Positions 1-64,000 of a stretch of 64,000 nucleotides of DNA are shown one piece after another. Under the pieces are notes generated by a model. The model saw nothing but the letters and a program-made list of their open reading frames with translations, ran no database searches and had not been told where the DNA came from. The DNA comes from Christensenellaceae bacterium. Lineage in GTDB: Bacteria > Bacillota > Clostridia > Christensenellales > CAG-138. Positions within the stretch are counted from its first letter, which is position 1. Every line of letters starts with the position of its first letter. A program made the translations under genes and the position numbers. The stretch lies in contig OY762936.1 in NCBI GenBank assembly GCA_963666935.1, forward strand, positions 453,354-517,353. Direction: 5' to 3'.

Positions 1-11
1 ACACCGCACGG

Positions 12-1085
12 GTGCAGATAGGGGACGAACAACAGGCGCTGATTGATGAAGCTGCAGAGATTATGGCACAAGATGTACGGAGCGGGGATGATGTCAAGCG
101 GTTGCGGGAAATTGAAAGGCTGCTTAAAGATGCAAATGACGAGGAGGCATTGTTGCAGCTGCGAACTGCATTAGAGGACAGAATTCAGGAGTTGATAGAT
201 GAAGAGATTGAGATTACTGCACTAGGCGTTCATGGGGACCACAAGCGGTTGCGGCAACTTTATGCGTGGCGTAGGGATTTAAAGGGCGAGCTGTCATGGA
301 TGCTGCTAATGGGAAAATACGAGGAATTATTGGTGCCAGGGAATGAAGGGCGCAAAGCTTTTGGTAGTGATAATTGGGCAAGATATACTGAACTTGCGTT
401 AAAGGACCAGCTTACAAGTGACGAAAAAAAAGAAGCCAAAGCGGCGCTTAACGCTATTAAGGAAAAATATCCGAATATTAATAATGTTGTTGGGGACCCA
501 TATCAGTATCCGAATGATATCTATAATGCGGCTGTTCTTTTATCATTAAAATCAGTAGGCGATTCACTTTTTGCTGGCTATGCTGAAAACATAGGCCTTG
601 ATTGGATTGGAGATAGATTAAACGATCTCGGAGAACTAAATTCGTCCGATATATTGAGCTTTCAAGAACGTACTGAAGTAGCCAAAAGAGCAAATCCTAC
701 TGCCGCCACAATTGGGGAATGGGGGGGAACTGCTACAGTAACAGTTGCTGTTGGTTGGCTTGTGGGAGCTGCACTTAGTGAGATTCCCGCCTATTTAGCT
801 CTTTCTAAGGGTGCGCAAACTCTTGTTAAGGGTGCAGCTATAACCGCGGCCGTGACAGGGTATCAGAATATTACTGATACGGAAACTAAAGCAGAACATG
901 ACGAGCATGAGCAGCAGAAAAAAGAATTCTATGCAAAGAAGGGGATTGAATACGATCCGAAAGAATATAGTTTTTGGAATCAGTTGACTGATGTGATAAA
1001 CAAATCAATTCTAGAAGGCTTTAAAAGTTTACTTGAAGGCGGCGCTAAAATGGGTGCCGGAAAATTGCTTGATTTACTGGACTGA
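12..1085 (+). CDS. phage structural protein (partial, 5' end outside the window); possibly a baseplate/tail component
   Basis: Long ORF open at the window edge, lying directly upstream of the tail-fibre genes. Coiled-coil N-part and a hydrophobic Gly/Ala-rich segment. I recognise no specific motif. Confidence 0.3.
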   Translation: MQIGDEQQALIDEAAEIMAQDVRSGDDVKRLREIERLLKDANDEEALLQLRTALEDRIQELIDEEIEITALGVHGDHKRLRQLYAWRRDLKGELSWMLLMGKYEELLVPGNEGRKAFGSDNWARYTELALKDQLTSDEKKEAKAALNAIKEKYPNINNVVGDPYQYPNDIYNAAVLLSLKSVGDSLFAGYAENIGLDWIGDRLNDLGELNSSDILSFQERTEVAKRANPTAATIGEWGGTATVTVAVGWLVGAALSEIPAYLALSKGAQTLVKGAAITAAVTGYQNITDTETKAEHDEHEQQKKEFYAKKGIEYDPKEYSFWNQLTDVINKSILEGFKSLLEGGAKMGAGKLLDLLD

Positions 1086-1214
1086 TGAAGTAATTTTTGA
1101 AGCTAACCCGGATAAAACGACTGTGATTTCCTTAATTCGTGCAGTTTTCTACGAGGTGTGACGACCCTACAACATGCAACCTGCCCCTTAACCCACTCTG
1201 CGGACTAATGTGCC

Positions 1215-1250
1215 TGCGCCGGGGTCGCTTGCGACCCCGGCGCTTTTCTG
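1215..1250 (+). terminator. Rho-independent terminator after the first phage gene
   Basis: GC-rich perfect hairpin gcgccggggtcgc-ttgc-gcgaccccggcgc followed by ttttct. Confidence 0.55.
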
Positions 1251-1345
1251 CATAATTTCAAGTCGAAAAAAGCAAGTCGGTATCATTGAACGATTGAAAT
1301 AACAAACCGGAGCCAAATCCCCCTCTTTTGTGAAAGGAGAGCAAA

Positions 1346-2140
1346 ATGTCACTGACAGATAATAAGATAAGTACATGGACCAGCCCAATCGTGGGCGAAG
1401 CAGATCAGCCATCTAGAACGGCCTCAGAAATGAAGGCCGTTTTTGATGCCAACAGTAACGAGTTGAAGACAGCGTTAAACAATCTGATTGATGCGCTTGT
1501 GGCTTCAGGAGGGTCTGCGGAGATAGGTTCTGCTGCATTCTCGGATGTGGAAGCGGGGACGGTACTTTCACAGCTCGAGGCGCTCAGGGAATTACTTGAC
1601 GATAGAGTTGAATCTATCTCCATCGGTACGGTAACCACGGGCGCGGCTGGTTCCTCCGCATCCGTTTCTGTTAGCGGGACAATGCCGCATATTGTGCTGA
1701 GCTTCACCATCCCCAAGGGCGATGCGGGCGATCCTACCGCTCCGCACCACGCACAGCACGCAATCGGCGGGGACGATGCGGTTACTCCGGCGTCTATTGG
1801 AGCAGCAACAGCAGATCACAATCACAATTCAACGTATGCTGCAATCGACCACACACATACAGGAACATACGAACCCGCACGACTTCAATTTACTTCTGTT
1901 GCGGTAGATACGGACGATTTTGCAGCAGATACAACCTATGATGATTATGGATACAAGGCCGACATAACCCTAACGGGCGTTACTGTGTCAATGGTGGCTG
2001 ATGTTGTATTTGATCCTGTCGAAGCTGCAAGCGGTAATTTTGCGGCTGTTGTCTCATGTGGGACGGGGGTCGTAACAATCTATGCGGCAGCTGTTCCAGA
2101 AGAAGATTTCACAATCCCGACGATCATTGTTTGGAGGTAA
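1346..2140 (+). CDS. phage tail fibre protein (short paralog) with a collagen-like KGDAGDP motif
   Basis: RBS aaaggagag precedes the ATG. The N-terminal ~150 aa is about 80% identical to ORF 3805-5358. An IPKGDAGDP collagen-like tripeptide motif is present. The C-terminus is His-rich and divergent. Confidence 0.55.
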   Translation: MSLTDNKISTWTSPIVGEADQPSRTASEMKAVFDANSNELKTALNNLIDALVASGGSAEIGSAAFSDVEAGTVLSQLEALRELLDDRVESISIGTVTTGAAGSSASVSVSGTMPHIVLSFTIPKGDAGDPTAPHHAQHAIGGDDAVTPASIGAATADHNHNSTYAAIDHTHTGTYEPARLQFTSVAVDTDDFAADTTYDDYGYKADITLTGVTVSMVADVVFDPVEAASGNFAAVVSCGTGVVTIYAAAVPEEDFTIPTIIVWR

Positions 2141-2144
2141 TAAA

Positions 2145-3110
2145 ATGGCTATTGGAAAAACAAACTCTGCTGGCGGGAAAAAGAAGCTGCGAACCGAAAT
2201 CATCATGTGGGATCAGAATTGGGTAGCACCAATCACCGGAAACATAAGTGTACGTCTTTTTGGCGGTGGTGGTGGCGGCGGTGGCTACTATACCAATGGG
2301 CATAGTTATTACGGAAGTGGTGGCGGTGGTGGTCATATGGCACACGATACGATCTCCGTAACAAAGGGAGACACCTTTGCGGTCACCATCGGCGCAGGCG
2401 GAGGCGGCGGCGCGGCAAACTTATCCAGCTACGTTGCCGGAACAGGCGGGACAACGTCCTTTTCGACGCTTTTAAGCGCATCGGGTGGATCTGGTGGAAT
2501 TTCCGGTGGTGGTGCTGGTGGTGCTGGTGGAACCGGTGGTGGTGGTGGTGCTGGTGGTTATAACGGCGGATCCGGAGGCGCCGGGTCATATGGCGGCGGC
2601 GGCGGCGGTGGCGATGGCATCGACTACGGCGGAAATGGCGGGAACGGAGGCACATATGGTGGCGGTGGTGGCGGTGGCCGCTACGGAGGCGCTGGCGGCA
2701 CATATGGAGGGAATGGTGGCGCTCCAAACTCTAATGGAGCGAACGGAACCAATACAATCGGACTGGGGCTAGACTACGAGGGTACTGGACTAGGAGCCGC
2801 ATCAAGCGCAACTGGCGGCGGTGGTGGTGGCGGGTATGGAGGTAACGGCGGGTCTACTGGTAATAATAATAATTCCGGCGGCGGCGGAGGCGGATACGGA
2901 GGCAACGGAGGCTCAGGTCCGTATGCCGGTGGAGGCGGTGGCGGCTACGGAGGCGCTGGAGGACACGGCGGTGGTGGCTATGGTCCAAATGGGACTGGTG
3001 GCAGCGGTGGACCTGGAGGAATTGCCGCTGGCGGTGGCGGGAACGGATATATGAATCAACCTGGTTACGCCGGTGGCCAAGGACTCTGCGTTATCCAATA
3101 TTATGACTAG
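2145..3110 (+). CDS. glycine-rich (poly-Gly/GGxGG repeat) phage tail-associated protein
   Basis: RBS precedes the ATG at 2145. The protein is more than 60% Gly, built from GGNGGxYGG-type repeats, with non-Gly N-terminal (WDQNWVAPITG) and C-terminal (LCVIQYYD) caps. It is embedded between the two tail-fibre paralogs. Confidence 0.5.
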   Translation: MAIGKTNSAGGKKKLRTEIIMWDQNWVAPITGNISVRLFGGGGGGGGYYTNGHSYYGSGGGGGHMAHDTISVTKGDTFAVTIGAGGGGGAANLSSYVAGTGGTTSFSTLLSASGGSGGISGGGAGGAGGTGGGGGAGGYNGGSGGAGSYGGGGGGGDGIDYGGNGGNGGTYGGGGGGGRYGGAGGTYGGNGGAPNSNGANGTNTIGLGLDYEGTGLGAASSATGGGGGGGYGGNGGSTGNNNNSGGGGGGYGGNGGSGPYAGGGGGGYGGAGGHGGGGYGPNGTGGSGGPGGIAAGGGGNGYMNQPGYAGGQGLCVIQYYD

Positions 3111-3118
3111 GAGGAATC

Positions 3119-3493
3119 ATGAAAATATTTCAGATATTCGGTGGATTCTGCCACTGGGATGCAACCAGAAAGCATCCCACCCTTGAGTCCACCATCGGTT
3201 ATTATGCGCCAAACATTGTGTTTGTTGAAGCGCCTGATACAGTATGGGAAGGCTGGGGCTATGATGACACACAGGAAGGTGACGCGAGATTCATTCAGCC
3301 GTCGTTGCCAGAGCCGTCACAGTGGACTACGGAAAGCGGCGAACTGCGCCAATGGATGTATGATACATCTACTGGCACATTTTATCTTGCAGATGGCGAC
3401 GGAAAGCCCATCCCGACAGAGGATCTGGCGGCAACTATCGATAACATGCAAGCCGCACTTGCTGAGATGGGCGTTAATCCGGAGGGTACATAA
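3119..3493 (+). CDS. hypothetical phage protein (possible tail-fibre assembly/accessory protein)
   Basis: Strong RBS aggagg lies 6 nt upstream. It is syntenic between the fibre genes. I recognise no domain. Confidence 0.4.
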   Translation: MKIFQIFGGFCHWDATRKHPTLESTIGYYAPNIVFVEAPDTVWEGWGYDDTQEGDARFIQPSLPEPSQWTTESGELRQWMYDTSTGTFYLADGDGKPIPTEDLAATIDNMQAALAEMGVNPEGT

Positions 3494-3804
3494 ATGGGAA
3501 GATGGCTAGAAGAGGTGCAAAGAAATTCCGATCACAGCTTGACGGGGTTCGCTCCCTCAATATCGGATAATCTGAGCGCAGTAAATGCAGCGCCTGATTC
3601 ATTCAAGCCCTGACAAGGTGGATTTGTGCAATGCTGTATCTCTTTCCATGTGGGCGAAGTGAGAACTGAAAACGGTATCCCATACGAATGCATGTAGGCC
3701 CATACCAATCACGAGGGAAAATACCCTTGATTGCAAATGGCATAATATGAGAAAGGCCAAGTGGGGGGATCCATTTCCTCCATTTTCTATGAAAGGAAAA
3801 TAAT

Positions 3805-5358
3805 ATGTCACTGACAGATAATAAGATCAGCACTTGGACGAATCCAATTGGTAACGAAGCGGATCAGCCTCAGCGAACGGCCTCGGAAATGAAGGCCGTT
3901 TTTGATGCCAACAGCAATGAGTTGAAGACCGCGTTAAACGCATTAATTGATGATCTCGTTGGTTCGGAAGGCTCGGCGGAGATCGGCTCGGCGGCTTTGG
4001 ACGATGTTGACGCTGGTACGCTTTATTCGCAGCTTGTTGCATTACGGGAACTGATTGACGAGCGTGTGGAAACCATTTCAATCGGCACGGTAACAACGGG
4101 CGCGGCAGGTTCTTCCGCGTCCGTTTCTGTTTCGGGGACACTTCCCAATCTTGAGTTAAACTTCACCATCCCCAAAGGTGACGCTGGCGACCCTGCGGCG
4201 GCACATGCGGCGCAACATGCATCGGATGGTGATGATCCCGTTTCACCTGCATCGATTGGAGCGCTGGAGGCAGTATCGGCAGATATCGCGCTTTATGTCG
4301 CAACGACAGGAGATGATAGTAATCCCGGAACATCTGGAGAGCCCTTCGCTACCATTCAAAAAGCTATTGATTCTACACCTAGAAACATGAATGGTTATCG
4401 CGCAACTGTCTATATTGCCGCTGGGACGTACACAGAAAATATAACCGTTGCAAATATTTCAGGTGGATCTGTTGGATTGTGCTTGACGGGGAATGTGATA
4501 ATAAATGGATACATTACTGCACTGTATAATGATACTTTGAATATTTATGGTAACAATGGAAATTTCGGAAGAACTCTGACCATAAACGCAAATAGTAGTA
4601 CATCTCCTCTGTACGCACAATATGGTATGATTCAACTCTACCAAACAGTTATCACCAACGTTAATGCAGGCTCGTATTGTACATATGCAGTTTGGGCAAA
4701 GGCTGGTTCCGTTTGCCTTGCGAATTACAATTCAACCACTCCATATTTTATTGTGTCAGGAGGAACTAGTGGTTGTATTTTGGCAAGCCACAATGGTCAA
4801 TTTTCTGCTGATGCCGTATTTACTGTGAGCGATTCTCCAATAGGCTTGCGCGCTGCGGCAGGCATGGTCCTATGCGCCTACACCGTCACTTATACGAGCA
4901 TTGCTACACAAACACGCGAGGACTACGGAGGAATTATTCTCGCAAATAGACGTGGCATTTCTTCAGTTGACTATATCGCCGCAGGCAGTAATGGCAACTT
5001 AACTTTATCAGCTGTAAAATATGCATCCCAGGCACTGAGTGCCTCCGAACAGCTCCAGGCAAGACAAAACATCAACGCCGTTGCTGCTCCAGCCACCGTA
5101 TCTGATACGGGATCCATTACCGTGACGATGGCAGACAACACAGAATACACATACACCGGCGTGACGAGCCTCGCCATTACTGGCGCGGCCGTGAACTGCC
5201 ACGGGTGGATTACCTTCGATTCATCCACTCCTACCGTGACAGACCCCACGGGCTTCTCTGGTGAATCCGGCGACGACATAGCTGACGGCGCGGCTTCCGA
5301 GGTGTGGGAGTTTAACTGCGAAAACGGCTATATCGTGTGGAAGAATTGGGGTGCTTGA
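3805..5358 (+). CDS. phage tail fibre / tailspike with a right-handed beta-helix (pectate-lyase-like) C-terminal domain
   Basis: RBS gaaagga precedes the ATG. It shares the N-terminal module with 1346-2140. The C-terminal part has repetitive N/G/T-rich beta-helix-like segments (TVYIAAGTYTENITVANISGG...). Confidence 0.6.
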   Translation: MSLTDNKISTWTNPIGNEADQPQRTASEMKAVFDANSNELKTALNALIDDLVGSEGSAEIGSAALDDVDAGTLYSQLVALRELIDERVETISIGTVTTGAAGSSASVSVSGTLPNLELNFTIPKGDAGDPAAAHAAQHASDGDDPVSPASIGALEAVSADIALYVATTGDDSNPGTSGEPFATIQKAIDSTPRNMNGYRATVYIAAGTYTENITVANISGGSVGLCLTGNVIINGYITALYNDTLNIYGNNGNFGRTLTINANSSTSPLYAQYGMIQLYQTVITNVNAGSYCTYAVWAKAGSVCLANYNSTTPYFIVSGGTSGCILASHNGQFSADAVFTVSDSPIGLRAAAGMVLCAYTVTYTSIATQTREDYGGIILANRRGISSVDYIAAGSNGNLTLSAVKYASQALSASEQLQARQNINAVAAPATVSDTGSITVTMADNTEYTYTGVTSLAITGAAVNCHGWITFDSSTPTVTDPTGFSGESGDDIADGAASEVWEFNCENGYIVWKNWGA

Positions 5359-5359
5359 T

Positions 5360-6022
5360 ATGAATAGACGAAGGGCCTTACAGCTAGCAACAGCAAATAC
5401 TCCGCGTCCAGCGGGGACGGTTCTGTTGCTCCACGCCAACGATTCAGCGGCAGACGCAACGGGAACATATTCACCTACATGGACAGGCACGGCGGCATAT
5501 GCTACTGGTAAATTTGGAAAAGCGTTTGACGTTTCTAGTGGAAATTATGTTCATGCCGGGACTACAATTGGATTTTCAAACTATCAAAACTTTACAATTG
5601 CGGGATGGTTTAAGTTTAATAATCTTTCCGGATTTGGAGGTATAGCGGCGGGAACCACAACATCTTTCAGGAACTTAACCGGGTATGCATTATATACCTG
5701 CGACACAGCAGTTCAGTTTAGAGTTTACTATTACGAATCAATGCCATTAGGCATATCAGGAGGAACGCTAGTAGTTGGACAATGGCACCACATTGCAGTT
5801 ACGCGAAGCTCTGGAACAATACGGATATTTATTAATGGAATATCCGTAGCGAGCGGTACGCTTAATGATTCTATACTTGGTGGCGTTAATTTTAGGATAG
5901 GAGCCTCGCAGCTAGTGGATAGTTATTACCGCATGGACGGCGTGGTTGATGAGTTTATTGTAGTTAAAAATGCTGCTCTTTGGACTTCCAATTTCACGCC
6001 GCCCACAAAACCCTACGCATAA
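5360..6022 (+). CDS. concanavalin A-like lectin/LamG domain protein (phage)
   Basis: Motifs GQWHHIAVTRSSGTIRIFINGI and VDEFIVVKNAALW are typical of the LamG/ConA-like fold. There is an alternative GTG start at 5351. Confidence 0.5.
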   Translation: MNRRRALQLATANTPRPAGTVLLLHANDSAADATGTYSPTWTGTAAYATGKFGKAFDVSSGNYVHAGTTIGFSNYQNFTIAGWFKFNNLSGFGGIAAGTTTSFRNLTGYALYTCDTAVQFRVYYYESMPLGISGGTLVVGQWHHIAVTRSSGTIRIFINGISVASGTLNDSILGGVNFRIGASQLVDSYYRMDGVVDEFIVVKNAALWTSNFTPPTKPYA

Positions 6023-6031
6023 GGAGGCTGC

Positions 6032-7783
6032 ATGAACCTTACAAACCTAGACACCGCCATGATGCAAGCATTTCACGCCGCAGGGTACACGGGCAAGGGC
6101 GCGTGTATCCACGTCCCCGGCACGATGGCCGCCAACGGCTATGACGATTACCCCCACGATATGTACATGGTGCAGGTTATCCAAAAATGGTGCCCTGACG
6201 CTGTTATCCGTCCCATCGATGTTTTTGAGGACGGAGAGACGGTATGGCGCATCAAACAGGCCATGCGGGATATTGCCGCCTATGCAATCGCACACCCGGA
6301 ATATATGCATTTCGTCAACATGAGTTTCGTGTGGGACGGATATGACGAGGACGCGCACACGCTGTTAAAGGTTCTGCTGGGAAACAATGTCACCGTATTT
6401 GCAGCGGCTGGAAATGATGGCAAAGAGAATCTGCGCTATTATCCATCTCATTATGAGGAACCCATTTGTATTGCGGCGCTGGACAATGATGGGACGAAAG
6501 CCGACTTCTCCACGTGGCATGACGAGATGGACTTTGCCGAATTGGGCGTTGACGCTCCGTGCGTCGACAAGATGGGGAAAGAGGTGTTAATTTCCGGGAC
6601 AAGTATTGCGACGCCGATTTGCCTCGCTAAGGCCGTTTTATTGGCAGAACAGTACAAGGATAGGCACGGCGCAAAGCCAACAGAGCCGCAGATTTATCAG
6701 ATGATGTTCAACGCCGCGCAGGACTTGGGCGCGGCTGGGTATGATTCGTACACAGGCTATGGATTCGTGAATATAAAACTGGAAGAAGGTGTACCAATGT
6801 TTATCCCCATCAAAAATGGCGATAAGGGGGAACGCGTCCTTGAATTGCAGAAAATCCTCAACACGCTTAAGTATGATACGGGAGGGCTTGACAGCGACTT
6901 CGGAAGCAAAACCGAGGCATCCGTTATCTCTTATCAAACAATGAAGGGTTTGCCAACAACAGGCATTGTTGACGAGGCAACATGGAACGCCTTGCTTGTC
7001 GAAAAGCATGAACCTGCTTTTGAACCAACTGGCCTTATGAGGGCCTTTATCCAGTATTTGAACGAGCAGGCGGCCAACCACGGTATTTATGTGTGGGGTG
7101 CACAAGGTCAAACCGGGAAAGAGATTTCGGAGTCGTGGATTAGAAGCCGCGAAACTAGCTCGGCTAAGGCTGATCGTGCCATCGCGTTCTGGAAAAAGCA
7201 AGTGGCCGCAGGATATGGTGATGTGTTGCGCGCGTTTGACTGCTCTGGCCTCGGAATGTACTTCATCGAAAATCTGTATCACTTAAAGAAAAGCGATGCC
7301 AGTGCCAACGGTATGTACGGAATGTGTATTCCCGTCACTCGGTCGAACCTCAGGGCCGGGGATTGGGTTTTCCGCGACACAGACGGCGATTCGGATCAGG
7401 AGCATATCGGGTACGTTGTAGATAACGACCTCAACGTGATCCACGACCGGGGCAGGGATTTTGGCGTGGTGCGCGAGTCCCTGAATCATAACGGAACGGG
7501 ATACTGGAATGGGTACGGGCGGCCTACAATTTTTGAAAGTGTTTCGGAGCCTCCGGTAGAAACGAAACGAAATTTAAAGCTCACAACTCCGTGCATGCGC
7601 GGCGATGATGTCAAGGCCCTGCAAACCGTACTTCAATACTTGGGCTATGATATTGGATCGGCTGGCGCGGATGGAATTTACGGCAAGGATACAGACGATG
7701 CCCTTAAACTCTTGCAAGACAGAGCAACAAAGCTGACCGCAGGTGTGTGTGACGCCGCAATGTGCGCTCTGTTGGGATTGTGA
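6032..7783 (+). CDS. multidomain endolysin-like protein: subtilisin (S8) peptidase, PG-binding domain, NlpC/P60-like Cys hydrolase, PG-binding domain
   Basis: RBS aaggagg precedes the ATG. GTSIATP matches the subtilase catalytic-Ser motif, and AAAGNDG is present. Two LxxxLxxLGY/DG-type peptidoglycan-binding repeats are seen (ERVLELQKILNTLKY and DDVKALQTVLQYLGYDIG). A Cys-containing segment (CSGLGMY) sits between them. Confidence 0.6.
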   Translation: MNLTNLDTAMMQAFHAAGYTGKGACIHVPGTMAANGYDDYPHDMYMVQVIQKWCPDAVIRPIDVFEDGETVWRIKQAMRDIAAYAIAHPEYMHFVNMSFVWDGYDEDAHTLLKVLLGNNVTVFAAAGNDGKENLRYYPSHYEEPICIAALDNDGTKADFSTWHDEMDFAELGVDAPCVDKMGKEVLISGTSIATPICLAKAVLLAEQYKDRHGAKPTEPQIYQMMFNAAQDLGAAGYDSYTGYGFVNIKLEEGVPMFIPIKNGDKGERVLELQKILNTLKYDTGGLDSDFGSKTEASVISYQTMKGLPTTGIVDEATWNALLVEKHEPAFEPTGLMRAFIQYLNEQAANHGIYVWGAQGQTGKEISESWIRSRETSSAKADRAIAFWKKQVAAGYGDVLRAFDCSGLGMYFIENLYHLKKSDASANGMYGMCIPVTRSNLRAGDWVFRDTDGDSDQEHIGYVVDNDLNVIHDRGRDFGVVRESLNHNGTGYWNGYGRPTIFESVSEPPVETKRNLKLTTPCMRGDDVKALQTVLQYLGYDIGSAGADGIYGKDTDDALKLLQDRATKLTAGVCDAAMCALLGL

Positions 7784-7790
7784 GGCGCGT

Positions 7791-8126
7791 ATGGAAACAC
7801 CGTGGGCATTAATAGCTGTTGCGGCACTGAGCATTGTTGGCAATGTAACCATGTGGCTACTCAACAGAAAAACACAACGGGAGGACAGAAAGGTCATTAC
7901 GCTATCACAAATGGCGGAGAAGATTAAAACCATTGAACGCGGTCAAATGGCAATCCTACACGACAGAATTAAGTTTTTGTCCCGATCCTATGTGCGTGAT
8001 GGTGAGCTTTATTATGATGATTATCAAGACCTTGTAGAAATGCACAAAATATACTCTGAACTAGGCGGTACAAATCTTGTGCGGCCAATGGAAGATGTCT
8101 CGAAACTCAAAATGCTTTACAAATAG
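7791..8126 (+). CDS. small membrane protein in the lysis cassette (holin-associated/antiholin candidate)
   Basis: RBS gaggcg precedes the ATG. There is a single N-terminal TM helix followed by a charged coiled region. It lies between the lysin and the holin. Confidence 0.35.
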   Translation: METPWALIAVAALSIVGNVTMWLLNRKTQREDRKVITLSQMAEKIKTIERGQMAILHDRIKFLSRSYVRDGELYYDDYQDLVEMHKIYSELGGTNLVRPMEDVSKLKMLYK

Positions 8127-8135
8127 GAGGATTTT

Positions 8136-8417
8136 ATGGACACCATTACATCTACTTTCTTTTCTTGGGGAACTCTTGCGACTATGGCCGGGGCCGTGGC
8201 CGCTACTGTGGCCATCACGCAGCTTCTAAAGGGCGTGAGCGTCTTTGATAAGATCCCAACGCGCATCTTCGCCTATATCGTGGCTCTGGTGCTGCTCTTG
8301 GCGGCTACCTATTTCACCGGCGATCTATCGATTGAGGCTGGCAGCCTCTGCCTGATTAACGCCGTTGTCGTGGCTCTTGCGGCCAATGGCGCGTATGATG
8401 CAATACCAAAGAAATAA
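8136..8417 (+). CDS. phage holin
   Basis: 93 aa with two or three hydrophobic helices and a charged C-terminus (PKK). RBS aggagg precedes the ATG. It is followed by a terminator. Confidence 0.55.
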   Translation: MDTITSTFFSWGTLATMAGAVAATVAITQLLKGVSVFDKIPTRIFAYIVALVLLLAATYFTGDLSIEAGSLCLINAVVVALAANGAYDAIPKK

Positions 8418-8433
8418 ACCTCACTTAATATTA

Positions 8434-8465
8434 GGGCCGTCCTTCGGGGCGGCTCTTTTTTTATT
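8434..8465 (+). terminator. Rho-independent terminator ending the prophage lysis cassette
   Basis: Hairpin gggccgtccttcggggcggctc followed by a T7 run. Confidence 0.6.
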
Positions 8466-9544
8466 TAATTTGTTGAGAATAAGATGTTATTTTATGATTC
8501 TTTATGATGCTTCTGCTATTTCTAGAAGTTGTTATTTTCGACGTTGTTGAGTATATTATTAGTGGAAACAGGCTGATGAGCTAGGCAGATCGGCAGTCGC
8601 TGCAGCAACACCGTTGTCTGTCGAGGTTGTTTAGGAAACAACTGTCTGGAAAACGGTGTTTTGCTCTGTATTTGCAGGGAGGCTAACATTTGGGGCTATT
8701 TTTTGTTTTGAATGAATACACCCTGATGATGATAGAGTTAACGATGGCGGAAAATGAGCATCCTTTTTTAGCAATTTTTTTATCGCTTTTATAAACGCCT
8801 CTGCATTTAGCAGCGGCATTTTATTTCCCTCTCATTGAGGATAAGTCTGCCATTATTCTATATTCCGAGGGAATTTACACACAAATTAGGGCTTGACTCT
8901 ATTTGTCGGCATTTTTATCAACTCTTCGGCAGTACTGCCGTCAAAAGGTAATATACTTTCGCCAATGCTTGAGGTAACAAGTGCTTTCATTCCGTTTTCA
9001 TCCAGCATAATAGGATTAGAAGGGCGTATTATGCGGTAATCCTTGCTCTAGGTACTTTGGACACAAACAAAGGCCCCATTATAAATCAACGTTCACAAGT
9101 GTTGGATATGTATGGAAAGCAAATATCTAGGCTGTATGGCGCAGGCAACTGTAATGCTTTTTTCACAGAAAATGCATATTGGAGAGCAGGTAGTACAATC
9201 AAGCCGGCTATGACATTTGATTATATAGCCGGATTGAATGCGACATTTAAAACTGTCAAGAAAATTTAGAAAGCTTGTTGTAATTATGTGGAAGGAAGGT
9301 TATCATAAAGTATATAAAGGTTGCACAAACAACTGAATTGAGCATCGGAAACAAAAAGAAAATATCTGGGAATGGTAAAGAAATTCTTCTGAATTGCCCA
9401 ATTAAGATTGAAGGAGCCAATGCAATGCTTGGGATCTAATAAATTTCGAAAAAATATTTATCAGATCCTACTGAAAACTATTCTATACAGATTAGGTGCA
9501 GTGGGGTTTTATAATATAAATATATAACAAACGGAGGGCAACTC

Positions 9545-9970
9545 ATGAAAACAAGATTATTTGGTATGATTATTATCATAGTTATTCTGACAGCATTTAC
9601 CGGATGTGTTACTATTACTAGCAATGATAATCTTATTCCGATTATTTCAAAAACAACTATGGCATTAGAAGTTGATGAAGAGACTTTTGAAGTCATTGTA
9701 GCAAGTGATGTTTTTAAGACTGATACGCCTATTATATACCTTGTGGCACAAGTTGAAGATGCACCCGAAGGGACACAGGTTAGGGCGGAATGGTACTACT
9801 TGGATGAAGAAATTTTTATAGATGATATAACTGTCGAACCGGAGTATCAGAATCAACCGATGCTTTTTTCTTTAGGAAGGCCGGATACCGGATGGCCTAT
9901 AGGTAAATATCAGGCATCCTTGTATTTGAACGAAGAAAAAGCAACTATAGTCTTTTTTACTGTTGAATAA
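9545..9970 (+). CDS. lipoprotein (signal peptide plus lipobox LTAFTGC), low-GC cargo
   Basis: RBS ggaggg precedes the ATG. The N-terminus MKTRLFGMIIIIVILTAFTGC gives a lipobox Cys. The region is AT-rich. Confidence 0.5.
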   Translation: MKTRLFGMIIIIVILTAFTGCVTITSNDNLIPIISKTTMALEVDEETFEVIVASDVFKTDTPIIYLVAQVEDAPEGTQVRAEWYYLDEEIFIDDITVEPEYQNQPMLFSLGRPDTGWPIGKYQASLYLNEEKATIVFFTVE

Positions 9971-10376
9971 TCGGAGCGAGCTGTGAACGACCCAAATAAA
10001 GTTGGATGGATATTACACCTATATTTTACCATCCAAAAAGTGGGGCAACAATGTTGTCGATCTTTACGAATCTTGTCCCGGCGCATCAGGCCAACTTGGC
10101 CCGATGTGCCGATAAAGCGATTCATTGCATTGACATGACGATCGTGCCATGATAAAGCAAACGAAAGAAAGAGTGGTGGGTTGATGTCGGTCATCCTGTA
10201 AGGATTTTGGTTAAACGCATGAGATGAGCAGCTACTCTGCTCTTATTTGTGTTATAAAAAACTGCCTTACAGATTGAACGAGCATCATTTTTTATAATGG
10301 TGTAGATTGTAACACAGTGATATACTGCGCTTTTTTGTTTTCTTTCTATAAGGCAAAATTAGAAAGGAAGAATACC

Positions 10377-11102
10377 ATGTATTCATTTACAAACCAGTTT
10401 ATGTTAAGCGATAAAAATGCAGAGTTCCTCAAAGCCACTATGATGGGGCCAAACGCCATGCGGTTAGCGGAGGAATTGGCGTCGCACCTGAACATCAATG
10501 AGAATATGCGAATCCTTGATCTCGGCTGCGGGTGCGGTCTTTCCACGCTTTTATTAGTGAAAAAATATGGCGCGTCCGTTTTCGCCTCCGATCTCTGGAT
10601 TTCGCCCACTGAAAACTATGAGCGTTTTAAGTCTATTGGGATTGATGATAAGGCTGTTCCTATTTCCGTAGACGCAACCAAAGGCTTGCCTTTTGCAAAC
10701 GGATATTTTGACCTGTTGTTCACTGTGGACGCTTACCATTATTTCGGTGATACGGCGGAAATGCTCCCGTCGCTCATTCCTTTTGTGAAAAAGGGCGGCT
10801 ATATCGCCGTGGCTATTCCCGGCTTAAAATACGAATTCGGGGAAAATATCCCTGATGAAATGAAGCCGTTCTGGATTGATGAGATGGCAAGGACTATACA
10901 CGCCCTTGCTTGGTGGAAAGATTTGTGGAGCGAAGCAGAGAGTATTGAAATCGTAGATATCCGCGAAATGAACTGTTGCAAACAGGCATGGGACGAATGG
11001 CTTACCAGTCCTAATCCCTATGCCGTAAACGATATAAAAATGATGGAGGCTGAGGGCGGAAAGTATTTTAACCTTATTCAGTTGATTGCAAAAGTCATTT
11101 GA
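10377..11102 (+). CDS. class I SAM-dependent methyltransferase (small-molecule type)
   Basis: Motif I ILDLGCGCG is present, with downstream acidic and hydrophobic motifs. RBS aaaggaag precedes the ATG. There are no DNA-MTase DPPY/NPPY motifs. Confidence 0.65.
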   Translation: MYSFTNQFMLSDKNAEFLKATMMGPNAMRLAEELASHLNINENMRILDLGCGCGLSTLLLVKKYGASVFASDLWISPTENYERFKSIGIDDKAVPISVDATKGLPFANGYFDLLFTVDAYHYFGDTAEMLPSLIPFVKKGGYIAVAIPGLKYEFGENIPDEMKPFWIDEMARTIHALAWWKDLWSEAESIEIVDIREMNCCKQAWDEWLTSPNPYAVNDIKMMEAEGGKYFNLIQLIAKVI

Positions 11103-11210
11103 CTATATACTTGCCGTCTTGCCGTTCACATTTACCCCAAAAGGCGAACCCATAAGCATAATGAGAAATTGCGGGGAGCGGAGGCAGATTACCGCCGCTC
11201 CCCGCTGTCG

Positions 11211-11597
11211 TTATAGCGCCACTACCTCCGCAAGCTGTTTGAGCACATCGGATACCCGGTCCCATAGCTCCGCATAATCTTTTTGCAAAGCCGCGATTTC
11301 TAACGGGTACACGCTGTAGGTATTGGCATGGATTGCAACCTGATTCAAGTTAGCGGCACACCTGCGTTGCAGAGAAACAAGCTCCCGGACAGGTGCAAGA
11401 TCGACATTCAGGACGTATCCGTTCAAGGCCATCTTGCGAATGTAGGCACTCATGTTTTGTGTTCCCGCTTCCTCCATGCGGCGCTGGACAGTGTCATACT
11501 CGTCCTGGCTGACCCATACATAAACGGATGAAGTCAACACCTTTTCGGGAATTATCCGGTGCGCTGACTGCGGGGCGGCAATGGCTTTTAACCGCAA
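11211..11597 (-). CDS. mobilisation protein MobC-like (orphan relaxosome accessory protein)
   Basis: Matches the MobC family pattern: an SAYIRKMALNG segment and a LQRRCAANLNQVAIHAN NLNQ-type motif. No relaxase gene is adjacent. Confidence 0.45.
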   Translation of the reverse strand: MRLKAIAAPQSAHRIIPEKVLTSSVYVWVSQDEYDTVQRRMEEAGTQNMSAYIRKMALNGYVLNVDLAPVRELVSLQRRCAANLNQVAIHANTYSVYPLEIAALQKDYAELWDRVSDVLKQLAEVVAL

Positions 11598-12201
11598 GGT
11601 GGAAAAGAGTGGCGTGGTACGGCGGTTTTACCGTTGCAGCCGCTACGCCAACAGCGGGAGCAAATCTTGCTCCATGCACACCATCGACGCGGATACGCTG
11701 GAAAACATCATCTTAGCGGACATCCAGTATTACACTCAGACGGCAATCGGCGACGAAAAGAAACTGTACGACAGGCTTTTATCCTTCTCTGGCCAAGAGT
11801 GTAAAAATAAAAAAGCCGCGCAGGAAAAAGCTCTGCGCGACACGACAAACCGTATTTCGTTCATTCAGGACGCCAGCAAACGGCTGTTCGAGGAAAAAAT
11901 TACGGGCAACGTGCCGGACAGTCTGTTTAAGAATATGCTTTCCGACTATGAGCGCGAGATAAACGAGCCTGAGGAACAGTCTGACAACATCAGGCGGCAG
12001 CTTCAGGATCAGGAAAGCAGCGAGAGCAACGTTCAGAAATGGATGGAACTGATTAGGGAATGCGTTTCCATTGACAGGCTCGACCGGGCCACGGCGTTCC
12101 AGCTTATTGATAACGTGGCCGTGCATGAGCAGACGGATAAAGACGGTCATAAAAGCCAGAGCATTCAGGTTAAATACAATTTTGTGGGATGTTTAAGCTG
12201 A
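11581..12201 (+). pseudogene. C-terminal fragment of a large serine recombinase (zinc-ribbon plus coiled-coil region only; catalytic resolvase domain absent)
   Basis: RFYRCSRYANSGSKSCSMHTIDADTLENIIL resembles the recombinase zinc beta-ribbon, followed by a long coiled coil. There is no upstream in-frame resolvase domain. It overlaps the MobC ORF on the opposite strand. Confidence 0.45.
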
Positions 12202-12227
12202 CCCATCCCAAAATTCTCTATAAAAAG

Positions 12228-12329
12228 CATTATGGGCCGCACCTTACGGCACGGCTCATAATGCAATGGCGGAGAACATGAGTATTTCATTATGAGCCGC
12301 AGGGGGCGCGGCTGAGCGGTCTATCATTT
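12228..12329. repeat. structured element D/E1: inverted repeat hairpin, degenerate tRNA-Ser 3' fragment (tggcggagaa) and conserved 42-bp motif attatgagccgcN6cgcggctgaRcggtYtatcattt
   Basis: Near-identical copy at 27920-27982. It lies 27 bp after the serine-recombinase fragment's stop codon. Confidence 0.5.
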
Positions 12330-13107
12330 ATCAATCCCAAGGTCTTAAAAATAACCATTTATCCTATCCCTATCCCCGATATTACCTGCTCCACAGGAGG
12401 GGCTTACATAGGCGAAATTATCCGAAAAAGACACCGGGAAGCTACAGAAAATCCGTCTATCTATCCATATCATCGTGACGGTCAGAAAGAAGGCCTCACT
12501 GTGCCACGAATGAGCAAAAAGCGGAAGCAGGAATAGGCCTTCTTTCTTAATCACCGCAACCGGATTACATACAACGACCTGTGCCGGAAATGCGTCCATG
12601 GCTGCAAGCAGAGTTTCCGGGCCGTGATTGTGGACTGCACGCGCTATATTTCCAAACGTGCAAAGATGCAGCAGATGTAACCCGCAGCATTAGCGAGTCG
12701 GAATCTGAAAACAGGAAATAGGTTCCCGGCCTTCTTTTTATCTGTCTGATAAAAGTCCTTGACAATTCGCTAAAACGCATGGCGTGATATTAAAAATCTA
12801 TCATGTTTAAGTTCACAGGCCTTTGGAAAAACGCTATTATGAATAGCGAATTATCCGAGCAAAGGCATGCAAAAAAAACAATTGAGAAGAAAGCTCTCGA
12901 ATACTTTTGGTTGGATAATTCCATAACACGAAACTGTGGCTGGTTTTACTGTGGCTATGGGGAAAGTGTAATCGTCCCCACCTGTCATCACGCATTCTGT
13001 CGTTCTGCGCTTCGTATACGCAAAGCTATTATCTGCGCATACCGTCACAATATAGCCCATAAACGCATAGCATATAACGGAAAACATGTTGAAGGAGACA
13101 ACCTGAT

Positions 13108-13653
13108 ATGTATGATAACAGACTGTACCTGCCTCAAACTGTCAGCGTACCAATGTCGCTGTACAAATCGAAGCAAGGTGAATATTTCGACGGCTATGCG
13201 GGAAAACTTCTTTTTACGGGCCCGGACATGAGCGCATGGGCGGGGCTTTTCAACCCGCCTGATTCACGGGTCAACCTGTTCATTAGCTCGTGGGCGGCCA
13301 CAAGTCTGTACAGCAATTTCCGCATTCAGGTATGGTTCAACCCGGTGCTGCCCGGCAGCCCTGACCTATCTGATAGAGTATCGACAACAAATTTCACGCT
13401 GAATCCACAGCCGAAGCCGAAGGTTCAGCTGCTGTATGCTTCCAACGTTAAAGGCAAACCCGAGGGTGGTATGGAGGCATTCTCATTTCGCGGAGGACCG
13501 CAGAACACGATATATGTGCAGGAAAACGGAAAGTTTATCTTCCCACCGGGCGGCTCATTCGCATTGGTTTTGGCGCACAAAGAGGAGCCTGATGCACGGG
13601 CAGAGGGGCGCATTGCCTTCGGTTGGTATGAGGAGCCGGTATGGAATTGTTGA
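13108..13653 (+). CDS. hypothetical protein
   Basis: RBS gaaggaga sits 8 nt upstream of the ATG. The ORF is 181 aa. I recognise no domain. Confidence 0.35.
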   Translation: MYDNRLYLPQTVSVPMSLYKSKQGEYFDGYAGKLLFTGPDMSAWAGLFNPPDSRVNLFISSWAATSLYSNFRIQVWFNPVLPGSPDLSDRVSTTNFTLNPQPKPKVQLLYASNVKGKPEGGMEAFSFRGGPQNTIYVQENGKFIFPPGGSFALVLAHKEEPDARAEGRIAFGWYEEPVWNC

Positions 13654-14122
13654 TGGAGCGGCCGCCATTTTGGGTGCCTTCCGGATCAGTATGAACGCGT
13701 TCGAAGGTCGAAGACCTCCCAGCACGAGCGAAATGCAGCAAAAATCTGTAAGGCATTAGACCAATAGGGTTTATGCCCTTTTATCATTCGGTTCTGTCCA
13801 CGCTTGAGAACACCGAGTCGGTGTTTTTCACGACAATCAATTGGTCTTGTGGAAAGTTATGCTATGCTTATCTGCTTTTCCATTGCAGAAAACGAGTCCG
13901 TTTCAAAAAAGTATGCTTTAAGAACGGATGCTTTTGGGCGTTATAAACTATTGCTACTGAATTTTTATTAATAAGTTAGATTATGCCACCAAATAAGAAT
14001 ATTCGCTATGTGTCAAGTAAACTGGCAAAAGAGATCGCATAAAAAAATGTGCAGAAGAAGCTTGCAGTATTTTATGTTGTTCAAAGCAAAGGGCATAGCA
14101 ATCCCTGAATACTCAGCAGCTT

Positions 14123-14902
14123 GTGTTGATTTACGAACAGGCAAGCAAAGTCATTTTCGCGAGCGACTTCATACCCAGGAACTCTTTAGTCCATGGCATA
14201 CCAGACAAAGCTTATTTGCGATTCAATCCGGCCAGTGTCTGCGCTCTCCCTCGTATAGAAAAGAAGAATATAAAGCCGTTGAATAAAGAACAAAGCGGAG
14301 CCTTCTTAAAGGCTATTAAAGGCTCTCGCTTCGAGACACTATTCACGCTTGACCTATTCACCGGTATGCGTGAAGGTGAAATACTGGGGCTTATGTGGGA
14401 ATGTGTTGATTTTACTAAAGGCACGATTTATATAAAGCAGCAGCTTCAGAGGGAACGCACGAAAAACGGTAAGTATTACTTTGCGCCTTTGAAAAACGAC
14501 AAGTCAAGAACCATTACTCCGGCTCCATGGATAATGAACCTTTTAAAAGAACATAAGAATAAACAAAAAAGCCACCGTCTTGCTGCAGGCGATACCTGGC
14601 AAGACAGCGGCTTAGTGTTCACAGATGAAATTGGCGGTCACTTTGCTATTCCCACGGTGTATAAGCACTTCAAGAACGCAGCGGCTGCAATTGGTTGCCC
14701 TTCAGCACGTTTTCATGACCTCCGGCATAGTTACACTGTCGCTGCAATCCGCTCTGGAGATGATATCAAGACAATTCAAGATAACCTCGGACATGCCACA
14801 GCTTCATTTACTTTAGACATTTACGGTCATGTTACTGATGAAATGAAAAAGGATAGCGCAGACCGCATGGAGGCATATATAAAGAGCGTAATAAACCGGT
14901 AA
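14123..14902 (+). pseudogene. tyrosine recombinase/phage integrase, N-terminally truncated (catalytic domain only)
   Basis: Catalytic-domain motifs are present: FHDLRHSYTVAAIRSG and LGHATASFTLDIYGHV, giving the R..H..R..Y tetrad region. The core-binding N-domain is missing. It is transcribed toward the adjacent tRNA-Ser fragments. Confidence 0.6.
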
Positions 14903-14966
14903 GGAAAAACTTTTATTTTAGAACGCAAAAATGCCCTGAATTCCGCAGAATTCAAGGCTTTTTTGA

Positions 14967-15500
14967 TGGCGGAGAAGGAGGGATTCGATTTCGGCCATCG
15001 GCAGGCCGAGCTTGCACTTCGTACTGCGCTCGTCGCGCCTGGCACGAAATCCCGGCCTCTAAAAACGCTTCACCGGAGCGTTTTCTTAACGTGGCTTCGA
15101 ATCCCACTCAACAACAGGCACAAAAAAAAACCCGTCTTAAAAACGGGCTCTTCTTTGTGGCGGAGAAGGAGGGATTCGAACCCGCATACAGCCATATTTA
15201 TGCGTATTTTTGCGTTATTTACCGTATGGATATTTGGCTAAAAACAGGCTTTTTTTACTTCGCCCGTGTCATTCAATACAACTGATTGATAAGGGGTAAG
15301 GGGTAAAATAAGGGGTAGAAAATGCGCCCTTCAACTAAACTTTTCTGAAGTAGTTTATCTCCCTATTCTTAATTCTTCGTCTGGCCTAATAGCTTCTTGG
15401 TGCAATCTTCTTTGCTTCGTCTATGCTTCAGATTACTTTAGTTCATGCTTTGTTCAATTTAATACTTACTTCCATAGCAGCCCTTTCTATGATGGGAACT
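14967..15500. repeat. 535-bp direct repeat R1 (copy 2 at 21791-22325), containing two tRNA-Ser 3'-end fragments
   Basis: Nearly identical to 21791-22325, with a few substitutions near the ends. Contains tggcggagaaggagggattcga at 14967-14988 and tggcggagaaggagggattcgaaccc at 15158-15183. Also contains a minus-strand terminator (cccgtttttaagacggg plus T9) and a triple aagggg-ta repeat at 15281-15311. ORFs predicted inside are translation artefacts. Confidence 0.8.
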
Positions 15501-15605
15501 ATGACCTGCCAGTTTCTCCATTAAATGCTGACGACGATTTTGTCCAATCTAATTATGGCGTTATTATTTGCGCTAATCTTCATGATGAACGTAGGTTGCT
15601 TTTTA

Positions 15606-17105
15606 TTAAGAAAACACAAATCCGCGCTCTCGAAATAACTTTATACAAGCATCAACCACTTTACCGTCATATTTTACCCCTCGGTGCATAGCAATCTCAT
15701 TGATTGCTGCATCAATACCCAAAGCTGGCCGGTACGGGCGATGTGACATCATTGCTTCAACAACATCTGCGACAGCCAATATCCTACTTTCAGTAATTAT
15801 TTGGTCTGCTTTCAGTTTCTGAGGATAGCCGCTACCATCCAGTCTCTCATGATGCTGATAAATCATCTCGATAATCTGCTGAGGAAAGTCAATTTCTTTG
15901 ACTATTTCATAGCTATATTCAACGTGACCCTGCAATATTTGATATTCCAGGTTGGATATTTTGCCAGGCTTGTTGAGAATGTCAGAAGGGATGTGAACTT
16001 TACCAATATCATGAATAAGCGCGCCAATCGATATATTATATATGACATCATCCGGTAGTTTCATTTCTTTGGCAATCGCACAAGACAATAACGCTACTCT
16101 CTTTTGATGTCCTGCAGTATATGCATCCTTCAGCTCTCCAATTTTTGATATTGTATTGATTGTTTGCTGCAACCTAAGAAGAAGTTTTTCATTTTTCCTC
16201 GCAAGTTCCTCTGACAGCACATGCAGGTTTTGACTTAACTGTGCAAGATTTTCCGCTGCAAGTTTGCGTTCCGAGATATCAATGCAAAAGGCAAGAATGC
16301 AGTTGTCATCAATTTTTGTACCAAAAAGGTCTATCCAATAATCTTTACTATCTTTTTTTCTAACTAAATATTCTGCAGATAAAATTCCTTTGTCTATAAG
16401 TTCATGAAAATCTGCAAGCCCTTTTTCAATTTGATCAGTTGCAAGGAAATCAGCCACAGATAGGCCTAATACCTCTTTCTTTGTACGCCCCATCATCCGG
16501 CATCCCATTTCATTTACATCAATATATCGGCCTAGAGCGTTAGTCACAAAAACTCCGATTGGGGCCTTTTTGATGTAAGATTTGAAGATATCTTCACTTC
16601 TTCTTAACTTGATTTCAAGCTTTTTCCGTTCGCTAATCTCTTGTTTCAGTTCGCTTGTGCGGTGTTCCACCAACAATTCAAGCTGATCTTTTCGATTGCT
16701 GACAAGTATGTTTCTCTCTTTGATTTTTGCCATTGCAATTAATTGTGTTATTAATACCATGTCATCTATTGGTTTGAAAAGAAATGCCTCTGCTCCTGCT
16801 TCAAAAGCTTTTAGCCGGAGTTGCTGGTCGTCTTCTAAGTCAGTAATAAATAACATTGGAGTAAACTGTAGGCTTTGCTCTTTCTTTAAAATCTGACTTA
16901 TTTTCAAACCATCAGCTTTACTCATAGATATATCAAGCAAAATAACATCAGGGTCATGGTCTTTTGCATATTTTATGCATTGTAATATTTTTGAGGTAAT
17001 GTCAATTTTTGCTCCAGGAAGCGCTTTGGAAATAGTTTCCGCCAAACTTTTTGAATTAGTTATACTATCGCCTAGAATTATAATTTTTAGGTTTCTTTCC
17101 TCCAT
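15606..17105 (-). CDS. response regulator with REC, PAS and HD-GYP (c-di-GMP phosphodiesterase) domains
   Basis: REC motif DVILLDISMSKADGLKI is present. The HD-GYP signature HDIGK ... HHERLDGSGYP is present. RBS ggaggaaagaaat precedes the ATG at 17105. Confidence 0.7.
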   Translation of the reverse strand: MEERNLKIIILGDSITNSKSLAETISKALPGAKIDITSKILQCIKYAKDHDPDVILLDISMSKADGLKISQILKKEQSLQFTPMLFITDLEDDQQLRLKAFEAGAEAFLFKPIDDMVLITQLIAMAKIKERNILVSNRKDQLELLVEHRTSELKQEISERKKLEIKLRRSEDIFKSYIKKAPIGVFVTNALGRYIDVNEMGCRMMGRTKKEVLGLSVADFLATDQIEKGLADFHELIDKGILSAEYLVRKKDSKDYWIDLFGTKIDDNCILAFCIDISERKLAAENLAQLSQNLHVLSEELARKNEKLLLRLQQTINTISKIGELKDAYTAGHQKRVALLSCAIAKEMKLPDDVIYNISIGALIHDIGKVHIPSDILNKPGKISNLEYQILQGHVEYSYEIVKEIDFPQQIIEMIYQHHERLDGSGYPQKLKADQIITESRILAVADVVEAMMSHRPYRPALGIDAAINEIAMHRGVKYDGKVVDACIKLFRERGFVFS

Positions 17106-17195
17106 ATTTCTTTCCTCCAATAATATTTTCCATACCAAGGTGTTGCAAATATAACTTATCACGTTAATCCCACCATAAACATTTGAAAAATCACC

Positions 17196-17408
17196 TCAGC
17201 CACAAAACATACGAGCAACATCGAAAGAACAGGCTTCTGGCTGCGCTTCCATCGCATCTGCCATGGTCTTAAGTTCTTCTAAGTTAATCGTTTCACGCTT
17301 CAGCTTTTTACCGAAGGCCTGCGGCGACTGACCTAACCGTCTAGCCAACTCGGAGACACTGATATTCATCTGTTCACATAGCTGTCGTATCATGTCCGAG
17401 GTTTTCAT
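17196..17408 (-). CDS. XRE-family helix-turn-helix transcriptional regulator
   Basis: MIRQLCEQMNISVSELARRLGQSPQAFGKK is a Cro/C1-type HTH. RBS ggaggaactatt precedes the ATG at 17408. It sits directly upstream of, and is co-oriented with, the HD-GYP gene. Confidence 0.6.
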   Translation of the reverse strand: MKTSDMIRQLCEQMNISVSELARRLGQSPQAFGKKLKRETINLEELKTMADAMEAQPEACSFDVARMFCG

Positions 17409-17592
17409 AATAGTTCCTCCATGTATCAATAAAAACATTATAAATCATTTGGCTAAACAATAATAGCGTGGGCGGCCTTCGCGGGGTGGTTTTTCCACCC
17501 CTCCGCAAAGCGATATATATTGGGCTTTTCCCGATGGGCGTTATTTTCCTCGATCTCAATAAATCCATGCGAAACCAGTTCATTTACCACTT

Positions 17593-18676
17593 TTGCGAAC
17601 CCACCACGTTCTCAAGCAAATTGGCGTGGAAGGGTCCGAAGAAGGCTTAACCACAATCGCCAATACCATATCAGACGCGCTTATAATGGGGGATAAGTCT
17701 GCCATCAATCTCTCTACCCCGAACTACATGGCGCAGGGCATAAACGAACAAGAGGCTGCCAGAAAAGCGTATACCGACGCGGTCAACGGTCTGGCTCTTG
17801 ACACTCTCGGCAGTATGGTATCGGACAGCTTTGCGGGTTCTTTTGGTTCGGCACAGGGCAGGACAAACAACACTGCGCAGGACACAACACAGCCAGTTCA
17901 ACAGGATACGCGCCCTGTACAGCCCATTCACCAAGTTCAGCCAGAAGTGGTACAGCCCGTACAGCCCGTTCCACAGACGATACAGCCAATGGAAATCGCG
18001 CAACCGAATATGGCAGCACAATTCATTGAAACCGCGATTGAAACGGATGGAGCCGAAAATACCCCGGCAATGCAAGAAACCATATGGCAATATCCTGGTA
18101 ATGTTGATCGCGGACTGGTAGATTATGTGAAACAGTCTGCCTCTTCCGAATCCAACTCACTAAAACCCTATGAACTCAATACGGTAAGTGATCGGGCCGC
18201 ATCTGATATCAGAAACAAGTTGAACACATACTGAAACGACACGGCCGAAACGGATTGGCAGATCAAAGTATGTCTGACGTTAATAATATCGGTCGGATTC
18301 AGTATGCGCTTGATAATTACGATGCCGTAGAAGACGGCGGCCGAGTCACCGGATATTCAGAAAGAATCCCCGGGAAAGATCAAAACAGAACTGCCAGAAG
18401 CATCAAGTATTCAAGAAAATTGATGGCACTATGTATGTTGTTGAGGCTGTGCCGGATACCACAAAAAAGACAGTCTATGTAGTTTCTGCATACATAAATA
18501 AAAGAGGATCGTCTTCGCTCCCCAGCTCAAATACGGGGGTGATTACCGAAAACGACGAACTGTTTTTTAATCTCAACCTTAGCTGTGTGGATACTTCTGT
18601 GGCACGTACAGGGCGAAAAGGATATATTTGCACTCGCGAAGCGATTCTCCTGTCGGTAGACAAGGAAACCTTTTAA
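17593..18676 (+). pseudogene. frameshifted remnant ORFs, possibly the C-terminal part of a large polyvalent/conjugative-element protein
   Basis: Three overlapping ORFs in different frames (17593-18234, 18255-18482, 18431-18676). There is no proper ATG or RBS. A Q/P-rich linker is present. Confidence 0.25.
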
Positions 18677-18706
18677 TCCACGACCCCGTCCCCACGGTTA
18701 GCTTGT

Positions 18707-21079
18707 TCAGGTTAGTGAAGTGTCAGCCTGTTCCCGCAACAAATCGGCAAACTGTTCCGGCACAATAGGTCTGCTAAAGTGGAACCCCTGCATCTCGTCA
18801 CAGGACTGATCCTTTAGGTAGTTCATTTGTTCTATTGTTTCGACACCTTCGGCCACAACTGTTAAACCTAAGGTTTCACCCATGGCAATGATAGCATGGG
18901 TAATCGCCTTGTCTTCAGCGTTTTCCGGGACATTACGGATAAATGAACGGTCAATCTTTAGCGTATCAATGGGGAAATGCTTGAGCTGGGCAAGAGATGA
19001 GTATCCTGTACCAAAATCATCAATGGCCAGTCGCACTCCTATACTTTTAATTCTAACTAACACATCCATCATTTTCGTAGGGTTAGTCATTATCATGCTT
19101 TCGGTAATTTCCAATTCCAATAGATTTGGTGCCATACCGGAATCGTTTAGAGCGGCTTTTATATCATCTATCAGATTGTTATCTGCAAGTTGTCGTAATG
19201 ACAAATTTACCGCCATACAGACAGCTGGAAGCCCCTGCTTTTGCCATGCAACGTTTTGAGCGCATGCTGTCTTCAATACCCACTTACCAATTGACACTAT
19301 CATTCCTGTTTCTTCAGCCACTGGGATGAATTGCGTGGGAGTCACTGAACCAAGGTGTGGATTTTGCCAGCGAAGGAGTGCTTCCACGCCGGTTATGATG
19401 CCTGTTTTGAAATTCACTTTTGCTTGATAATGTAAAGAAAGCTCATTTCGTTCAAGCGCAAGCCGTAGATTTGTCTCAATAGCCAAACGTCCTGCTGATT
19501 GCAACTGAATATCTTCGGAGTAAAATTGAAAGTTGTTTTTGCCTTCTTCTTTGGCATAATACATAGCCATATCCGCATGTTTCATCAGTAGTTGTTCGTC
19601 TTCGCCATCCTGAGGGTATATGCTTATGCCAATGCTGGCAGTTACTCGGCATTCGTCACCCAGCAGAACTATTGGTTTATAAGTGCTGGCAAGAATATTA
19701 TTAGCTACAAGTTCTAAATCACTCAACTTGTTAAAGTCCTCAATCAAAATAATAAATTCATCTCCACCCTGACGGCTGACAACATCCTCTGCGCGTAGTG
19801 TTTGCTTATATCGCATGGCAATCTCTTGCAGCAGTTGATCTCCTGCCTCGTGACCCTTAGTGTCGTTGATTATCTTGAAACGGTCAAGGTCAATGAAGAA
19901 AACTGCTAATTTCCGTTTGTGACGTTTCGCAGTCTGGATCGAATGGTTAAGAATTTGGGAAAGCATCAATCGGTTGGGCAACCCCGTCAGGCTATCATGT
20001 GTGGCGAGATATTGAATCTTTCCCTCGGCGATTTTATATTCGGTAACATCTTTGGATGCGAGGACAAATCCTATCCGGGTATTATAATTATCGCTGCATT
20101 CGGAAATTGATAGAATTATTGGAATATTCACACCTGCGCTAGAAACCATGAACGTTTCCACATTCCGTATAGGACATGAGTTCAGCAATTCGGAAATGCT
20201 TGTATTGGTTGATTCGCCATCCGAGAGGAAGAGTCTTCCCAGCGGTTCTCCACCCAATTCCTTTTGGGTGTATCCCAGCAGCCTTTGCGTTTCCGGATTA
20301 ATACTTAATATGATTCCTTTTTGATCTGTAAGAATTACAGAATCGATGATTGTCTGAAATAAATTCTCTGCAATTAAAGATGGTGACAGTGTCATTAATT
20401 TATATTTTATAATAGCATATAAAATTCCCAGTTGCCAGATCATCATTCCTGCTGCAATCATATCCGGGATTTCGGCTTTGATGATTATATTTGCACACAC
20501 ATTATACCCCATGGTAAACAAAAAGGAAGTTGCGCCCGAAAAAAATATTATTTTAGTCTGTTTTCGTTCCCTTGTTGAGGTAGCTCTTCTTAGCACAGAA
20601 TAACATAAGTACATGTTTATTGTCCCTAAGATTCCTATGAAAATCATTAAAATCCAATACCATGCTGACGCTGCATTAGCAACTAATCTCCATCCGTATT
20701 GATTATAAATCACATCACTAAAGTATAAATTTTGTTTTATTGCCTGAAATATAAAAATAATTGCGGGCAAATAAAGCACAATGTAAATCCACCATTTTTT
20801 TAAAATGTTATCCTTTTTCGTATATACAAGAAGAAAGTGAAGAGCAAGGCTCGAAAATGTGCAAAATCCAATAGACGCTATCGTATTCCAAATGATACAA
20901 CTGGCTTTATCAGGCATGATTATTGAAACAGCGGTAGCAAACGACCATATAAAAAGACTTAGATTAAGCACAAAATACGTCCTGTTTAATGCTGCTTTTC
21001 TGTCCTTGAAGAGCATAACAACGCCCATAGTAAGATAAATAATACTAAATAAAAACAATAACTGTGAAAAAAAGTTCAT
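18707..21079 (-). CDS. membrane sensor diguanylate cyclase/phosphodiesterase (multi-TM N-domain, PAS, GGDEF, EAL)
   Basis: About 8 N-terminal TM helices. GGDEF motif RQGGDEFIIL is present. EAL motifs EALLRW and DDFGTGYSSL are present. RBS ggag sits 8 nt upstream of the ATG. Confidence 0.75.
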   Translation of the reverse strand: MNFFSQLLFLFSIIYLTMGVVMLFKDRKAALNRTYFVLNLSLFIWSFATAVSIIMPDKASCIIWNTIASIGFCTFSSLALHFLLVYTKKDNILKKWWIYIVLYLPAIIFIFQAIKQNLYFSDVIYNQYGWRLVANAASAWYWILMIFIGILGTINMYLCYSVLRRATSTRERKQTKIIFFSGATSFLFTMGYNVCANIIIKAEIPDMIAAGMMIWQLGILYAIIKYKLMTLSPSLIAENLFQTIIDSVILTDQKGIILSINPETQRLLGYTQKELGGEPLGRLFLSDGESTNTSISELLNSCPIRNVETFMVSSAGVNIPIILSISECSDNYNTRIGFVLASKDVTEYKIAEGKIQYLATHDSLTGLPNRLMLSQILNHSIQTAKRHKRKLAVFFIDLDRFKIINDTKGHEAGDQLLQEIAMRYKQTLRAEDVVSRQGGDEFIILIEDFNKLSDLELVANNILASTYKPIVLLGDECRVTASIGISIYPQDGEDEQLLMKHADMAMYYAKEEGKNNFQFYSEDIQLQSAGRLAIETNLRLALERNELSLHYQAKVNFKTGIITGVEALLRWQNPHLGSVTPTQFIPVAEETGMIVSIGKWVLKTACAQNVAWQKQGLPAVCMAVNLSLRQLADNNLIDDIKAALNDSGMAPNLLELEITESMIMTNPTKMMDVLVRIKSIGVRLAIDDFGTGYSSLAQLKHFPIDTLKIDRSFIRNVPENAEDKAITHAIIAMGETLGLTVVAEGVETIEQMNYLKDQSCDEMQGFHFSRPIVPEQFADLLREQADTSLT

Positions 21080-21203
21080 GGTTTACTCCACTTCTTAATT
21101 AATGCCATATTTCGCTTTGTTAATAAGATATAGAACATTTCCGTTCATGGGTGGATCCGTTAATTTTTACATTGTCTGCTTACCTATTATAATACCACTT
21201 TTG

Positions 21204-21401
21204 CTAATTAAATTCCATAAGTTGTGCTGCAGTGTGGAAAGCGGCGGCAAATGACCAGATGATAAGGCTCAAATTGAGAGTAAAGAAAAGTCTGTTTTGC
21301 ATCGACCGCTTATCCAGAAGAATAACCTTGAATCCCAATAAAACATACAAAACAGAAAGAATCGTCAGTATAAGCGAGAATATATTCATATTGCCTTGCA
21401 T
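21204..21401 (-). pseudogene. 5' fragment paralogous to the N-terminus of the GGDEF-EAL sensor gene
   Basis: The 65-aa ORF aligns with the first ~55 aa of ORF 18707-21079 (FTLNLSLIIWSFAAA vs FVLNLSLFIWSFATA). It is truncated near repeat R2. Confidence 0.4.
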
Positions 21402-21790
21402 GATATACGCATAGCAAGAGCTCGTGTAATCATGCGCTCCTTTCTGTGATTTTTGTTATAGTTAAAATAGTCACTATGGACTGTTAATAGCTTGGCTATT
21501 TGCTATTTTCTGCTTAAACTGGGTTATAATGGCATGCGTCTAATGACTTATTAATTTATTTCATTTCGATAAGGCACATGATATCAAAATTATTCCATAT
21601 TAATATTATACTAGTAATATAAATTAATCAATGTTATTTGTGGCTTTGCATGTCTTCGTGCCTGTGTTAGATATGCCCGGCGCAAACAGCCAGAAAGTCT
21701 AGTATTACAGGCTTTTTGCCCGCAGACGCAACAAATCCCGCCTCTTAACGAAGCGGGATTTATTGTATCAACGATTAGTGATGATATGCT

Positions 21791-22325
21791 TGGCGGAGAA
21801 GGAGGGATTCGATTTCGGCCATCGGCAGGCCGAGCTTGCACTTCGTACTGCGCTCGTCGCGCCTGGCACGAAATCCCGGCCTCTAAAAACGCTTCACCGG
21901 AGCGTTTTCTTAACGTGGCTTCGAATCCCACTCAACAACAGGCACAAAAAAAAACCCGTCTTAAAAACGGGCTCTTCTTTGTGGCGGAGAAGGAGGGATT
22001 CGAACCCGCATACAGCCATATTTATGCGTATTTTTGCGTTATTTACCGTATGGATATTTGGCTAAAAACAGGCTTTTTTCACTTCGTCCGTGTCATTCAG
22101 TATAACTGATTGATAAGGGGTAAGGGGTAAAATAAGGGGTAGAAAATATGCCCCCCAACTAAACTTTTCTGAAGCAGTTTATCTCCCTATTTTTAATTCT
22201 TCGTCTGGCCTAATAACTTCTTGGTGCACTCTTCTTTGCTTCGTCTATGCTTCAGATTACTTTAGTTCATCCTTTGTTCAATTTAATATTTACTTTCAAA
22301 GCAGCTCACTGGTAATGGGAACTAA
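21791..22325. repeat. 535-bp direct repeat R2 (copy of 14967-15500), with tRNA-Ser 3' fragments at 21791-21812 and 21982-22007
   Basis: Nearly identical to R1. Copy offset is about 6824 bp. Confidence 0.8.
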
Positions 22326-22674
22326 AAAAATACTCCGGCTACCGATTAAGACTATGCTTGCACTAAAAGTTACCGAATAAATAATGCCGTCTATAAAAGA
22401 ATGCATCCCAATGCCTACTAACGCGGTTATGCCAAAAGCCAGATCGGGTTGTTTCGTTTTATATTTTATAAATTTATTACTAAAGAACATGAACATAAAA
22501 CCTGCTAAGGCAGCCAGACCCGCGTTGGGATTTTTTTATGGCTTGGGGAAAAGCCATAACTAGAGGAGCGGAAATTAAAACGCCAGCCGCGAAACATATA
22601 AAATGCTCCTTAGCTCTTTCTGCCCAAACTCTATTTCTATAAACAAACAAAATTCCAAGGCTATTTACTATCAT
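22296..22674 (-). pseudogene. ZIP-family (ZupT-like) metal transporter, frameshifted
   Basis: Two adjacent ORFs in different frames. The HSFIDGI motif resembles the ZIP TM4 HSxxEG signature. A T-homopolymer lies at the junction (~22530). Confidence 0.3.
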
Positions 22675-22747
22675 TGCACTTAATGCAAAAGTCGCAATCC
22701 ATGTGAATGTACTAAATGTTGGCCTTTTCTTATCTCCTTTTAACTGG

Positions 22748-23944
22748 TCAATTTTTTAAAGGTGAATTAATTGTTAGGCCAAGTTTTTTAAGCGCTATTT
22801 CAGGAGTCTCTTTATCTGTGACAATTATTTCAATATTTGAGTCAGAAAAAACATAGGCCGGTCCTTTACTGCTAAAGTCTTTTTTGAGTAGGACTAGATC
22901 AACCATATTCCTTACCAGAAATTCTGCTGCTAATATTCCTTTGCTTTTTTCAATTTTACAAAAGGGATTGTCAATAATCTCTGTCTTATTAGAGGCCTTG
23001 TCTCCAGCCTTAAATGTTACAAGCATAAAATATAATGCTTCCCCAAAATGAGCACTGATCGAAGCTTGATCATCTGTCAACGGTATGGCATAAATGATTT
23101 CTTCCTTTTGTAGTGGCTCATAATGGATAAGTATCCGGTCTATGTTCTTGATTTCAACTTTGATATGGTCCTCTATTTTATCTACAAGGTAATGAGCTTT
23201 GTCTAAGTCGTGCGTTTTGATAATTAAACTTGCTTCAATAAACTTAAACCGTCCTGAATTACGGCCTGTTAGGGATTTCAGCTCGATTACTTGAGGTGTA
23301 TCTACAATGATCTTTTCCACCTTGCTAAGTGTTTTATAATCTAAGGAAGCGTCCAAAAGGACTCGGATCCCATCCAGTAATATTTCCAGTCCAGTCTTTG
23401 CAATAAATCCAACAACAATGAAAGCCGCTACCTTATCAAATTGATATCCCAGTATGTTGGCAATTATTGCTGCCAAAACAGCTGTATTGCTTAACACGTC
23501 CGTACGGATATGAGCAGCGTCAGCTAATAACATGGGCGAATTTATTTTTTTCCCAATTTTTTTCTCATATCTGGAAAACCAGAAGGTGATCACCATTGCA
23601 ACGACTACACTAAGTATTGCAAGCCAAGAATTTTGCAGTGTTCCCGAACTTTTTGTCATAACCTCCCGCACAATCTCATAACCCGTGTAGAGGATAATTA
23701 AGGAAATTAAAACAGACATTAAATTTTCAACCTTATAGAGGCCATATGGAAATCTCTTGGTTTTGCGTTTTGCAATCTTCAATCCTACAAAAACAGTTGA
23801 AGATGCAACAAAATCCGCAAAGCTGTGAAATGCTTCAGCTTTTAATGCAATACTGCCAGACGCAGATGCAGCCAAATATTTTACGCCAAATAAAAGAAAA
23901 TTAATAGCCATCGATAGCAGTGCCGTTCTTTCGCTTATCTCCAT
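22748..23944 (-). CDS. cation diffusion facilitator (CDF) transporter fused to a C-terminal NifX/NafY-like (dinitrogenase FeMo-cofactor-binding fold) domain
   Basis: CDF HxxxD motifs are present in two TM helices (HSFADFVAS and AAHIRTDVLSN). C-terminal ISAHFGEALYFMLVTF matches the PF02579-type FG..A..F core. Confidence 0.6.
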   Translation of the reverse strand: MEISERTALLSMAINFLLFGVKYLAASASGSIALKAEAFHSFADFVASSTVFVGLKIAKRKTKRFPYGLYKVENLMSVLISLIILYTGYEIVREVMTKSSGTLQNSWLAILSVVVAMVITFWFSRYEKKIGKKINSPMLLADAAHIRTDVLSNTAVLAAIIANILGYQFDKVAAFIVVGFIAKTGLEILLDGIRVLLDASLDYKTLSKVEKIIVDTPQVIELKSLTGRNSGRFKFIEASLIIKTHDLDKAHYLVDKIEDHIKVEIKNIDRILIHYEPLQKEEIIYAIPLTDDQASISAHFGEALYFMLVTFKAGDKASNKTEIIDNPFCKIEKSKGILAAEFLVRNMVDLVLLKKDFSSKGPAYVFSDSNIEIIVTDKETPEIALKKLGLTINSPLKN

Positions 23945-24247
23945 AAAATCACACCCTTTCAAAAACATTGATTATCTATAAATCATTTTAACCTATAGGT
24001 ATCATATCCCTTATAATTTATCGCAACCACCCCGCTGTCTTTTTTCAGATCATCTAAAATTACATTGATATTGTTACAGCTTCTCGACTTTAGAAATCCT
24101 TCAATTTCGAACTGGTTCATAGGATGACGCTTTATAATGCTCACGATTCTGTAATTTGTCGATCTTTTGCAAGGCCGGCAAAAGGTGTCCCAAAATCCGG
24201 CATTTCGTTTACCTCCTTAATTCTTACTCGCTGTAGACCTTAACCTA

Positions 24248-24922
24248 TTATTTCTTTTCTTTATTAAAGCATAAGAACCAATCAAGGCAATATTTATTTT
24301 CATCTTGGTTTTCCATTCTCTCCTTGGCAACTCCACATGATCCAGGTGTTGGAATAATCGTATCATCTCCCGGCCTCCAGTTGGCTGGTGTGGCAACTGA
24401 ATCTTTATCGGCCTTTTGTAAAGCAAGTATTATTCTCTTGATTTCATCAAAATTACGCCCACAGGATGCCGGGTAGTATAGGATAGTTCGAATAACCGCC
24501 TTTGGGTCGATGACAAATACTGCACGCACTGCCTGAGTGGTAGACTGAGATTGGATCATTCCATATTTATTGGCTACTTCCATTTTGATATCTTCAATTA
24601 AAGGGAATTTCACTTCAACTTTCTCCAGGCCATTCCATTTTAACTCCTGTATCTTTCTGAGCCATGCTATGTGCGCATAAAGTGAGTCTACTGAAAGTCC
24701 GATAAGCTCTGTATTCAATGCTTTGAAGTCTTCTGCCATTGACGCAAAAGTCATAAATTCAGTGGTACAAACTGGTGTAAAATCGGCTGGGTGAGAAAAC
24801 AAGATCACCCATTTACCTTTGAAGTCATCAGGAAAATTGATTGCGCCTTGCGTTGTTACTGCTTTAAACGCTGGCGCCAAGTCCCCAATTAATGGCATTC
24901 TATTTACATTCATTTCTTCCAT
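24248..24922 (-). CDS. 1-Cys peroxiredoxin (Prx6-like, AhpC/TSA family)
   Basis: FTPVCTTE peroxidatic-Cys motif is present. RBS aaggagg sits 8 nt upstream of the ATG at 24922. Confidence 0.75.
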   Translation of the reverse strand: MEEMNVNRMPLIGDLAPAFKAVTTQGAINFPDDFKGKWVILFSHPADFTPVCTTEFMTFASMAEDFKALNTELIGLSVDSLYAHIAWLRKIQELKWNGLEKVEVKFPLIEDIKMEVANKYGMIQSQSTTQAVRAVFVIDPKAVIRTILYYPASCGRNFDEIKRIILALQKADKDSVATPANWRPGDDTIIPTPGSCGVAKERMENQDENKYCLDWFLCFNKEKK

Positions 24923-25042
24923 GATTATTACCTCCTTTAATTTTATAAAAAAATATGGTATTTGCCCAAAAGAGATACATACACCGTTTTCCATTGTTTT
25001 GTCATCTACTAGCATTGCTATTTTTATTAGGTATCCTCCTCC

Positions 25043-25387
25043 TTATCGTATTGTTCTTCTTCCACAACCATGCATCCGCTCAATTTCGTTGTAAAGTTTA
25101 TAATCTCCGCCTTCAATCTTAAGAACGTTCCCATTAACTAAGGACTCGGCGATCTTACTTCGTGCATCCCTGTAAATATTTTGAACAGTAGCACGTGCAA
25201 CCTGCATCTTTTCAGCACATTCTTCCTGAGTCAAACCTTCAAGATCTATAAGGCGGATAGCTTCATACTCTTCAACTGTCATCATAATAATTTCGTTTTC
25301 TATATCTGATCCATTAAGCGGTCCATATAGGTTGCTCTTTGGCAGGCAACATACTTTTCTCCATTTTCTTGGTCTTGACATTACCAA
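25043..25387 (-). CDS. DUF134 (UPF0251) family putative DNA-binding regulator
   Basis: N-terminal [10 protein letters not shown] and a central HTH-like segment [28 protein letters not shown] are present. RBS gaggtg precedes the ATG. Confidence 0.55.
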
Positions 25388-25429
25388 TTCACCTCATTCA
25401 AGCAACATAAGTAACAGGGGTATCCCCTG

Positions 25430-25726
25430 TCACTTATTAACCTCTGGCATATTTTCTAATTGTCTACTAACAATATCTAGCCTTTTTTGAAGTAACTCTT
25501 TTTGCTCTGTAAGAATCTCTTTGTCAGTTAACACAACAGTTTCTCCAGCAAAAGATCTTCCAAATCCTCGTAGGCATCCATAGCCCGCTCCCCGACCTAA
25601 TCCTCTGCCACTTACTCGACCAAATCCAGCGCCATATCCGCCTACATTAGCTCCATTGCAAACTCCTGAGACTCTTCCGCTCATTGCTCCACGACCCATT
25701 GGGCCTGTTCCATCTCTTCCTGGCAT
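25430..25726 (-). CDS. Gly/Arg-rich small protein (DUF5320-like) with C-terminal coiled coil
   Basis: N-terminal MPGRDGTGPMGRG followed by GRG/GYG repeats containing Cys. C-terminal helical KEILTEQKELLQKRLDIVSRQLENM. Confidence 0.45.
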   Translation of the reverse strand: MPGRDGTGPMGRGAMSGRVSGVCNGANVGGYGAGFGRVSGRGLGRGAGYGCLRGFGRSFAGETVVLTDKEILTEQKELLQKRLDIVSRQLENMPEVNK

Positions 25727-25749
25727 AGTATCTTTTCCTTTCGATTTGA

Positions 25750-25986
25750 TTATGTTCTAATCATTGTCGTACCGCATTTTGGGCACTTCATACTTGCACA
25801 AGGTTCCGCACGTAGATGTTTTACTTTTTCACCACAGTTTGGGCATTCACAATAACCTTCTGGACCTGCACTTGCAGGACCTCCCATTTTTCCTCTACCA
25901 GCTGCTGTTCCAGTTTGTCTGCCTATACCGGCACCTCTGCCTGCTCCAGCTGGGCCTGTTCCGTCTCTTCTTAACATATCTACCAC
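25750..25986 (-). CDS. Gly/Arg-rich small protein (DUF5320-like N-terminus) with C-terminal CxxC...CxxC zinc ribbon
   Basis: N-terminal MLRRDGTGPAGAGRGAGIGR. C-terminal CECPNCGEKVKH...CPKCGTTM. RBS aggaggtg precedes the ATG. Confidence 0.45.
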   Translation of the reverse strand: MVDMLRRDGTGPAGAGRGAGIGRQTGTAAGRGKMGGPASAGPEGYCECPNCGEKVKHLRAEPCASMKCPKCGTTMIRT

Positions 25987-26023
25987 CTCCTAATGGTTTT
26001 TGGCATATGCTATTTATAATTTC

Positions 26024-26051
26024 ATTATAGACTGTTTTTGGCATATGTCAA
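26024..26051 (-). promoter_or_regulatory. near-consensus sigma-A promoter (TTGACA-16-TATAAT) for the DUF5320/DUF134/Prx/CDF operon, bracketed by direct-repeat putative operator catatgccaaaaac x2
   Basis: On the minus strand: ggttaTTGACAtatgccaaaaacagtcTATAATgaaattataaatagcatatgccaaaaacc, then RBS aggaggtg and the ATG at 25986. Confidence 0.5.
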
Positions 26052-26244
26052 TAACCGTTTTGGAATAAGCAAAATGAAACAGAGCCGGCACTCAAGGAAT
26101 TATTTCCTCTAGAGACGGCCAGTTTTGTACAGGTGATACTGTATTAAGGACTATTCGTCATTAACTTCTGCGAGCTGTGGCCGCTGATCGATTGTCAGTA
26201 CCACGCCTTCACTCTCTAATGCATATCCGATCAATTGGAAATAG

Positions 26245-26290
26245 CGATTTAACTGCAACAAAGAGCAATTAAAATCTATAAGGAGTATTT
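26245..26290. repeat. 46-bp direct repeat (copy 1) cgatttaactgcaacaaagagcaattaaaatctataaggRgtattt with internal imperfect palindrome TTAACTGC-N8-GCAATTAA
   Basis: Second copy at 27826-27871. The two copies flank the patatin gene. Confidence 0.7.
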
Positions 26291-26479
26291 ACCTTTATTA
26301 AACAAAAAAAAAGACTACCAAACATGGCAATCAAAATATTTTAATGCAAAAATTCAATAGTTTAGCTTAATAATATACCACCAGAAACCAATTCATAATA
26401 ACAATACAACTTTCTACAATAATATTATGAATCTATTTTCGAATTTGCTTTGATAAGCCTCTGCTGATGAACTATCTCT

Positions 26480-27325
26480 TCAATTACTTTTCTTAAATAT
26501 TTTATGGGCTAGCTTTTCCCAGTAGTTCGGAGTCTTTCCTTCGAGAAGTTTTTTAATATCATCAATCATTCCAAGTGCTGCGGCTCTGCCTATGCCAATG
26601 CTTTCTTCCACTTTCGCAAATTCAGTTGGGCCGATTTTACTTGTATCTACCACAATTGTAATATCTGCATCGGTTTTCATTCCACGCATGGCCTCCCATT
26701 GCTGAAGCTCAAAAGAATATATCATAATATCAACGATGTTTTTAGGTGAAGAACGGAGCTCTCCACGGTAACCAACATCTACTGCTATCACAATATCTGC
26801 GCCCATACTGCGCGCTGCATCTACCGGTACCCTTACAAGCACTCCACCGTCTACATAAGTCTTGCCGTCAAATATTACGGGTTCGAACACTCCAGGAAGG
26901 GAGATACTAGCACGAACCGCATCTGTCGTTTTGCCTGAATCAAATATCTTAACCTTACCATCTTCCAAGCAGGCGGATATTGTGGCAAACGGTATTTTCA
27001 TTTCATCTATATTGCTATCGCCAGTCAATGCAGTGATAATGGTATCTATATTATTACCTTTTATAAGACCAATGCGCGGCAGAGTAACATCAATAAGTTT
27101 TCCGTATCCATTGCTGAAGGTATCGGACACAATGGTATGTATTTCTTCAGATGAAATGCCGCTTGCGAACATGCAGCCTATTACAGCGCCCATACTGCAT
27201 CCGGCAATAAAGTCTATAGGCACACCATGTTCTTCCAATACCTCCAACACACCTATATGAGTCAGTCCTCTGGCAGCACCTGCTCCAAGAGCCAATCCGA
27301 TTTTAACTTTCTTATTCATTTTCAT
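26480..27325 (-). CDS. patatin-like phospholipase
   Basis: GxGxxG oxyanion motif (LALGAGAARG), GxSxG nucleophile motif (GCSMGAVIG) and a downstream DGG Asp motif are present. Confidence 0.75.
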   Translation of the reverse strand: MKMNKKVKIGLALGAGAARGLTHIGVLEVLEEHGVPIDFIAGCSMGAVIGCMFASGISSEEIHTIVSDTFSNGYGKLIDVTLPRIGLIKGNNIDTIITALTGDSNIDEMKIPFATISACLEDGKVKIFDSGKTTDAVRASISLPGVFEPVIFDGKTYVDGGVLVRVPVDAARSMGADIVIAVDVGYRGELRSSPKNIVDIMIYSFELQQWEAMRGMKTDADITIVVDTSKIGPTEFAKVEESIGIGRAAALGMIDDIKKLLEGKTPNYWEKLAHKIFKKSN

Positions 27326-27825
27326 TCGCTCCTGTTGCTTTATTTATTACAATTCATTCAAAAAATTATTGCAAGATAAAGTGCTAATAAGCATTGAATT
27401 ATTATCCTTATCGCTTGAATTAAATTTTCGAGTTCTTCCGGTGTGCAAGTAAAAACGTTCAAGAAAACATATTAACCAAAAATATTTCTCCTGACTGCTC
27501 ATGCTTGGGAATATATCGAAACCCGCATTGTATCCGGTCTATTAAGATTCGTATAATATGTATAACCTGTTACAGTGTGTTCCTTTAATATAATATTTAA
27601 AGGTATATGGTTGGAATTGTCAAATTTGGCTCTTATCTACAGGCAAGATAGTTGCAATGCCTGGAGAGAATACGAGCGGCCGGTAGGGTTCTGCTACGGA
27701 TAGCCCGGGGATATTTAATAACCCTAGTATCAATATTTCTATCCTTAGGAGAACCTTAATGCGATAACACATGATAAAGAAAAAACCGCAGACAGCGATG
27801 CTAATCACACTATTGCCTGCGGTTA

Positions 27826-27871
27826 ACGATTTAACTGCAACAAAGAGCAATTAAAATCTATAAGGGGTATT
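27826..27871. repeat. 46-bp direct repeat (copy 2) of 26245-26290
   Basis: Identical except for one substitution. Confidence 0.7.
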
Positions 27872-27919
27872 TTAACAAAGAAAAAAAGCCAGTTTTCCCA
27901 GATAAACAGGCTTTTCTTG

Positions 27920-27982
27920 TGGTGGAGAAGGAGGGATTATCATTATGAGCCGCAAAGAGCGCGGCTGAACGGTTTATCATTT
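27920..27982. repeat. element C/E2: tRNA-Ser 3'-end fragment (tggtggagaaggagggatt) fused to conserved motif attatgagccgcaaagagcgcggctgaacggtttatcattt
   Basis: Copy of the arrangement at 12267-12329. The discriminator base differs (A vs G). Confidence 0.6.
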
Positions 27983-28294
27983 GCCAACCCCACGATCTGC
28001 ATTATTGCTGCCGAAAACGTCGCACGGTAAACAAGAACCGGGCGGCGTTTTTTTATGATAGTAACCCAACGCATAATAAGCATGATGTTATTGTGGTTGG
28101 CTGCATACGCCGGCACAATAGATACCGCGAATGTGGCCCTGCGCTCTACACAATCATGTTTGGATTTTCCTAATTACAAATGCGTGCAACAATAGTCGAC
28201 TACTGTTTACGGACATCTGTCAACCTGACAATAAAAGACTTTAATTTTGCTTAATGCCAGACTGCCCGAAAAGTGCTCCGGCCGTATTAACACA

Positions 28295-28305
28295 CCCCCC
28301 CCCCC
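28295..28305. repeat. homopolymeric C11 tract followed by an extended -10 (TGgTATAAAT) about 230 bp upstream of the FG-GAP/C11 gene pair
   Basis: cacaCCCCCCCCCCCgcaaag ... gagtaTGgTATAAATaa. Confidence 0.5.
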
Positions 28306-28575
28306 GCAAAGTACTGGGCAGGAGAGTATGGTATAAATAATAAGAATATTTACAATTGCCGCTGCAATCAATCGGCTGGCACCATCGAAAGTATAATGCT
28401 AAGTTCATGCAAATATTAATTCAATTAAATGAAATGTATGCATATTGAAAGTACAGGAATCCGCTATTGCTGAACATATACCAACTTTTTCGGGAAGCCA
28501 GTTGTATATGGATGTAACTGGAATGTAAAAGCCTGAATATTATAAAGGGTGTGAGTCTATTGAGGAGGGGAAATT

Positions 28576-29631
28576 ATGAATGCATCTTTTGCTCCGGCTG
28601 TGTTTTATGGCACCGATCGCGGTCCCTACGGAATCGTTGTTGCTGATTTCACCGGCACGGGCGTTATAGATTTGGCCACGGCATGTAACCAAAATGATAG
28701 TGTGGCGGTATTACTTGGGAATGGCAACGGTACATTTAAAACGATGGTGACGTACGCTGTTGGAAGCAATCCCACCGCTGTCACTGCGGCTGATTTTAAT
28801 GGGGACGGCAATATGGATTTGGCTGTAACAGATTCAAACGGCGGTGATATTGCGGTTCTTTTCGGTAACGGTGATGGTACTTTTGGATCTGCTCATGCCT
28901 TGTCGGCGACCTCGAACCCGCTCAGTATCGTATCGGCCGACTTTAGGAATAACGGCAATATGGATCTGGCCATAGTCGATGCGGGCGCCTCCGTAGTAGG
29001 CGTCCTGCTTGGCAACGGCAATGGTACTTTTGCGGCAATGACACTTTATCCAATAAGTGCTGTGGGCGTTGGAATCATAGCTGCTGATTTTAACGGCAAC
29101 GGCAAAATGGACTTGGCGGTAACCTGTGATGATGGGCAGGTTAGAATCTTGCTTGGAAACGGTAACGGCACGTTTATGGATGCAGTAGCTTACCCCGCGG
29201 GCAATGACGTTGTATATGCCACTGCCGCCGACTTTGACAACGATGGTAAAATGGATCTTGCCGTAACAAATATGAGTACCAATAAAGTTGCGATCCTGCT
29301 TGGGAATGGCGATGGTACTTTTCGAAGCCCAACATTTTTCGATGCCGGATTTTATCCATGCGGCATCGTGTCCGCAGATTTTAACGGAGAAGGTAAAATG
29401 GATCTGGCAGTAACAAATATAGGCGATAACCGTGTCGCAATTTTGCTTGGAAACGGCGACGGTACGTTCCAGAGCTGTCAATTTTATAATGCAAACGACT
29501 ATCCGGCCAATATTGTAACGGAAGACTTTAACAGGGACGGTAAAAAAGACTTGGCCGTGATTGGTTTCTATTCCAATAATGTCGGAGTATTCATCAACAC
29601 AACGCCGGTTCGCGGCCTGCCTTCTTTATAG
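28576..29631 (+). CDS. FG-GAP/VCBS repeat 7-bladed beta-propeller protein, no signal peptide (predicted cytoplasmic)
   Basis: Seven repeats of the pattern ADFNGDGxMDLAVT...LLGNGNGTF. RBS ggagg precedes the ATG. The N-terminus is not hydrophobic. Confidence 0.7.
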   Translation: MNASFAPAVFYGTDRGPYGIVVADFTGTGVIDLATACNQNDSVAVLLGNGNGTFKTMVTYAVGSNPTAVTAADFNGDGNMDLAVTDSNGGDIAVLFGNGDGTFGSAHALSATSNPLSIVSADFRNNGNMDLAIVDAGASVVGVLLGNGNGTFAAMTLYPISAVGVGIIAADFNGNGKMDLAVTCDDGQVRILLGNGNGTFMDAVAYPAGNDVVYATAADFDNDGKMDLAVTNMSTNKVAILLGNGDGTFRSPTFFDAGFYPCGIVSADFNGEGKMDLAVTNIGDNRVAILLGNGDGTFQSCQFYNANDYPANIVTEDFNRDGKKDLAVIGFYSNNVGVFINTTPVRGLPSL

Positions 29632-29724
29632 AGGAGGGCATTACTTAAAGTTATTTTAATCGTTCAGCCGGGTTTTATAGAATAACTTACTATCACTAAG
29701 GAGCGATTAAAAGGAGCGATTAAA

Positions 29725-30918
29725 TTGAGTATGCGGCAGAGAGCCGACTGGACGATTTTAATTTATGCTGACGGCAACAACGATCTCGAACCTGAAATGC
29801 AGCGGGTTTTGCATGATGCAGAAACGGTTGGATCAAATTTAAATGTGAACGTGGCGATACAAATTGGCAGAGCGGAATTTGAGCTTGTGAAGCTTATAAG
29901 GCCTGGCGCTAATTTGAAAGATGATCATAGTTGGAGCGGCGTCAGGCGCTATTTTGTTACCCAAGGCGATTCCGAATTGGTTGAAAGCCTGAATAAAGCC
30001 AATATGGCAGATCCCAGGCAGCTTTATCAGTTTGTTAAATGGGGTATTCTGTCTTATCCGGCGGAAAGATACATGCTGGTATTAAGCGGCCATAGTTATC
30101 ACTGCGTTGGCATGATAACCGATTACAGCGAGAATGCCCCCTGTATAATGGGACTTCCGGAAATGGTTAACGCCATCAATATGGCCGCAAACGAAACGGA
30201 CAAGAAAATCGATGTTCTCGTGATAGACGCTTGTTACTCCAATTCGTTAGAGCTCCTTTATGAATTTGGTATGGATGAAAATCATGCGGTTCAAAATGTC
30301 ATTACCTATATTGTTAACGGGCCGATAGAGGGGTTGCCCTATAATCACGTCATTAACTTGGTGCAGGCAAATTGTATTGAAGATACTGAGGTGCTAATCA
30401 AAAATCTCATACAAAATCTATCGCATAATTTAGTTTCCTTTAGAATAGACCATAAGGCGCTTCTGCAAATCAAGCAGTTATTTAGTGATAAATCTGCCGA
30501 GTGCATTTCAAAAAACGCGGGTGATGCCATGCTGGATCATCAAACACTGGTTATGGAACAAAGGCGTATCATTCAGTTCATATCCAGCCGGGCACTGCCT
30601 ATTTATATTTATTATTATAAACAAAGTGATAACAACCAATTAATTATGGTAAAAGGCGGTATCGGCAGTCGTTTCAAAATAGAGGAAAATTACTACCGGT
30701 TGGGATTTGCGCAGAATAATTGTTGGACCCGCTTGCTAAACGATAAACCGGTCGATTTCGATAAGGTAAATGCCATGCAAAAAGAAAGTATGCAGCCGCT
30801 GGAAATGAGTCCTCAGGAAGTATACGAGAGTATTGCTATCATTAAACCAGGTCTGGAGCAAGCACAAATCAGTGATATCTTAAATAGGCTTTATCAGCAT
30901 AAGAATTGGCTTTTATGA
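29725..30918 (+). CDS. clostripain-like cysteine peptidase (MEROPS C11, clan CD), no signal peptide
   Basis: WTILIYADGNNDLE N-terminal block is present. His (LSGHSYHC) and Cys (LVIDACYSNS) catalytic-dyad blocks are in C11 order. TTG start at 29725 or ATG at 29731. A tandem 13-mer aaggagcgattaa x2 precedes the start. Confidence 0.7.
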   Translation: MSMRQRADWTILIYADGNNDLEPEMQRVLHDAETVGSNLNVNVAIQIGRAEFELVKLIRPGANLKDDHSWSGVRRYFVTQGDSELVESLNKANMADPRQLYQFVKWGILSYPAERYMLVLSGHSYHCVGMITDYSENAPCIMGLPEMVNAINMAANETDKKIDVLVIDACYSNSLELLYEFGMDENHAVQNVITYIVNGPIEGLPYNHVINLVQANCIEDTEVLIKNLIQNLSHNLVSFRIDHKALLQIKQLFSDKSAECISKNAGDAMLDHQTLVMEQRRIIQFISSRALPIYIYYYKQSDNNQLIMVKGGIGSRFKIEENYYRLGFAQNNCWTRLLNDKPVDFDKVNAMQKESMQPLEMSPQEVYESIAIIKPGLEQAQISDILNRLYQHKNWLL

Positions 30919-31055
30919 TCAGCAGACGGTAACGGAGCTCATGAATAATCCCGGCCGCTAAAACGCTCTACCGTAGCGTTTTTTAACGCGGCTTTGAATC
31001 CCGCCATATAAATAAGTTGCCAAAACAAAGGGCACCCTATGGGTGCCCTTTGTTT

Positions 31056-31148
31056 TGGCGGAGAAGGAGGGATTCGAACCCTCGCGCCAGTTACCCCAGC
31101 CTACTCCCTTAGCAGGGGAGCCCCTTACAGCCACTTGGGTACTTCTCC
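31056..31148 (-). tRNA. tRNA-Ser (anticodon GCU)
   Basis: Reverse complement ggagaagtacccaagtggctgtaaggggctcccctGCTaagggag...gcgagggttcgaatccctccttctccgcca. It has a long variable arm and a 7-bp acceptor stem with G73 and encoded CCA. It is followed by hairpin terminator gggcaccctatgggtgccc. Confidence 0.85.
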
Positions 31149-31181
31149 ACAAAACTGTATCACAAAGTAAAAATGTATCGT

Positions 31182-31270
31182 TGGCGGAGAGAGAGGGATT
31201 CGAACCCCCGGTGCCTTGCGGCATCACTGGTTTTCAAGACCAGCTCCATAAACCACTCGGACATCTCTCC
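31182..31270 (-). tRNA. tRNA-Ser (anticodon UGA)
   Basis: Reverse complement ggagagatgtccgagtggtttatggagctggtctTGAaaaccag...ggggttcgaatccctctctctccgcca. Confidence 0.85.
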
Positions 31271-31390
31271 TTAATGAGCCTTTGTATTATAGCAAAGTCA
31301 AGGAGCCGGTGTCAATATGGTTGTGTTTTGTTTTGCGTTGTATTAGAATATTTATGTAGACAAATCAGCTAATTTTCGTGGAGGTAAGAT

Positions 31391-32611
31391 ATGGGCATCA
31401 TTAAAGCGCTCGCGGGGGCAATCGGCGGTGGGTTTGCGGATCAGTGGCTTGAAGTTCTGGAACCAAACGACATGTCGGATACGACGGTCTTTACCCAGGG
31501 CGTCACCGTACGCAAGGACGATCGGCGCAGCTCCAATACAAAAGGAACGGCGGATACTGTTTCCAACGGCTCCATCATCCACGTCTACGACAACCAGTTC
31601 ATGATGCTGGTAGACGGTGGCAAAGTGGTGGATTACACTGCGGAGCCCGGTTATTACAAAGTGGATGATTCTTCGCTGCCGTCTTTGTTTAACGGCCAGT
31701 TCGGGGATACGCTCAAAGAGGCGTTCGCAAGAATTAAATTCGGCGGCGTGCCCAGCAGCGCCCAGAAGGCGTTTTACATCAACCTTCAGGAGATTAAGGG
31801 CATCAAGTTCGGCACCCGCAATCCAATCAACTACTTCGATTGTTTTTACAATTCCGAGCTGTTTTTGAGGGCACACGGAACCTATTCCCTCAAAATCACG
31901 GATCCTATTAAATTCTATCAGGAAGCGGTGCCCAGGAATGCGGAGCGGGTGGACATCGTAGATATTAATGAGCAGTACATGGCGGAGTTTTTAGAGGCGC
32001 TGCAGTCTGCCATCAACCAGATGAGCGCGGAAGGAACCCGCATTTCCTTTGTCACCGGCAAGGCCCGGGAACTGGGCAAATATATGTCCCAAACGCTGGA
32101 TGAAGATTGGAAGCAGATGCGCGGCATGGAAGTCCAGTCCGTTGGCATCGCCAGCATCTCCTACGACGAGGAGTCCCAGAAGCTCATCAATATGCGCAAC
32201 CAGGGCGCAATGCTGGGGGATCCCAACGTGCGCGAAGGCTATGTGCAGGGTTCTATCGCCCGGGGCATGGAAGCGGCGGGCAGCAATAGCAGTGGCGCGG
32301 CGGCGGCGTTTATGGGCGTGGGCATCGGCATGCAGGCCACCGGCGGTGCGGCCACGGCCTTTTCTCAGAGCAATCAGGCTCAAATGCAGCAGCAGGCGCA
32401 GCAGCCTGCGCAGCCGCCAATGCAGGCGGCCGTGGTGCAGCAAGTTGGCGGGTGGACTTGCGCCTGTGGAAGCGTAAATTCCGCCAATGCAAAGTTCTGT
32501 CCCCAGTGCGGCGGGAAAAAGCCAGAGGGCGGTGGCTTCTGCTCTCAGTGTGGCGCCAAAACTTCACCCGACGCCAAATTCTGCCCCGAATGCGGAAACA
32601 AACTGAACTGA
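31391..32611 (+). CDS. SPFH/band-7-like (Band_7_1, virion-core-protein-like) domain protein with Q-rich linker and three C-terminal CxxC zinc ribbons
   Basis: N-terminal MGIIKALAGAIGGGFADQW is typical of the family. C-terminal CACGSVNSANAKFCPQCG...CSQCGAKTSPDAKFCPECG. Confidence 0.55.
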   Translation: MGIIKALAGAIGGGFADQWLEVLEPNDMSDTTVFTQGVTVRKDDRRSSNTKGTADTVSNGSIIHVYDNQFMMLVDGGKVVDYTAEPGYYKVDDSSLPSLFNGQFGDTLKEAFARIKFGGVPSSAQKAFYINLQEIKGIKFGTRNPINYFDCFYNSELFLRAHGTYSLKITDPIKFYQEAVPRNAERVDIVDINEQYMAEFLEALQSAINQMSAEGTRISFVTGKARELGKYMSQTLDEDWKQMRGMEVQSVGIASISYDEESQKLINMRNQGAMLGDPNVREGYVQGSIARGMEAAGSNSSGAAAAFMGVGIGMQATGGAATAFSQSNQAQMQQQAQQPAQPPMQAAVVQQVGGWTCACGSVNSANAKFCPQCGGKKPEGGGFCSQCGAKTSPDAKFCPECGNKLN

Positions 32612-32675
32612 ACGAATCAGGGAGGGCTGCCGCGTTTTGCGGCGGCCCTTTCTTACTAGTAGATGGGAGGAGCGC

Positions 32676-33734
32676 ATGTCAGTTATAACCTATAAATGCC
32701 CCCGCTGCGATGCGGAGCTGATTTTCCGCCCCAAGACGGGCGATTTTGGCTGCGAATACTGCGGCGCGGCCTATACGGAGGCACAGCTTCAAGAAATCGC
32801 GCAAAAGCAGGGCATCAATCAGCAGGAAGAAGCGCAGAAACCAGAACCCGCTCCGGCGGAGCTGGAACACACTGTTGTGTTTAGCTGTCCCAGCTGCGGC
32901 GCGGAAGTGGTGACGGATGATACCACGGCGGCAACCTTTTGCTTCTATTGCCACAACCCGGTTATCATGAAGGGGCGGCTGTCCGGGGCGTTCAAGCCGG
33001 ATCAGGTCATCCCTTTTTCCGTTTCCAAAGACGAGGTCAAAGGGCGGCTCCTGAAGTGGTGCAAGAAAAAGAAGTTTATTAAAGAGGATTTCTGCAGCGA
33101 AATGCAGATGGAAAAGCTTTCGGGGGTCTACTTCCCCTTCTGGGTGGTGGATGCGGATTCTCATGTGCAATATTCCGCAGAGGGCACCGTCCTTCGGGTC
33201 TGGCGCGTGGGGGATATCGAGTATACCGAAACCAGCAAATATGCGCTGGAGCGGGAAGGCGATGTGGACTTAAACGAAATTACCGTCAAGGCCATCAGCC
33301 GGGATGATGTGAAGCTGCTTGCTGGGCTGTATCCCTATGACATGAGCGCCCGCAAGGAATTCAACATGGGGTATCTCTCCGGTTTTCTGGCGGAAAAGCG
33401 CAATGTGGAAAAAGCGGCCGCCACGCCGGAGGTTAAGGGCATCATTCAAAACGCATCGGAGTGCATGATCCGGGATACCACGTCCGGTTATGGCACAGTC
33501 GTCACCAAGCGGCTGCATGTGGCGGATAAGAAACAGGATTGGAAGTATTTGCTCATGCCTGCATGGACCATGACCTATCAGTACCGGGGCGAAATGTTTT
33601 ACTTCGCCATGAACGGGCAAACGGGTCAGGTTGCCGGGCGGGTTCCCGTGAGCGGCAAGAAGCTCTTATGGCTGTTCTTGGGACTGTTTGCGGCGGTAAC
33701 ACTGATTGGGCTGGCAGTGGGGTGGTTTGTATGA
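32676..33734 (+). CDS. zinc-ribbon protein with C-terminal TM anchor (YdjG-like partner of SPFH/TPM proteins)
   Basis: RBS gggaggag precedes the ATG at 32676. N-terminal zinc ribbons YKCPRCDAE..CEYCG and FSCPSCGAE..CFYC are present. There is a C-terminal hydrophobic helix. Confidence 0.45.
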   Translation: MSVITYKCPRCDAELIFRPKTGDFGCEYCGAAYTEAQLQEIAQKQGINQQEEAQKPEPAPAELEHTVVFSCPSCGAEVVTDDTTAATFCFYCHNPVIMKGRLSGAFKPDQVIPFSVSKDEVKGRLLKWCKKKKFIKEDFCSEMQMEKLSGVYFPFWVVDADSHVQYSAEGTVLRVWRVGDIEYTETSKYALEREGDVDLNEITVKAISRDDVKLLAGLYPYDMSARKEFNMGYLSGFLAEKRNVEKAAATPEVKGIIQNASECMIRDTTSGYGTVVTKRLHVADKKQDWKYLLMPAWTMTYQYRGEMFYFAMNGQTGQVAGRVPVSGKKLLWLFLGLFAAVTLIGLAVGWFV

Positions 33735-34573
33735 GAAAAAAGATTTTAATGCTTTTTATGGTGGCGGTGCTGACGGTTTGTTCGTCGGCGCTGGCGCTGG
33801 GCAACCGGGTATTTGACGACGCGGATCTGTTCACTTCTCAAGAGGAAGCGGAAATTCAGGCCCGAATCGAGGAAATCTGCGCCGACGGCAAAACGGATAT
33901 CGCGGTGCATACCGCCGACCACGGCATATCCGATACCCAGAGCTATGCGGACAATTACTATGAGGCGGGCGGCTTCGGCGTGGGCGACCACCATACCGGC
34001 GCATTGTTCCTCGTCGATATGCAAAACCGCATCACCTACATCTCTACCGAAGGTGATATGATCGACATCATCGACGACCAGCGTGAAGAGGCGATTTTCG
34101 ACGCGCAGGCCGATTATCTGGCCGATGGGGATTACGCGGGCGCAATTATGAAGGCGCTGGATTTGACACAGAAGTATCTTCAAGAGGGTGTCGCAGAGGG
34201 TTTCTATGCCTATGATGAGAAAACGGGCGAAAGACTGTCTCCTGAAGCGTACGGCAGTACCCGCACGGAATACCAAAAACCTCGCGGCCTCTCGCTGACG
34301 GAAATCGCGATCAGTCTGGCGGTGGGTCTGCTGGTGGGAGGCGTCACGGTGCTTGCCATTCGCGGCAGCTATAAAAAGCCCTTTAAGGAAGTTCCGTATG
34401 CTTTCCGGGAGAAGGGGCGGTTAAGCCTCTCCCGTCACGAGTCCCGTCTTACAAACAAATTTGTCACCACTCGACGCATTCCGAAAAACCAAAACAGCGG
34501 CGGCGGTCACAGCGGCGGGGTACATACCTCTTCCGGCGGCCGTTCCCACGGCGGCGGTGGCCGAGGATTCTGA
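33731..34573 (+). CDS. TPM-domain (TLP18.3/Psb32/MOLO-1-like) protein with signal peptide, TM helix and Gly-rich C-tail
   Basis: ATGA overlap with the upstream gene. Signal peptide, then NRVFDDADLFTSQEEAEIQARIEE (TPM N-terminus), a TM helix and GGGHSGG...GGGGRGF. Confidence 0.6.
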   Translation: MRKKILMLFMVAVLTVCSSALALGNRVFDDADLFTSQEEAEIQARIEEICADGKTDIAVHTADHGISDTQSYADNYYEAGGFGVGDHHTGALFLVDMQNRITYISTEGDMIDIIDDQREEAIFDAQADYLADGDYAGAIMKALDLTQKYLQEGVAEGFYAYDEKTGERLSPEAYGSTRTEYQKPRGLSLTEIAISLAVGLLVGGVTVLAIRGSYKKPFKEVPYAFREKGRLSLSRHESRLTNKFVTTRRIPKNQNSGGGHSGGVHTSSGGRSHGGGGRGF

Positions 34574-34619
34574 CAATACAAAAAAGGCTCTGTTTACACA
34601 GGGCCTTTTTGCATGTCTT

Positions 34620-35315
34620 TTATCTTCTTGAACTTCTTGCGATAAAGAAAAGCCGCAAAAAGCTCACCAGCGCTGCCAACACCGCCACCACGTAGGTCAT
34701 GGCCGCGGCCCGAAGCACCCGCTTTGCACCGGTCTCCTCTTCGGGGGCGATATAGTCGCCGGCTTCCAGCAACGCAATGGCCCGCCGGGAAGCGTTAAGC
34801 TCTACCGGCAGCGTAATTACCTGAAAAACCAGTATGCCAAGGAACAGCCAAACACCGATCATGGCCAGATCATAAGAACCCATCAGTGCGCCCAGTATGG
34901 TAATGACTGGTGCTGCATAAGAGCCGAAAGAAGCCGCGGGCAATATCACGTTGCGGATCCGGATGGGGATGTACCCCTCTTCGTACTGCATCACGTGGCC
35001 GATCTCATGGGCAGCTACTGCCAAGGCAGCGACGGAGGAGTTGTTGAAAACCGCTTCGGAAAGCCCCACTGTATTTGATCTGGGGTCGTAATGGTCGGTG
35101 AGCTTGCCGCGCACAGGTGTAACCTGCACGCTGCTGTTGTTGGCTTGAAGCATCCGCGTGGCCATCTCGCTGGCAGGCATACCCGAACGGGAGGGCTCTT
35201 TTGAATACTTGTTGTAAGCCCTGCCGACGCCCGCCTGGGCTACAATTCCCAGCACAAAGACCGCCAGAATCAAGAGAAGCAGCGTGTCGTTTAAACCGTA
35301 AAAATATAAGGGCAT
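34620..35315 (-). CDS. YugP-like membrane zinc metallopeptidase
   Basis: HEIGH zinc motif and N-/C-terminal TM helices are present. RBS aggagg precedes the ATG. Confidence 0.6.
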   Translation of the reverse strand: MPLYFYGLNDTLLLLILAVFVLGIVAQAGVGRAYNKYSKEPSRSGMPASEMATRMLQANNSSVQVTPVRGKLTDHYDPRSNTVGLSEAVFNNSSVAALAVAAHEIGHVMQYEEGYIPIRIRNVILPAASFGSYAAPVITILGALMGSYDLAMIGVWLFLGILVFQVITLPVELNASRRAIALLEAGDYIAPEEETGAKRVLRAAAMTYVVAVLAALVSFLRLFFIARSSRR

Positions 35316-35426
35316 AATAACACCTCCTGTTCAGTATTATAACAAAAAAATGATGCACCAGCCGCGCAAAAACCATTTTTTCACAAAAAAACCGCCATCG
35401 TATCGCAATGGCGGTTGGGGGTTGCT

Positions 35427-36170
35427 TTATTCGGCGTCTGTGGGGGAAACGTCCGTAGGGGAAGCATCATCCAAAGCCGGGCGGCATACTACCACCACGC
35501 GTTCGTTGGATGTTCCTGCGCTGCTGTTCCAGTCCCCGTGGCAGGTGATTAGGGTCATGCGCACGTCATCAAGGTCGTAGGCCATCACCCAGTCCGGCAC
35601 GTCGTCGATGGTGATGAGGTCCACGGTGTCCACAAAGAAGGACATGGTGCTGCCGTCGGCGTACTCGATGACAATCTCTTCTCCGTGGGTGAGATCTGAC
35701 AATATGGAGAATACTCCCGCAACCTTTTTCCAGCGCACGTGCCCGTTGATGATGGCGTTGCCCTCCTCGCCGGGGGAGGCGCTGTCGGTGAGCCAAGCGG
35801 CCACCTTTTCGGAATCTATGGTGCCCATGGCGTAGGTGGGATTCCCGTCTTTGTCCGTGATCGTGTCGCCTTTTTTATCCGTCTGGGTTACTACGCCCAC
35901 GGTTTCGATGGGGCAGCTGATCTCCCGGTCCACGAAGTACATCCTCACAGGAACCTTCTTCACGTAGGGCGTGGGAGAGGGGGTGGGCGCAGCCGTGGCG
36001 ACCGTGTCCAACGTGGGCGCGGGTGTGATGGTAACGGTGGGCGGCGCAACATACTTGTCCGGGATGAACACATACTGGCGTATGATAATGATGGCACCCG
36101 CTATAAAAAGCACCGCGCTAAGGGAGAGTAGTGCAATATTAAACAGCTTGCTTTTGTTCATTTTCTTCAT
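35427..36170 (-). CDS. sortase family transpeptidase
   Basis: N-terminal TM anchor. Catalytic His (INGHV), TLITC Cys motif and downstream Arg are present. Confidence 0.6.
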   Translation of the reverse strand: MKKMNKSKLFNIALLSLSAVLFIAGAIIIIRQYVFIPDKYVAPPTVTITPAPTLDTVATAAPTPSPTPYVKKVPVRMYFVDREISCPIETVGVVTQTDKKGDTITDKDGNPTYAMGTIDSEKVAAWLTDSASPGEEGNAIINGHVRWKKVAGVFSILSDLTHGEEIVIEYADGSTMSFFVDTVDLITIDDVPDWVMAYDLDDVRMTLITCHGDWNSSAGTSNERVVVVCRPALDDASPTDVSPTDAE

Positions 36171-36272
36171 AGCGCGATTATATCATTGTTTTTCAGCTGC
36201 AACAAGTTAACATTTTTTGATGTTTATGTTATAATGATGATTCGAAAAAAATCAGGCGAAGCGGAGAACTGT

Positions 36273-37967
36273 ATGGAACAAAAGCAAGCGCTGGCGGCAG
36301 CCATTTCACAAAAGACCGGGATGAATCAGTCGGAGATTCTGGACTGGATCGAAATCCCCCCCAATCCAGACCTGGGCGATTATGCGTTTCCCTGCTTTCG
36401 TCTGGCAAAAGCCCTGCGCAAAGCGCCGCCTGTCATTGCGGCAGAGCTGAAAGAATCCGTGGCCCTTCCCGCGGGCATTTGCCGCGCGGAGGTTACGGGC
36501 GGTTATCTGAATTTTTTTGAGGATAAGTCCTCCTTTGCGGAGGGGATTCTCAATAAAATCCTCTCCGAAGGGGAAAAATACGGAAGCGGCAGCCTGGGCG
36601 GCGGCCGTAACGTATGTATTGACTATTCGTCCATCAATATCGCAAAGCCCTTCCATATCGGGCACCTTTCCAGCACCGCCATCGGCAACTCCCTCTATCG
36701 GATCTACGGTTTTTTGGGCTATACTCCCGTGGGCATCAACCATCTGGGGGACTGGGGAACCCAGTTCGGCAAGATGATCGTGGCGTACAAAATGTGGGGA
36801 AATCAGGCGCTGGTGGAAAAGGAGTCCGTCCGGGGTCTGGTGAAGCTGTATGTCCGCTTTCATGACGAGGCGGAAACCCATCCGGAACTCAACGACGAAG
36901 CCCGTGCCTGGTTCCGCAAAATCGAGCTTGGTGACCCGGAGGCGCTTGCGCTTTTTAACTGGTTTAAAGAAATTACCATGAAGGAAGTTTTCAATGTTTA
37001 CGACCTTCTGGGCGTGAAGTTCGACAGCTATGCCGGCGAGAGCTTTTATGAAGATAAAATGGCGCCCGTGGTGGAGAAGATGCGCGAAAAGGGCATTCTA
37101 AAAGAAGATCAAGGGGCGCAGATCGTAGATCTGTCGGAGTACGATATGCCACCGTGCATCATATTGCGCAGCGATGGTGCCACCCTGTACGCCACAAGGG
37201 ATGTGGCAACGGCCATCTACCGGAAGAATACCTACGATTTTGCCAAGTCTCTCTACGTAGTGGCCTACCAGCAGAACCTGCATTTCCGTCAGCTTTTCAA
37301 GGTGCTGGAGCTGATGGGTTATGATTGGGTCAAGGATTGCGAGCATGTGAATTTCGGCATGGTTTCCATGGAGGAGGGCACCCTTTCCACCCGCCATGGC
37401 AACGTGGTTTACCTTGAGGATGTATTGAAGGCTGCCATGGAAAAGACGCTGGAGATCATCAAAGAGAAAAGCCCCGATCTAGAAAATAAGGAAGACGCGG
37501 CAAAAGCTGTGGGCGTGGGCGCGGTGATCTGGGGCGTGCTTTATAACAGCCGCATCAAGGATATCACCTTTTCTTGGTCCAAGGCGCTCAACTTCGATGG
37601 CGAAACCGGCCCCTATGTCCAGTATACCCATGCCCGCTGCTGCAGCGTGCTGAAAAAGGCGGGCGGGTATGATAGATCCCTCGTGGACGCATCTCTCTTA
37701 ACGGACGCCGCCTCTATGGCTGTGATCAAGGCTATGGGCGGCTTCCCGGAGGCGGTGCGCGCGGCGGCGGAGAAGAACGAGCCCTATCTGGTTGCCCGGG
37801 CCGTCATGGATGTGGCGAGCACAACCAACAAATTCTACTATGACAACCGTATCATGGACGATGATCCGGCTGTGCGCAGTGCCAGGCTGGCGCTGACGGA
37901 CGCGGCCCGGACCGTGATCAAAACAGGCCTGTACCTTTTGGGGCTGCAGGCGCCGGAACGGATGTAG
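36273..37967 (+). CDS. argS: arginine--tRNA ligase
   Basis: Class I HIGH motif (PFHIGHLSS) is present, along with N-terminal Arg_tRNA_synt_N features and a C-terminal DALR-like domain ending ...ERM. Confidence 0.85.
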   Translation: MEQKQALAAAISQKTGMNQSEILDWIEIPPNPDLGDYAFPCFRLAKALRKAPPVIAAELKESVALPAGICRAEVTGGYLNFFEDKSSFAEGILNKILSEGEKYGSGSLGGGRNVCIDYSSINIAKPFHIGHLSSTAIGNSLYRIYGFLGYTPVGINHLGDWGTQFGKMIVAYKMWGNQALVEKESVRGLVKLYVRFHDEAETHPELNDEARAWFRKIELGDPEALALFNWFKEITMKEVFNVYDLLGVKFDSYAGESFYEDKMAPVVEKMREKGILKEDQGAQIVDLSEYDMPPCIILRSDGATLYATRDVATAIYRKNTYDFAKSLYVVAYQQNLHFRQLFKVLELMGYDWVKDCEHVNFGMVSMEEGTLSTRHGNVVYLEDVLKAAMEKTLEIIKEKSPDLENKEDAAKAVGVGAVIWGVLYNSRIKDITFSWSKALNFDGETGPYVQYTHARCCSVLKKAGGYDRSLVDASLLTDAASMAVIKAMGGFPEAVRAAAEKNEPYLVARAVMDVASTTNKFYYDNRIMDDDPAVRSARLALTDAARTVIKTGLYLLGLQAPERM

Positions 37968-38017
37968 TTTCAATTACAAGCGAGATGCAATCATAAACGA
38001 TATGGAGGAAAAAGAAC

Positions 38018-39286
38018 ATGTTGGACATTAAGCGGATCCGACAGAACCCAGAGGCGCTCAAAGAAGCCATGCGCAAACGCCGCAACAAGGGCGCGGACGT
38101 GAGCGCGCTCTTAGAGTTGGACGCGGTCCGCAGGCAGGTGATGCAGAAGGCGGAAACGCTCAAGGCGCGCCGAAACGAGGTTTCGGCCAAAATCCCCCAA
38201 ATGAAGAAGGCAGGGGAGGATACGGTTGCCCTCATGGCAGAGATGAAAGAAATCGCCAATCAGATCAAAGAACTGGACGACCGGCTCGCCGTCATGGATG
38301 CGGAGCTGGAATCCATGCTCATGAATATCCCCAACATTCCCCATGAGAGCGTACCTGAGGGAAAGGACGATACTGATAATGAGGAAATCCGCCGGTGGGG
38401 TGATCCTGCGCAATTCGGCTTTGCGCCAAAGGCCCATTGGGAAATCGGCGAGAACCTAAATATTTTGGATTTTGCCGCGGCGGGCAAGATCACCGGCGCG
38501 CGCTTTACCGTGTATCGGGGGCTGGGCTCCCGGCTGGAGCGTTCCATTATCAATTACTTTTTGGACACCCATGCCCAAAATGGTTATACGGAAATATTTC
38601 CTCCCTATATGGTGAACCGGGCTTCCATGACCGGTACGGGCCAGCTCCCCAAGTTTGAGGATGACGCCTTCAAGGTGGCCGGAACGGATTATTTCCTGAT
38701 CCCCACTGCCGAGGTTCCCGTCACCAATATGCTTCGGGGCGATATCGTGGGAGGTGATCTGCTGCCCATCAAGTACTGTGCCTACAGCGCGTGTTTTCGC
38801 AGTGAGGCAGGCAGCGCCGGCCGGGATACCCGGGGCCTTATCCGCCAGCACCAGTTTAACAAGGTGGAGCTTGTGAAGTTCAGCAAGCCCGAAGATTCCT
38901 ATGCGGAGTTGGAGCAGCTCACAAACGACGCGGAACGGGTGCTTCAGGGGTTGGGCCTGCCCTACCGGGTGGTGAACCTCTCTACCGGAGACCTTGGCTT
39001 TAGCAGCGCCAAAACTTACGATATTGAGGTTTGGATGCCCAGCTACAACCGCTATGTGGAAATCAGCTCCTGCTCCAACTTTGAGGACTTCCAAGCGCGT
39101 CGGGCGCAGATCCGGTTCCGCCGGGAAAAGGGCGGCAAGGCTGAACTGGTCCATACCCTCAACGGCAGTGGCGTAGCTGTGGGCCGTACTGTGGCCGCAA
39201 TCCTGGAAAACTGCCAGCAAGCCGACGGTAGCGTTAAAGTTCCGGAGGCGCTTGTGAAGTACATGGGCTGCGAGGTCATTCGGTAG
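38018..39286 (+). CDS. serS: serine--tRNA ligase
   Basis: N-terminal [12 protein letters not shown] plus coiled-coil arm. Class II motifs are present ([30 protein letters not shown]). Confidence 0.9.
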
Positions 39287-39446
39287 TACCGATCACGGAC
39301 TTAATGGAACCCAACCTGGTTCGCTTCAGGTCTGCTTCAAGCGCTGCTGAATTCGCAAAGCACGCTGAATCGGCATACACGCCGGTTGCGGGAAGTGGGA
39401 TATCCATGATATAATTTTGTAATCTGATTGAAGGGGAGTTAGAAAG

Positions 39447-39467
39447 ATGCGCAATTTTTCCTGCTGA
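39447..39467 (+). other. candidate 6-aa leader peptide uORF (MRNFSC) upstream of the ABC-F gene
   Basis: RBS gaaggggag sits 7 nt upstream. ATG CGC AAT TTT TCC TGC TGA. Confidence 0.25.
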
Positions 39468-39611
39468 TTTACAGGGCATAGCGATGCTGTGCAGGCGTTA
39501 TTTTCACGCCGCCGGTTTTGTTGTGCCATCGCAGGAAAGTTGAAACATCTTTTGCTCATCCGGGATCCTCTTTGTACCGTTCTTGTGTGGTACGAAAGCT
39601 GTGTCGTTATG

Positions 39612-39650
39612 GGCTGCGGGAATTAACTTTCTTGCAGCCTTTTCTTTTTT
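39612..39650 (+). terminator. intrinsic terminator/attenuator hairpin in the ABC-F 5' leader
   Basis: ggctgc-gggaattaactttctt-gcagcc followed by ttttctttttt. It lies immediately upstream of RBS gcaggagg and the ATG at 39673. Confidence 0.45.
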
Positions 39651-39672
39651 GCACGCAGGAGGATACGAGAAT

Positions 39673-41163
39673 ATGTCGTTGATCAATATCACAAATCTTA
39701 CTTTTGCATATGAAGGCAGCTACGATAACATATTTGAAAATATCAATTTTCAAATCGACACGGATTGGAAGCTGGGTTTTACGGGGCGAAATGGTCGGGG
39801 AAAAACTACGCTTTTGAACCTGCTGATGGGGAAATACGCCTATGAGGGCAGTATTTTAGCCAGCGTTTCCTTTGAGTATTTTCCCTATGCGGTCAAAGAT
39901 CCCGAGGCGGATACGCTGGAAGTCGTGAACTCAATTCTCGCAGATTATGAGCAATGGCGGCTGCACAAAGAGATGAACCTGCTTGACGTTCCCGCCGACG
40001 TGCTTTTCCGCCCCTTCTCCACTTTGTCCAATGGGGAACAGACGAAGGTGCTTTTGGCCGTCCTCTTCCTGAAGGGGAACAGCTTTCTTTTGATTGACGA
40101 ACCCACAAACCACTTGGACATGGAGGCCCGAAGGATTGTGGGCGACTACCTGAACGCCAAAAAGGGATTCATCCTTGTTTCCCATGACCGGGAGTTTTTG
40201 GACCGCTGCGTCGATCACATTTTTTCCATCAATAAAACCAACATTGAGGTGAAAAAAGGCAACTTCTCCTCATGGTGGCATAACAAAAAACTTCAGGACG
40301 GCTTTGAGATGGCGGAAAATGAGAGGCTGAAAAAGGACATCAGAAGGCTGGAGGAAGCGGCGAAGCAGACATCCCGATGGTCCGATCAGATGGAAAAAAC
40401 GAAAAAGGGAACGAAAATTTCTGGGCTTAGGCCCGACCGGGGCCATCTCGGACACAAGGCGGCCAAGATGATGCAGCGCTCCAAAAGCATGGAGGGCAGG
40501 CTGCAGGCTGCCATGGATCAAAAATCAAATCTGCTCAAAAACATTGAGGTGGGCGAAACACTCAAAATTCATCCCCTAGCCTATCATGCAGATACGCTTT
40601 TTCGCCTGGAAGATGTTTCCGTTTTCTATGGTGGCAGAACGGTCTGCTGGAATGTCAGCTTTGTGATTCAGGCCGGGGATCGGATTGCGTTATGCGGGGA
40701 AAATGGGACCGGTAAGACCAGCCTCCTTAAACTCATTTGCGGCGAGGAAATTCCCTTCAAGGGTGCGCTAAAAAAGGGAAGTGGGCTAAAGATTTCCTAT
40801 GTTCCCCAGGACACTTCGTACTTGATGGGCAATCTGACCGATTTTGCAAGGGAAGGCAACATTGATGAAAGCTTGTTTAAGACGATCCTTCGAAAATTTG
40901 ATTTTCCCCGAGTTCAATTCGAAAAAGATATGCGGGATTTCAGCGCCGGGCAAAAGAAAAAGGCCCTGGTTGCCAGAAGCCTTTGCGAACAGGCCCATCT
41001 GTATGTCTGGGACGAACCGCTCAATTATGTGGACGTCATCTCTCGGATGCAGATTGAGGAGCTTTTAAAAGAATTTGCGCCGACGGTTCTTTTTGTGGAA
41101 CACGACAGCGCATTTTCCAGCCATATTGCCACAAAAACCGTGGAATTGCAGCTTGCCGATTAA
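39673..41163 (+). CDS. ABC-F family ATPase (two tandem ABC domains, no TMD), possibly antibiotic-resistance (ARE, Lsa/Sal/VmlR-like) type
   Basis: Walker A motifs GRNGRGKTT and GENGTGKTS are present. Signature motifs LSNGEQ and FSAGQKKK are present. Walker B motifs LLIDEPTNHLD and YVWDEPLNYVD are present. A charged inter-domain linker is present. A leader attenuator lies upstream. Confidence 0.8.
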   Translation: MSLINITNLTFAYEGSYDNIFENINFQIDTDWKLGFTGRNGRGKTTLLNLLMGKYAYEGSILASVSFEYFPYAVKDPEADTLEVVNSILADYEQWRLHKEMNLLDVPADVLFRPFSTLSNGEQTKVLLAVLFLKGNSFLLIDEPTNHLDMEARRIVGDYLNAKKGFILVSHDREFLDRCVDHIFSINKTNIEVKKGNFSSWWHNKKLQDGFEMAENERLKKDIRRLEEAAKQTSRWSDQMEKTKKGTKISGLRPDRGHLGHKAAKMMQRSKSMEGRLQAAMDQKSNLLKNIEVGETLKIHPLAYHADTLFRLEDVSVFYGGRTVCWNVSFVIQAGDRIALCGENGTGKTSLLKLICGEEIPFKGALKKGSGLKISYVPQDTSYLMGNLTDFAREGNIDESLFKTILRKFDFPRVQFEKDMRDFSAGQKKKALVARSLCEQAHLYVWDEPLNYVDVISRMQIEELLKEFAPTVLFVEHDSAFSSHIATKTVELQLAD

Positions 41164-41195
41164 AATTCTCAAGGGGCGTAAAAAGCCGCTTCGAT

Positions 41196-42131
41196 TTATC
41201 TGCGACGTCCGCCCCCCGAGGATAGGTCGTATGCTGCTATGCACAAATCGCCGCAGACCACTGCGTTTTGCAAGGCATTGGCCACCGCGTTCACCATTCC
41301 GGCGGAAGAGAATGTAGCCCCGGATACAGCATCGACTTGCAAGGACTGGTCTGAAATAATGGTATCTAAGATGGATTTTGCGTAGCTGAAATACTGCGGC
41401 GTTTCATTTTCGCTCAGCACGGAAATTCCTGTCACCTGCCCGCCCAAAACGGTGACGGATACCATGATGTTGCCGTTATAGCCGGTCGCAGAGCCTTCAT
41501 ACGTTCCATCTTTGAGCTGCGCGCCGGAAAATAGGGCCGTGGCTTGTTCGATCACGCCGGAAAGCTGGCCTTGGTCCGATGGTGCCGGGGTTGCAGGCGC
41601 GGGAGTGGTAACCGGAGGGGTGGTGCTGCCCGCATCGGAAGGAGGCATCGAAGCGGCTGCGCTGAATTTTTCCGGAACCTCGATGACCACAAGCTGGGTT
41701 TCGTCGGCCGCACTTTTCGGAAAGAGCTGATTATCTATTTGAATGCCTACATCAAGAAGATGAATGGCCAGCAGGCCGATCATAACCACCGTAAGCACGC
41801 GGTGTACGGGCATCCATGTTTTTTTGAATTTTTTGCGCAGCAGATAGTAGCTTGCCGCCAGCAGAATCGCAACGGCAAAACAGGCGGTGCCCCAGTTCCA
41901 TGTAAAAAGCACCGGCGCAATCATGGCATCCAATATGTTGACGGATGCAAAATTGCCCGCCAGAATACCATGCAAAAGTCCGGTTAAAATCAGCAGCTTT
42001 CCGGAGGGAATATGGTGCTTTGAAAAAAAACGGTTCAGCTTTTTGATTTTGCTGATCCTCGCAATGTACTTCAAAGCTGTAATGGCGGTGAAAACCACCG
42101 CAAGCCAGGCCAATATTTGGCTAAGCAGCAT
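41196..42131 (-). CDS. membrane protein with N-terminal multi-TM (His-containing) domain and C-terminal extracytoplasmic FMN-binding domain
   Basis: FMN_bind motif VDAVSGATFSSAG is present. There are 4-5 N-terminal TM helices and a Pro/Thr-rich linker. Confidence 0.55.
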   Translation of the reverse strand: MLLSQILAWLAVVFTAITALKYIARISKIKKLNRFFSKHHIPSGKLLILTGLLHGILAGNFASVNILDAMIAPVLFTWNWGTACFAVAILLAASYYLLRKKFKKTWMPVHRVLTVVMIGLLAIHLLDVGIQIDNQLFPKSAADETQLVVIEVPEKFSAAASMPPSDAGSTTPPVTTPAPATPAPSDQGQLSGVIEQATALFSGAQLKDGTYEGSATGYNGNIMVSVTVLGGQVTGISVLSENETPQYFSYAKSILDTIISDQSLQVDAVSGATFSSAGMVNAVANALQNAVVCGDLCIAAYDLSSGGGRRR

Positions 42132-42367
42132 ATGCGATCTCCAGTTCCATGTTATTTGATATAGAAAATGATAGCATTAAAAGATGGTTTGATTTAGGCA
42201 TGGATGCAACAATATTTCTGAACTTATTCTTAAAAACACACAAAAAGTACACAAATAATTGGACGGGCCCGCTTTTTGGCCGCCAGGCAAAAAGGACAAA
42301 TAGCCTTCACTGTATAGGAGGCCAAGCTATGGCCCGGGCGGGAAGAGGCGTTTAATGGTGTTTATAA

Positions 42368-43192
42368 TCAGCTTGATTTGGAGGCGGTAATTTCAAACTG
42401 GGAGGCGGCTTTGGAAACATAGTACGGAGTCCAAACGGAATCCTTGGCAGAATCTTCGATCTGTTTCCCGCTGCAGCTGAGCGAAATTCCCTCGGGCGTG
42501 TTGAGGATAATCCGAAAGTCCGAAATAGGTGCGTAGTTTAAATCCGTGCTGGTGGCGTCCAGCACCCAGCCGTTTTCATAATAGGCGGCGATGGGAAAGG
42601 CGCAGGGAAGCAGGGCGGTTTTCTTATCCGCAAAGCCGAAATCCTCGGATTTCGGAATGGCGACGGTAAATTGGATGAGGAGCAGACAGGCTTCACCCGT
42701 GCGCAGCTCGTTGATCAGGGGCACGTTGAGAATGTCACCCGCTTCGCCGGTGATGGTGTAGTAGTTGACATAGCTATTTAATGCTACGCGCTGGATGGTC
42801 ATGCAGCCAGGAGACGCTGTGTTGGGGTAGAGGTGAAGACGGATGGCGTAAAGGGTATCGGGAGAGGTGTTCAGGTAATGCAGTTCCAGCGTTCCCACTA
42901 GTACCCGGCTTTCCCAGTCCAGATCTAGCCGTGCCTTGTAAAGGCTGCGGGTAAGCGGGCTTGTACGCACGGCAGCGGTGGGAATGGGAGAAGCAACGGT
43001 GGGCGCGGAAGAAGCATTAGGTGCGGAGGGAGCGTTGGGTGCGGCCGTTGCTGTGGGAAGCGGAGTCTGCCCGGCGGGCTGCGCTTCGCCGCCGCGGTTC
43101 CAAAAAATAAGAACCAGCGCCAGCCCCGTCACAACGATAGCCAGCACAGGAAGGATCCACATTCGTTTTCTACGCGGAACGCTCTTTTTCAT
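42368..43192 (-). CDS. hypothetical membrane-anchored protein with Ala/Pro-rich linker
   Basis: RBS agaggtg precedes the ATG. N-terminal TM anchor. I recognise no domain. Confidence 0.4.
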   Translation of the reverse strand: MKKSVPRRKRMWILPVLAIVVTGLALVLIFWNRGGEAQPAGQTPLPTATAAPNAPSAPNASSAPTVASPIPTAAVRTSPLTRSLYKARLDLDWESRVLVGTLELHYLNTSPDTLYAIRLHLYPNTASPGCMTIQRVALNSYVNYYTITGEAGDILNVPLINELRTGEACLLLIQFTVAIPKSEDFGFADKKTALLPCAFPIAAYYENGWVLDATSTDLNYAPISDFRIILNTPEGISLSCSGKQIEDSAKDSVWTPYYVSKAASQFEITASKSS

Positions 43193-43507
43193 TGTGCACC
43201 TCTTTTGCTATTATAACATAATTTAGCTGCCCGGATATCCTCGAAATGCGGCCGGTTACATGCAAAAGCCCACAGAACGAGGCGAAGCCCAGAAAGCGGA
43301 GCGGACCTGCGCCGCAGGGTTTCAAGCGATTTCAGACAGAGGAGGGCGGCATCCCGGCGCGATTCCAATCGGCGACAACATAGAAAGCGCCAGATCCTGC
43401 CGCCTAGGCGGATTGGGATTATTTGTGGGCAGCCAGCCGCTATATATTGCTGAACTTTTAAACGTTGTATGATATACTAAAAATAAGATTATGAGTGGGG
43501 TTTGAAT

Positions 43508-44695
43508 ATGCTCAGGTGCAGTTTTTCCAGTGATTCCGCGATGATGAACGTGACGCCGGTTCAAAATATTTTCATCATTGAATACATGCCCAAAGCGCCG
43601 GACGACTATGTGAAGGTATACCTTTACGGGCTGATGCAGTGCTGCTGCCGCGCGATGGAAGGGGCGGATATAGAGTTTGCGCTGGGGCTGAGTGGGCAGA
43701 AAATCGTGGAGGCCATGCTCTACTGGCAGCAGCAGGGACTTTTGGCCATACGCTCGGACGACCCCTTGGAAGTGGAATATAAAAATATTGCGGCGGCGGT
43801 GCCCGTGGGCGGCGGCGTGCGCAGATATGGCGAACTGGTAAAGGCTTTACAGGACGTGGTGGGAACCCGGGTTTTGACCCCCGCGGAGTTGAACAAGATA
43901 TACGACTGGATTGAGATTTTCGGCTTTGAAGAAGCTGCGGCAGTTCTGCTGATCAAGCACTGCGTGGAGAAAAATGGCGTTCGCGTTAAGATCCAGTATA
44001 TGGACAAAACGGCGAAATCCTGGGCGGATGCGGGCATTCTCACCGCCACGGACGCCGAGGCACACCTTGCCGCGCAAAGCGAGCGGCGCAACGGCGCCCA
44101 GGGAATTCTCAGGCGCTGGCGCAAAAACCGCAGCGCTACGCAGGACGAGATGGAGCTTTACAGAAAATGGACGGAGGAATGGTGCATGACCGGCGAGGAG
44201 ATCCTTGCGGCCTGTCCCGCCATGACAGCGGCGGAAAAGCCCTCCTTCGCCTATCTTAACAGCATATTAGAAAACGCGCGGCTTACCGGCACGGTAAAAG
44301 AGTACATCAGCGCCCAGGATGCCATCGCCGAACTGGCACGCCAGGTCTTTTTGCGGGCGGGACTCAAAAAGAATCCCACTTCCGCGCAAAAGGAGCAGGT
44401 GGAGATCTGGTCTCGGGCATGGCATATGGATGCGGAGCTCATTTTGCTGGCGGCAGATTACGCGGCGGATTCCTCGACCCCATTTGCGGAGATCCGCAGG
44501 CTACTAACAGAGTGGCACGAAAAGGGCGTTCGCGGCGTGGCGGCGGCTCGGCGGGAATATGAGAGCGGAAAAGCGCAAAAGCGTCACCGGGGCGCGCAGG
44601 TCTCCCACTCCATGGATTACCCACAGCGCAAGTATACGGCGGATGACCTCAAGCACATTGGAATTAAACTATTGGATGAGGAGGACGAAGGATGA
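43508..44695 (+). CDS. DnaD-domain replication initiation/primosome protein (DnaD/DnaB-like)
   Basis: Two DnaD-like repeats are present (LTPAELNKIYDWIEIFGFEEAAAVLLIKHCVEKN and EEILAACPAMTAAEKPSFAYLNSILENA). It is coupled by ATGA overlap to a DnaI-like gene. Confidence 0.65.
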   Translation: MLRCSFSSDSAMMNVTPVQNIFIIEYMPKAPDDYVKVYLYGLMQCCCRAMEGADIEFALGLSGQKIVEAMLYWQQQGLLAIRSDDPLEVEYKNIAAAVPVGGGVRRYGELVKALQDVVGTRVLTPAELNKIYDWIEIFGFEEAAAVLLIKHCVEKNGVRVKIQYMDKTAKSWADAGILTATDAEAHLAAQSERRNGAQGILRRWRKNRSATQDEMELYRKWTEEWCMTGEEILAACPAMTAAEKPSFAYLNSILENARLTGTVKEYISAQDAIAELARQVFLRAGLKKNPTSAQKEQVEIWSRAWHMDAELILLAADYAADSSTPFAEIRRLLTEWHEKGVRGVAAARREYESGKAQKRHRGAQVSHSMDYPQRKYTADDLKHIGIKLLDEEDEG

Positions 44696-45621
44696 AAATC
44701 CCCGCCGAACTTCTTTACGAATACAGGGAAATCAGGGCGCAGGCGCTGGCGGAATGCGAAGAGCGCACCCGGGCCGCCTATGCTGCCATTCCCCGACTGA
44801 AAGAGATTGCAGACATCCGAACACAGTCGGCGTTTGATTTGGGTAAGGCGCTTTTTGGCGCCCAAGAGCCGGAGCGGATTCAAAAAGAAACACAAGCGGT
44901 CATCGACGCGCTGAACAAAGAGGAAGCGGAAGTTCTATTGCATTATGGTATGCCGGCGGATTATCTAAAACCTTGCTTCCGTTGCGCCAAGTGCGAGGAT
45001 ACGGGGTATGTGGGCAAGGTGCAGCGCAGCATTTGCTCCTGCATGCGCCAGCGGGTCATGCAGCTTAAATATGCGGACTCCCGGATCAACGACTTGGAGC
45101 GGTTTGAGACGTTCCGCACGGATATTTTCTCTGACGAAAAGCAGCGCAAGGCTACGATGATGGGCCGGGATATCTGCCAGCAGTACGCGGAAGCGTTCCC
45201 CATGGCTCGGGGACTGCTGCTTATGGGCGGAACCGGGCTGGGTAAATCCTTCCTGCTCAACGCTGTGGCGCACCGGGTGTCGGCCCGCGGATATGGAGTG
45301 CTGAAAATGACCGCCTACGGCCTGATCAGCGAAGTCATGGCCTCCTTTAAGCGGGGCGGCGAGCTGCCGGATTTTTTAGAGCCTGACCTGTTGGTCATTG
45401 ACGATTTGGGCGCGGAGCCCATGATCAGCAACGTGACCCGGGAGCAGATGCTGGCGATATTAAGCGAGCGCCAGAGTGCGGGCAAGCCCACGGCCATGGC
45501 CACCAACCTTTCCGTGGAGGCGCTGCAGAACTATGGGGAACGGTTTTTTTCAAGATTGGTTGCACCCCGCAACACATTTGTGATCCAACTCACGGGGAAA
45601 GACTTGCGAATCGAATTATAA
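44692..45621 (+). CDS. DnaI/DnaC-like helicase loader (AAA+ ATPase)
   Basis: N-terminal zinc-binding CFRCAKCEDTGYV. Walker A GGTGLGKSFL. Walker B LLVIDDLG. Confidence 0.7.
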   Translation: MKIPAELLYEYREIRAQALAECEERTRAAYAAIPRLKEIADIRTQSAFDLGKALFGAQEPERIQKETQAVIDALNKEEAEVLLHYGMPADYLKPCFRCAKCEDTGYVGKVQRSICSCMRQRVMQLKYADSRINDLERFETFRTDIFSDEKQRKATMMGRDICQQYAEAFPMARGLLLMGGTGLGKSFLLNAVAHRVSARGYGVLKMTAYGLISEVMASFKRGGELPDFLEPDLLVIDDLGAEPMISNVTREQMLAILSERQSAGKPTAMATNLSVEALQNYGERFFSRLVAPRNTFVIQLTGKDLRIEL

Positions 45622-45657
45622 CTGCCGCCGGGAGAGCCCCGGCCGTTCGGAGGAAAC

Positions 45658-46191
45658 ATGCGTCTATTTATCGCCATTGCGCTGCCCAAATCCTTTCAGG
45701 AGGAGGTAGGTCGCATACAAAAAGAGCTTAAGCAGGTCAGCTGCGGCGGCAGTTTTGTGCCCGCCGGGAATTTTCACATTACCCTGCACTTCATTGGCGA
45801 AAGCAAGGATCTGGCGGAGGCCGTGAACGCAATGCGTCAGGCGGTGCGAGGCATCCGCAGCTTTACACTTCACCTTGGAAAATACGATAGCTTCCCCCGG
45901 GGCAAGCGCTGCACCTCGCTGCTCCTTGTTCAGGGAGAGCTGGAGGAGCTGAATACCCTATACGAATCCCTGCAGAGCGCTTTGGCGGACCATGGCTTCT
46001 CCCGGGAACACAAGCACTTCACCCCGCATATCACCTTGGGGCGCAACGTGGAGCACGACGAGCTGGCCGGCGCGGAGCTTTTAAGACTTTCCCCAAACGC
46101 CTCCATGACCGTGCAGGCGATCACGCTCTTTGAGAGCACCCGGATAAGCGGGCGCATCGTTTATACGCCCATTCATACAGAGAGGTTTTGA
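45658..46191 (+). CDS. thpR: RNA 2',3'-cyclic phosphodiesterase (ThpR/LigT, 2H family)
   Basis: Two HxT/S motifs are present: FHITLHFIG and TPHITLGR. Confidence 0.75.
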   Translation: MRLFIAIALPKSFQEEVGRIQKELKQVSCGGSFVPAGNFHITLHFIGESKDLAEAVNAMRQAVRGIRSFTLHLGKYDSFPRGKRCTSLLLVQGELEELNTLYESLQSALADHGFSREHKHFTPHITLGRNVEHDELAGAELLRLSPNASMTVQAITLFESTRISGRIVYTPIHTERF

Positions 46192-46196
46192 CGACT

Positions 46197-49100
46197 ATGA
46201 CCAGCGTGACCTTCGTTCTGGGGAGAGCCGGCTCGGGAAAGAGCCGATTCCTATACGACCGGGTGCGCGAATTGCTTTCCCCGGGTGATTCCGTGGCGCT
46301 GATTGTGCCGGAACAATTTACCTTTGAGACCGAACGTGCCCTTTCCGAAAAACTGGGAGGGCTGATGAACGTTTCGGTCTATTCTTTTGCCTCGCTGGCT
46401 CGCCGGGTCATGAAGGAGCAAGGGGATCAGAGAACCTTCCTCTCCCGGGAAGGCCGGCGCATCCTCATCCGAAAGGTGGCGGAGGAATCCGCTTCGGAAC
46501 TCTCCGTATTTAAAAAGGTATGCGAGCGGCCGGGCTTTTCCGGTAAGTGCGACGAGTTCTTTACCCTTTGCAAACGGTTTGAAGTTTCACCCCTTCAGCT
46601 TGAAGAGGCCGCAAAGCAGACGCAAGATGATTTCCTGCGACACAAGCTTTTTGAACTGGCCATGCTCTATGGCCGCGCGGAGGATGCCCTGACCAACCGT
46701 TACACGGACAGCGAGGACGCCTATTGTGCCCTAAAAGCCGCGCTGCCCGGCTCTTTTTTGGCAAATACCCATGTTTTGCTGGACGGATTTGAGATGCTCA
46801 CCGAGCAGATCTATGGCATTATCGAGGCGCTGATGGACACGGTGCCGACCCTTTGCATTTCCTTCCGCATGCCGGGGGACGCCTGCCGGGACAAGGCTGT
46901 GTTTACAGGAGAGGCGAAGGCATATGAGCGGCTGTATGAAGCCGCGAAAAAGCGGGGATGCAGCACACAGCGCGTGGTGTTTCCCAAAGAGGGCTACCCG
47001 CCCCGCCACACAAGCCCCGCCTTGGCTCATTTGGAGCACGAGGCATTTGCCTATCCCTTTACCACTTACACCGGCGAGGAACCCATGGATTCCATTGCCC
47101 TGTTTGCGGCCACGGACATCGCGGCAGAGGCGGAGGCAGCCGGAGAGGCGGTGCTTCGCATGGCGAAGCGCATGCGCTATCGGGACATTGCGGTGATCCT
47201 GACCCAGGAGGCCTATCTCGTCCCTGTGGCCCGGGCGTTTCGCGCCCGCAATATTCCCTTCTTCACCGATGCGGCGCACAAGCTTTCGGATTATTCCCTG
47301 CCCCGGCTGCTGCTTTGTGCCCTACGGTGCATTCAGAAGAACTATCCAGCCCAGGAGATCATGGCCATAATCCGCACCAGCTTTGCCGGTGTGGAGCCGG
47401 AAGAGGGAGACCTATTTGAAAATTATATCATGGCCTACGGCATCCGCGGCTCCGCCTTTACCCGCCCCTTTGTGAAGGGAGAAATCCCGGCCTGCGCCGA
47501 ATCGGTTCGGGAGACGATTATGGAGCCACTGCTGTGCCTCAAGGAAAACCTTGCGGCGGGGCAGACGGTGGCCGAAAAGGCCGAGGCGGTCTTTGCATAC
47601 ATGGAAGCGCTGCAGGTATTTGACCGGTTGGCTGCGCTAACGGAGACACTGCAGGCGCAAGGCCGGCGGGAGCTCATGGAAGAAAACGCCCAGGTTTATA
47701 GCACAATATTAATGGCGCTGGATCAGATGCACGCCATTATGGGCGGCATGAAGATCAGCAACCGCCGCTTTTCGGCGATTTTGGAAGAGGGGTTCGACGC
47801 TTACGAGATCAACGCCATCCCTGCCACCGCGGATCAGGTATTGCTGGGCAATGCGGACCGAACCCGGGCGGGGAATATCAAAGCCATGTTTGTGCTGGGG
47901 GCCAACGAGGGGAGCTTCCCCGCGTACAGCCCCGACGACGGGATGATCGACGACCGGGAGCTGGAAAAGCTGGGAGAGCTGGGCATCAACCGCTGGGAGA
48001 ACAGCCGGGAGCGGGCGGCTTCCCGACTGATGAACGTATACCGTACCATCACAAAGCCATCGGAATTTCTCTATATGTCCTACACCATGAGTGCCGGGTC
48101 CGACGCGGCACTACCCGCGGCGACGGCGGACCGCATCCGGGAGCTGTTCCCCAAACTTCAGGTCAGGACGAATCTGGAGCCGCTGGAACCGGAATCTCCC
48201 CGGGAAGGTCTGCAGATGCTCATTGAGCACCTGCGGGAATACGCGGATACCGGAATTTCCCATCCGGAGCTTCCGGCACTGTACGCTTGGTGTGCCCATA
48301 GCGGTTTTGCCGGGGAGCTCACAAAAATCCGCTCCGCCCTCTATTACCGCAGCTCGCCTGCGCCCTTTGGAAAGGAGCTGGCACAAAAGCTCTACGGCGG
48401 CTCCCTTTCGGGCAGCGCAACAAGGCTGGAGGCCTACAACGCCTGCCCCTTCCGGCACTTTGCCTGTTATGGCCTAGGCGCGCTGCCCCGGCGGGAATTC
48501 AAGGAGCGGCGGGCGGACGAGGGCGCCTTCTGCCACCAGGCGCTGGAGCGCTTTGTGGCCCAAGCGTTGGGGGAGGGGATTTTGAACCTTTCCGAAGACG
48601 GCTGTGCGCGTATTTTAAACGAGATCATACCGCCCCTGATGGCGGAGCACAACGGCGGCATTTTTTTGGAGACCGCCCGGGGCCGGGCTTCCTGCAGGCG
48701 GCTGGTGCGGGCCATTCATGCCACAGCCCTAGCCATCGTGAAGCAGGCCCAGTCCAGCGGGTTTATTCCCAAGCGCACGGAGGTGCGCTTTGGCCCAGGC
48801 GGGGACTATCCAGCCATCGTATTGCCCTTGGGCAACGGCAGAACCTACTGTCTCAGCGGCCGCATTGACCGCATCGACGGCTGTGTCATCGACGGAACCG
48901 AGTACTTCCGGGTAGTGGATTACAAGACAGGCAATGCTGCATTTAATTATACGAAGCTATTTTTTGGGCTGCGGCTGCAGCTCCCCCTGTACGTGACCGC
49001 CATCTGTGCGGCGGAGGATACGCTGAAGGCTTCCGGCATGTACTATATGCCGGTCTATGATCCGGCGACAGACGAAGACGAAAAAAACCTGCAAGACCGC

Positions 49101-49487
49101 CTCGTGGCCGCGTTTCGGCTCAAGGGCCTGACATTGCGCGACGAAAAGGTGGTACGAGCTACCGCGGGGGTTGACCCACAGAATCCCATCATCCCCACCG
49201 GCGGTTCCGCCGCAGGGATGCTGAACCAACAGGAGCTGGATTTCGTTATGGATTTCGTCAAGGAAAAGGCCTCCGAAACACTGGAGGACATCTTCGCGGG
49301 GGAGGCGGCCGCGCTTCCCGCACGATTGAGCGACAGGACGAATTCCTGCAGTTACTGCGATTACAAGAGCCTCTGCGCCTTTGATTCCAAGTTTTTGGGC
49401 TGCGACTACCGCAGTCTGAGCAATGTGGACCGCAAGGCGTTCTTTGAGGGCCTGGGCAAGGAGGACGGCCATGAATTGGACGGATAG
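46197..49487 (+). CDS. addB: ATP-dependent helicase/nuclease AddAB subunit B
   Basis: N-terminal Walker A-like GRAGSGKS. C-terminal nuclease domain with Fe-S cysteines (CPFRHF ... CSYCDYKSLC). It lies directly upstream of and overlaps addA. Confidence 0.8.
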   Translation: MTSVTFVLGRAGSGKSRFLYDRVRELLSPGDSVALIVPEQFTFETERALSEKLGGLMNVSVYSFASLARRVMKEQGDQRTFLSREGRRILIRKVAEESASELSVFKKVCERPGFSGKCDEFFTLCKRFEVSPLQLEEAAKQTQDDFLRHKLFELAMLYGRAEDALTNRYTDSEDAYCALKAALPGSFLANTHVLLDGFEMLTEQIYGIIEALMDTVPTLCISFRMPGDACRDKAVFTGEAKAYERLYEAAKKRGCSTQRVVFPKEGYPPRHTSPALAHLEHEAFAYPFTTYTGEEPMDSIALFAATDIAAEAEAAGEAVLRMAKRMRYRDIAVILTQEAYLVPVARAFRARNIPFFTDAAHKLSDYSLPRLLLCALRCIQKNYPAQEIMAIIRTSFAGVEPEEGDLFENYIMAYGIRGSAFTRPFVKGEIPACAESVRETIMEPLLCLKENLAAGQTVAEKAEAVFAYMEALQVFDRLAALTETLQAQGRRELMEENAQVYSTILMALDQMHAIMGGMKISNRRFSAILEEGFDAYEINAIPATADQVLLGNADRTRAGNIKAMFVLGANEGSFPAYSPDDGMIDDRELEKLGELGINRWENSRERAASRLMNVYRTITKPSEFLYMSYTMSAGSDAALPAATADRIRELFPKLQVRTNLEPLEPESPREGLQMLIEHLREYADTGISHPELPALYAWCAHSGFAGELTKIRSALYYRSSPAPFGKELAQKLYGGSLSGSATRLEAYNACPFRHFACYGLGALPRREFKERRADEGAFCHQALERFVAQALGEGILNLSEDGCARILNEIIPPLMAEHNGGIFLETARGRASCRRLVRAIHATALAIVKQAQSSGFIPKRTEVRFGPGGDYPAIVLPLGNGRTYCLSGRIDRIDGCVIDGTEYFRVVDYKTGNAAFNYTKLFFGLRLQLPLYVTAICAAEDTLKASGMYYMPVYDPATDEDEKNLQDRLVAAFRLKGLTLRDEKVVRATAGVDPQNPIIPTGGSAAGMLNQQELDFVMDFVKEKASETLEDIFAGEAAALPARLSDRTNSCSYCDYKSLCAFDSKFLGCDYRSLSNVDRKAFFEGLGKEDGHELDG

Positions 49488-52400
49488 CCAGAGGAAAGCC
49501 ATTGATCATGGCGGCAACCTGCTGGTGGCCGCCGCTGCGGGTAGCGGCAAAACCGCCGTGCTCACCGAGCGCGTAGCTCGGCTGATTCAAAACGGTGCGC
49601 AGGTGGAAGACTTTTTGGTGGTCACCTTTACCCGCGCTGCCGCAGCAGAAATGAAAAAGCGCATCGCCGCCCGGCTTTTTGTCCTTGCGCAGAGCCAGAA
49701 TGGGGAGGATGCGACGCGGCTCAACGCGGCGGCCGCGGGGATCGGAAGCGCCAACATATCCACCATCGACGCCTTCTGCACCCACGTTTTGCGCCGCCAC
49801 TTCCACGCAGCGGGGCTGGATCCCGCCTTCCGTGCCGCCGATGAAACCGAATCCACAGCCCTAAGGCAGGACGTCATGGACGAGCTGTTGGAACAGAAAT
49901 ACGCTTCCGAAGGGTTTGTGAAGCTTACCGACCTCTTTGGAAAAGAGAAAAATTTCATTGAAAGCGCGTTTCGCCTCTATGATTTCCTATGCGCCCAACC
50001 CGAACCGCTGCCATGGCTGGAACGGGCGGCACAGGCATATGAGAGAGAAGAGGCAGAGCTGGCCGAATCCCCCGCCGTGCGGGAAATTACACAGGGTGCA
50101 CAGCGCGCCCTGCGCGCAAAGCTGGACGTGCTGCACTTTGAGCGGGACTGCATCGCCGGAGCGTTTCCATCCGTGGCCGCTATACTGGACGAGACGATGA
50201 TGCGGCTGGGAGCGCTGCTTTTGCCCTGCGGCTATGCCGGTTACGGGGCAATGCTTCAAAGCGCGGACTTTCCGCGCCTGATCTGGCCCCGGGGTACGGA
50301 GGAGAGCATTAAGGATGGGACAAAGAATGCCTGGAGCGGCGTCAAAGATATCGTCAAAAAGCAGCGCAGAACTTTTTCGACCCCCCTTTCCCAGCGGGCG
50401 GCCCAGCTTCAAACCCTTGCGCCCTTCATACAGGAACTATATTCATTTATCAAAGACTTTTTTGCGCTGTATGCGGAGCGCAAGCGGCAGGAGGGGGTCA
50501 TCGACTATTCCGATATGGAACACATGACCCTTTCGTTGCTGAAGGATCCGGCCGTTGCCAGAGAATACCGGGAGAAATTCAAGTATATCTTTGTGGACGA
50601 ATATCAGGATTCCAACCCCGTGCAGGAATGCCTGATTAACGCCATCAAGCGCCCGGACAACCTGTTTCTGGTGGGGGACGTGAAGCAATCCATCTATCGC
50701 TTCCGCATGGCAGAGCCCGGCCTGTTCTTGGAGAAGTATCAAACCTTTCGGGGTGAAACCGGCGTGCGGGTGGACCTTTCTTCCAACTTCCGCAGCACCG
50801 GCGCTGTGATCGACGCGGTCAACGCCATATTTTCCAACATCATGCAGGGAGAGACGGGAGAAATTGCCTACGACGAGGACGCCCGGCTCATTCCCGGCCG
50901 GGAAGCCGCCGGAAAAACGGAACTGCACATTTTGCAGCGCGCAGGCTTTGACGACGACGCGGAGCCCCTTATGGCCGCCGAGGCGGAAGCCCGGTATGCC
51001 GCAGAGCGGATTCACCAGCTTGTGGGCACGGATTATACCGACCCCAAGACTGGGGAAATTAGAAAGCTGCGCTACGGCGATATCGTCATCCTCCACAGCG
51101 CGCCCAAGCCCGTATCCGAGCTGTGGCTCATGACGCTGGCGCAAAACGGCGTGCCCGCCTACGCGGAAACCAGCGGTGGCTACTTTGAGGCCGTGGAAGT
51201 GCAGATCTTCTTAAACTTACTGCGGGTCATCGACAACCGCAGGCAGGACATTCCGCTCTTGAGCGTTTTAAGGAGCCCCATTGGAGGCTTTTCCACGGAG
51301 GAGCTGATTGCTCTGGGCACGGAGTACCGATCCGAAACTTACTTTGACGCGCTGAAAAAGGCGGCCCAAACATCCGGACAGCTGGGCGAGAAAGCAGCGG
51401 AATTGCTTTACAGGCTGGATCGCTGGCGCGCGGACGCCGCGCTATACGGCCTTGCGGAATTTCTCGGAATGTTGTTGGAGGAAACCGGCTACAGTCGTTT
51501 TGTTTCCGCGTTGCCGGGCGGCTCATCCCGCAAGGGAAATCTGGAGGCGTTGCTGCACAGCGCCGAGATCCATGCAAAGAACGGCCGTGGGCTGGACGGA
51601 TATCTGCGCTTTATGGACCGGGTGAAGGAAACCGACACCGGGCGCATGGGCATTGCCCAGACCGGCAGCGCCAACGTGGTGCGGCTGATCTCCATTCACA
51701 GAAGCAAGGGGTTGGAATTCCCCATTGTGTTCCTGGCCGGATTGAGCAAGCAGTTCAATGCCGCCGACCGATCCGCCGATCTGATTTTTGATGCCGAACT
51801 GGGCGTGGGCTTTCGACCCGTGTGGCAGAACACCCGCATGGATACCCTGTTCCATCAGGCCATCGCAAGCCGCGGCTGGCGTATGAGCGTAGCTGAGCAA
51901 ATGCGGGTGCTGTATGTGGGGATGACCCGCGCGGCGGAGCAGCTGATTCTGCTATGCGCGGTAAAAGATATCGGAGCGTCTGTAAAAAAATATCGGGCCC
52001 CCCTTACGCCGGCTCGGTGCGCCGATGCCACATGTTTTGCTGACTGGGTGCTGGGCACCCTGATGCACAGGCCGGACGGAAACCCACTGCGGGAGGCCGC
52101 GGGGCTGTTGCCTCTGCCGGGAGTGCCGCAGGTGGAAGTGGTATTTCATGAAAACCCGGCGGCGCAGTCGGCCAAAGGGGCCCCGGACGAGGAGATGTTC
52201 TCCCGATTCATTCGGCAGGCCGAAGGGGTGGATTGCGCCGCGTATTGCGAACGATTCCGCTGGCAGTACCCCCATGAAGAGGATACGCGTATCCCGTCCA
52301 AGCTGGGTGTTTCGGAGCTTTTGGGCAACCCGCCCGAGGCCGTTCGGTATCCCAAGTTCCTTCGGGGAAGCCGGCCGCTCACCGTTACGGACATCGGTGG

Positions 52401-52893
52401 TGCCGTCCATGCGCTCATGGAGCACATTTCGCTTATACCCCACGACGCCGACTCCGTGGCGGCGGAGATTGCCGGTTTGACAGCTTCGGGTATTCTCACG
52501 GAAGCGCAGGCGGCCGCTATTTCCATCCCGGCCGTGGTGGCCTTTTTCAGGACGGATTTGGGCCGACGGCTGATTGCTTCCGAGCGGGCAGAGCGGGAGT
52601 TGGCCTTCCACCACCCCGTGGCTGCCGACGCACTTATCGGAGCGGGCAGCTCCGAAACCATCCTTTTGCAGGGGATCATCGATTGCTGCTTTCTTGACGG
52701 TGGGCAGTGGGTGCTGCTGGACTACAAGACGGATTACGTTCCGGAGGGCAGGGGGTACGAGGTGGCCATGCGCCATCAGAAACAGCTGCTGCTTTACGCA
52801 AACGCCCTGTGTGCCTTAAGCGGAATTCCCGTAAAGGAAATGTTCGTGTATCTCTTTAAAACCGGGGAATGTATTTCCATTCCCGTGGGATAA
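49471..52893 (+). CDS. addA: ATP-dependent helicase/nuclease AddAB subunit A (UvrD-like helicase plus PD-(D/E)xK nuclease)
   Basis: Walker A AAAGSGKT. UvrD motifs FVDEYQDSNPVQ and FLVGDVKQSIYRFR are present. C-terminal nuclease motif LLQGIIDCCF...VLLDYKTD. Confidence 0.85.
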   Translation: MNWTDSQRKAIDHGGNLLVAAAAGSGKTAVLTERVARLIQNGAQVEDFLVVTFTRAAAAEMKKRIAARLFVLAQSQNGEDATRLNAAAAGIGSANISTIDAFCTHVLRRHFHAAGLDPAFRAADETESTALRQDVMDELLEQKYASEGFVKLTDLFGKEKNFIESAFRLYDFLCAQPEPLPWLERAAQAYEREEAELAESPAVREITQGAQRALRAKLDVLHFERDCIAGAFPSVAAILDETMMRLGALLLPCGYAGYGAMLQSADFPRLIWPRGTEESIKDGTKNAWSGVKDIVKKQRRTFSTPLSQRAAQLQTLAPFIQELYSFIKDFFALYAERKRQEGVIDYSDMEHMTLSLLKDPAVAREYREKFKYIFVDEYQDSNPVQECLINAIKRPDNLFLVGDVKQSIYRFRMAEPGLFLEKYQTFRGETGVRVDLSSNFRSTGAVIDAVNAIFSNIMQGETGEIAYDEDARLIPGREAAGKTELHILQRAGFDDDAEPLMAAEAEARYAAERIHQLVGTDYTDPKTGEIRKLRYGDIVILHSAPKPVSELWLMTLAQNGVPAYAETSGGYFEAVEVQIFLNLLRVIDNRRQDIPLLSVLRSPIGGFSTEELIALGTEYRSETYFDALKKAAQTSGQLGEKAAELLYRLDRWRADAALYGLAEFLGMLLEETGYSRFVSALPGGSSRKGNLEALLHSAEIHAKNGRGLDGYLRFMDRVKETDTGRMGIAQTGSANVVRLISIHRSKGLEFPIVFLAGLSKQFNAADRSADLIFDAELGVGFRPVWQNTRMDTLFHQAIASRGWRMSVAEQMRVLYVGMTRAAEQLILLCAVKDIGASVKKYRAPLTPARCADATCFADWVLGTLMHRPDGNPLREAAGLLPLPGVPQVEVVFHENPAAQSAKGAPDEEMFSRFIRQAEGVDCAAYCERFRWQYPHEEDTRIPSKLGVSELLGNPPEAVRYPKFLRGSRPLTVTDIGGAVHALMEHISLIPHDADSVAAEIAGLTASGILTEAQAAAISIPAVVAFFRTDLGRRLIASERAERELAFHHPVAADALIGAGSSETILLQGIIDCCFLDGGQWVLLDYKTDYVPEGRGYEVAMRHQKQLLLYANALCALSGIPVKEMFVYLFKTGECISIPVG

Positions 52894-52896
52894 AAA

Positions 52897-52925
52897 AAGC
52901 AGGCTACGGCCTGCTTTTTTTATTT
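52897..52925. terminator. bidirectional Rho-independent terminator between addA and the M23 peptidase gene
   Basis: aaaaaaagcaggctacggcctgcttttttta. Confidence 0.7.
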
Positions 52926-52927
52926 GG

Positions 52928-53680
52928 TTAATCTTCGATGATAAAAATGTAGTCAAGGGGGTTTTGCACCGCTTCGTCTTTATAGACTTCAAAGTGTAGG
53001 TGCGCGCCCTCGCCGCATTCGGCTATTGCGGTATCACCCACACAGCCGATGACATCCCCGGCGTTTACCTTGCGGCCTTCTTTTACCGGTGGCTCTTCCT
53101 TCAGGTTGGCGTAAACGGTCTTCAGCCCGTTTCTATGCAGGATCACCACGGTGACGCCCAAACAGTCATCGGTGTAGATCTGATCCACTGTTCCGTTCCA
53201 CACGGTTTGTACTTCCGTACCCTTGGCAGAAGCGATATCCACGCCCGCGTGGGTCATCCACTGGTTGAGCGTCTTAGAATAAATCAGCTCATTGACCGCA
53301 TAGCCCCACTGTACTGCGCCGCGCACTGGCGCGGAAGCTTTTTCCCGGGTAGGTGTTTTACTGGCCTTTGGGGTGGCTTGGGCAGTGATTTCCGGCAGAG
53401 GCGTCATAGACGGCGAGGGTGTAACATCTGGCTCTTTGTCTTTGGCCGTGGCTTCCTGCAAAGTTTCGCCTTCGGAGTGGGATACGCTTTCCGCTTCCGG
53501 GCTTTGCTGTGGCGTTTGCTGCACCTGAGCCTCCGACGTATCTTCGCCGGCGGGCCCATAGGCCAGCGCCACTGCGATGCCTACCATGGCGATACAGACC
53601 ATCAGCACCACATACAGGCCCTTATCTTTTAAGAAAGCGGCTATTTTTTCTTTTACATTTTTGAATTTATTCTCTTCCAA
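52928..53680 (-). CDS. M23 family metallopeptidase (membrane-anchored, LytM-like)
   Basis: HAGVDIAS (HxxxD) and GAHLHFEV (HxH) motifs are present. N-terminal TM helix. TTG start with RBS gaggtga. Confidence 0.65.
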   Translation of the reverse strand: MEENKFKNVKEKIAAFLKDKGLYVVLMVCIAMVGIAVALAYGPAGEDTSEAQVQQTPQQSPEAESVSHSEGETLQEATAKDKEPDVTPSPSMTPLPEITAQATPKASKTPTREKASAPVRGAVQWGYAVNELIYSKTLNQWMTHAGVDIASAKGTEVQTVWNGTVDQIYTDDCLGVTVVILHRNGLKTVYANLKEEPPVKEGRKVNAGDVIGCVGDTAIAECGEGAHLHFEVYKDEAVQNPLDYIFIIED

Positions 53681-53792
53681 GTATCATCACCTCATGGATA
53701 GTATTGCCATGCGTACCCGAATGTTATACTTTTTCCCGTTTATATGCTATAATCCATTTTGGGCCGGGATGTTGGCCCGGATAGGAGAGGCT

Positions 53793-54797
53793 ATGAAAAA
53801 ATGCACCGTAGGCGGCCAGGCGGTCATGGAGGGCGTCATGATGAAGTCCCCCACCGGCATCGCTATGGCTGTGCGCGATGGCTCCGGCCAAATCGTACTT
53901 GACTATCAGTCCTTTGCGTCCAAGGCGAAAAAGGGATCTTTCTTAGGATGGCCGATTATCCGCGGCGTTGTGGTTTTTGTGGAATCCCTTACTACGGGGA
54001 TGTCCACCCTCACCAAATCTGCGGAGATGTTTGGGGAGGAAATTGACGAGGAACCCTCCAAATTTGAGCTTTGGCTGGCAAAGACCTTTAACAAATCCGT
54101 GGAAAAAGTGATCGTGGGTATTGCGGTGGTCATGGCCATTGCCCTGTCCATCGGCCTGTTTTTCCTGCTGCCGCAGCTCATCAGCTCGTTGATTTTCAGG
54201 AGCGTTGAGGCTTCGGGAATTGTGAAAAGCCTCACCGAAGGGGTGACGCGGCTTCTCGTCTTTTTGGGCTACATTCTGTTTTGCGCACAGATCAAGGACA
54301 TCCGCCGGGTGTTTATGTACCACGGGGCGGAACATAAGACCATCGCCTGTTATGAGGCGGAGGCAGAGTTGACCCCCGCAAACGCCATGAAATATAGCCG
54401 CCTACACCCCCGTTGCGGCACCAACTACCTCTTCTTGGTGATGGCAGTGGCCATTGTGTTCTTTGCAGCCATCGGCTGGCAGGGCAGTTTTCTTGTGCGC
54501 TTTGCCACTCGTTTGGTTTTTCTGCCTGTAGTGGCGGGTCTGAGTTATGAGGTGCTGCGCCTTGCCGCCAAGTACGATAACGTGCTGACCAAAATCATCC
54601 GCGCGCCCGGTATGGGGCTGCAGAAGATCACCACCAAGGAACCCACGCAGGATATGCTGGAAGTGGCAATCGCTTCTTTTAATCTGGCCATGATGAGCGA
54701 TGAAGAGGCTCGCCTTACGGTGAAGAAACAGCAGGAGGAGCGCACACAGGGCGAAACGGATGCGGATGCGCAGAAAGATCCGGACGCGGAGGCATAA
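53793..54797 (+). CDS. DUF1385 (YqhQ-like) membrane protein
   Basis: N-terminal MKKCTVGGQAVMEGVMMKSP is characteristic of YqhQ. Several TM helices. RBS aggagagg precedes the ATG. Confidence 0.55.
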   Translation: MKKCTVGGQAVMEGVMMKSPTGIAMAVRDGSGQIVLDYQSFASKAKKGSFLGWPIIRGVVVFVESLTTGMSTLTKSAEMFGEEIDEEPSKFELWLAKTFNKSVEKVIVGIAVVMAIALSIGLFFLLPQLISSLIFRSVEASGIVKSLTEGVTRLLVFLGYILFCAQIKDIRRVFMYHGAEHKTIACYEAEAELTPANAMKYSRLHPRCGTNYLFLVMAVAIVFFAAIGWQGSFLVRFATRLVFLPVVAGLSYEVLRLAAKYDNVLTKIIRAPGMGLQKITTKEPTQDMLEVAIASFNLAMMSDEEARLTVKKQQEERTQGETDADAQKDPDAEA

Positions 54798-55609
54798 TGA
54801 ATTATCTGGAAGCGCTGCGGGATACGGCGAAGCGGCTTGCGCCAGCCGCAGGGGAAGAGGCGGCTCGGGAGGCCGGCCTGCTTTTGCGCCATGCGGCTAA
54901 TCTTCCACAAGGCGGCCCGGGGCCGCATATGTTTGAATTATTTCCCAAGCAATATTTGGGGGATCTGAACGCTATGATTTCCCGCCGCCTTGCGGGAGAG
55001 CCCGTTCAATATATTTTAGGGGAATGGGAGTTTATGGGCCTGCCCTTTTTTACTCGACCCTGCGCGCTGATCCCCCGGCAGGATACGGAAACCCTGGCGG
55101 AATGCGCTCTGGCCCGCGGGAAAAAGGGTGAAAGGGTGCTGGATCTTTGCTGCGGCACGGGCTGCATTGGCATCAGCTTGGCAAGGCTGGGAGGATTTGA
55201 GGTAGACCTTGCGGACATCAGCCTTCCCTGCGTAGAATTGGCAAAGGAAAATGCGGCGAAAAACGGCGTTGCGGTGCGAGTCATCCAAAGCGATCTGTTT
55301 AAAAACGTTTCTGACAGATACCATATGATCTGCAGCAACCCGCCCTATATCCCCACGGGAGAGCTATCGAAATTGCAGCAAGAAGTGCGCTTTGAACCTG
55401 CGCTGGCACTGGACGGCGGGGACGACGGCCTCTCCTTCTACCGCCGCATGCGGGAGGAATACAAGAACCATCTTTTGCCTGGTGGCATGTTGCTGCTGGA
55501 AGTGGGCTTCGACCAGGCCCATCATGTGGCACAACTTTTCTTGGGCGGAGAAATCATAAAGGATATTTGCGGCGCCCAGCGCGTCGTCATTATAAAAGAT
55601 CAGGGGTAA
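54797..55609 (+). CDS. prmC: release-factor glutamine N5-methyltransferase
   Basis: NPPY motif (CSNPPYIP) and SAM-binding VLDLCCGTGCIG are present. It is adjacent to prfA. Confidence 0.8.
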   Translation: MNYLEALRDTAKRLAPAAGEEAAREAGLLLRHAANLPQGGPGPHMFELFPKQYLGDLNAMISRRLAGEPVQYILGEWEFMGLPFFTRPCALIPRQDTETLAECALARGKKGERVLDLCCGTGCIGISLARLGGFEVDLADISLPCVELAKENAAKNGVAVRVIQSDLFKNVSDRYHMICSNPPYIPTGELSKLQQEVRFEPALALDGGDDGLSFYRRMREEYKNHLLPGGMLLLEVGFDQAHHVAQLFLGGEIIKDICGAQRVVIIKDQG

Positions 55610-55612
55610 TCT

Positions 55613-56689
55613 ATGCTCAACAAACTGCAAGGGTTCAAAGCTCGCTATGAAGAACTAACAAGAAAACTTTCTCAGCCCGACGCCATGGAGGATCAGGCGG
55701 CTTGGCGGGAGATGGCGAAAGAACACGCCCAGCTGGAAGAGATTGTGGTGGTTTTTGATGAATACAACGACGCGGCGGCGGCGGCGAAGGACTGCAAAGT
55801 CATGCTGGAAGAGCGACTGGAGCCCGAAATGCGGGAGATGGTGCATGCGGAGCTTTGCGAGCTGGCGCAAAAGCAGGAAGAGCGCCTGGACCGGCTTAAG
55901 ATCATGCTGCTTCCCAAGGACCCCAACGACGACAAGAACGTGATCATCGAGATCCGCGCCGGAACCGGAGGCGAAGAGGCGTCCCTGTTTGGCGCTGACC
56001 TTTTGCGCATGTACCAGCGCTATGCGGAGCGCCACGGCTTTAAGACGGAATTCCTCAACGAGAACATGACGGAGAAGGGCGGCGTGAAAGAGGTGGCCCT
56101 TTCCCTTTCAGGCAAGGGCGCCTATTCACGATTAAAGTTTGAAAGCGGCGTGCACCGGGTGCAGCGGGTGCCCGAAACCGAATCCCAGGGCCGCATCCAC
56201 ACCAGCGCGGCTACCGTGGCGGTATTGCCGGAGGCGGAGGACGTGGAGGTGGAAATCGACCCTAAGGACCTGCAGATCGACACTTACCGCAGCGGCGGCG
56301 CGGGCGGTCAGCATGTAAACAAGACCGAAAGCGCCATCCGCATCACCCATCTTCCCACCGGCCTAGTGGTGCAGTGCCAAGATGAACGCAGCCAGTATAA
56401 AAATAAAGACAAGGCTATGCGGGTGCTCAAGAGCCGACTCTTTGACCTTTATCAGTCCCAACAGGCGGGCGCGGAGGCGTCTGTTCGCAAGGGTATGGTG
56501 GGCAGCGGAGACCGAAGCGAACGAATCCGCACCTATAACTTTCCTCAGGGCCGGGTTTCCGACCATCGGATCAACATGACTCTTTACCGCCTGGAGAGCT
56601 TTTTGGACGGAGATATGGACGAGATCATCGACGGGCTGATCCTGGCCGAGCGCGCAGCCCAGCTCACAGGGGAATCGGAGGGGAAATGA
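55613..56689 (+). CDS. prfA: peptide chain release factor 1
   Basis: GGQ motif [24 protein letters not shown] and PET tripeptide (RF1-type PxT) are present. Confidence 0.9.
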
Positions 56690-57720
56690 AGACCCAATAC
56701 TTTAACGCTATTAACCAGAAAGAAAATGGCACCCGCCTGGCCGGTTCGGTGATCCGCGGCGGCGGCTTGGTAGCGTTCCCCACCGAAACTGTATATGGTC
56801 TGGGCGCTAACGGTCTGGACGAAGAGGCGGTGCGCCGCATCTTTGAGGCCAAGGGCAGACCCTGCGACAATCCCTTGATTTTGCATATTGCCAAGAAAAG
56901 CGATGTGAAACCCCTTTGGACTAAGGTGCCGGATATGGCCCATATTCTGATGGACACCTTCTGGCCGGGGCCTTTGACATTGATTTTTAACCGCAGTTCC
57001 ATCATTCCGGACGTGGTCGCCGCGGGCCTGGACACCGTTGCTGTACGCATGCCCGACAACAAGACGGCACTGAATTTAATTCGGGCGGCAGGGGTGCCCA
57101 TCGCGGCCCCCAGCGCCAACCTGTCTGGCAAGCCCAGCCCCACCACGGCGGCGCACGTACGGCAGGATATGGACGGGAAGGTCGACATGGTGCTGGACGG
57201 TGGACCCTGCCGGATCGGTGTGGAGTCCACGGTGCTTTCACTATGCAAAACGCCCACAATCTTGCGGCCCGGCGGCGTTACCAAGGAGATGCTGGAAGCT
57301 ATCATTGGTCCCGTGGAGCTGGCACCTTCTATCCTCGCGCCCTTAAAGGAAGGGGAGACCGTCCTATCTCCGGGTGTGAAATACCGCCATTACGCGCCGG
57401 ACGCGCAAGTGGTCATCGCCACAGGCTCGCCCCGGGCTGCCGCTGCTAAAATCATAGGGACCTACGATGCTCGGGAGCGGGAAGGGAAGCGGTGCGTGAT
57501 TTTTGCCAGTACGCAGGCCCAAGCCTTTTATCGGGGCTACAGGTGTGTTATAATAGGCGACAGAAACCATCCGTCTACCATGTGCGCCAATTTGTTCGCC
57601 CTGCTCAGAGAATACGGTGGGGATGTAGACGTAATTTTTTCCGAAACGCTGCCCGATTCGGATATGGGGTTGGCATACATGAACCGACTGCTGCGGGCAG
57701 CGGGATTTCAAACCATATGA
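56686..57720 (+). CDS. tsaC: L-threonylcarbamoyladenylate synthase (Sua5/YwlC type, YrdC plus Sua5 domains)
   Basis: YrdC-domain motifs [17 protein letters not shown] and [13 protein letters not shown] are present, with a C-terminal Sua5 domain. Confidence 0.8.
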
Positions 57721-58157
57721 CGCATGTTTTGTTTGTTTGCACGGGCAATACCTGCCGTAGCCCTATGGCGGAAATGCTGTTCAATGATATGGCGCTTCGG
57801 CGTGGCATTGGCGCGCTGGCCTGCTCTGCCGGGATCCGCGCGCTTGGGGGCATGTCCATTTCACAAAATGCAAAAATAGCGCTACAGGAGCAGGGGATCG
57901 ACGCTTCGGAGCATGCTGCCCGTCAACTCACGCCACAGCTTGTCAACACTGCGGATCGGATTTTCTGTATGAGCGCAGCCCATGCGAGTGCTGTGAAGGC
58001 CATTGCACCGACAAAGGATGTGCGCGTGCTGGGCGATGACGGTATTCCCGACCCTTACGGGTTACCGCTGCATAATTACGAAGACACGCTGGAAAGTATA
58101 AAAGAAGCGATTGCAGACATTTTAGATACCATAGAAAAAGAGGATAAAACACCATGA
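57717..58157 (+). CDS. low-molecular-weight protein tyrosine/arginine phosphatase (YwlE-like)
   Basis: CX5R P-loop VLFVCTGNTCRSPMAE and DPYG motif are present. Confidence 0.75.
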   Translation: MTHVLFVCTGNTCRSPMAEMLFNDMALRRGIGALACSAGIRALGGMSISQNAKIALQEQGIDASEHAARQLTPQLVNTADRIFCMSAAHASAVKAIAPTKDVRVLGDDGIPDPYGLPLHNYEDTLESIKEAIADILDTIEKEDKTP

Positions 58158-58597
58158 AAATTGCCATTGCGTGCGATCACGGCGGATACGAATACAAGCG
58201 ACTGCTGGTTCCTTTTATGAAAGGAATGGGCCATGAAGTGACAGACATGGGCTGCGATGGCCCGGAGAGCGTGGATTATCCGGATTTCGGCATTGCCTGC
58301 GCGCAGGCCGTGGTCCAAGGGAAAGCGGAGAAGGGCATCCTGATTTGCGGTACCGGCATCGGAATGTCCATTGCGGCGAACAAGGTGCGGGACATCCGCT
58401 GCGCGCTTTGCACAGATCCGCTGATGGCGCGGCTCTCCCGAGAGCACAACAATGCCAACATGCTAGCCATAGGCGGCAGGATCATTGGCATCGAAATGGC
58501 CAAGGAAATTATTTCCGTATGGCTCAAGACCGAATTCGCTGGCGGTCGGCACCAGCGGCGCGTGGACAAGATCAGCGCATACGAAGGGGAAAACTAA
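58154..58597 (+). CDS. rpiB: ribose-5-phosphate isomerase B
   Basis: MKIAIACDHGGYEYK and CGTGIGMSIAANK motifs are present. Confidence 0.8.
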   Translation: MKIAIACDHGGYEYKRLLVPFMKGMGHEVTDMGCDGPESVDYPDFGIACAQAVVQGKAEKGILICGTGIGMSIAANKVRDIRCALCTDPLMARLSREHNNANMLAIGGRIIGIEMAKEIISVWLKTEFAGGRHQRRVDKISAYEGEN

Positions 58598-58627
58598 AAA
58601 AATTTATACATTCCAAAGGAGATTCGC

Positions 58628-59257
58628 ATGGGTAAACTGACAGTCATCGATCATCCACTGGTGCAGCACAAACTTTCGCTGCTCCGGGATGAAAACACGG
58701 GAACAAGGGATTTTCGCGCGTTGGTTGAGGAGCTGGCAATTCTGCTCGCATATGAGGCAACCCGCGACCTGACTTTGCAGGACACCACCGTGACGACGCC
58801 CGTTGCCGTTGCGCACACGAAGGTCATCGCCGGCAAGAAACTGGCCGTCATCCCCATCCTCCGGGCGGGCCTTGGCATGGTGGACGGCATCATGAGCCTC
58901 ATTCCTGCCGCTAAAATAGGGCATATTGGCCTTTACCGCGACCCCGAAACCCTGAATCCGATAGATTATTATTATAAGCTTCCTTCGGATATTGTCGACA
59001 GGGACATCCTCATTATTGATCCAATGCTGGCCACAGGCGGCAGTGCCATTGCCAGTATTGACATTATTAAGCGCGCCGGCTGCAAGAATATCAAGCTGCT
59101 CAATTTGATCGCTGCGCCCGAAGGAATCAAGGCCGTACAGGAAGCGCATCCCGACGTGGATATTTATGTGACGCATGTGGATGACTATCTCAATGATCAC
59201 GGTTACATCGTGCCCGGTCTCGGAGATGCCGGTGACAGGCTTTTTGGAACGAAGTAA
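58628..59257 (+). CDS. upp: uracil phosphoribosyltransferase
   Basis: N-terminal [16 protein letters not shown] and PRPP-binding [13 protein letters not shown] are present. Confidence 0.9.
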
Positions 59258-59457
59258 CAACAAACCTTGACAAAACCAGATAATATTTTGTTTATTTGTT
59301 AAATTGTGCAATTCCTATTGCCCAATTTAATAACTTACGATAAAATAACTAATTGGGTCCCCGGATATGGTGACTTTTTTGAATCTATGGGGAGCCCCTT
59401 CTAAATTCCAATCATTTTGCTCAAGTAATTTGAAGTTTTAATACGGAAGGAGGTTGT

Positions 59458-59772
59458 ATGGTGCCATCCATCATCGAACAGGTAACCCAAGCGGAAGCAG
59501 AAGCTGCCTCTATTAAAAAGGACGCGCAGGTAAAAGCCCGTGAAGCGGTCGCTCAGGCCAATGCGCAGGCGCGTGAGGCCGTAGAGAAGGCCAAGGAGCT
59601 GGGACGGGATAAGATCCGCGCCGCCTCAGAAGCCGCGGAAGCGGAAGGGCGCGATGCCGCTGAAAAAATTCGCAACGAAAATGCGAAAAAGGCGGACGCT
59701 CAGTGCGAAGCCGCTGCCGAAAAGCTGCCCAAAGCGGTTGATTACATTCTCGAAAGGATTGTAAAAGTATGA
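59458..59772 (+). CDS. V/A-type ATP synthase peripheral-stalk subunit G/H (NtpF-like)
   Basis: 104-aa Ala/Glu/Lys-rich coiled coil. It is the first gene of the ntp-like operon. RBS gaaggagg precedes the ATG. Confidence 0.5.
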   Translation: MVPSIIEQVTQAEAEAASIKKDAQVKAREAVAQANAQAREAVEKAKELGRDKIRAASEAAEAEGRDAAEKIRNENAKKADAQCEAAAEKLPKAVDYILERIVKV

Positions 59773-61700
59773 TCGTACCCATGAAACGACTCACCCTGAT
59801 CGGCCTTACTGCCGATGAGGAGCGCGTGCTCAGTACGCTGCAGTCCCTCTCTGCGGTACAGATCCTATCTAAGGGGGCAGGTGGATTCGATGAGTCCAAG
59901 CTTGCCAAGCTGGAAAACCGGGTACAGCGTTTGGACAACGCGCAGTCCGTGCTGAAACCCTTTGCACAAAAGGCGAAACTTGGGCCTAAGCCCGTTTTCA
60001 GCGTTGAACAGCTTAACCAGGATCTGCCCGCGTCCATGGATCTGTGCGCTCGGGTGGAAGAGCTGGACCACCGGCTTAGTACGTTGCGCAGCGATGTGGA
60101 CAAGCGGAATACCCTGATCCTGACCCTGACGCCCTGGTCGGAAATGAATGTCGGCATCGAGGAGATCGTGGCCACGGAATCTGCGCGCTATATTACCGGC
60201 GTGCTGGCGACAGAGCATATCTCCGCCTTGGAAGAGGTGGGGGCAGTGGTTGAGGCTTATGGCGGCGAAAGGGAAAAGTGTGTGCTGATCGCCTGCCATT
60301 TTCACCGGCTGCAGCAAATCACCGCGCTACTCAGAACGATGCCATTTCAAGAATTCAATTTTCCCGCCCTGCGGGGCACACCCAGAGAGAACATCGATTC
60401 TCTGACAAAGGAAATCGAAGATCTGAAAAAAGAAGAAGCGAGCCTCACTGCCGAGCTTTCGGAACTGGGCAAGCAGCGGGATGAACTTTGCCGCGCACTG
60501 GATGCGGCCGTTATCGAGCGCGACCGGGAAGCCAGCAGGGCGTCGTTGGGCGTCACAACCTCCACTTTCATTCTGGATGGCTGGATCCGCAGCGACGAAG
60601 AGGAAAAGATTCGTAAAACTCTGGATTCCATTACAGATACCTATTATATGGACTGCAGCGACCCGCAGGAGGGCGATGTGGTGCCCACTGTACTCAAAAA
60701 TTCCAAACTGGTGGCACCCTATGAGGCCGTCACGAATTTATACTCCCTCCCCGCGGCTCACGGCGTTGACGCAACCCCCTTGATGATGCCCTTCTATTTT
60801 GTCTTTTTCGGTATGATGCTGTCCGATACCGGATACGGAATCGTATTGGCTTTAGGCACTTATCTCTTCTTAAAACTCCTTAAGCCCCAAGGTATGATGG
60901 CTTCGCTGGCGAAGGTGCTCTTTATGGGAGGCCTTTCCACCATGGTCATGGGATTGTTAATCGGCACATTCTTCGGCGTGTCCTGGCCCGTAATTTTTGC
61001 AGGAACGGCCTTGGCGAACGTGTTTCCGTTTATCGATCCTGCCAATGATCCAATCACCATGCTTGCGTTATGTGCAGGGCTGGGGTTGGTTCATATGTAC
61101 TTCGCGGTACTGATTGCAACGTGGGAGTGTATCAGGAGAGGCGATTGGATGGCTGCCATTATTGACAACCTGTGCTGGCTGTTCATCATCACGGGCCTGC
61201 TAATGCTGGCGGCCCCCATGCTCGGCATGCCCGAGATCCTAGCAACGGTGGGTAAGTGGATAGCAATTGTGGCTGCGTCGGCTGTGTTCCTGTTCGCCGG
61301 ACGTTCCAGCAAGAGCATTCCGGGCCGGCTGATGGGCGGCGCGGGCAAGCTTTATAATGTCACTTCTTGGCTGGGAGACGTACTCTCTTATGCGCGTATC
61401 TTCGCGCTGGGTCTCTCCACTGGCGTCATCGGTCTGGTGCTCAATACTCTGTGCTGGGATATGCTCTATGCATCCTTCAAGGGCAGCATGGTGCTCACCG
61501 TCATCGGGTTTGTCATCGTCTTGGCACTTTCTATCGCATTGCACCTGTTTATGTTGGCCATCAGCACCCTTGGATGCTTTGTGCATACGGCGAGACTGCA
61601 GTACGTGGAGTTCTTCAGCAAGTTCTATGAGGCCGGGGGAAAGCGCTTCATGCCGCTCCGGTACAATGCCAAGCACGTTAACGTGGCAGGTGAGCAATGA
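59769..61700 (+). CDS. ntpI: V/A-type ATP synthase subunit I (a subunit)
   Basis: Soluble N-terminal half plus a C-terminal 7-8 TM domain with a conserved Arg region (YARIFALGLS). Confidence 0.8.
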   Translation: MIVPMKRLTLIGLTADEERVLSTLQSLSAVQILSKGAGGFDESKLAKLENRVQRLDNAQSVLKPFAQKAKLGPKPVFSVEQLNQDLPASMDLCARVEELDHRLSTLRSDVDKRNTLILTLTPWSEMNVGIEEIVATESARYITGVLATEHISALEEVGAVVEAYGGEREKCVLIACHFHRLQQITALLRTMPFQEFNFPALRGTPRENIDSLTKEIEDLKKEEASLTAELSELGKQRDELCRALDAAVIERDREASRASLGVTTSTFILDGWIRSDEEEKIRKTLDSITDTYYMDCSDPQEGDVVPTVLKNSKLVAPYEAVTNLYSLPAAHGVDATPLMMPFYFVFFGMMLSDTGYGIVLALGTYLFLKLLKPQGMMASLAKVLFMGGLSTMVMGLLIGTFFGVSWPVIFAGTALANVFPFIDPANDPITMLALCAGLGLVHMYFAVLIATWECIRRGDWMAAIIDNLCWLFIITGLLMLAAPMLGMPEILATVGKWIAIVAASAVFLFAGRSSKSIPGRLMGGAGKLYNVTSWLGDVLSYARIFALGLSTGVIGLVLNTLCWDMLYASFKGSMVLTVIGFVIVLALSIALHLFMLAISTLGCFVHTARLQYVEFFSKFYEAGGKRFMPLRYNAKHVNVAGEQ

Positions 61701-61750
61701 ATTGTGCGGCAGAGCCGCTTACTATAAGAACAAAAATTTTAAACAAATAA

Positions 61751-62257
<507 letters not shown>

Positions 62258-62276
62258 TCAGATTGAGGAGCGGATT

Positions 62277-62879
62277 ATGGCAAACGATTTGAATAACGCG
62301 GCCAAGCTCACCGGACGCATCCTAGACGATGCGCGCCGTGTGGCTGAGAATGCCGCGAAACAGGCTAAGACTGAAGCAGCAAAGGTCAAAGAGCTTGCCG
62401 ATCACGATGTTTTGGAAGTAACGGCGGAGTTTGACGCCCGAGCAAAGCGCGCGGCGGAAGAGATTCTGGAACGCAGCCGCACCAACGCGGAGCTGGATTC
62501 CCGCAAATACATCCTCGCGGCTAAGCGTAAGGTGATCGATAAGGCGTTTGTAGACGCCTACGACGCCCTTGACCGGCTGGAGGCGAGCAAACGGGACGAG
62601 CTGTTTGCGGCCGTAGCGATTTCTTATACGCAGGGTGGCGAAACCCTGCTTCCCGCGTCGGCGGATGCGCAGCGGGCAAACGCCCTCTTAGACCGCATCA
62701 ACAAGGCGCTTAAGGGAAACGGAAAAGAGGAAATCGCCATTGGAAAAACTTCCGAACAGATCGGCGGTGGATTTTTGCTCATTGGCAAAGGGTATGAAAT
62801 AAATTGTTCCTTCGAGGCGATGCTGCGCGACGTTCGCGAAGCAGAAGAGAGCAATGTAGCAAAGATCCTGTTCGAATAG
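62277..62879 (+). CDS. V/A-type ATP synthase subunit E
   Basis: N-terminal coiled coil (Ala/Glu/Lys/Arg rich) about 200 aa long, in operon position. Confidence 0.6.
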   Translation: MANDLNNAAKLTGRILDDARRVAENAAKQAKTEAAKVKELADHDVLEVTAEFDARAKRAAEEILERSRTNAELDSRKYILAAKRKVIDKAFVDAYDALDRLEASKRDELFAAVAISYTQGGETLLPASADAQRANALLDRINKALKGNGKEEIAIGKTSEQIGGGFLLIGKGYEINCSFEAMLRDVREAEESNVAKILFE

Positions 62880-62895
62880 AGAGGTAGCAGAAGAT

Positions 62896-63870
62896 ATGCC
62901 ACAGAACAGTGCCTATTACGGCATAACGCGGATACGCTGCCATGAGAAAAACCTCATTGGCCGGGACAAGATGCAGCGGCTCATCGACGGCAGCGTCGAA
63001 GAAGCCGTGCGGCTTCTGGTCGACGCGGGCTACGGCGGAATTCCGGACGCCACGGTGGAAGATGCTGATCGCCTCATCACTTCTGAACTGGGCAACACCT
63101 ATGCGTTGATTCGCGAAGTATCTTTTGACAGCGCTACCACGGACCTTTTTCTCATGAAGGCGGATGTACACAACATCAAGATGCTCATGAAGCATAAGCT
63201 TGCCGACAGCGGGGAGCCCCTGCTCATACGGGGCGGCCTGTATTCTCAGGAAGCTTTGATGAAGTTTGTCGCGGGGGATTTCAGGGATCTACCCGAAGAA
63301 TTCCGGGAAGCGCTTGCTGTACTGGAACAGAACATTCAATCTTCGCTAGAACCCGCTACAATTTCCATACTGCTGGACAAGGCGTATGTGAAATATGCGC
63401 TGCGCACCGCCAAAGGATTTGCGGCTTCCTACTTCCGGACCCAGGCCGATTATGACAATGTCATCGCCATGCTGCGGATTCGGGGCATGGGCGGCGGCGT
63501 GGAAAAGCTCAAGGCAGCGCTGCTTCCACAAGGAGATATTCCGGCGAGCCGGTTGATTCAGGCGCTGGACCTTCCTGTGGACGGCATGGCTAAGCTAATT
63601 GCCACTGGACCTGCCAGAGAAGGTATCCTTCGCGGGCTGGACGCCATCCAAAAGGGCGCCGAAATTTCCGTGATGGAGCGGGAGAGGGACAACTGCCTAA
63701 TCTCCTTTGCTAATGCCGGAAAGCTTCGGGATAATTCCATTGCCCCCGTAGTAGGCTACCTGCTGGCACGGGAGCAGGAGGCGAAGTGCATTCGCATTAT
63801 CCTGACCGCCAAGCGAAACGGCCTGCCCGATAGTGTCATAACAGAAAGGCTGCGTGAGTTGTATGGCTGA
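62896..63870 (+). CDS. V/A-type ATP synthase subunit C (d subunit)
   Basis: 324-aa helical protein in the syntenic position between E and F. Confidence 0.55.
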   Translation: MPQNSAYYGITRIRCHEKNLIGRDKMQRLIDGSVEEAVRLLVDAGYGGIPDATVEDADRLITSELGNTYALIREVSFDSATTDLFLMKADVHNIKMLMKHKLADSGEPLLIRGGLYSQEALMKFVAGDFRDLPEEFREALAVLEQNIQSSLEPATISILLDKAYVKYALRTAKGFAASYFRTQADYDNVIAMLRIRGMGGGVEKLKAALLPQGDIPASRLIQALDLPVDGMAKLIATGPAREGILRGLDAIQKGAEISVMERERDNCLISFANAGKLRDNSIAPVVGYLLAREQEAKCIRIILTAKRNGLPDSVITERLRELYG

Positions 63871-64000
63871 AAAAAAAGCTGATATTGCAATCATCGGCGA
63901 CCGCGATTCCGTACTGCTTGCGAAAGCCGTGGGGCTTAGGGTTTTTGCCGAGACCGATCCAGAGAAGGCCTGCCATCGCATTTATACGCTGGCAAAAGAA
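63863..64000 (+). CDS. V/A-type ATP synthase subunit F (partial, continues beyond the window)
   Basis: MAEKKADIAIIGDRDSVLLAKAVGLRVF matches the subunit F N-terminus. It overlaps the stop of the preceding gene. Confidence 0.6.
   Translation, partial: MAEKKADIAIIGDRDSVLLAKAVGLRVFAETDPEKACHRIYTLAKE

Follow-up and report, generated by a model that had tools for sequence, protein, structure and literature searches.

Tandem cargo blocks at the 3' end of tRNA-Ser(GCU) in a Christensenellaceae bacterium: a probable composite genomic island in decay

The window analysed here, a stretch of 64,000 nucleotides of contig OY762936.1 from a Christensenellaceae bacterium, carries 2 neighbouring serine tRNA genes, which mark the conserved core side of the locus and are also found as a pair in L036, L081, L083, L094, and L100. 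Beyond the 3' end of tRNA-Ser(GCU) lie 4 blocks, denoted X, Z, W, and Y in order of distance from the tRNA, which are bounded by orphan copies of the tRNA 3' end and followed by a serine recombinase gene fragment located outside the array (Table 1). Examination of the ORFs of at least 60 aa revealed no recombinase, relaxase, or transfer genes in X, Z, and W, all of which are flanked by tRNA-end copies, and no autonomous relative of any of the 3 blocks was found. Block Z contains an internal 49-nt direct repeat (26242-26290 and 27824-27872). The HD-GYP gene of block W displays 88% nucleotide identity to a gene on a contig of approximately 45% GC (L101), with the match covering the gene only and lying in an unrelated, non-island context.

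Table 1. Features of the tRNA-Ser(GCU) locus, with positions in the window.
Feature	Positions	Strand	Remarks
Serine recombinase, C-terminal fragment	11581-12201	+	Zn_ribbon_recom, DUF4368 (Pfam); PHROGs integrase; flank, outside array
tRNA-end copy, distal junction	12267-12276	-	last 10 nt of tRNA (TTCTCCGCCA), anchored at CCA end; displaced with original downstream hairpin
Block Y	12277-14966		2.7 kb; GC 0.45
DUF6143 protein, block Y	13108-13653	+	Pfam
Tyrosine integrase, 5'-truncated, block Y	14123-14902	+	PF00589, 1.8e-21; PHROGs; six-frame reading; 3' end faces 14967 copy
Module copy 1	14967-15501	-	22-nt tRNA-end copy, unit S (14989-15157), 26-nt tRNA-end copy, shared distal arm (15184-15501)
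tRNA-end copy	14967-14988	-	22/22 nt
tRNA-end copy	15158-15183	-	26/26 nt
Block W	15502-21790		GC 0.40; no recombinase
Response regulator with PAS and HD-GYP domains, block W	15606-17162	-	Pfam
HTH protein, block W	17196-17438	-	Pfam
Unknown ORF, block W	17593-18234	+
7TM-PAS-GGDEF-EAL protein, block W	18707-21079	-	Pfam
Module copy 2	21791-22324	-	22-nt tRNA-end copy, unit S (21813-21981), 26-nt tRNA-end copy, shared distal arm (22008-22324)
tRNA-end copy	21791-21812	-	22/22 nt
tRNA-end copy	21982-22007	-	26/26 nt
Block Z	22325-27919		GC 0.38-0.39; no recombinase
CDF transporter fused to FeMo-cofactor-binding domain, block Z	22748-23968	-	Pfam
Peroxiredoxin, block Z	24248-25015	-	Pfam
DUF134, block Z	25043-25387	-	Pfam
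DUF5320, block Z	25430-25726	-	Pfam
Patatin, block Z	26480-27325	-	Pfam
tRNA-end copy, X/Z junction	27920-27938	-	19 nt with 1 mismatch, then terminator hairpin
Block X	27939-31055		3.1 kb; GC 0.44; tRNA-proximal; no recombinase
FG-GAP repeat protein, block X	28576-29631	+	Pfam
C11 peptidase, block X	29725-30918	+	Pfam
tRNA-Ser(GCU), intact	31056-31148	-	ARAGORN; Rfam tRNA, 56.1 bits; 3' end is integration target (attB/attL core)
tRNA-Ser(UGA)	31182-31270	-	ARAGORN; Rfam tRNA; upstream neighbour of tRNA-Ser(GCU)

Alignment of the tRNA 3' end to the window recovered all 6 orphan copies reported in the initial annotation, each on the strand of the tRNA. The copies, which range from 10 to 26 nt, all end precisely at the CCA end, and each is followed by a hairpin and a T-run; the chance expectation is 0.00 for a 25-mer and 0.03 for a 16-mer of the tRNA end. 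The DNA segments between them are mutually unrelated. The 10-nt copy at the distal junction is not significant alone but is validated by the related metagenome genome L081, in which the intact tRNA is joined to exactly what follows position 12267 in the window. An additional 11-nt match (7912-7922) was considered as an extra junction and rejected, being located inside a coding region, devoid of a hairpin or arm similarity, and probably due to chance.

Comparison with relatives, proposed in the initial annotation as a way to find the empty site, pinpointed this site in L081, the core of which is approximately 84% identical to that of the window at the nucleotide level. In L081, the intact tRNA-Ser(GCU) abuts the homologue of window positions 11524-12276 (8911-9664 in L081), and the alignments of the tRNA side and of the left flank share an 11-bp overlap on the tRNA end. 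The end of the serine recombinase gene, adjoining the tRNA in L081, displays 91.6% nucleotide identity between the two genomes. Window positions 12277-31055 (approximately 18.8 kb) are missing from L081, with the junction falling exactly at the tRNA-end copies. Thus, this segment is an insertion precisely at the 3' end of tRNA-Ser(GCU). Look-ups of exact matches to the proteins of 3 window genes yielded none. A scan of genome contigs with the neighbouring SPFH protein yielded relatives of at most 74% identity, with the tRNA pair kept only in L036, which shares no DNA with the window downstream of the tRNA and is too distant to act as an empty site.

The composition of the array is foreign to the host. 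The GC content of the blocks ranges from 0.38 to 0.45 compared to 0.553 in the core, so that the blocks are indeed GC-poor, as initially annotated, although the values given there (approximately 35% versus approximately 58%) overstated a difference that we measured as 38% to 45% versus 55%. Similarly, GC3 is 0.23-0.59 in array genes versus 0.67-0.72 in core genes, and varies by block, being 0.31-0.39 in W and Z, 0.45-0.46 in X, and 0.44-0.59 in Y.

The content of the site varies between relatives, as the initial annotation had anticipated. Whereas L081 carries none of the array, its sister L100 carries block X only, adjoining the tRNA: positions 28434-31055 of the window, corresponding to 2.6 of the 3.1 kb of X, are found next to the tRNA in L100 with 87% identity. 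On the far side of the block in L100, no bounding tRNA-end copy was found, and homology ends at window position 28434, approximately 500 bp before the copy at 27920. Third-codon identity between the window and L100 is 0.83-0.94 for the X genes versus 0.67-0.69 for core genes, and identity of the X arm is 0.89 versus 0.58 for the tRNA-tRNA spacer. Since synonymous sites are closer to those of L100 in X than in the core genes, array content differs between lineages and block X bears signs suggestive of recent exchange. The same comparison bears on the possibility that the array is ancestral, being older than the divergence from L081 and L100, and that recombination of the tRNA with the distal copy removed it from those genomes. 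A direct-repeat deletion of this kind would produce exactly the L081 junction, and 3 genomes cannot prove polarity. However, the composition of the array, including codon usage unlike that of the host, is strongly non-host, X is more similar to its L100 counterpart than core genes are, and the 2 sister genomes differ at the site, so that several independent losses plus gains would be required. We therefore regard an ancestral array as very unlikely.

The only recombinase found in the array is the truncated tyrosine integrase of block Y. Consistent with the initial annotation, its 3' end points at the copy at 14967 and no intact integrase is left in the array. The gene lacks approximately 135 N-terminal residues and retains the catalytic domain only; its homologues are 393-400 aa long and carry an N-terminal PF14659 domain. 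Tyrosine integrases generally target tRNA 3' ends. Two of the 4 full-length relatives for which the genomic context was fetched are located next to tRNA-Ser(GCU)/(UGA) pairs in the same geometry: in L083 and L094, the relatives are 68%-69% identical and the gene order is integrase (+), tRNA-Ser(GCU) (-), tRNA-Ser(UGA) (-). Members of 2 other clades of the integrase family (P0136 and P0131; 67%-68% identity) do not adjoin a tRNA gene and use another site, and relatives among viral contigs, being at most 30% identical, were left out of the comparison. In L093, a second element with an integrase of its own lies between the tRNA side and a prophage 99.99% identical to that of L094, and this two-element tandem leaves an orphan copy of approximately 26 nt of the tRNA end.

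Similarity among the blocks is found in their arms. The distal arm of block Y (12277-12345) is 77%-83% similar to that of block X (27939-27998), and the tRNA-proximal arm of X (30919-31055) is 74% similar to a short unit, S, which is part of a 535-bp direct repeat in the array (14967-15501 and 21791-22324). The 2 copies of this repeat are 95.7% identical overall, with 100% identity over the first 289 nt (14967-15255) and approximately 94% past that, and the distal arm of copy 2 contains three CCCCTTA motifs. Each copy constitutes a module with a tRNA-end copy on either side of unit S. Because the 14967/15158 and 21791/21982 pairs lie within one repeat, they do not represent 4 independent scars, and the view expressed in the initial annotation that every copy marks an integration of its own does not hold for 4 of the 6 copies. 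On one side, the edge of the repeat coincides exactly with the CCA terminus of the 22-nt core, whereas on the other the repeat fades gradually, as expected for a site-specific join combined with diverged homologous arms. This structure points to either a composite insertion, comprising an element and the neighbouring mini-unit, or a site-specific duplication. The simple arrival of 2 diverged elements does not explain the perfect identity over 289 nt, for which gene conversion or a shared recent origin is needed. The repeated module represents sequence-level evidence suggesting that composites, besides single elements, may be moving units. The 535-bp repeat is itself a duplication, as would be expected had the repeats been generated by ordinary segmental duplication or homologous recombination, unrelated to site-specific integration. 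Nevertheless, such an origin is extremely improbable, given that the copies all end at the tRNA CCA end on the strand of the tRNA, that the edge of the 535-bp repeat coincides with the same CCA position, that an integrase from a putatively tRNA-Ser-targeting group occupies the canonical position, and that the segments between the copies are mutually unrelated.

Unit S is a gene-less sequence of approximately 167 nt, consisting of a terminator, an inverted T-arm-like box, an invariant hairpin, and a short distal arm, with tRNA-end copies on both flanks. Besides its 2 copies in the array, S is found after tRNA-Ser(GGA) in an unrelated contig of another organism, where a copy of the 3' end of that tRNA comes after it, and its proximal 110 nt are also present directly after the intact tRNA in both the window and L100. 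A tentative and rather doubtful reading is that S could be a miniature, att-only integrative element, the counterpart of a MITE for integrase-dependent elements, which would spread between tRNA-Ser isoacceptor genes by means of borrowed integrases and composites with neighbouring blocks. Comparison of the array and unit S with phage and plasmid sequences yielded no matches except the tRNA itself, and pattern searches of viral contigs for the X/Y distal arm, the Z/W arm, and the S motif yielded none. We also considered whether S or the sequence following the tRNA might be a small RNA or the remnant of a tRNA on the reverse strand, but did not retain this reading: there was no Rfam match at E up to 0.1 and none by ARAGORN, and the hairpin, being invariant, offers no covariation evidence.

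In our opinion, positions 12277-31055 are probably a composite genomic island, now decayed, that arose through site-specific recombination at the tRNA-Ser(GCU) 3' end. Elements with an attachment site copying the tRNA end would insert at the intact tRNA, each arrival bringing a new tRNA 3' end with its own terminator and shifting earlier residents, with a partial tRNA-end copy attached to them, farther away from it. The outcome would be 4 cargo blocks, which are bounded by tRNA-end copies of differing length (19, 26, 22, and 10 nt) and carry genes for c-di-GMP signalling, metal and redox functions, phospholipases, and proteases. At least one step would have moved a composite, in which a block, its distal arm, the 26-nt core, and unit S recombined at the 22-nt core, giving rise to the 535-bp repeat. 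Recombinases would have been lost from all blocks but Y, and the blocks may now resemble cis-mobilizable remnants, movable only with an integrase provided in trans, for which the putative att copies appear intact enough. Such a mechanism, in which elements decay to a cis-mobilizable form, accrete, and are transferred as whole composites, has been described (PMC5704250). We infer how many events took place and in which order, the composite-circle step, and a role of the repeated motifs as putative integrase-binding sites; independent events are fewer than the copies and number about 4 to 5, an exact count being impossible. No genome was found to carry an array of intermediate content (for example, W-S-Y lacking Z), and serial arrival in this lineage is thus deduced from anatomy rather than observed. 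Of the serial integration and decay at a hotspot proposed in the initial annotation, insertion at the tRNA end, foreign composition, varied content, and truncation all stand, but one scar per integration does not. Nor is the probable fixation of the array put forward there supported; the att copies appear intact enough for use in trans, and block X bears signs suggestive of recent exchange.

Alternatively, the entire 18.8-kb array could have been assembled in another host and entered once as a composite, without serial integration in this genome. Indeed, L081, the only full comparison, is all-or-none with respect to the array, the 535-bp module indicates that composites move or duplicate, and transfer of whole composites has been documented in other systems (PMC5704250). 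By contrast, L100 has X alone beside the tRNA, synonymous identity indicates that X is younger than the core, the blocks differ in GC3, and the lengths of tRNA-end identity differ, which collectively speaks for multiple sources and events, at least as regards X versus the rest. Acquisition in a single step is accordingly unlikely.

The accretion of decayed elements by serial site-specific recombination which we favour is already known in kind. Tandem accretions that include cis-mobilizable elements (CIMEs) have been reported both among the ICESt1/ICESt3-related islands in Streptococcus thermophilus and among streptococcal IMEs (PMC5704250, citing Pavlovic 2004 and Bellanger 2011). As in the ICESt1/ICESt3 accretions, tandem blocks are located at the 3' end of a single target gene with att copies bounding each block, integration genes are missing from most blocks, the newest element would be the one beside the intact target, and there are indications of a composite moving as a unit. 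Unlike in those accretions, the host is an uncultured member of the Clostridia, tRNA-Ser(GCU) serves as the target, the array retains no conjugation or mobilization genes, and one putative element, S, is tiny and gene-less. Multiple islands or prophages also occupy tRNA-gene hotspots, an example being the Asn tDNAs in Klebsiella pneumoniae (PMC4891358). The array resembles such hotspots in its direct repeats of the tRNA 3' end, its foreign GC content, the integrase adjoining the tRNA-side junction, and content varying between relatives, but the elements described here are small (2.7-6.6 kb) and integrase-less, and their fragmentation exceeds that of typical pathogenicity-island tandems. A further parallel is provided by the composite SCC and pseudo-SCC arrays at orfX (rlmH) in staphylococci, in which recombinase-less cassettes likewise lie between repeated integration-site sequences at one chromosomal site and are mobilizable only via recombinases acting in trans, as may be the case here. 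However, SCC elements rely on Ccr serine recombinases and a protein-gene target, and there is no sequence relationship with the array.

The array is a clear yet unexceptional instance of mobile elements accumulating at a tRNA hotspot and, as a whole, leaves existing knowledge of integrative elements unchanged; unit S could change that knowledge, but only if proven to be an independently spreading mini-element. The locus offers a well-delimited example of a tRNA gene in uncultured Clostridia that appears to collect small cargo blocks, which then lose their mobility genes, and the comparison of 3 genomes, representing the empty site, block X only, and the full array, provides exact boundaries useful for annotation.

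A scan of genome contigs for relatives yielded only distant ones, but a protein search with the SPFH gene that adjoins the tRNA pair on the chromosomal (core) side led to a metagenome contig, L081, encoding a 94%-identical protein. This contig aligns both with window positions 31055-34575 (84% identity) and with positions 11524-12276 (91.6% identity), and the 2 alignments share 11 bp, located on the tRNA end. Relative to L081, which joins the 2 flanks at this point, the window therefore carries an insertion of approximately 18.8 kb (12277-31055), placed precisely at the 3' end of tRNA-Ser(GCU). The 10-nt copy of this end at 12267 is the displaced original tRNA end, followed by the original downstream hairpin. 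In a second contig, L100, which is 93-95% identical to L081, the tRNA is followed by block X's genes for the FG-GAP protein and the C11 peptidase (L100 7055-13189, corresponding to window 28434-34588); blocks Z, W and Y are absent, and no orphan copy of the tRNA end occurs over 9.6 kb. Island content thus differs in each of the 3 genomes; identical content among relatives is what the initial annotation had named as evidence against serial integration.

Features of the array and its surroundings (tRNAs by ARAGORN and Rfam; domains of the blocks from Pfam)
Feature	Position	Strand	GC	GC3 of genes	Content or match
Phage-like region	1-7783				tail-fibre, baseplate, endolysin-like genes (PHROGs); S8 peptidase with PG-binding and NlpC/P60 domains
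Low-GC stretch	8001-11523				includes methyltransferase
Serine recombinase fragment	11581-12201				C-terminal part of large enzyme (Zn_ribbon_recom, DUF4368)
tRNA-end copy	12267				10 nt
Block Y (farthest from tRNA)	12277-14966		0.45	0.44-0.59	DUF6143 protein
Integrase fragment	14123-14902	+			complete catalytic domain (PF00589); PHROG integrase
535-bp repeat, copy 1	14967-15501
tRNA-end copy	14967	-			22/22 nt
S (167-169 nt, gene-less)	14989-15157
tRNA-end copy	15158	-			26/26 nt
Block W	15502-21790		0.40	0.31-0.39; unannotated ORF 17593-18234, 0.51	response regulator with PAS and HD-GYP domains; 7TM-PAS-GGDEF-EAL protein
535-bp repeat, copy 2	21791-22324
tRNA-end copy	21791	-			22/22 nt
S (167-169 nt, gene-less)	21813-21981
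tRNA-end copy	21982	-			26/26 nt
Block Z	22325-27919		0.38-0.39	0.31-0.39; DUF5320, 0.23	CDF transporter fused to FeMo-cofactor-binding domain; peroxiredoxin; DUF134; DUF5320; patatin
tRNA-end copy	27920	-			19 nt, one mismatch
Block X (nearest tRNA)	27939-31055		0.44	0.45-0.46	FG-GAP repeat protein; C11 peptidase
tRNA-Ser(GCU), intact	31056-31148	-
tRNA-Ser(UGA)	31182-31270	-
Core	32.6 kb right of tRNAs		0.553	0.67-0.72

Between the window and L100, identity at third codon positions is 0.69 for the SPFH gene and 0.67 for the next core gene, compared to 0.83 for the FG-GAP gene and 0.94 for the C11 gene of X; the non-coding arm of X is 0.89 identical and the spacer between the 2 tRNAs 0.58. 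Therefore, the exchange of X postdates the split between the lineages. Just past the end of the L100 homology, the non-coding distal part of X contains a run of approximately 12 G (28295-28310, minus strand; C on the plus strand), which may be a slippage-prone tract.

Mismatch-tolerant searches with the 3'-terminal 25 and 16 nt of tRNA-Ser(GCU) recovered the five longer orphan copies, and a 3'-anchored scan the 10-nt copy at 12267, all at the coordinates of the initial annotation; dinucleotide-preserving shuffles gave 0.00 (25 nt) and 0.03 (16 nt) expected matches. A hairpin and a T-run lie downstream of every copy. An 11-nt match on the tRNA's strand (CTTCTCCGCCA; 7912-7922, minus), near a GC drop, was considered as a further junction, but it lies within a coding region, without hairpin or arm similarity, and is probably due to chance.

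The copies had been counted as 6 independent scars. Self-comparison does not bear this out: 2 copy pairs belong to one 535-bp direct repeat, which in tRNA orientation consists of a distal arm of approximately 320 nt common to both copies and carrying three CCCCTTA motifs, the 26-nt copy, the spacer S, and the 22-nt copy. Starting at the CCA terminus of the 22-nt copy, identity is 100% over 289 nt; it drops to approximately 94% over the next 245 nt, where homology fades. Hence, one edge of the repeat is a site-specific junction; the other is the decaying homology between 2 related element arms. A circle of block, arm, 26-nt core and S offers the best explanation for the module: it would have formed by recombination between the tRNA and the 22-nt core and then integrated where the sister arrangement was already present. 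Alternatively, site-specific unequal exchange could have produced it; under the circle and unequal exchange alike, the 2 copy pairs record one event.

Other arms are also related: the distal arms beside 27920 and 12267 are 77-83% alike, and the stretch of 110 nt right behind the intact tRNA shows 74% similarity to the beginning of S. A motif of approximately 13 nt, GCGGCTCATAATG, is common to the hairpin past the original tRNA end (CATTATGAGCCG...CGGCTCATAATG; region 12201-12345) and the distal arms of blocks X and Y, so that the 12267 copy is bracketed by an inverted repeat. Block Z contains a 49-nt direct repeat (26242-26290 and 27824-27872; 96% identical, sharp edges), both copies lying just past a T-run and upstream of minus-strand genes, with the patatin segment between them. 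The repeat may represent a promoter or operator used in common, or else a junction lacking a tRNA-end copy.

The S motif was matched by one metagenome contig, L092, on which tRNA-Ser(GGA) is followed by a terminator, then by 167 nt sharing 76% identity with S (L092 1380-1546), and then by 16 nt that repeat the 3' end of this same tRNA. S thus constitutes a conserved unit without genes that lies between tRNA-end repeats and occurs at 2 serine isoacceptors in different organisms. The proximal 110 nt of S, which the window (30947-31055) and L100 likewise carry downstream of the intact tRNA, contain a terminator, an inverted-T-arm-like box, an invariant hairpin (AAAACGCT...AGCGTTTT) and GGCCGGGATT. 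The 3 independent copies gave no covariation signal, and no match was found in Rfam, phage or plasmid sequences. S would be either what is left of a deleted element, its arms fused and now hitch-hiking, or a mobile mini-element, possibly one consisting of att sites only.

The sole recombinase gene of the array ends 64 nt from the 14967 copy. Frames upstream of it are closed and its homologues, of 393-400 aa, carry an N-terminal PF14659 domain; approximately 135 residues are therefore missing, in line with the truncated integrase pointing at this copy that had been described initially. No further recombinase, relaxase or transfer genes were found in the array. The full-length homologues P0125 (contig L083; 69% identity) and P0133 (L094; 68%) are followed by tRNA-Ser(GCU) and tRNA-Ser(UGA) in the same geometry as in the window, int(+), tRNA(-), tRNA(-). 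The prophage of L094, directly at tRNA-Ser(GCU), is 99.99% identical to that of L093, in which a second integrase-bearing element separates the prophage from the tRNA side, leaving an orphan tRNA-end copy of approximately 26 nt (L093 11180-12400 compared with L094 10800-11125). L093 is thus a present-day case of a two-element tandem at tRNA-Ser(GCU), in another Clostridia lineage. Homologues from 2 other clades, P0136 and P0131 (67-68% identity), have no adjoining tRNA; target choice varies inside the integrase family.

Left of 12267, the serine recombinase fragment abuts the tRNA-side junction, and its 91.6% nucleotide identity to L081 exceeds that of the core (approximately 84%). In L081 (8058-9711), this recombinase end forms part of an element that also encodes a relaxase and MobC, and the ORF extends into the tRNA 3' end. 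The phage-like region resembles the terminal part of a prophage located beyond the array. Array, recombinase fragment, low-GC stretch and phage genes together bring the mobile DNA after the tRNA to 31 kb or more.

The low GC content reported for the island relative to the core is genuine, but the difference had been overstated (0.38-0.45 versus 0.553 measured), and composition also varies from block to block. The HD-GYP gene of W is 88% identical at the nucleotide level to a gene on a contig of approximately 45% GC; the match is confined to the gene, whose neighbours there are ordinary genes and include no tRNA. Such a match is consistent with a donor pool of lower GC content and with the capture of cargo in gene-sized pieces.

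In the accretion scheme reviewed in PMC5704250, an element that has integrated at its target is reduced by decay to a gene-poor remnant between att sites, termed a cis-mobilizable element; excision and transfer of entire composites are likewise possible. The anatomy of the array fits this scheme. Several element types are indicated by the unequal lengths of tRNA identity (19, 26, 22 and 10 nt) and by the differences between the arms. Since newcomers use the intact tRNA, X, adjoining it, would be the youngest block and Y the oldest; the recent exchange of X agrees with this order. The array had initially been taken as probably fixed, but it may still be mobilizable: the copies of 22 and 26 nt have no mismatches, and an integrase may act in trans from elsewhere in the genome. 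The initial reading of integration and decay is right in kind, if not in its number of independent scars, its GC figures and its claim of fixation, and the array is a fresh example of a well-described phenomenon, the integrase-mediated accumulation and decay of elements at a tRNA hotspot.

What the first reader, a model, noticed from the sequence alone, without database searches (positions are those of the whole stretch)
12228..12329. Conserved about 42-bp structured motif fused to tRNA-fragment copies at 12267-12329 and 27920-27982, one copy 27 bp after a serine-recombinase gene fragment
Both copies read tggYggagaa...attatgagccgc-N6-cgcggctgaRcggtYtatcattt. They contain an internal inverted repeat (agccgc/gcggct) around a variable 6-nt centre, like a serine-recombinase att site. 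The 12228 copy is additionally preceded by a 12-bp-stem hairpin. Large serine recombinase genes sit at element termini next to their att sites. The two copies are in direct orientation and could delimit a 15.7 kb composite element (12.3-28.0 kb) superimposed on the tRNA-integrase array.
Basis: inference. Interest (0 to 1): 0.5.

Follow-up and report, generated by a model that had tools for sequence, protein, structure and literature searches.

The report
Serine-recombinase element ends at tRNA-Ser
The repeated motif is the conserved outer end of a family of small mobile elements that use a large serine recombinase to insert at the 3' end of a serine tRNA gene in gut and sludge Clostridia. The window holds two decayed left ends and one decayed right end of such elements inside an 18.8 kb pile-up of insertions, which is ordinary mobile-element anatomy.

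Summary
Two copies (12267-12345, 27920-27998; 77% over 79 nt) each start with a tRNA-Ser(GCU) 3' end copy, and none is expected by chance.

- **Native flank.** In relatives, the "recombinase fragment" plus 13-bp hairpin lies directly beside an intact tRNA-Ser(GCU). Window 12277-31055 is therefore an inserted tandem array.
- **Full-length recombinase.** 546-aa TnpX-like recombinases, 80% identical to the fragment, sit in the same place with the same hairpin.
- **Left end of the element.** A near-identical element, which carries a relaxase, begins with TGGCGGAGAA plus the motif.
- **What the motif is.** It is the tRNA-distal arm of these elements.
- **The 48-bp site.** The motif's 12-mer CATTATGAGCCG is the exact inverted copy of the hairpin's right arm, 24 bp away. 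The AA midpoint of this attP-like site is where tRNA homology stops.

- The two copies are both left ends, so they do not bound a 15.7 kb element.
- The adjacent recombinase remnant belongs to an older neighbouring element.

I file this as a new member of a known kind. Binding of the 12-mers and the crossover position are inferred.

The parts
11524..12201 (+). 3' remnant of a TnpX-like large serine recombinase gene (ORF 11581-12201; homology to relatives starts at 11524). It is the right end of an old, decayed element.
   Evidence: Pfam Zn_ribbon_recom + DUF4368, no Resolvase domain. 80% aa identity over 225 aa to the C-terminus of the full-length 546-aa recombinase of L074. blastn block 11524-12276 is 93.5% identical to L047, 80% to L074 and 77% to L049.
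12227..12264 (.). P' hairpin between the recombinase gene and the tRNA 3' end: 13-bp stem (12227-12239 / 12252-12264). Its right arm, 12252-12263 CGGCTCATAATG, is the P' 12-mer.
   Evidence: Present at the same place after truncated and full-length recombinase genes in L047, L049, L067, L073, L074 and L084. 94.9% of cells paired, and 3 of 13 pairs carry compensating changes. On the minus strand it is followed by TTTTTA.
12267..12276 (-). Core TGGCGGAGAA: a copy of the last 10 nt of tRNA-Ser(GCU), left behind at the far end of the insertion array. The AA at 12275-12276 is the centre of symmetry and the proposed crossover.
   Evidence: Homology to the empty-site relatives stops at 12276 and resumes at 31055.
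12277..12299 (.). P half-site of copy 1: an 11-nt inner part plus the 12-mer CATTATGAGCCG (12288-12299). The 12-mer is the exact inverted copy of 12252-12263, 24 bp away.
   Evidence: 12/12 inverted match. The 12-mer occurs only at these att-related places in the window, apart from one 1-mismatch hit at 23113-23125.
12300..12345 (.). Conserved accessory box of copy 1 (C-N6-CGCGGCTGAGCGGTCTATCATTT...).
   Evidence: Aligned with 8 other copies, and with an inverted copy in the leader of the full-length recombinase gene. No compensating changes.
27920..27998 (.). Copy 2: core TGGTGGAGAA (27920-27929), inner 11 nt, 12-mer CATTATGAGCCG (27941-27952) and box (27953-27998). It is the left-end relic of a second insertion. 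No P' 12-mer lies on its left.
   Evidence: left 12-mer matches 2/12.
12277..31055 (.). Tandem array of inserted, mostly integrase-less modules between the old element's P' end and the tRNA. It holds five more tRNA-Ser 3' fragments (14967, 15158, 21791, 21982, 27920).
   Evidence: Absent from L047, L049, L073 and L084, where the hairpin abuts the intact tRNA. Fragments, gene content.
31056..31148 (-). Intact tRNA-Ser(GCU), the target gene. Its 3' end, 31056-31065, is the live core.
   Evidence: ARAGORN and Rfam.

Best explanation
The motif is the tRNA-distal terminal sequence (the 'P' arm) of a family of integrative mobilizable elements. An intact member is about 14 kb and carries a relaxase gene. 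These elements encode a 546-aa TnpX-like large serine recombinase and insert at the 3' end of tRNA-Ser(GCU) in Oscillospiraceae (Caproiciproducens and relatives).

**Layout of an integrated element (window + strand).** [older flank] - TGGCGGAG-AA - 11 nt - CATTATGAGCCG - ~45-nt conserved box - cargo - recombinase gene - hairpin whose right arm is CGGCTCATAATG - 3 nt - TGGCGGAG-AA - tRNA body.

**Proposed excised form.** In the circle the two ends would join into a 48-bp symmetric attP: 12-mer, 11 nt, AA, 11 nt, inverted 12-mer. A recombinase dimer would bind this site and exchange strands at the central AA (or the overlapping GA) with the same dinucleotide in the tRNA gene. The P' side brings its own copy of the last 8 nt of the tRNA plus a hairpin, so the tRNA stays intact.

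**Why arrays build up.** The left half of the target seems not to matter: three unrelated left flanks are seen. A new element can therefore insert next to a resident one, and arrays accumulate.

**What the window holds.**
- (a) 11524-12266: the 5'-truncated recombinase gene plus hairpin of an old element.
- (b) Copy 1: the left end of a later element, inserted right beside (a). This recreates an attP-like P'-AA-P junction.
- (c) Copy 2: the left end of another such element deeper in the array. Its right part has been lost.

**Shown versus inferred.** Shown by comparison: the synteny, the empty sites, the full-length recombinase at the same position, the motif at the left end, the inverted 12-mers and where homology breaks. 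Inferred: that the recombinase binds the 12-mers, the exact crossover dinucleotide, and any role for the box.
For: 1. **The block is native flank.** In L047/L048 (91% protein identity), L049 (77%) and L073, the recombinase remnant plus the same hairpin is followed directly by intact tRNA-Ser(GCU) and tRNA-Ser(UGA). blastn places window 11524-12276 and 31055-31149 next to each other in L047.
2. **Three states in one species.** In genomes sharing the identical remnant protein P0130, the site is empty in L073, filled by one motif-led element in L071/L072 and filled by a different one in L070.
3. **Full-length recombinases in the same place.** Relatives of 546 aa carry Resolvase, Recombinase, Zn_ribbon_recom and DUF4368. 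P0167 has the motif AIYLRLSRDDQ, and its best solved match is the TnpX catalytic domain at 2e-29. They end with the same C-terminus and are followed by the same hairpin. Next comes the intact tRNA in L084 (Caproiciproducens sp. R2) or a tRNA fragment in L074-L083.
4. **The motif is the left end.** L074:1-2539 is 99.7% identical to L070:13000-15538, and in L070 that element begins with TGGCGGAGAA plus the motif. L074 lists a relaxase and no tyrosine integrase within the element.
5. **Decayed elements keep both ends.** L049 has the motif 3.9 kb upstream of the remnant gene. L070-L073 have a partial motif 380 nt upstream of it.
6. **Inverted 12-mers.** The match is 12/12 in window copy 1. For L074's P' arm (TGGCTCATAATG) against its own left end (CATTATGAGCCA) it is also 12/12, with both outer bases changed together relative to the window. 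The spacing is 24 bp in all four P'-P junctions. tRNA homology ends right after the central AA in 5 of 7 junctions.
7. **Tandem insertion is documented.** It is described for large serine recombinases at ssrA in Dehalococcoides and for SCC elements (PMC3146451), and at tRNA 3' ends in Faecalibacterium (PMC12084326).
Against: - No single fetched locus shows one intact element with both ends. The left end of the intact element is inferred from a 99.7% identical overlap (L070 with L074).
- In L084 no left end was found within 10 kb.
- Neither window module that starts with the motif still has a serine recombinase or a P' hairpin at its right end. Module A ends with a tyrosine-integrase remnant. 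Module B ends with a different kind of terminator arm.
- Canonical large serine integrases do not recombine attP with attL, so side-by-side insertion needs a relaxed left half-site. That is assumed here, not shown.
- The 11-nt inner parts of the two half-sites are not symmetric.
- The function of the ~45-nt box is unknown.
Confidence: 0.75

Rival explanations
1. The two copies are the attL/attR pair of one 15.7 kb composite element mobilised by the adjacent serine recombinase, with the palindrome agccgc-N6-gcggct as the crossover site.
For: The two copies are direct repeats, and a serine-recombinase gene remnant ends 65 nt before copy 1.
Against: - Both copies are the same type of end. attL and attR of a serine-recombinase element should be different hybrids.
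- The recombinase remnant and hairpin are native flank of the intact tRNA in four other genomes.
- The whole span 12277-31055 is the insertion, not 12.3-28.0 kb.
- The span between the copies contains four further tRNA fragments and unrelated modules.
- The palindrome is imperfect in 4 of 7 copies, its spacer is 6 or 7 nt, and no change is compensated.
Confidence: 0.03
2. The motif is the P arm of elements that use a tyrosine integrase, such as the family of the remnant at 14123-14902. The repeated 12-mers would be arm-type integrase binding sites.
For: Module A (12277-14966) has the motif at one end and a tyrosine-integrase remnant facing a tRNA fragment at the other. Full-length homologues of that integrase lie directly next to the tRNA-Ser(GCU)/(UGA) pair in L041 and L045.
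Against: - Junctions of those prophage-type integrases carry 23-27-nt tRNA cores reaching the T-loop (L044, window 14967 and 15158). Motif junctions break after 10 nt.
- Three pattern scans of 2.9 million viral contigs found no motif.
- The intact motif-family element in L074 lists no tyrosine integrase.
- The site's symmetry and its centre fit a serine recombinase.
Confidence: 0.1
3. The conserved segment is a gene product of its own. Candidates are a small minus-strand RNA ending in a tRNA-Ser-like 3' tail, or a mini-ORF (plus strand MSRxxRG*; minus strand MI-RSAA..AAHN).
For: - On the minus strand the small hairpin stays paired in 97.6% of cells through G-U pairs.
- Every copy is followed, in the minus direction, by a terminator-like hairpin.
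- A Shine-Dalgarno-like GGAGG precedes the plus-strand ATG.
Against: - No Rfam match, and folding energy is not better than shuffles in 5 of 6 folds.
- No compensating pair changes.
- No promoter-like site found.
- Most substitutions are non-synonymous in both frames. There are 1-nt indels between copies, an in-frame stop in the minus frame of the L049 copy, and a plus-frame stop that is lost there.
- The downstream terminators are explained by history: each fragment was once the end of a live tRNA gene.
Confidence: 0.07

Closest known systems
Tn4451/Tn4453 (TnpX) and Tn5397 (TndX): clostridial mobilizable or conjugative elements with DUF4368-type large serine recombinases
   Same: Same recombinase architecture (Resolvase, Recombinase, Zn ribbon, DUF4368). 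The best solved-structure match of P0167 is the TnpX catalytic domain. The recombinase gene sits at the element end. The elements are mobilizable, with a relaxase and no conjugation pore. Recombination occurs at a 2-bp identity (review PMC5704250).
   Different: Tn4451 has low target specificity, and serine-recombinase IMEs usually insert inside and disrupt protein genes (PMC5704250). This family targets one site, the 3' end of tRNA-Ser(GCU), and restores the tRNA end. That behaviour is usually seen with tyrosine integrases.
Dehalococcoides ssrA-specific genomic islands (DsiB large serine recombinase)
   Same: A ~540-aa serine recombinase gene lies next to the 3' end of a small stable-RNA gene. 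A short direct repeat of that 3' end marks the far boundary. Tandem arrays of islands form, many without an integration module. There are conserved sequences around the repeats (PMC3146451).
   Different: The target there is tmRNA rather than a tRNA, and the phylum differs. That system has a second small recombinase (DsiA) and a six-gene integration module, and a 20-bp repeat against 10 bp here. Relatedness of DsiB to this family was not tested.
SCCmec / SCC composite islands (CcrAB, CcrC)
   Same: Large serine recombinases insert at the 3' end of one conserved gene without inactivating it. New elements can insert beside resident ones, giving tandem composites separated by repeated att sequences. 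This is from my own knowledge and as cited in PMC3146451.
   Different: The target there is a protein gene (rlmH/orfX). Two recombinases are usual. There is no sequence relation to the att sites here.
Accretion and cis-mobilizable elements (CIMEs) at tRNA 3' ends in Firmicutes, including the Faecalibacterium tandems
   Same: Arrays of integrase-less remnants separated by att repeats next to a tRNA gene. The tRNA-Ser 3' end is named as a known specific integration site in Oscillospiraceae (PMC12084326).
   Different: The classical cases use tyrosine integrases. The cited paper's text does not state which integrase type serves tRNA-Ser, and its tables were not available.

Membership tests
Large serine recombinase (the element's integrase) | N-terminal resolvase catalytic domain with nucleophile serine, followed by Recombinase domain, zinc ribbon and coiled-coil/C-terminal extension | tested here: met
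   Full-length relatives P0163-P0280 carry PF00239, PF07508, PF13408 and PF14287. P0167 has AIYLRLSRDDQ at residues 14-24. TnpX catalytic domain matches at E 2e-29 and SPbeta SprA at E 1e-17. The window's own copy lacks the catalytic and Recombinase domains, so it is a remnant.
Large serine recombinase attP site | About 40-50 bp site with imperfect dyad symmetry around a central 2-bp crossover, lying close to the recombinase gene | tested here: met
   12-bp perfect inverted repeats separated by 24 bp (48 bp in all) in window copy 1 and in the L074+L070a reconstruction. The spacing is constant in 4 junctions, and the site lies 50-65 nt after the recombinase stop codon. The inner 11 nt are not symmetric.
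Large serine recombinase attP site | Strand exchange at the central dinucleotide, which is identical in attP and attB | not testable with these tools
   Only indirect evidence. Homology with the tRNA ends right after the central AA in 5 of 7 junctions. Any position inside TGGCGGAGAA is formally possible.
Integrative mobilizable element (IME) | Own integration module plus relaxase/oriT, with no conjugation pore genes | tested here: met
   L074 has PF03432 Relaxase at 4135-5211 and the recombinase at 10001-11641, with no VirB4/T4SS families among the called genes. This holds for the intact relative only. The window's modules have neither gene.
Integrative mobilizable element (IME) | Excision to a circle and transfer | not testable with these tools
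   Indirect only. The same element (99.7% identity) appears in two different samples, and occupied and empty sites occur in genomes sharing an identical flank protein.
   Both copies carry the P-type half on the same side. Only copy 1 has a P'-type half on its left. The unit absent from relatives is 12277-31055.
Structured RNA / conserved hairpin (the 'structured motif' itself) | Base pairs kept through compensating changes; match to a curated RNA family | tested here: not met
   0 of 6 pairs have changes on both sides. No Rfam hit at E up to 10 over copy 1, and only chance-level hits near copy 2. z-scores range from -2.2 to +1.0.

The most novel reading that the evidence does not exclude
The ~45-nt box beside the att half-site may be more than passive end sequence. 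It recurs, inverted, in the leader of the full-length recombinase gene (L074 9934-9979, L084 9933-9978). In the excised circle the recombinase gene and attP would then be bracketed by two inverted boxes. The box could be an operator, or the start of a short outward transcript that runs through the tRNA-like 3' tail into the old tRNA terminator. Either would tie recombinase expression to whether the element is integrated or excised.

A related possibility is that the many retained recombinase C-terminal remnants (zinc ribbon plus coiled coil) still bind the 12-mers and influence which incoming elements can land at the tRNA.
Probability: 0.12. Interest if true: 0.5.

Novelty: new member of a known kind. 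Interest (0 to 1): 0.3.

Why it matters
- **Reading the locus.** The work turns an unexplained repeat into a readable map. It separates the old flank from later insertions and shows that the tRNA-Ser(GCU) 3' end in this group of Clostridia is used by at least two integration systems, which have piled up 18.8 kb of cargo.
- **A less usual target.** Serine-recombinase mobilizable elements are usually described as inserting inside protein genes. A family that targets a tRNA 3' end and rebuilds it is less usual.
- **A testable att pair.** The comparison gives a concrete predicted attP/attB pair (48-bp attP; tRNA-Ser 3' end as attB) for a TnpX-like recombinase. This could be tested directly, and such recombinases are of interest as DNA-integration tools.
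- **Overall.** It remains ordinary mobile-element biology.

Tried and rejected
**Motif searches.**
- Pattern scans of genome contigs, metagenome contigs and viral contigs with three patterns gave one true hit, L001.
- All other hits were chance matches in coding DNA, or an unrelated phage repeat.
- These scans need exact patterns, so divergent copies were missed. The other copies were found only through the recombinase protein.

**RNA hypothesis.** There is no Rfam family, no better-than-shuffle folding and no covariation in the small palindrome.

**Coding hypothesis.** I examined both frames by eye. I rejected it because of non-synonymous changes, 1-nt indels and stops.

**Promoter and terminator scans.** Nothing was found at either copy.

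**First working model.** I initially took the motif to be the P arm shared by two related tyrosine-integrase islands.
- The 29725-30918 ORF turned out to be a clostripain-like peptidase, not an integrase.
- The two modules share nothing except the motif.
- Cargo of the motif-led elements elsewhere shares nothing with the window's modules.

**Other dead ends.**
- Exact-protein look-ups of window proteins found nothing. The source genome is not in that index.
- The 621-aa recombinase in L067-L069 is only 20-23% identical and has no hairpin or tRNA after it, so it belongs to a different element.
- The apparent finding that all homologues of the fragment are truncated reflects that search's candidate selection. 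Full-length relatives at 80% identity exist.

Full report
**1. The observation**

None is expected by chance. The conserved stretch is longer than reported: 12267-12345 against 27920-27998, 77% identical over 79 nt.

Both copies start with the reverse complement of a tRNA-Ser 3' end. The window carries intact tRNA-Ser(GCU) at 31056-31148(-) and tRNA-Ser(UGA) at 31182-31270(-). Copy 2 shares 19 nt with the GCU gene, with one mismatch. Copy 1 shares only TGGCGGAGAA.

Four more fragments of the same tRNA end lie at 14967, 15158, 21791 and 21982.

ORF 11581-12201 is the C-terminal part of a large serine recombinase: zinc ribbon plus DUF4368, with no catalytic domain. The hairpin before copy 1 has a 13-bp stem (12227-12239 / 12252-12264).

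**2. The host**

To the right of the tRNAs lie argS, serS, addB and addA at about 55% G+C. Relatives found later are Oscillospiraceae, Ruminococcaceae and Caproiciproducens. The window is therefore from a Clostridia genome, where DUF4368-type recombinases are at home.

**3. The motif is rare, not a generic repeat**

Exact-pattern scans of the species-genome collection, the JGI metagenomes and IMG/VR gave one real extra copy, L001 (an Oscillospiraceae MAG). There too the motif starts at TGGCGGAGAA.

I found no Rfam family, no unusual folding energy and no shared flanking gene.

**4. The decisive comparison**

Homologues of the recombinase fragment led to contigs in which the same gene remnant and the same hairpin are followed directly by intact tRNA-Ser(GCU) and tRNA-Ser(UGA). 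These are L047/L048, L049 and L073.

blastn shows L047 10136-10888 = window 11524-12276 (93.5%) and L047 10878-10970 = window 31055-31149. Three conclusions follow:
- Window 12277-31055 (18.8 kb) is inserted DNA.
- TGGCGGAGAA is the duplicated core.
- The "recombinase fragment + hairpin" is the resident flank of the tRNA, not part of an element bounded by the two motif copies.

Genomes that share the identical remnant protein P0130 show three states of this site:

| Locus | State of the site |
|---|---|
| L073 | empty |
| L071/L072 | filled by one motif-led element |
| L070 | filled by a different motif-led element |

L067-L069 show another motif-led insertion. In all of these the motif follows hairpin-TGGCGGAGAA exactly as in window copy 1.

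**5. The element family**

I searched with a longer remnant (P0157) and found many full-length 546-aa recombinases carrying Resolvase, Recombinase, Zn ribbon and DUF4368. P0167 has the catalytic motif AIYLRLSRDDQ, and its best solved match is the TnpX catalytic domain. Its C-terminus is 80% identical to the window fragment.

In L074-L083 and in Caproiciproducens sp. R2 (L084), the full-length gene is followed by the same hairpin. After that comes the tRNA-Ser 3' end: an intact tRNA in L084, and a 27-nt fragment followed by a tyrosine-integrase prophage in L074.

The L074 element carries a relaxase, regulators, a radical-SAM gene and a SEC-C protein, and no tyrosine integrase. Its first 2.5 kb are 99.7% identical to L070:13000-15538. 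In L070 that element starts with TGGCGGAGAA plus the motif. The intact element is therefore about 14 kb, with the motif at its tRNA-distal end and recombinase-hairpin at its tRNA-proximal end.

Decayed elements keep both ends. L049 has the motif 3.9 kb upstream of the remnant gene. L070-L073 have a partial motif 380 nt upstream.

**6. Anatomy of the site**

The hairpin's right arm is a 12-mer (CGGCTCATAATG in the window) ending 3 nt before TGGCGGAGAA. The motif contains its exact inverted copy (CATTATGAGCCG) starting 11 nt after it. The layout is 12-mer, 24-bp spacer, 12-mer, 48 bp in all.

- The spacing is 24 bp in all four P'-P junctions.
- In the L074 element both 12-mers carry the matching variant (TGGCTCATAATG / CATTATGAGCCA), again 12/12.
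- The midpoint of the spacer is the AA that ends TGGCGGAGAA.
- In 5 of 7 junctions the similarity to the local tRNA stops right after that AA.

This is the shape expected of a large-serine-recombinase attP, with crossover at the central dinucleotide (general knowledge of these enzymes; 2-bp exchange for Tn4451 is cited in PMC5704250). From my own memory, TnpX and TndX use a GA dinucleotide. GA overlaps the AA here, and I cannot tell the two apart.

The P' hairpin is a conserved structure: 94.9% of cells are paired and 3 of 13 pairs carry compensating changes. It probably ends both the recombinase transcript and the tRNA transcript, since it is followed by TTTTTA on the minus strand. That role is inferred.

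**7.

The inverted repeat agccgc/gcggct lies outside the 48-bp site. Across seven copies its left arm carries uncompensated G-to-A changes, the spacer is 6 or 7 nt, and no pair changes on both sides.

The right part (GCGGCTTATCGGCTTATCATTTGCC in the consensus) is the best-conserved block. It recurs, inverted and with a 6-nt insertion, 22-67 nt upstream of the full-length recombinase start codon in L074 and L084. Its role is unknown. A regulatory site is my guess.

I tested coding and rejected it, because of indels that are not multiples of three, stops and mostly non-synonymous changes.

**8. Reading the window**

| Coordinates | Interpretation |
|---|---|
| 11524-12266 | Right end of an old element whose recombinase gene lost its 5' part |
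| 12267-12345 (copy 1) | Left end of a later element that landed beside it, giving a P'-AA-P junction that looks like attP |
| ...-14966 | Rest of that module, replaced by a prophage-type tyrosine-integrase remnant (14123-14902) |
| 15184-21790 | Integrase-less module using a second type of junction, with a 23-26-nt core |
| 22008-27919 | Second integrase-less module of the same junction type |
| 27920-27998 (copy 2) | Left end of another motif-type element, followed by only 3.1 kb (FG-GAP protein, clostripain-like peptidase) |

Full-length relatives of the 14123-14902 integrase also sit next to this tRNA pair.

Different lineages keep remnants of different length (137-360 aa) but always keep the 3' end and hairpin. 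This fits the idea that this end supplies the last 8 nt and the terminator of a needed tRNA. That idea is inferred.

**9. Comparison with known systems**

The recombinase is a TnpX-like large serine recombinase, and the intact relative qualifies as an integrative mobilizable element. Three features are all documented elsewhere:
- Targeting the 3' end of a small RNA gene with a serine recombinase.
- Tandem accumulation of elements.
- Many integrase-less modules within the arrays.

The closest parallels are the Dehalococcoides ssrA islands (PMC3146451) and, in principle, SCC elements. The Firmicutes literature describes tandem "accretion" and names the tRNA-Ser 3' end as an integration site in Faecalibacterium (PMC12084326). 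The IME review states that serine-recombinase IMEs typically disrupt protein genes (PMC5704250), so a tRNA-restoring family is a less common flavour.

I file it as a new member of a known kind.

**10. Verdict**

Confidence in the main explanation is about 0.75. The weakest links are that no single fetched locus shows one intact element with both ends, and that binding and the crossover position are inferred.

Noticed in passing
window 14967-15266 and 21791-22090; also 30928-31055: A 300-nt block is duplicated at 99% identity. Each copy holds two tRNA-Ser(GCU) 3' fragments (23 and 26 nt) 191 nt apart. The DNA between them is homologous to the stretch just downstream of the intact tRNA. This looks like a second family of att junctions, with longer cores, bounding the two modules 15184-21790 and 22008-27919.
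   Followed up: partly
window 15184-27919: Two integrase-less cargo modules. The first carries an HD-GYP response regulator and a GGDEF-EAL protein. The second carries a cation-efflux/FeMo-cofactor-domain fusion, a 1-Cys peroxiredoxin, DUF134 and patatin. Both are low in G+C (36-46%) against about 55% for the core genome.
   Followed up: partly
window 14123-14902 (+): Tyrosine integrase remnant of 259 aa. Homologues are about 395 aa and have an N-terminal SAM-like domain. Full-length homologues are prophage or satellite integrases lying directly beside the same tRNA-Ser pair (L041, L045). The tRNA is therefore shared by tyrosine- and serine-recombinase elements.
   Followed up: yes
L074 9934-9979 (-), L084 9933-9978 (-): An inverted copy of the motif's right-hand box (GCGGCTTAT...GCTTATCATTTGC, with a 6-nt insertion) lies in the leader of the full-length recombinase gene, 22-67 nt before its start codon.
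   Followed up: partly
L049 6200-6260, L071 10770-10830, L070 15630-15680 and 9620-9680: A subset of motif copies share about 60 further conserved nucleotides. These include a second hairpin with a compensating change (GCCGCCC...GGGCGGC versus GCCACCC...GGGTGGC). The window's two copies lack this extension.
   Followed up: no
proteins P0121-P0162; window 11524-12201: Dozens of 5'-truncated remnants of this recombinase gene, of different lengths (137-360 aa), exist in different genomes. The eight loci I fetched (L047-L049, L067, L070-L073) keep the 3' end and hairpin; the tRNA follows directly in four and a motif-led insertion intervenes in the others. Either repeated decay is constrained by the adjacent tRNA, or the zinc-ribbon/coiled-coil fragment has kept a function.
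   Followed up: partly
L067 6397-15106 (same in L068, L069): After a motif copy lies a different element with ParB, ArdA, a TraG/VirD4-like fragment and a 621-aa large serine recombinase. That recombinase is only 20-23% identical to the tRNA-Ser family, and no hairpin or tRNA follows it.
   Followed up: partly
L050-L066 (IMG/VR contigs): An unrelated, highly conserved ~100-nt repeat (...CCACTCGCGGCTGACCTGAGTATCATTTAGTG...) occurs one to three times per contig in 17 viral contigs. It was picked up by chance with one of the motif patterns.
   Followed up: no
window 26242-26290 and 27824-27872: A 49-nt direct repeat at 96% identity flanks the patatin gene region. The second copy lies just left of motif copy 2.
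   Followed up: no
window 2264-3004 and 28634-29561: Two coding repeat arrays: glycine-rich GGN repeats in ORF 2082-3110, and seven 147-nt FG-GAP repeats in ORF 28576-29631.
   Followed up: no

What the first reader, a model, noticed from the sequence alone, without database searches (positions are those of the whole stretch)
14967..22325. Two 535-bp near-identical direct repeats bracket a 6.3 kb c-di-GMP signalling island
R1 (14967-15500) and R2 (21791-22325) are almost identical. Each contains two tRNA-Ser 3' fragments, a minus-strand intrinsic terminator (cccgtttttaagacggg plus T9), a hairpin-rich segment and a triple AAGGGGTA repeat (15281-15311 and its copy). They flank XRE plus REC-PAS-HD-GYP, GGDEF-EAL and remnant ORFs. 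A 5' fragment paralogous to the GGDEF-EAL sensor (21204-21401) lies just inside R2, as if an ancestral sensor gene was split. The CCCCTTA-type triple repeat could be recombinase arm sites or an iteron. The repeats could mediate deletion or amplification of the c-di-GMP module by homologous recombination.
Basis: seen in the sequence. Interest (0 to 1): 0.6.

Follow-up and report, generated by a model that had tools for sequence, protein, structure and literature searches.

The report
Duplicated integration-site scars at a tRNA-Ser hotspot
The two ~520-bp repeats are real; they are copies of the attachment-site end of mobile elements that piled up one after another behind a serine tRNA gene, so the c-di-GMP genes sit in one integrase-less, probably immobile island of an ordinary tandem island array.

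Summary
Observation confirmed. R1 (14967-~15490) and R2 (21791-~22314) are direct repeats: 289 nt identical, then ~93% for ~230 nt. Both begin exactly at the 3' end (CCA included) of tRNA-Ser(gct). The live gene lies at 31056-31148 on the minus strand. Its 3' end recurs in one orientation at 12267, 14967, 15158, 21791, 21982 and 27920. This is a tandem array of decayed integrative elements, GC 37-44% against 54% in the core genome.

Each repeat reads: core a, a 169-nt spacer with a terminator, core b, then an arm carrying three AAGGGGTA. All seven AAGGGGTA in the 64 kb lie beside cores. An intact element in an Oscillospiraceae MAG (L047) has a tRNA-Ser, an integrase followed by two AAGGGGTA, and a distal core followed by three. 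Core-to-repeat distance is 133-134 nt in four lineages despite diverged sequence.

The only related integrase here (14123-14902) lacks about 150 N-terminal residues. The c-di-GMP island therefore resembles an integrase-less cis-mobilizable element. Only RecA recombination between the repeats remains a plausible route for its loss or amplification. The "split sensor" idea is unsupported. How the repeat was duplicated, and what the a-b spacer is, remain unresolved. Known kind, modest interest.

The parts
11211..12276 (.). Remnant of a mobilizable element: MobC/NikA gene 11211-11597(-) and the C-terminal part of a large serine recombinase 11581-12201(+). It ends in a 10-nt partial tRNA core, TGGCGGAGAA, at 12267-12276.
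   Evidence: Pfam. 11524-12276 is 91.6% identical to L144 8911-9664, where the same sequence abuts the intact tRNA-Ser(gct) of the closest relative.
14123..14902 (+). 5'-truncated tyrosine integrase ('X-type'). Only the catalytic domain is present.
   Evidence: Only PF00589 is found. It aligns from residue ~150 of 393-400-aa homologues, and no N-terminal part is found in any frame. The closest full-length homologues sit ~120 nt from the 3' end of tRNA-Ser(gct) in the same orientation.
14933..14958 (-). Terminator-like hairpin between the integrase stop codon and core a1.
14967..14988 (-). Core a1: a 22-nt exact copy of the 3' end of tRNA-Ser(gct), CCA included. It is the left edge of R1.
14989..15157 (-). 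Spacer between cores a1 and b1. GC is 0.53. It contains a minus-strand intrinsic terminator (15159-15119). The piece 15048-15105 is 86% identical to 30947-31002, which lies downstream of the live tRNA.
15158..15183 (-). Core b1: a 26-nt exact copy of the tRNA-Ser(gct) 3' end.
15184..15490 (+). Distal (P'-type) arm of a 'Y-type' element. It carries three AAGGGGTA at 15291-15317, 133 nt from the start of core b1, and a TATTTATGCGT tandem at 15195-15221.
   Evidence: The same layout is seen in L047, L124 and L142.
15491..21790 (-). Cargo of the c-di-GMP island. It holds REC-PAS-HD-GYP 15606-17162, HTH 17196-17438, a phage-protein fragment ORF 17593-18234(+), 7TM-PAS-GGDEF-EAL 18707-21079, a 65-aa paralogue stub 21204-21401, and a terminator-like hairpin about 16-46 nt left of core a2 (about 21745-21775). 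There is no recombinase.
   Evidence: GC is 0.40.
21791..22314 (-). R2, the second copy of the module. Core a2 is 21791-21812 and core b2 is 21982-22007. AAGGGGTA x3 lies at 22115-22141.
22315..27919 (-). Next island: CDF transporter 22748-23968, peroxiredoxin 24248-25015, DUF134, DUF5320 and patatin 26480-27325. A single AAGGGGTA at 27862-27869 is read as the remnant of its tRNA-proximal (P) arm. There is no recombinase.
27920..27938 (-). Degenerate tRNA core: 19 nt with 1 mismatch, and the T-loop part is lost. It is followed at 27939-27990 by a sequence like the left end of the serine-recombinase-type element seen at 12277-12330.
27939..31055 (+). The island nearest the tRNA: FG-GAP protein 28576-29631 and clostripain-like peptidase 29725-30918. 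GC is 0.44.
31056..31270 (-). The live target: tRNA-Ser(gct) 31056-31148 and tRNA-Ser(tga) 31182-31270. Conserved core genes follow from 31391.
   Evidence: Collinear with L144 from 31055 onward.

Best explanation
R1 and R2 are two copies of an attachment-site junction module. They lie inside a tandem array of horizontally acquired, now decayed, integrative elements that inserted one after another into the 3' end of tRNA-Ser(gct) (31056-31148, minus strand).

Each copy reads, on the plus strand:
- core a (22 nt of the tRNA 3' end);
- a 169-nt spacer ending in a terminator;
- core b (26 nt of the tRNA 3' end);
- about 300 nt of the distal (P'-type) arm of a family of small tyrosine-integrase elements. 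This arm carries three AAGGGGTA integrase arm-type binding sites 133 nt from the core.

Shown directly:
- the exact tRNA-end copies, all in one orientation;
- the restriction of AAGGGGTA to core-adjacent positions;
- the same architecture in an intact element elsewhere;
- integrases of the window's type sitting next to tRNA-Ser(gct) in relatives.

Inferred:
- Int binds AAGGGGTA.
- The c-di-GMP segment (15184-21790) and the metal/redox segment (22008-27919) are derivatives of two related elements that share this arm but have lost their integrases. They resemble CIMEs but do not meet the full definition (see the membership test).
- The array is now essentially fixed, because the only related integrase (14123-14902) lacks its arm-binding and core-binding domains and the 27920 core is damaged.
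- The remaining route to loss or amplification of the 6.8-kb c-di-GMP unit is RecA-dependent recombination across the repeats (289 bp perfect identity), or recombination by an integrase supplied from elsewhere in the genome.

The sharp switch from 100% to ~93% identity at 15256 implies recent gene conversion or a recent duplication of the left part. Which of these occurred is not resolved.
For: (1) The left edge of both repeats is exactly the tRNA 3' end.

(2) Seven junctions in one orientation lie at 12267, 14967, 15158, 21791, 21982, 27920 and 31056. GC is 0.37-0.44 between them and 0.54 to the right of the tRNA.

(3) In the closest relative, L144 (SPFH protein 94% identical, core genes collinear), a different element abuts the same tRNA. 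The locus is therefore a variable hotspot.

(4) The closest full-length homologues of the window integrase (P0005, P0006; 69%) lie about 120 nt from the 3' end of tRNA-Ser(gct), followed by tRNA-Ser(tga). This is the layout seen in the window.

(5) All 7 AAGGGGTA in 64 kb are beside cores, against 1.4 expected.

(6) L047 carries an intact 5.85-kb element. It has:
- a tRNA-Ser(gga);
- a 384-aa integrase, 49% identical to the window integrase;
- two AAGGGGTA directly after the integrase stop codon;
- a 23-nt distal core;
- three AAGGGGTA 134 nt from that core;
- CI-like repressor and replication-initiator genes.

(7) Core-to-repeat distance is 133-134 nt in the window, L047, L124 and L142, while the intervening sequence is diverged.

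(8) No other integrase remnant is found in the window. The window integrase is truncated.

(9) The published definition of tandem accretion and CIMEs fits this array, although the island meets the attL/attR criterion only in part (PMC5704250).
Against: - No experiment shows that Int binds AAGGGGTA.
- The c-di-GMP island has the AAGGGGTA arm only at its left end. Its right end (left of core a2) has a terminator but no AAGGGGTA. It is therefore not a clean attL/attR-bounded derivative of the L047-type element.
- A simple series of integrations at the tRNA predicts one core per junction. It does not predict the a-spacer-b doublet, and it does not predict duplication of the whole 520-bp module.
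- The spacer's origin is unresolved. It has host-like GC and is partly homologous to the sequence that now abuts the live tRNA.
- Only four independent comparison loci carry the tRNA-Ser-type module.
Confidence: 0.8

Rival explanations
1. The island is still mobile. R1 and R2 act as working attL/attR-type sites. A full-length integrase encoded elsewhere in the 2.44-Mb genome (or on an incoming element) excises the c-di-GMP unit as a circle, alone or as a composite with its neighbours. The R duplication itself arose when such a composite circle (spacer, core b, arm, cargo) re-integrated at core a.
For: - Cores a1, b1, a2 and b2 are perfect copies of the tRNA end.
- The arm sites are intact and identical in both copies.
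- Composite excision and re-integration would explain why the repeat starts exactly at core a and carries core b inside it.
- Transfer of CIME-ICE tandems has been observed in other systems (PMC5704250).
Against: - There is no intact integrase in the 64 kb.
- There is no AAGGGGTA-bearing proximal arm next to a2 or b2.
- The only proximal-arm remnant (27862) adjoins a damaged core.
- No excisionase or transfer genes lie in the island.
Confidence: 0.15
2. R1 and R2 result from an ordinary segmental duplication or unequal crossing-over of chromosomal DNA. Their tRNA-like content is incidental, and the repeats have no site-specific recombination history.
For: The 289-nt perfectly identical block indicates a recent homology-driven event.
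Against: - The left boundary coincides to the base with the tRNA 3' end in both copies.
- The same module, with the same spacing, is found in unrelated genomes next to integrases and tRNA-Ser.
- The right part of the repeat is about 7% diverged, which fits two related element arms better than one recent copy.
Confidence: 0.05
3. The AAGGGGTA clusters are iterons or partition (centromere-like) or operator sites for a replication or ParA system of the elements. They are not integrase arm sites.
For: In L141/L143 and L150 a cluster of 3-5 AAGGGGTA-like repeats lies about 100-150 nt upstream of a ParA-type ATPase gene. The L047 element encodes a replication initiator.
Against: - In L047 the motif occurs in both element ends, directly after the integrase stop codon and near the distal core, not next to the replication gene.
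- The 133-134-nt distance to the crossover core is conserved across four lineages.
- In the window no rep or par gene is adjacent.
- In L141 and L150 the cluster is also within about 130-140 nt of a tRNA 3' end.
Confidence: 0.1
4. Assembly artefact: a repeat misplaced or duplicated by the assembler.
For: None found. Reads are not available here.
Against: The copies differ at 16 or more positions and fade into different unique flanks. The window comes from a 2.44-Mb contig.
Confidence: 0.02

Closest known systems
Tandem accretion of integrative elements and CIMEs (cis-mobilizable elements). Examples are the ICESt1/ICESt3-CIME arrays of Streptococcus thermophilus and the tRNA-Lys composite islands of S. 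agalactiae, reviewed in PMC5704250.
   Same: - Successive site-specific insertions into the 3' end of one tRNA gene.
- Units separated by direct repeats of the target end.
- Units that have lost their integration and transfer genes but keep att-type sequences.
- A mix of unrelated recombinase types at one site.
   Different: - There is no ICE or working integrase in the array.
- The duplicated unit is a 520-bp composite (two cores plus spacer plus arm), not a single att core.
- The c-di-GMP island keeps the recognisable arm only on one side.
- Mobility is untested.
Lambda-type attP architecture: a core flanked by arm-type Int sites, two in the P arm (P1, P2) and three contiguous in the P' arm (P'1-P'3). 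This comparison rests on my own knowledge of the lambda system.
   Same: - In L047 there are two copies of the 8-mer in the integrase-proximal arm and three closely spaced copies in the distal arm, all in one orientation.
- The window repeats keep the three-copy distal set.
- Related integrases have an N-terminal extension, and P0005 has a weak Arm-DNA-bind_4 match.
   Different: - The motif (AAGGGGTA), the distances (133 nt to the core start) and the target (tRNA-Ser T-loop and acceptor end) differ from lambda.
- Binding has not been shown.
- No Xis or IHF sites have been identified.
Tandem genomic islands at the tmRNA gene ssrA in Dehalococcoides. I saw only the title and abstract of PMC3146451.
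   Same: Horizontally acquired islands that integrated site-specifically at one small-RNA gene.
   Different: Different target gene and different hosts. The paper was not read beyond its abstract, so the comparison goes no further.

Membership tests
att junctions of tRNA-targeting tyrosine-integrase elements | Direct repeat identical to the 3' part of the target tRNA gene, in the same orientation as the gene. | tested here: met
   22- and 26-nt exact copies lie at 14967, 15158, 21791 and 21982. Degenerate or partial copies lie at 27920 and 12267. The live tRNA is at 31056.
att junctions of tRNA-targeting tyrosine-integrase elements | Integrase gene adjacent to a junction. | tested here: inconclusive
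   An integrase gene ends 65 nt left of core a1, as in relatives L009 and L012, but it is 5'-truncated. The two islands bounded by R1, R2 and 27920 have no integrase.
att junctions of tRNA-targeting tyrosine-integrase elements | Repeated arm-type sites at fixed distances from the core in both arms. | tested here: met
   AAGGGGTA x3 lies 133-134 nt from the core in the window, L047, L124 and L142. L047 has x2 after the integrase stop codon. A single copy at 27862 lies beside the 27920 core. Protein binding was not tested.
att junctions of tRNA-targeting tyrosine-integrase elements | Excision to a circular form and an empty attB. | not testable with these tools
   No reads or strain series are available. 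The closest relative, L144, has a different occupant at the site rather than an empty one.
CIME (cis-mobilizable element) | Has lost integration and transfer genes. | tested here: met
   Pfam and tblastn find no recombinase, relaxase or transfer genes in 15184-21790 or 22008-27919.
CIME (cis-mobilizable element) | Retains both attL and attR. | tested here: inconclusive
   Cores are present on both sides. The c-di-GMP island has the recognisable arm only on its left side. The neighbouring island has both arm remnants, but its right core is damaged.
CIME (cis-mobilizable element) | Mobilised in cis by an element integrated in tandem. | not testable with these tools
   This needs mating or excision assays. 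No functional partner element is present in the window.
Composite transposon or IS-bounded unit | Transposase gene, terminal inverted repeats and target-site duplication. | tested here: not met
   - R contains no ORF with a transposase family hit, and no Rfam, plasmid or phage match.
- The short ORFs within R were not submitted to Pfam.
- The repeats are direct.
- The left edge is a tRNA end.
Integron cassette array (attC sites) | IntI-type integrase with attI, and short imperfect-palindrome attC sites after single-gene cassettes. | tested here: not met
   No IntI is present. The units are multi-gene and about 6 kb long. The repeat is 520 bp and carries tRNA-end copies. The spacer's fold is not exceptional in this window (z -1.9).
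Iteron-type replication origin | Clustered direct repeats next to a rep gene and an A/T-rich region. | tested here: not met
   No rep gene lies next to either triple in the window. In L047 the repeats lie at the element ends, not at the replication-initiator gene.

The most novel reading that the evidence does not exclude
The whole module (core a, structured spacer, core b, arm) may be a functional, portable unit of this element family rather than debris.

On this reading the outer core a is a decoy copy of the tRNA target that the element carries with it. It serves as a landing pad for other elements: the window's integrase-bearing element sits at a1, and the c-di-GMP island ends at a2. It also serves as an alternative outer excision site. 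Islands could then be stacked and moved as composites without re-using the live tRNA.

In favour:
- The doublet, with a terminator next to b, recurs in three lineages (window, L047, L124). In each lineage the cores match that lineage's own tRNA variant.
- In L047 and L124 the spacer plus core a forms an unusually stable closed hairpin, bracketed by an inverted tRNA-end copy (z -5.8 and -7.8).
- The module was duplicated as a unit here.
Probability: 0.1. Interest if true: 0.6.

Novelty: new member of a known kind. Interest (0 to 1): 0.3.

Why it matters
This explains a conspicuous repeat pair as a routine product of island accretion at a tRNA hotspot. It shows that the c-di-GMP signalling genes (an HD-GYP phosphodiesterase response regulator and a GGDEF-EAL sensor) are accessory, horizontally acquired cargo in an uncultured gut-type Clostridia genome. 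They are liable to be lost or amplified as a 6.8-kb block.

The useful by-products are:
- a candidate arm-site motif (AAGGGGTA) with a fixed 133-nt geometry, for a family of small integrative elements in Oscillospiraceae/Eubacteriales;
- evidence that at least three recombinase lineages compete for the same tRNA-Ser 3' end.

Both help in delimiting islands in metagenome-assembled genomes. Nothing here challenges current understanding.

Tried and rejected
- Rfam on the whole window, and a permissive search on R, found only the two tRNAs and chance-level hits.
- blastn of R against the plasmid and phage collections found no match.
- Exact look-ups of window proteins in the contig index failed. 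The source genome is not indexed there, so no alternative junctions could be searched for.
- The first genome-wide DNA pattern, AAGGGGTAAGGGGTAN{2,8}AAGGGGTA, was badly chosen. Only L047 and L124 were relevant. The refined pattern gave L141-L143 and L150.
- P0016-type integrases (67% identical) are not at tRNA-Ser, so they say nothing about this site.
- I looked for a distal att site in L009, L012 and L013, but the contigs end too soon.
- I tested whether the a-b spacer is a disrupted tRNA or tmRNA. ARAGORN found nothing at default settings with introns allowed, and only implausible intron-containing calls at a lowered threshold.
- I guessed from a sequence motif that the short ORFs at 22296-22674 are a truncated ZIP transporter. 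No Pfam support was found even at E = 10, so the guess was dropped.
- I looked for the c-di-GMP gene set as a conserved mobile unit. HD-GYP homologues at 65-82% identity sit in unrelated contexts without a GGDEF-EAL neighbour. L148 shares only the HD-GYP gene plus 85 nt.
- Composite transposon, integron attC and iteron readings were rejected (see the membership test).


Full report
**1. The observation**

The repeat pair is real.
- The repeat finder reports 14967-15266 = 21791-22090 at 99%.
- MAFFT and blastn extend the match to about 515-524 nt.
- Base by base, 14967-15255 is identical to 21791-22079 (289 nt).
- Fifteen substitutions fall between 15256 and 15482 (about 93% identity).
- Similarity dissolves at 15482-15501.
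- If the 16 differences were spread evenly, a difference-free first 291 nt would have a probability of about 1e-4. The repeat is therefore a mosaic of a very recent part and an older part.
- The copies differ from each other and run into unique flanks, so a collapsed-repeat artefact is unlikely. Reads cannot be checked.

- The minus-strand terminator is at 15159-15119.
- AAGGGGTA lies at 15291, 15298 and 15310, and at 22115, 22122 and 22134.
- The gene content is HTH, REC-PAS-HD-GYP and 7TM-PAS-GGDEF-EAL.
- The 65-aa stub at 21204-21401 is 46% identical to the N-terminus of the GGDEF-EAL protein.
- The 'hairpin-rich segment' is the exception. The a-b spacer folds no better than shuffled sequence in this window (z -1.9).

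**2. What the left edge is**

Both repeats begin with TGGCGGAGAAGGAGGGATTCGA. This is the reverse complement of the last 22 nt, CCA included, of a tRNA-Ser(gct) gene. The live gene lies 9-16 kb to the right, at 31056-31148 on the minus strand. It is followed by tRNA-Ser(tga) at 31182-31270.

A second, 26-nt copy lies 191 nt inside each repeat. Further copies in the same orientation are:
- a 19-nt copy with one mismatch at 27920;
- a 10-nt stub at 12267.

Right of the tRNAs the DNA is 54% GC and collinear with the closest relative found (L144). In L144 the SPFH protein is 94% identical and the core genes are 76-84% identical at the nucleotide level, 82-84% over the first ~8 kb. Left of the tRNA, the segments between the cores are 37-44% GC.

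In L144 the same tRNA-Ser(gct) is directly abutted by a different occupant. This is a mobilizable element with relaxase, MobC and a large serine recombinase whose reading frame runs into the tRNA end. The window keeps a 91.6%-identical remnant of that element at 11524-12276. It ends in the 10-nt core stub.

The locus is therefore an integration hotspot carrying a tandem array of insertions. R1 and R2 are two of its junctions.

**3. Which recombinases**

The only tyrosine integrase of this kind in the window is 14123-14902. It ends 65 nt left of core a1.
- Homologues are 393-400 aa with an N-terminal SAM-like core-binding domain. P0005 also has a weak arm-binding-domain match.
- The window copy starts at about residue 150, and the missing part is absent in every frame.
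- Its closest full-length relatives (69% identical; L009, L012, L013) sit about 120 nt from the 3' end of a tRNA-Ser(gct) that is followed by tRNA-Ser(tga). Strands and order are the same as here.

Core a1 is thus the tRNA-proximal junction of that (now dead) element.

**4. What the right part of the repeat is**

All seven AAGGGGTA in the 64 kb lie next to cores: three in R1, three in R2 and one 58 nt left of the 27920 core. The expectation is 1.4, and 0 of 100 shuffles reach 7.

Pattern scans of public genomes and metagenomes found the same arrangement elsewhere.

The most informative locus is L047, an Oscillospiraceae MAG. It has an apparently intact 5.85-kb element, which reads from right to left as follows:
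- tRNA-Ser(gga) at 7656-7747 on the minus strand;
- a terminator;
- TATAAGGGGTACGATAAGGGGTA;
- the stop codon of a 384-aa integrase, 49% identical to the window's;
- a CI-like repressor gene;
- a phage-type replication-initiator gene;
- a Fic gene;
- AAGGGGTAAGGGGTAcgatAAGGGGTA;
- a 23-nt copy of the tRNA end, 134 nt beyond the triple.

The distance from the start of the distal core to the first repeat is:
- 133 nt in R1 and R2;
- 134 nt in L047;
- 133 nt in L124 (a Eubacteriales MAG);
- 133 nt in L142.

The sequence in between is not conserved, and the core differs with each host's tRNA-Ser.

Three observations point to integrase arm-type sites:
- the fixed geometry across diverged sequence;
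- the presence of the motif in both arms;
- the two-plus-three arrangement.

This is the lambda-type attP logic, which I cite from my own knowledge. Protein binding itself is inferred.

Related clusters also occur within about 130-140 nt of a tRNA-Pro(cgg) 3' end, upstream of a ParA gene (L141/L143, L150). The motif family is therefore wider than the tRNA-Ser elements. This keeps a partition or operator reading alive as a minor rival.

**5. Reading the array**

From right to left:
1. The live tRNA.
2. An island with FG-GAP and clostripain-like genes (27939-31055). Its left end resembles the left end of serine-recombinase-type elements (compare 27939-27990 with 12277-12330).
3. A damaged core at 27920, with a single AAGGGGTA beside it.
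4. An island with CDF transporter, peroxiredoxin and patatin genes (22315-27919).
5. R2.
6. The c-di-GMP island.
7. R1.
8. The truncated integrase and further debris down to the 12267 stub.
9. Prophage tail and lysis genes at 1-8400.

Neither of the two islands that begin with the R arm has any recombinase, relaxase or excisionase. They resemble CIMEs, decayed elements that keep att sequences, stacked by accretion (PMC5704250), although the attL/attR criterion is only partly met.

The cargo itself is mosaic.
- The HD-GYP gene plus 85 nt is 88% identical to a gene in an unrelated context (L148). The similarity ends at 15521, about 30 nt from the end of the repeat.
- Other homologues have no GGDEF-EAL neighbour.

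**6. How it most likely works now**

The array is probably inert for site-specific recombination. This is inferred from four facts:
- the cognate-type integrase is truncated;
- there is no AAGGGGTA-bearing proximal arm next to a2 or b2;
- the one proximal-arm remnant adjoins a core that has lost its T-loop part;
- no other integrase of this kind lies in the window.

The repeats still offer 289 bp of perfect identity, and about 520 bp in all, in direct orientation 6,824 bp apart. From general knowledge of RecA-dependent recombination, that is ample for deletion or tandem amplification of the c-di-GMP block. An integrase encoded elsewhere in the genome could also act on the intact cores (rival, 0.15).

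**7. What remains unexplained**

A plain series of insertions at the tRNA gives one core per junction. Here each R has two cores, 191 nt apart. The whole a-spacer-b-arm unit is duplicated, and its left 289 nt are identical.

What is known about the spacer:
- Its GC is host-like (0.53).
- Its part nearest core b is 86% identical to the 58 nt at the same distance from the live tRNA (30947-31002).
- A similar doublet exists in L047 (a degenerate outer core, with the ~30-aa tail of another integrase beside it) and in L124 (an outer core 257 nt out, with a chromosomal lyase gene beyond it).
- In L047 and L124 the spacer plus outer core folds into a very stable closed hairpin. An inverted copy of the tRNA end lies next to b's terminator (z -5.8 and -7.8). 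In the window the effect is weak (z -1.9).

Two routes could yield the duplication:
- excision of a composite circle between core a and a tRNA-proximal core, followed by re-integration at another core a;
- two related elements in tandem, followed by gene conversion of the left 289 nt.

I cannot choose between them. The bolder reading is that the doublet is a carried 'landing pad'. I give that about 0.1.

**8.

It is partly supported.
- Right: the repeats are real, they are integrative-element ends, the triple is best read as arm sites, and homologous recombination could remove or amplify the block.
- Wrong or unsupported: R1 and R2 are not the two ends of one element. They are two copies of the same end. 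The 'split sensor gene' has no support: the stub is a 5' remnant directly upstream of its full-length paralogue, 390 bp from R2, and no matching remainder lies across R2.

**9. Verdict**

This is a new instance of a known phenomenon: tandem accretion of integrative elements at a tRNA gene, with integrase-less CIME-like islands. It is well documented here and has a useful candidate arm-site motif. Interest is modest (0.3).

The host is an unnamed Clostridia/Eubacteriales bacterium. The nearest named relative of the neighbouring SPFH protein is Candidatus Pelethousia, at 77% identity.

Noticed in passing
window 14989-15157; L047 1621-1775; L124 4351-4570: The spacer between the two cores is bracketed by the outer core and an inverted tRNA-3'-end-like copy that sits just outside core b's terminator. 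In L047 and L124 the spacer plus outer core folds into a closed hairpin far more stable than shuffles (z -5.8 and -7.8). In the window the effect is weak (z -1.9). Sequence and length (about 155-235 nt) are not conserved. The origin is unexplained.
   Followed up: partly
window 11211-12340: Remnant of a mobilizable element (MobC/NikA and the C-terminus of a large serine recombinase). It is 91.6% identical to the element that abuts tRNA-Ser(gct) in the closest relative, L144. It ends in a 10-nt tRNA-core stub at 12267. This is followed by a hairpin-containing sequence similar to 27939-27990, which looks like the left end of the same kind of element.
   Followed up: partly
window 1-8417: Prophage-like late genes: glycine-rich and Laminin_G_3 tail-fibre-type proteins, an S8 / PG_binding / NlpC-P60 lysin (6032-7783), and small ORFs with PHROG hits (7743-8417). 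Their relation to the array further right is unknown.
   Followed up: no
L141 4814-5070, L143 (same sequence, reverse strand), L150 723-966: AAGGGGTA-type clusters (3-5 copies) also occur about 130-140 nt beyond the 3' end of a plus-strand tRNA-Pro(cgg), just upstream of a ParA-type ATPase gene, in human-gut and IMG/VR contigs. The same motif appears to serve a second group of elements with another tRNA target, or it may have a par/operator role there.
   Followed up: partly
window 15195-15221 and 22019-22045; same position in L047 and L124 (alignment A2, columns ~345-365): About 40-60 nt inside core b, all lineages have a short tandem of G(A/C)GT separated by a 5-6-nt A/T run (window: TATTTATGCGT ATTTTTGCGT). 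This may be a bend or accessory-protein site in the arm.
   Followed up: no
window 17593-18234 (+): A 213-aa ORF with no Pfam hit. Its first ~80 residues match an internal part (positions 486-559 of 3513) of PHROG 22978. It looks like a fragment of a very large phage or element protein. Local GC is 0.46, higher than the flanking c-di-GMP genes, which suggests a mosaic island.
   Followed up: no
window 15521-17126 vs L148 7541-9144: The HD-GYP response-regulator gene plus 85 nt downstream is 88% identical at the DNA level to a gene in an unrelated chromosomal context (between purine-biosynthesis and MFS-transporter genes). The similarity stops about 30 nt from the right end of R1.
   Followed up: yes
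L016-L134 (genome scan): Perfect or near-perfect AAGGGGT heptamer tandem arrays are common in cyanobacteria, Vicinamibacterales, Verrucomicrobia and others. They are unrelated to this finding but swamped the first pattern search.
   Followed up: no
L047 1500-1583: A tyrosine-recombinase C-terminal tail of about 30 aa (…VDVTLDIYSHPD…) sits just left of the degenerate outer core in L047. This mirrors the truncated integrase left of core a1 in the window.
   Followed up: partly
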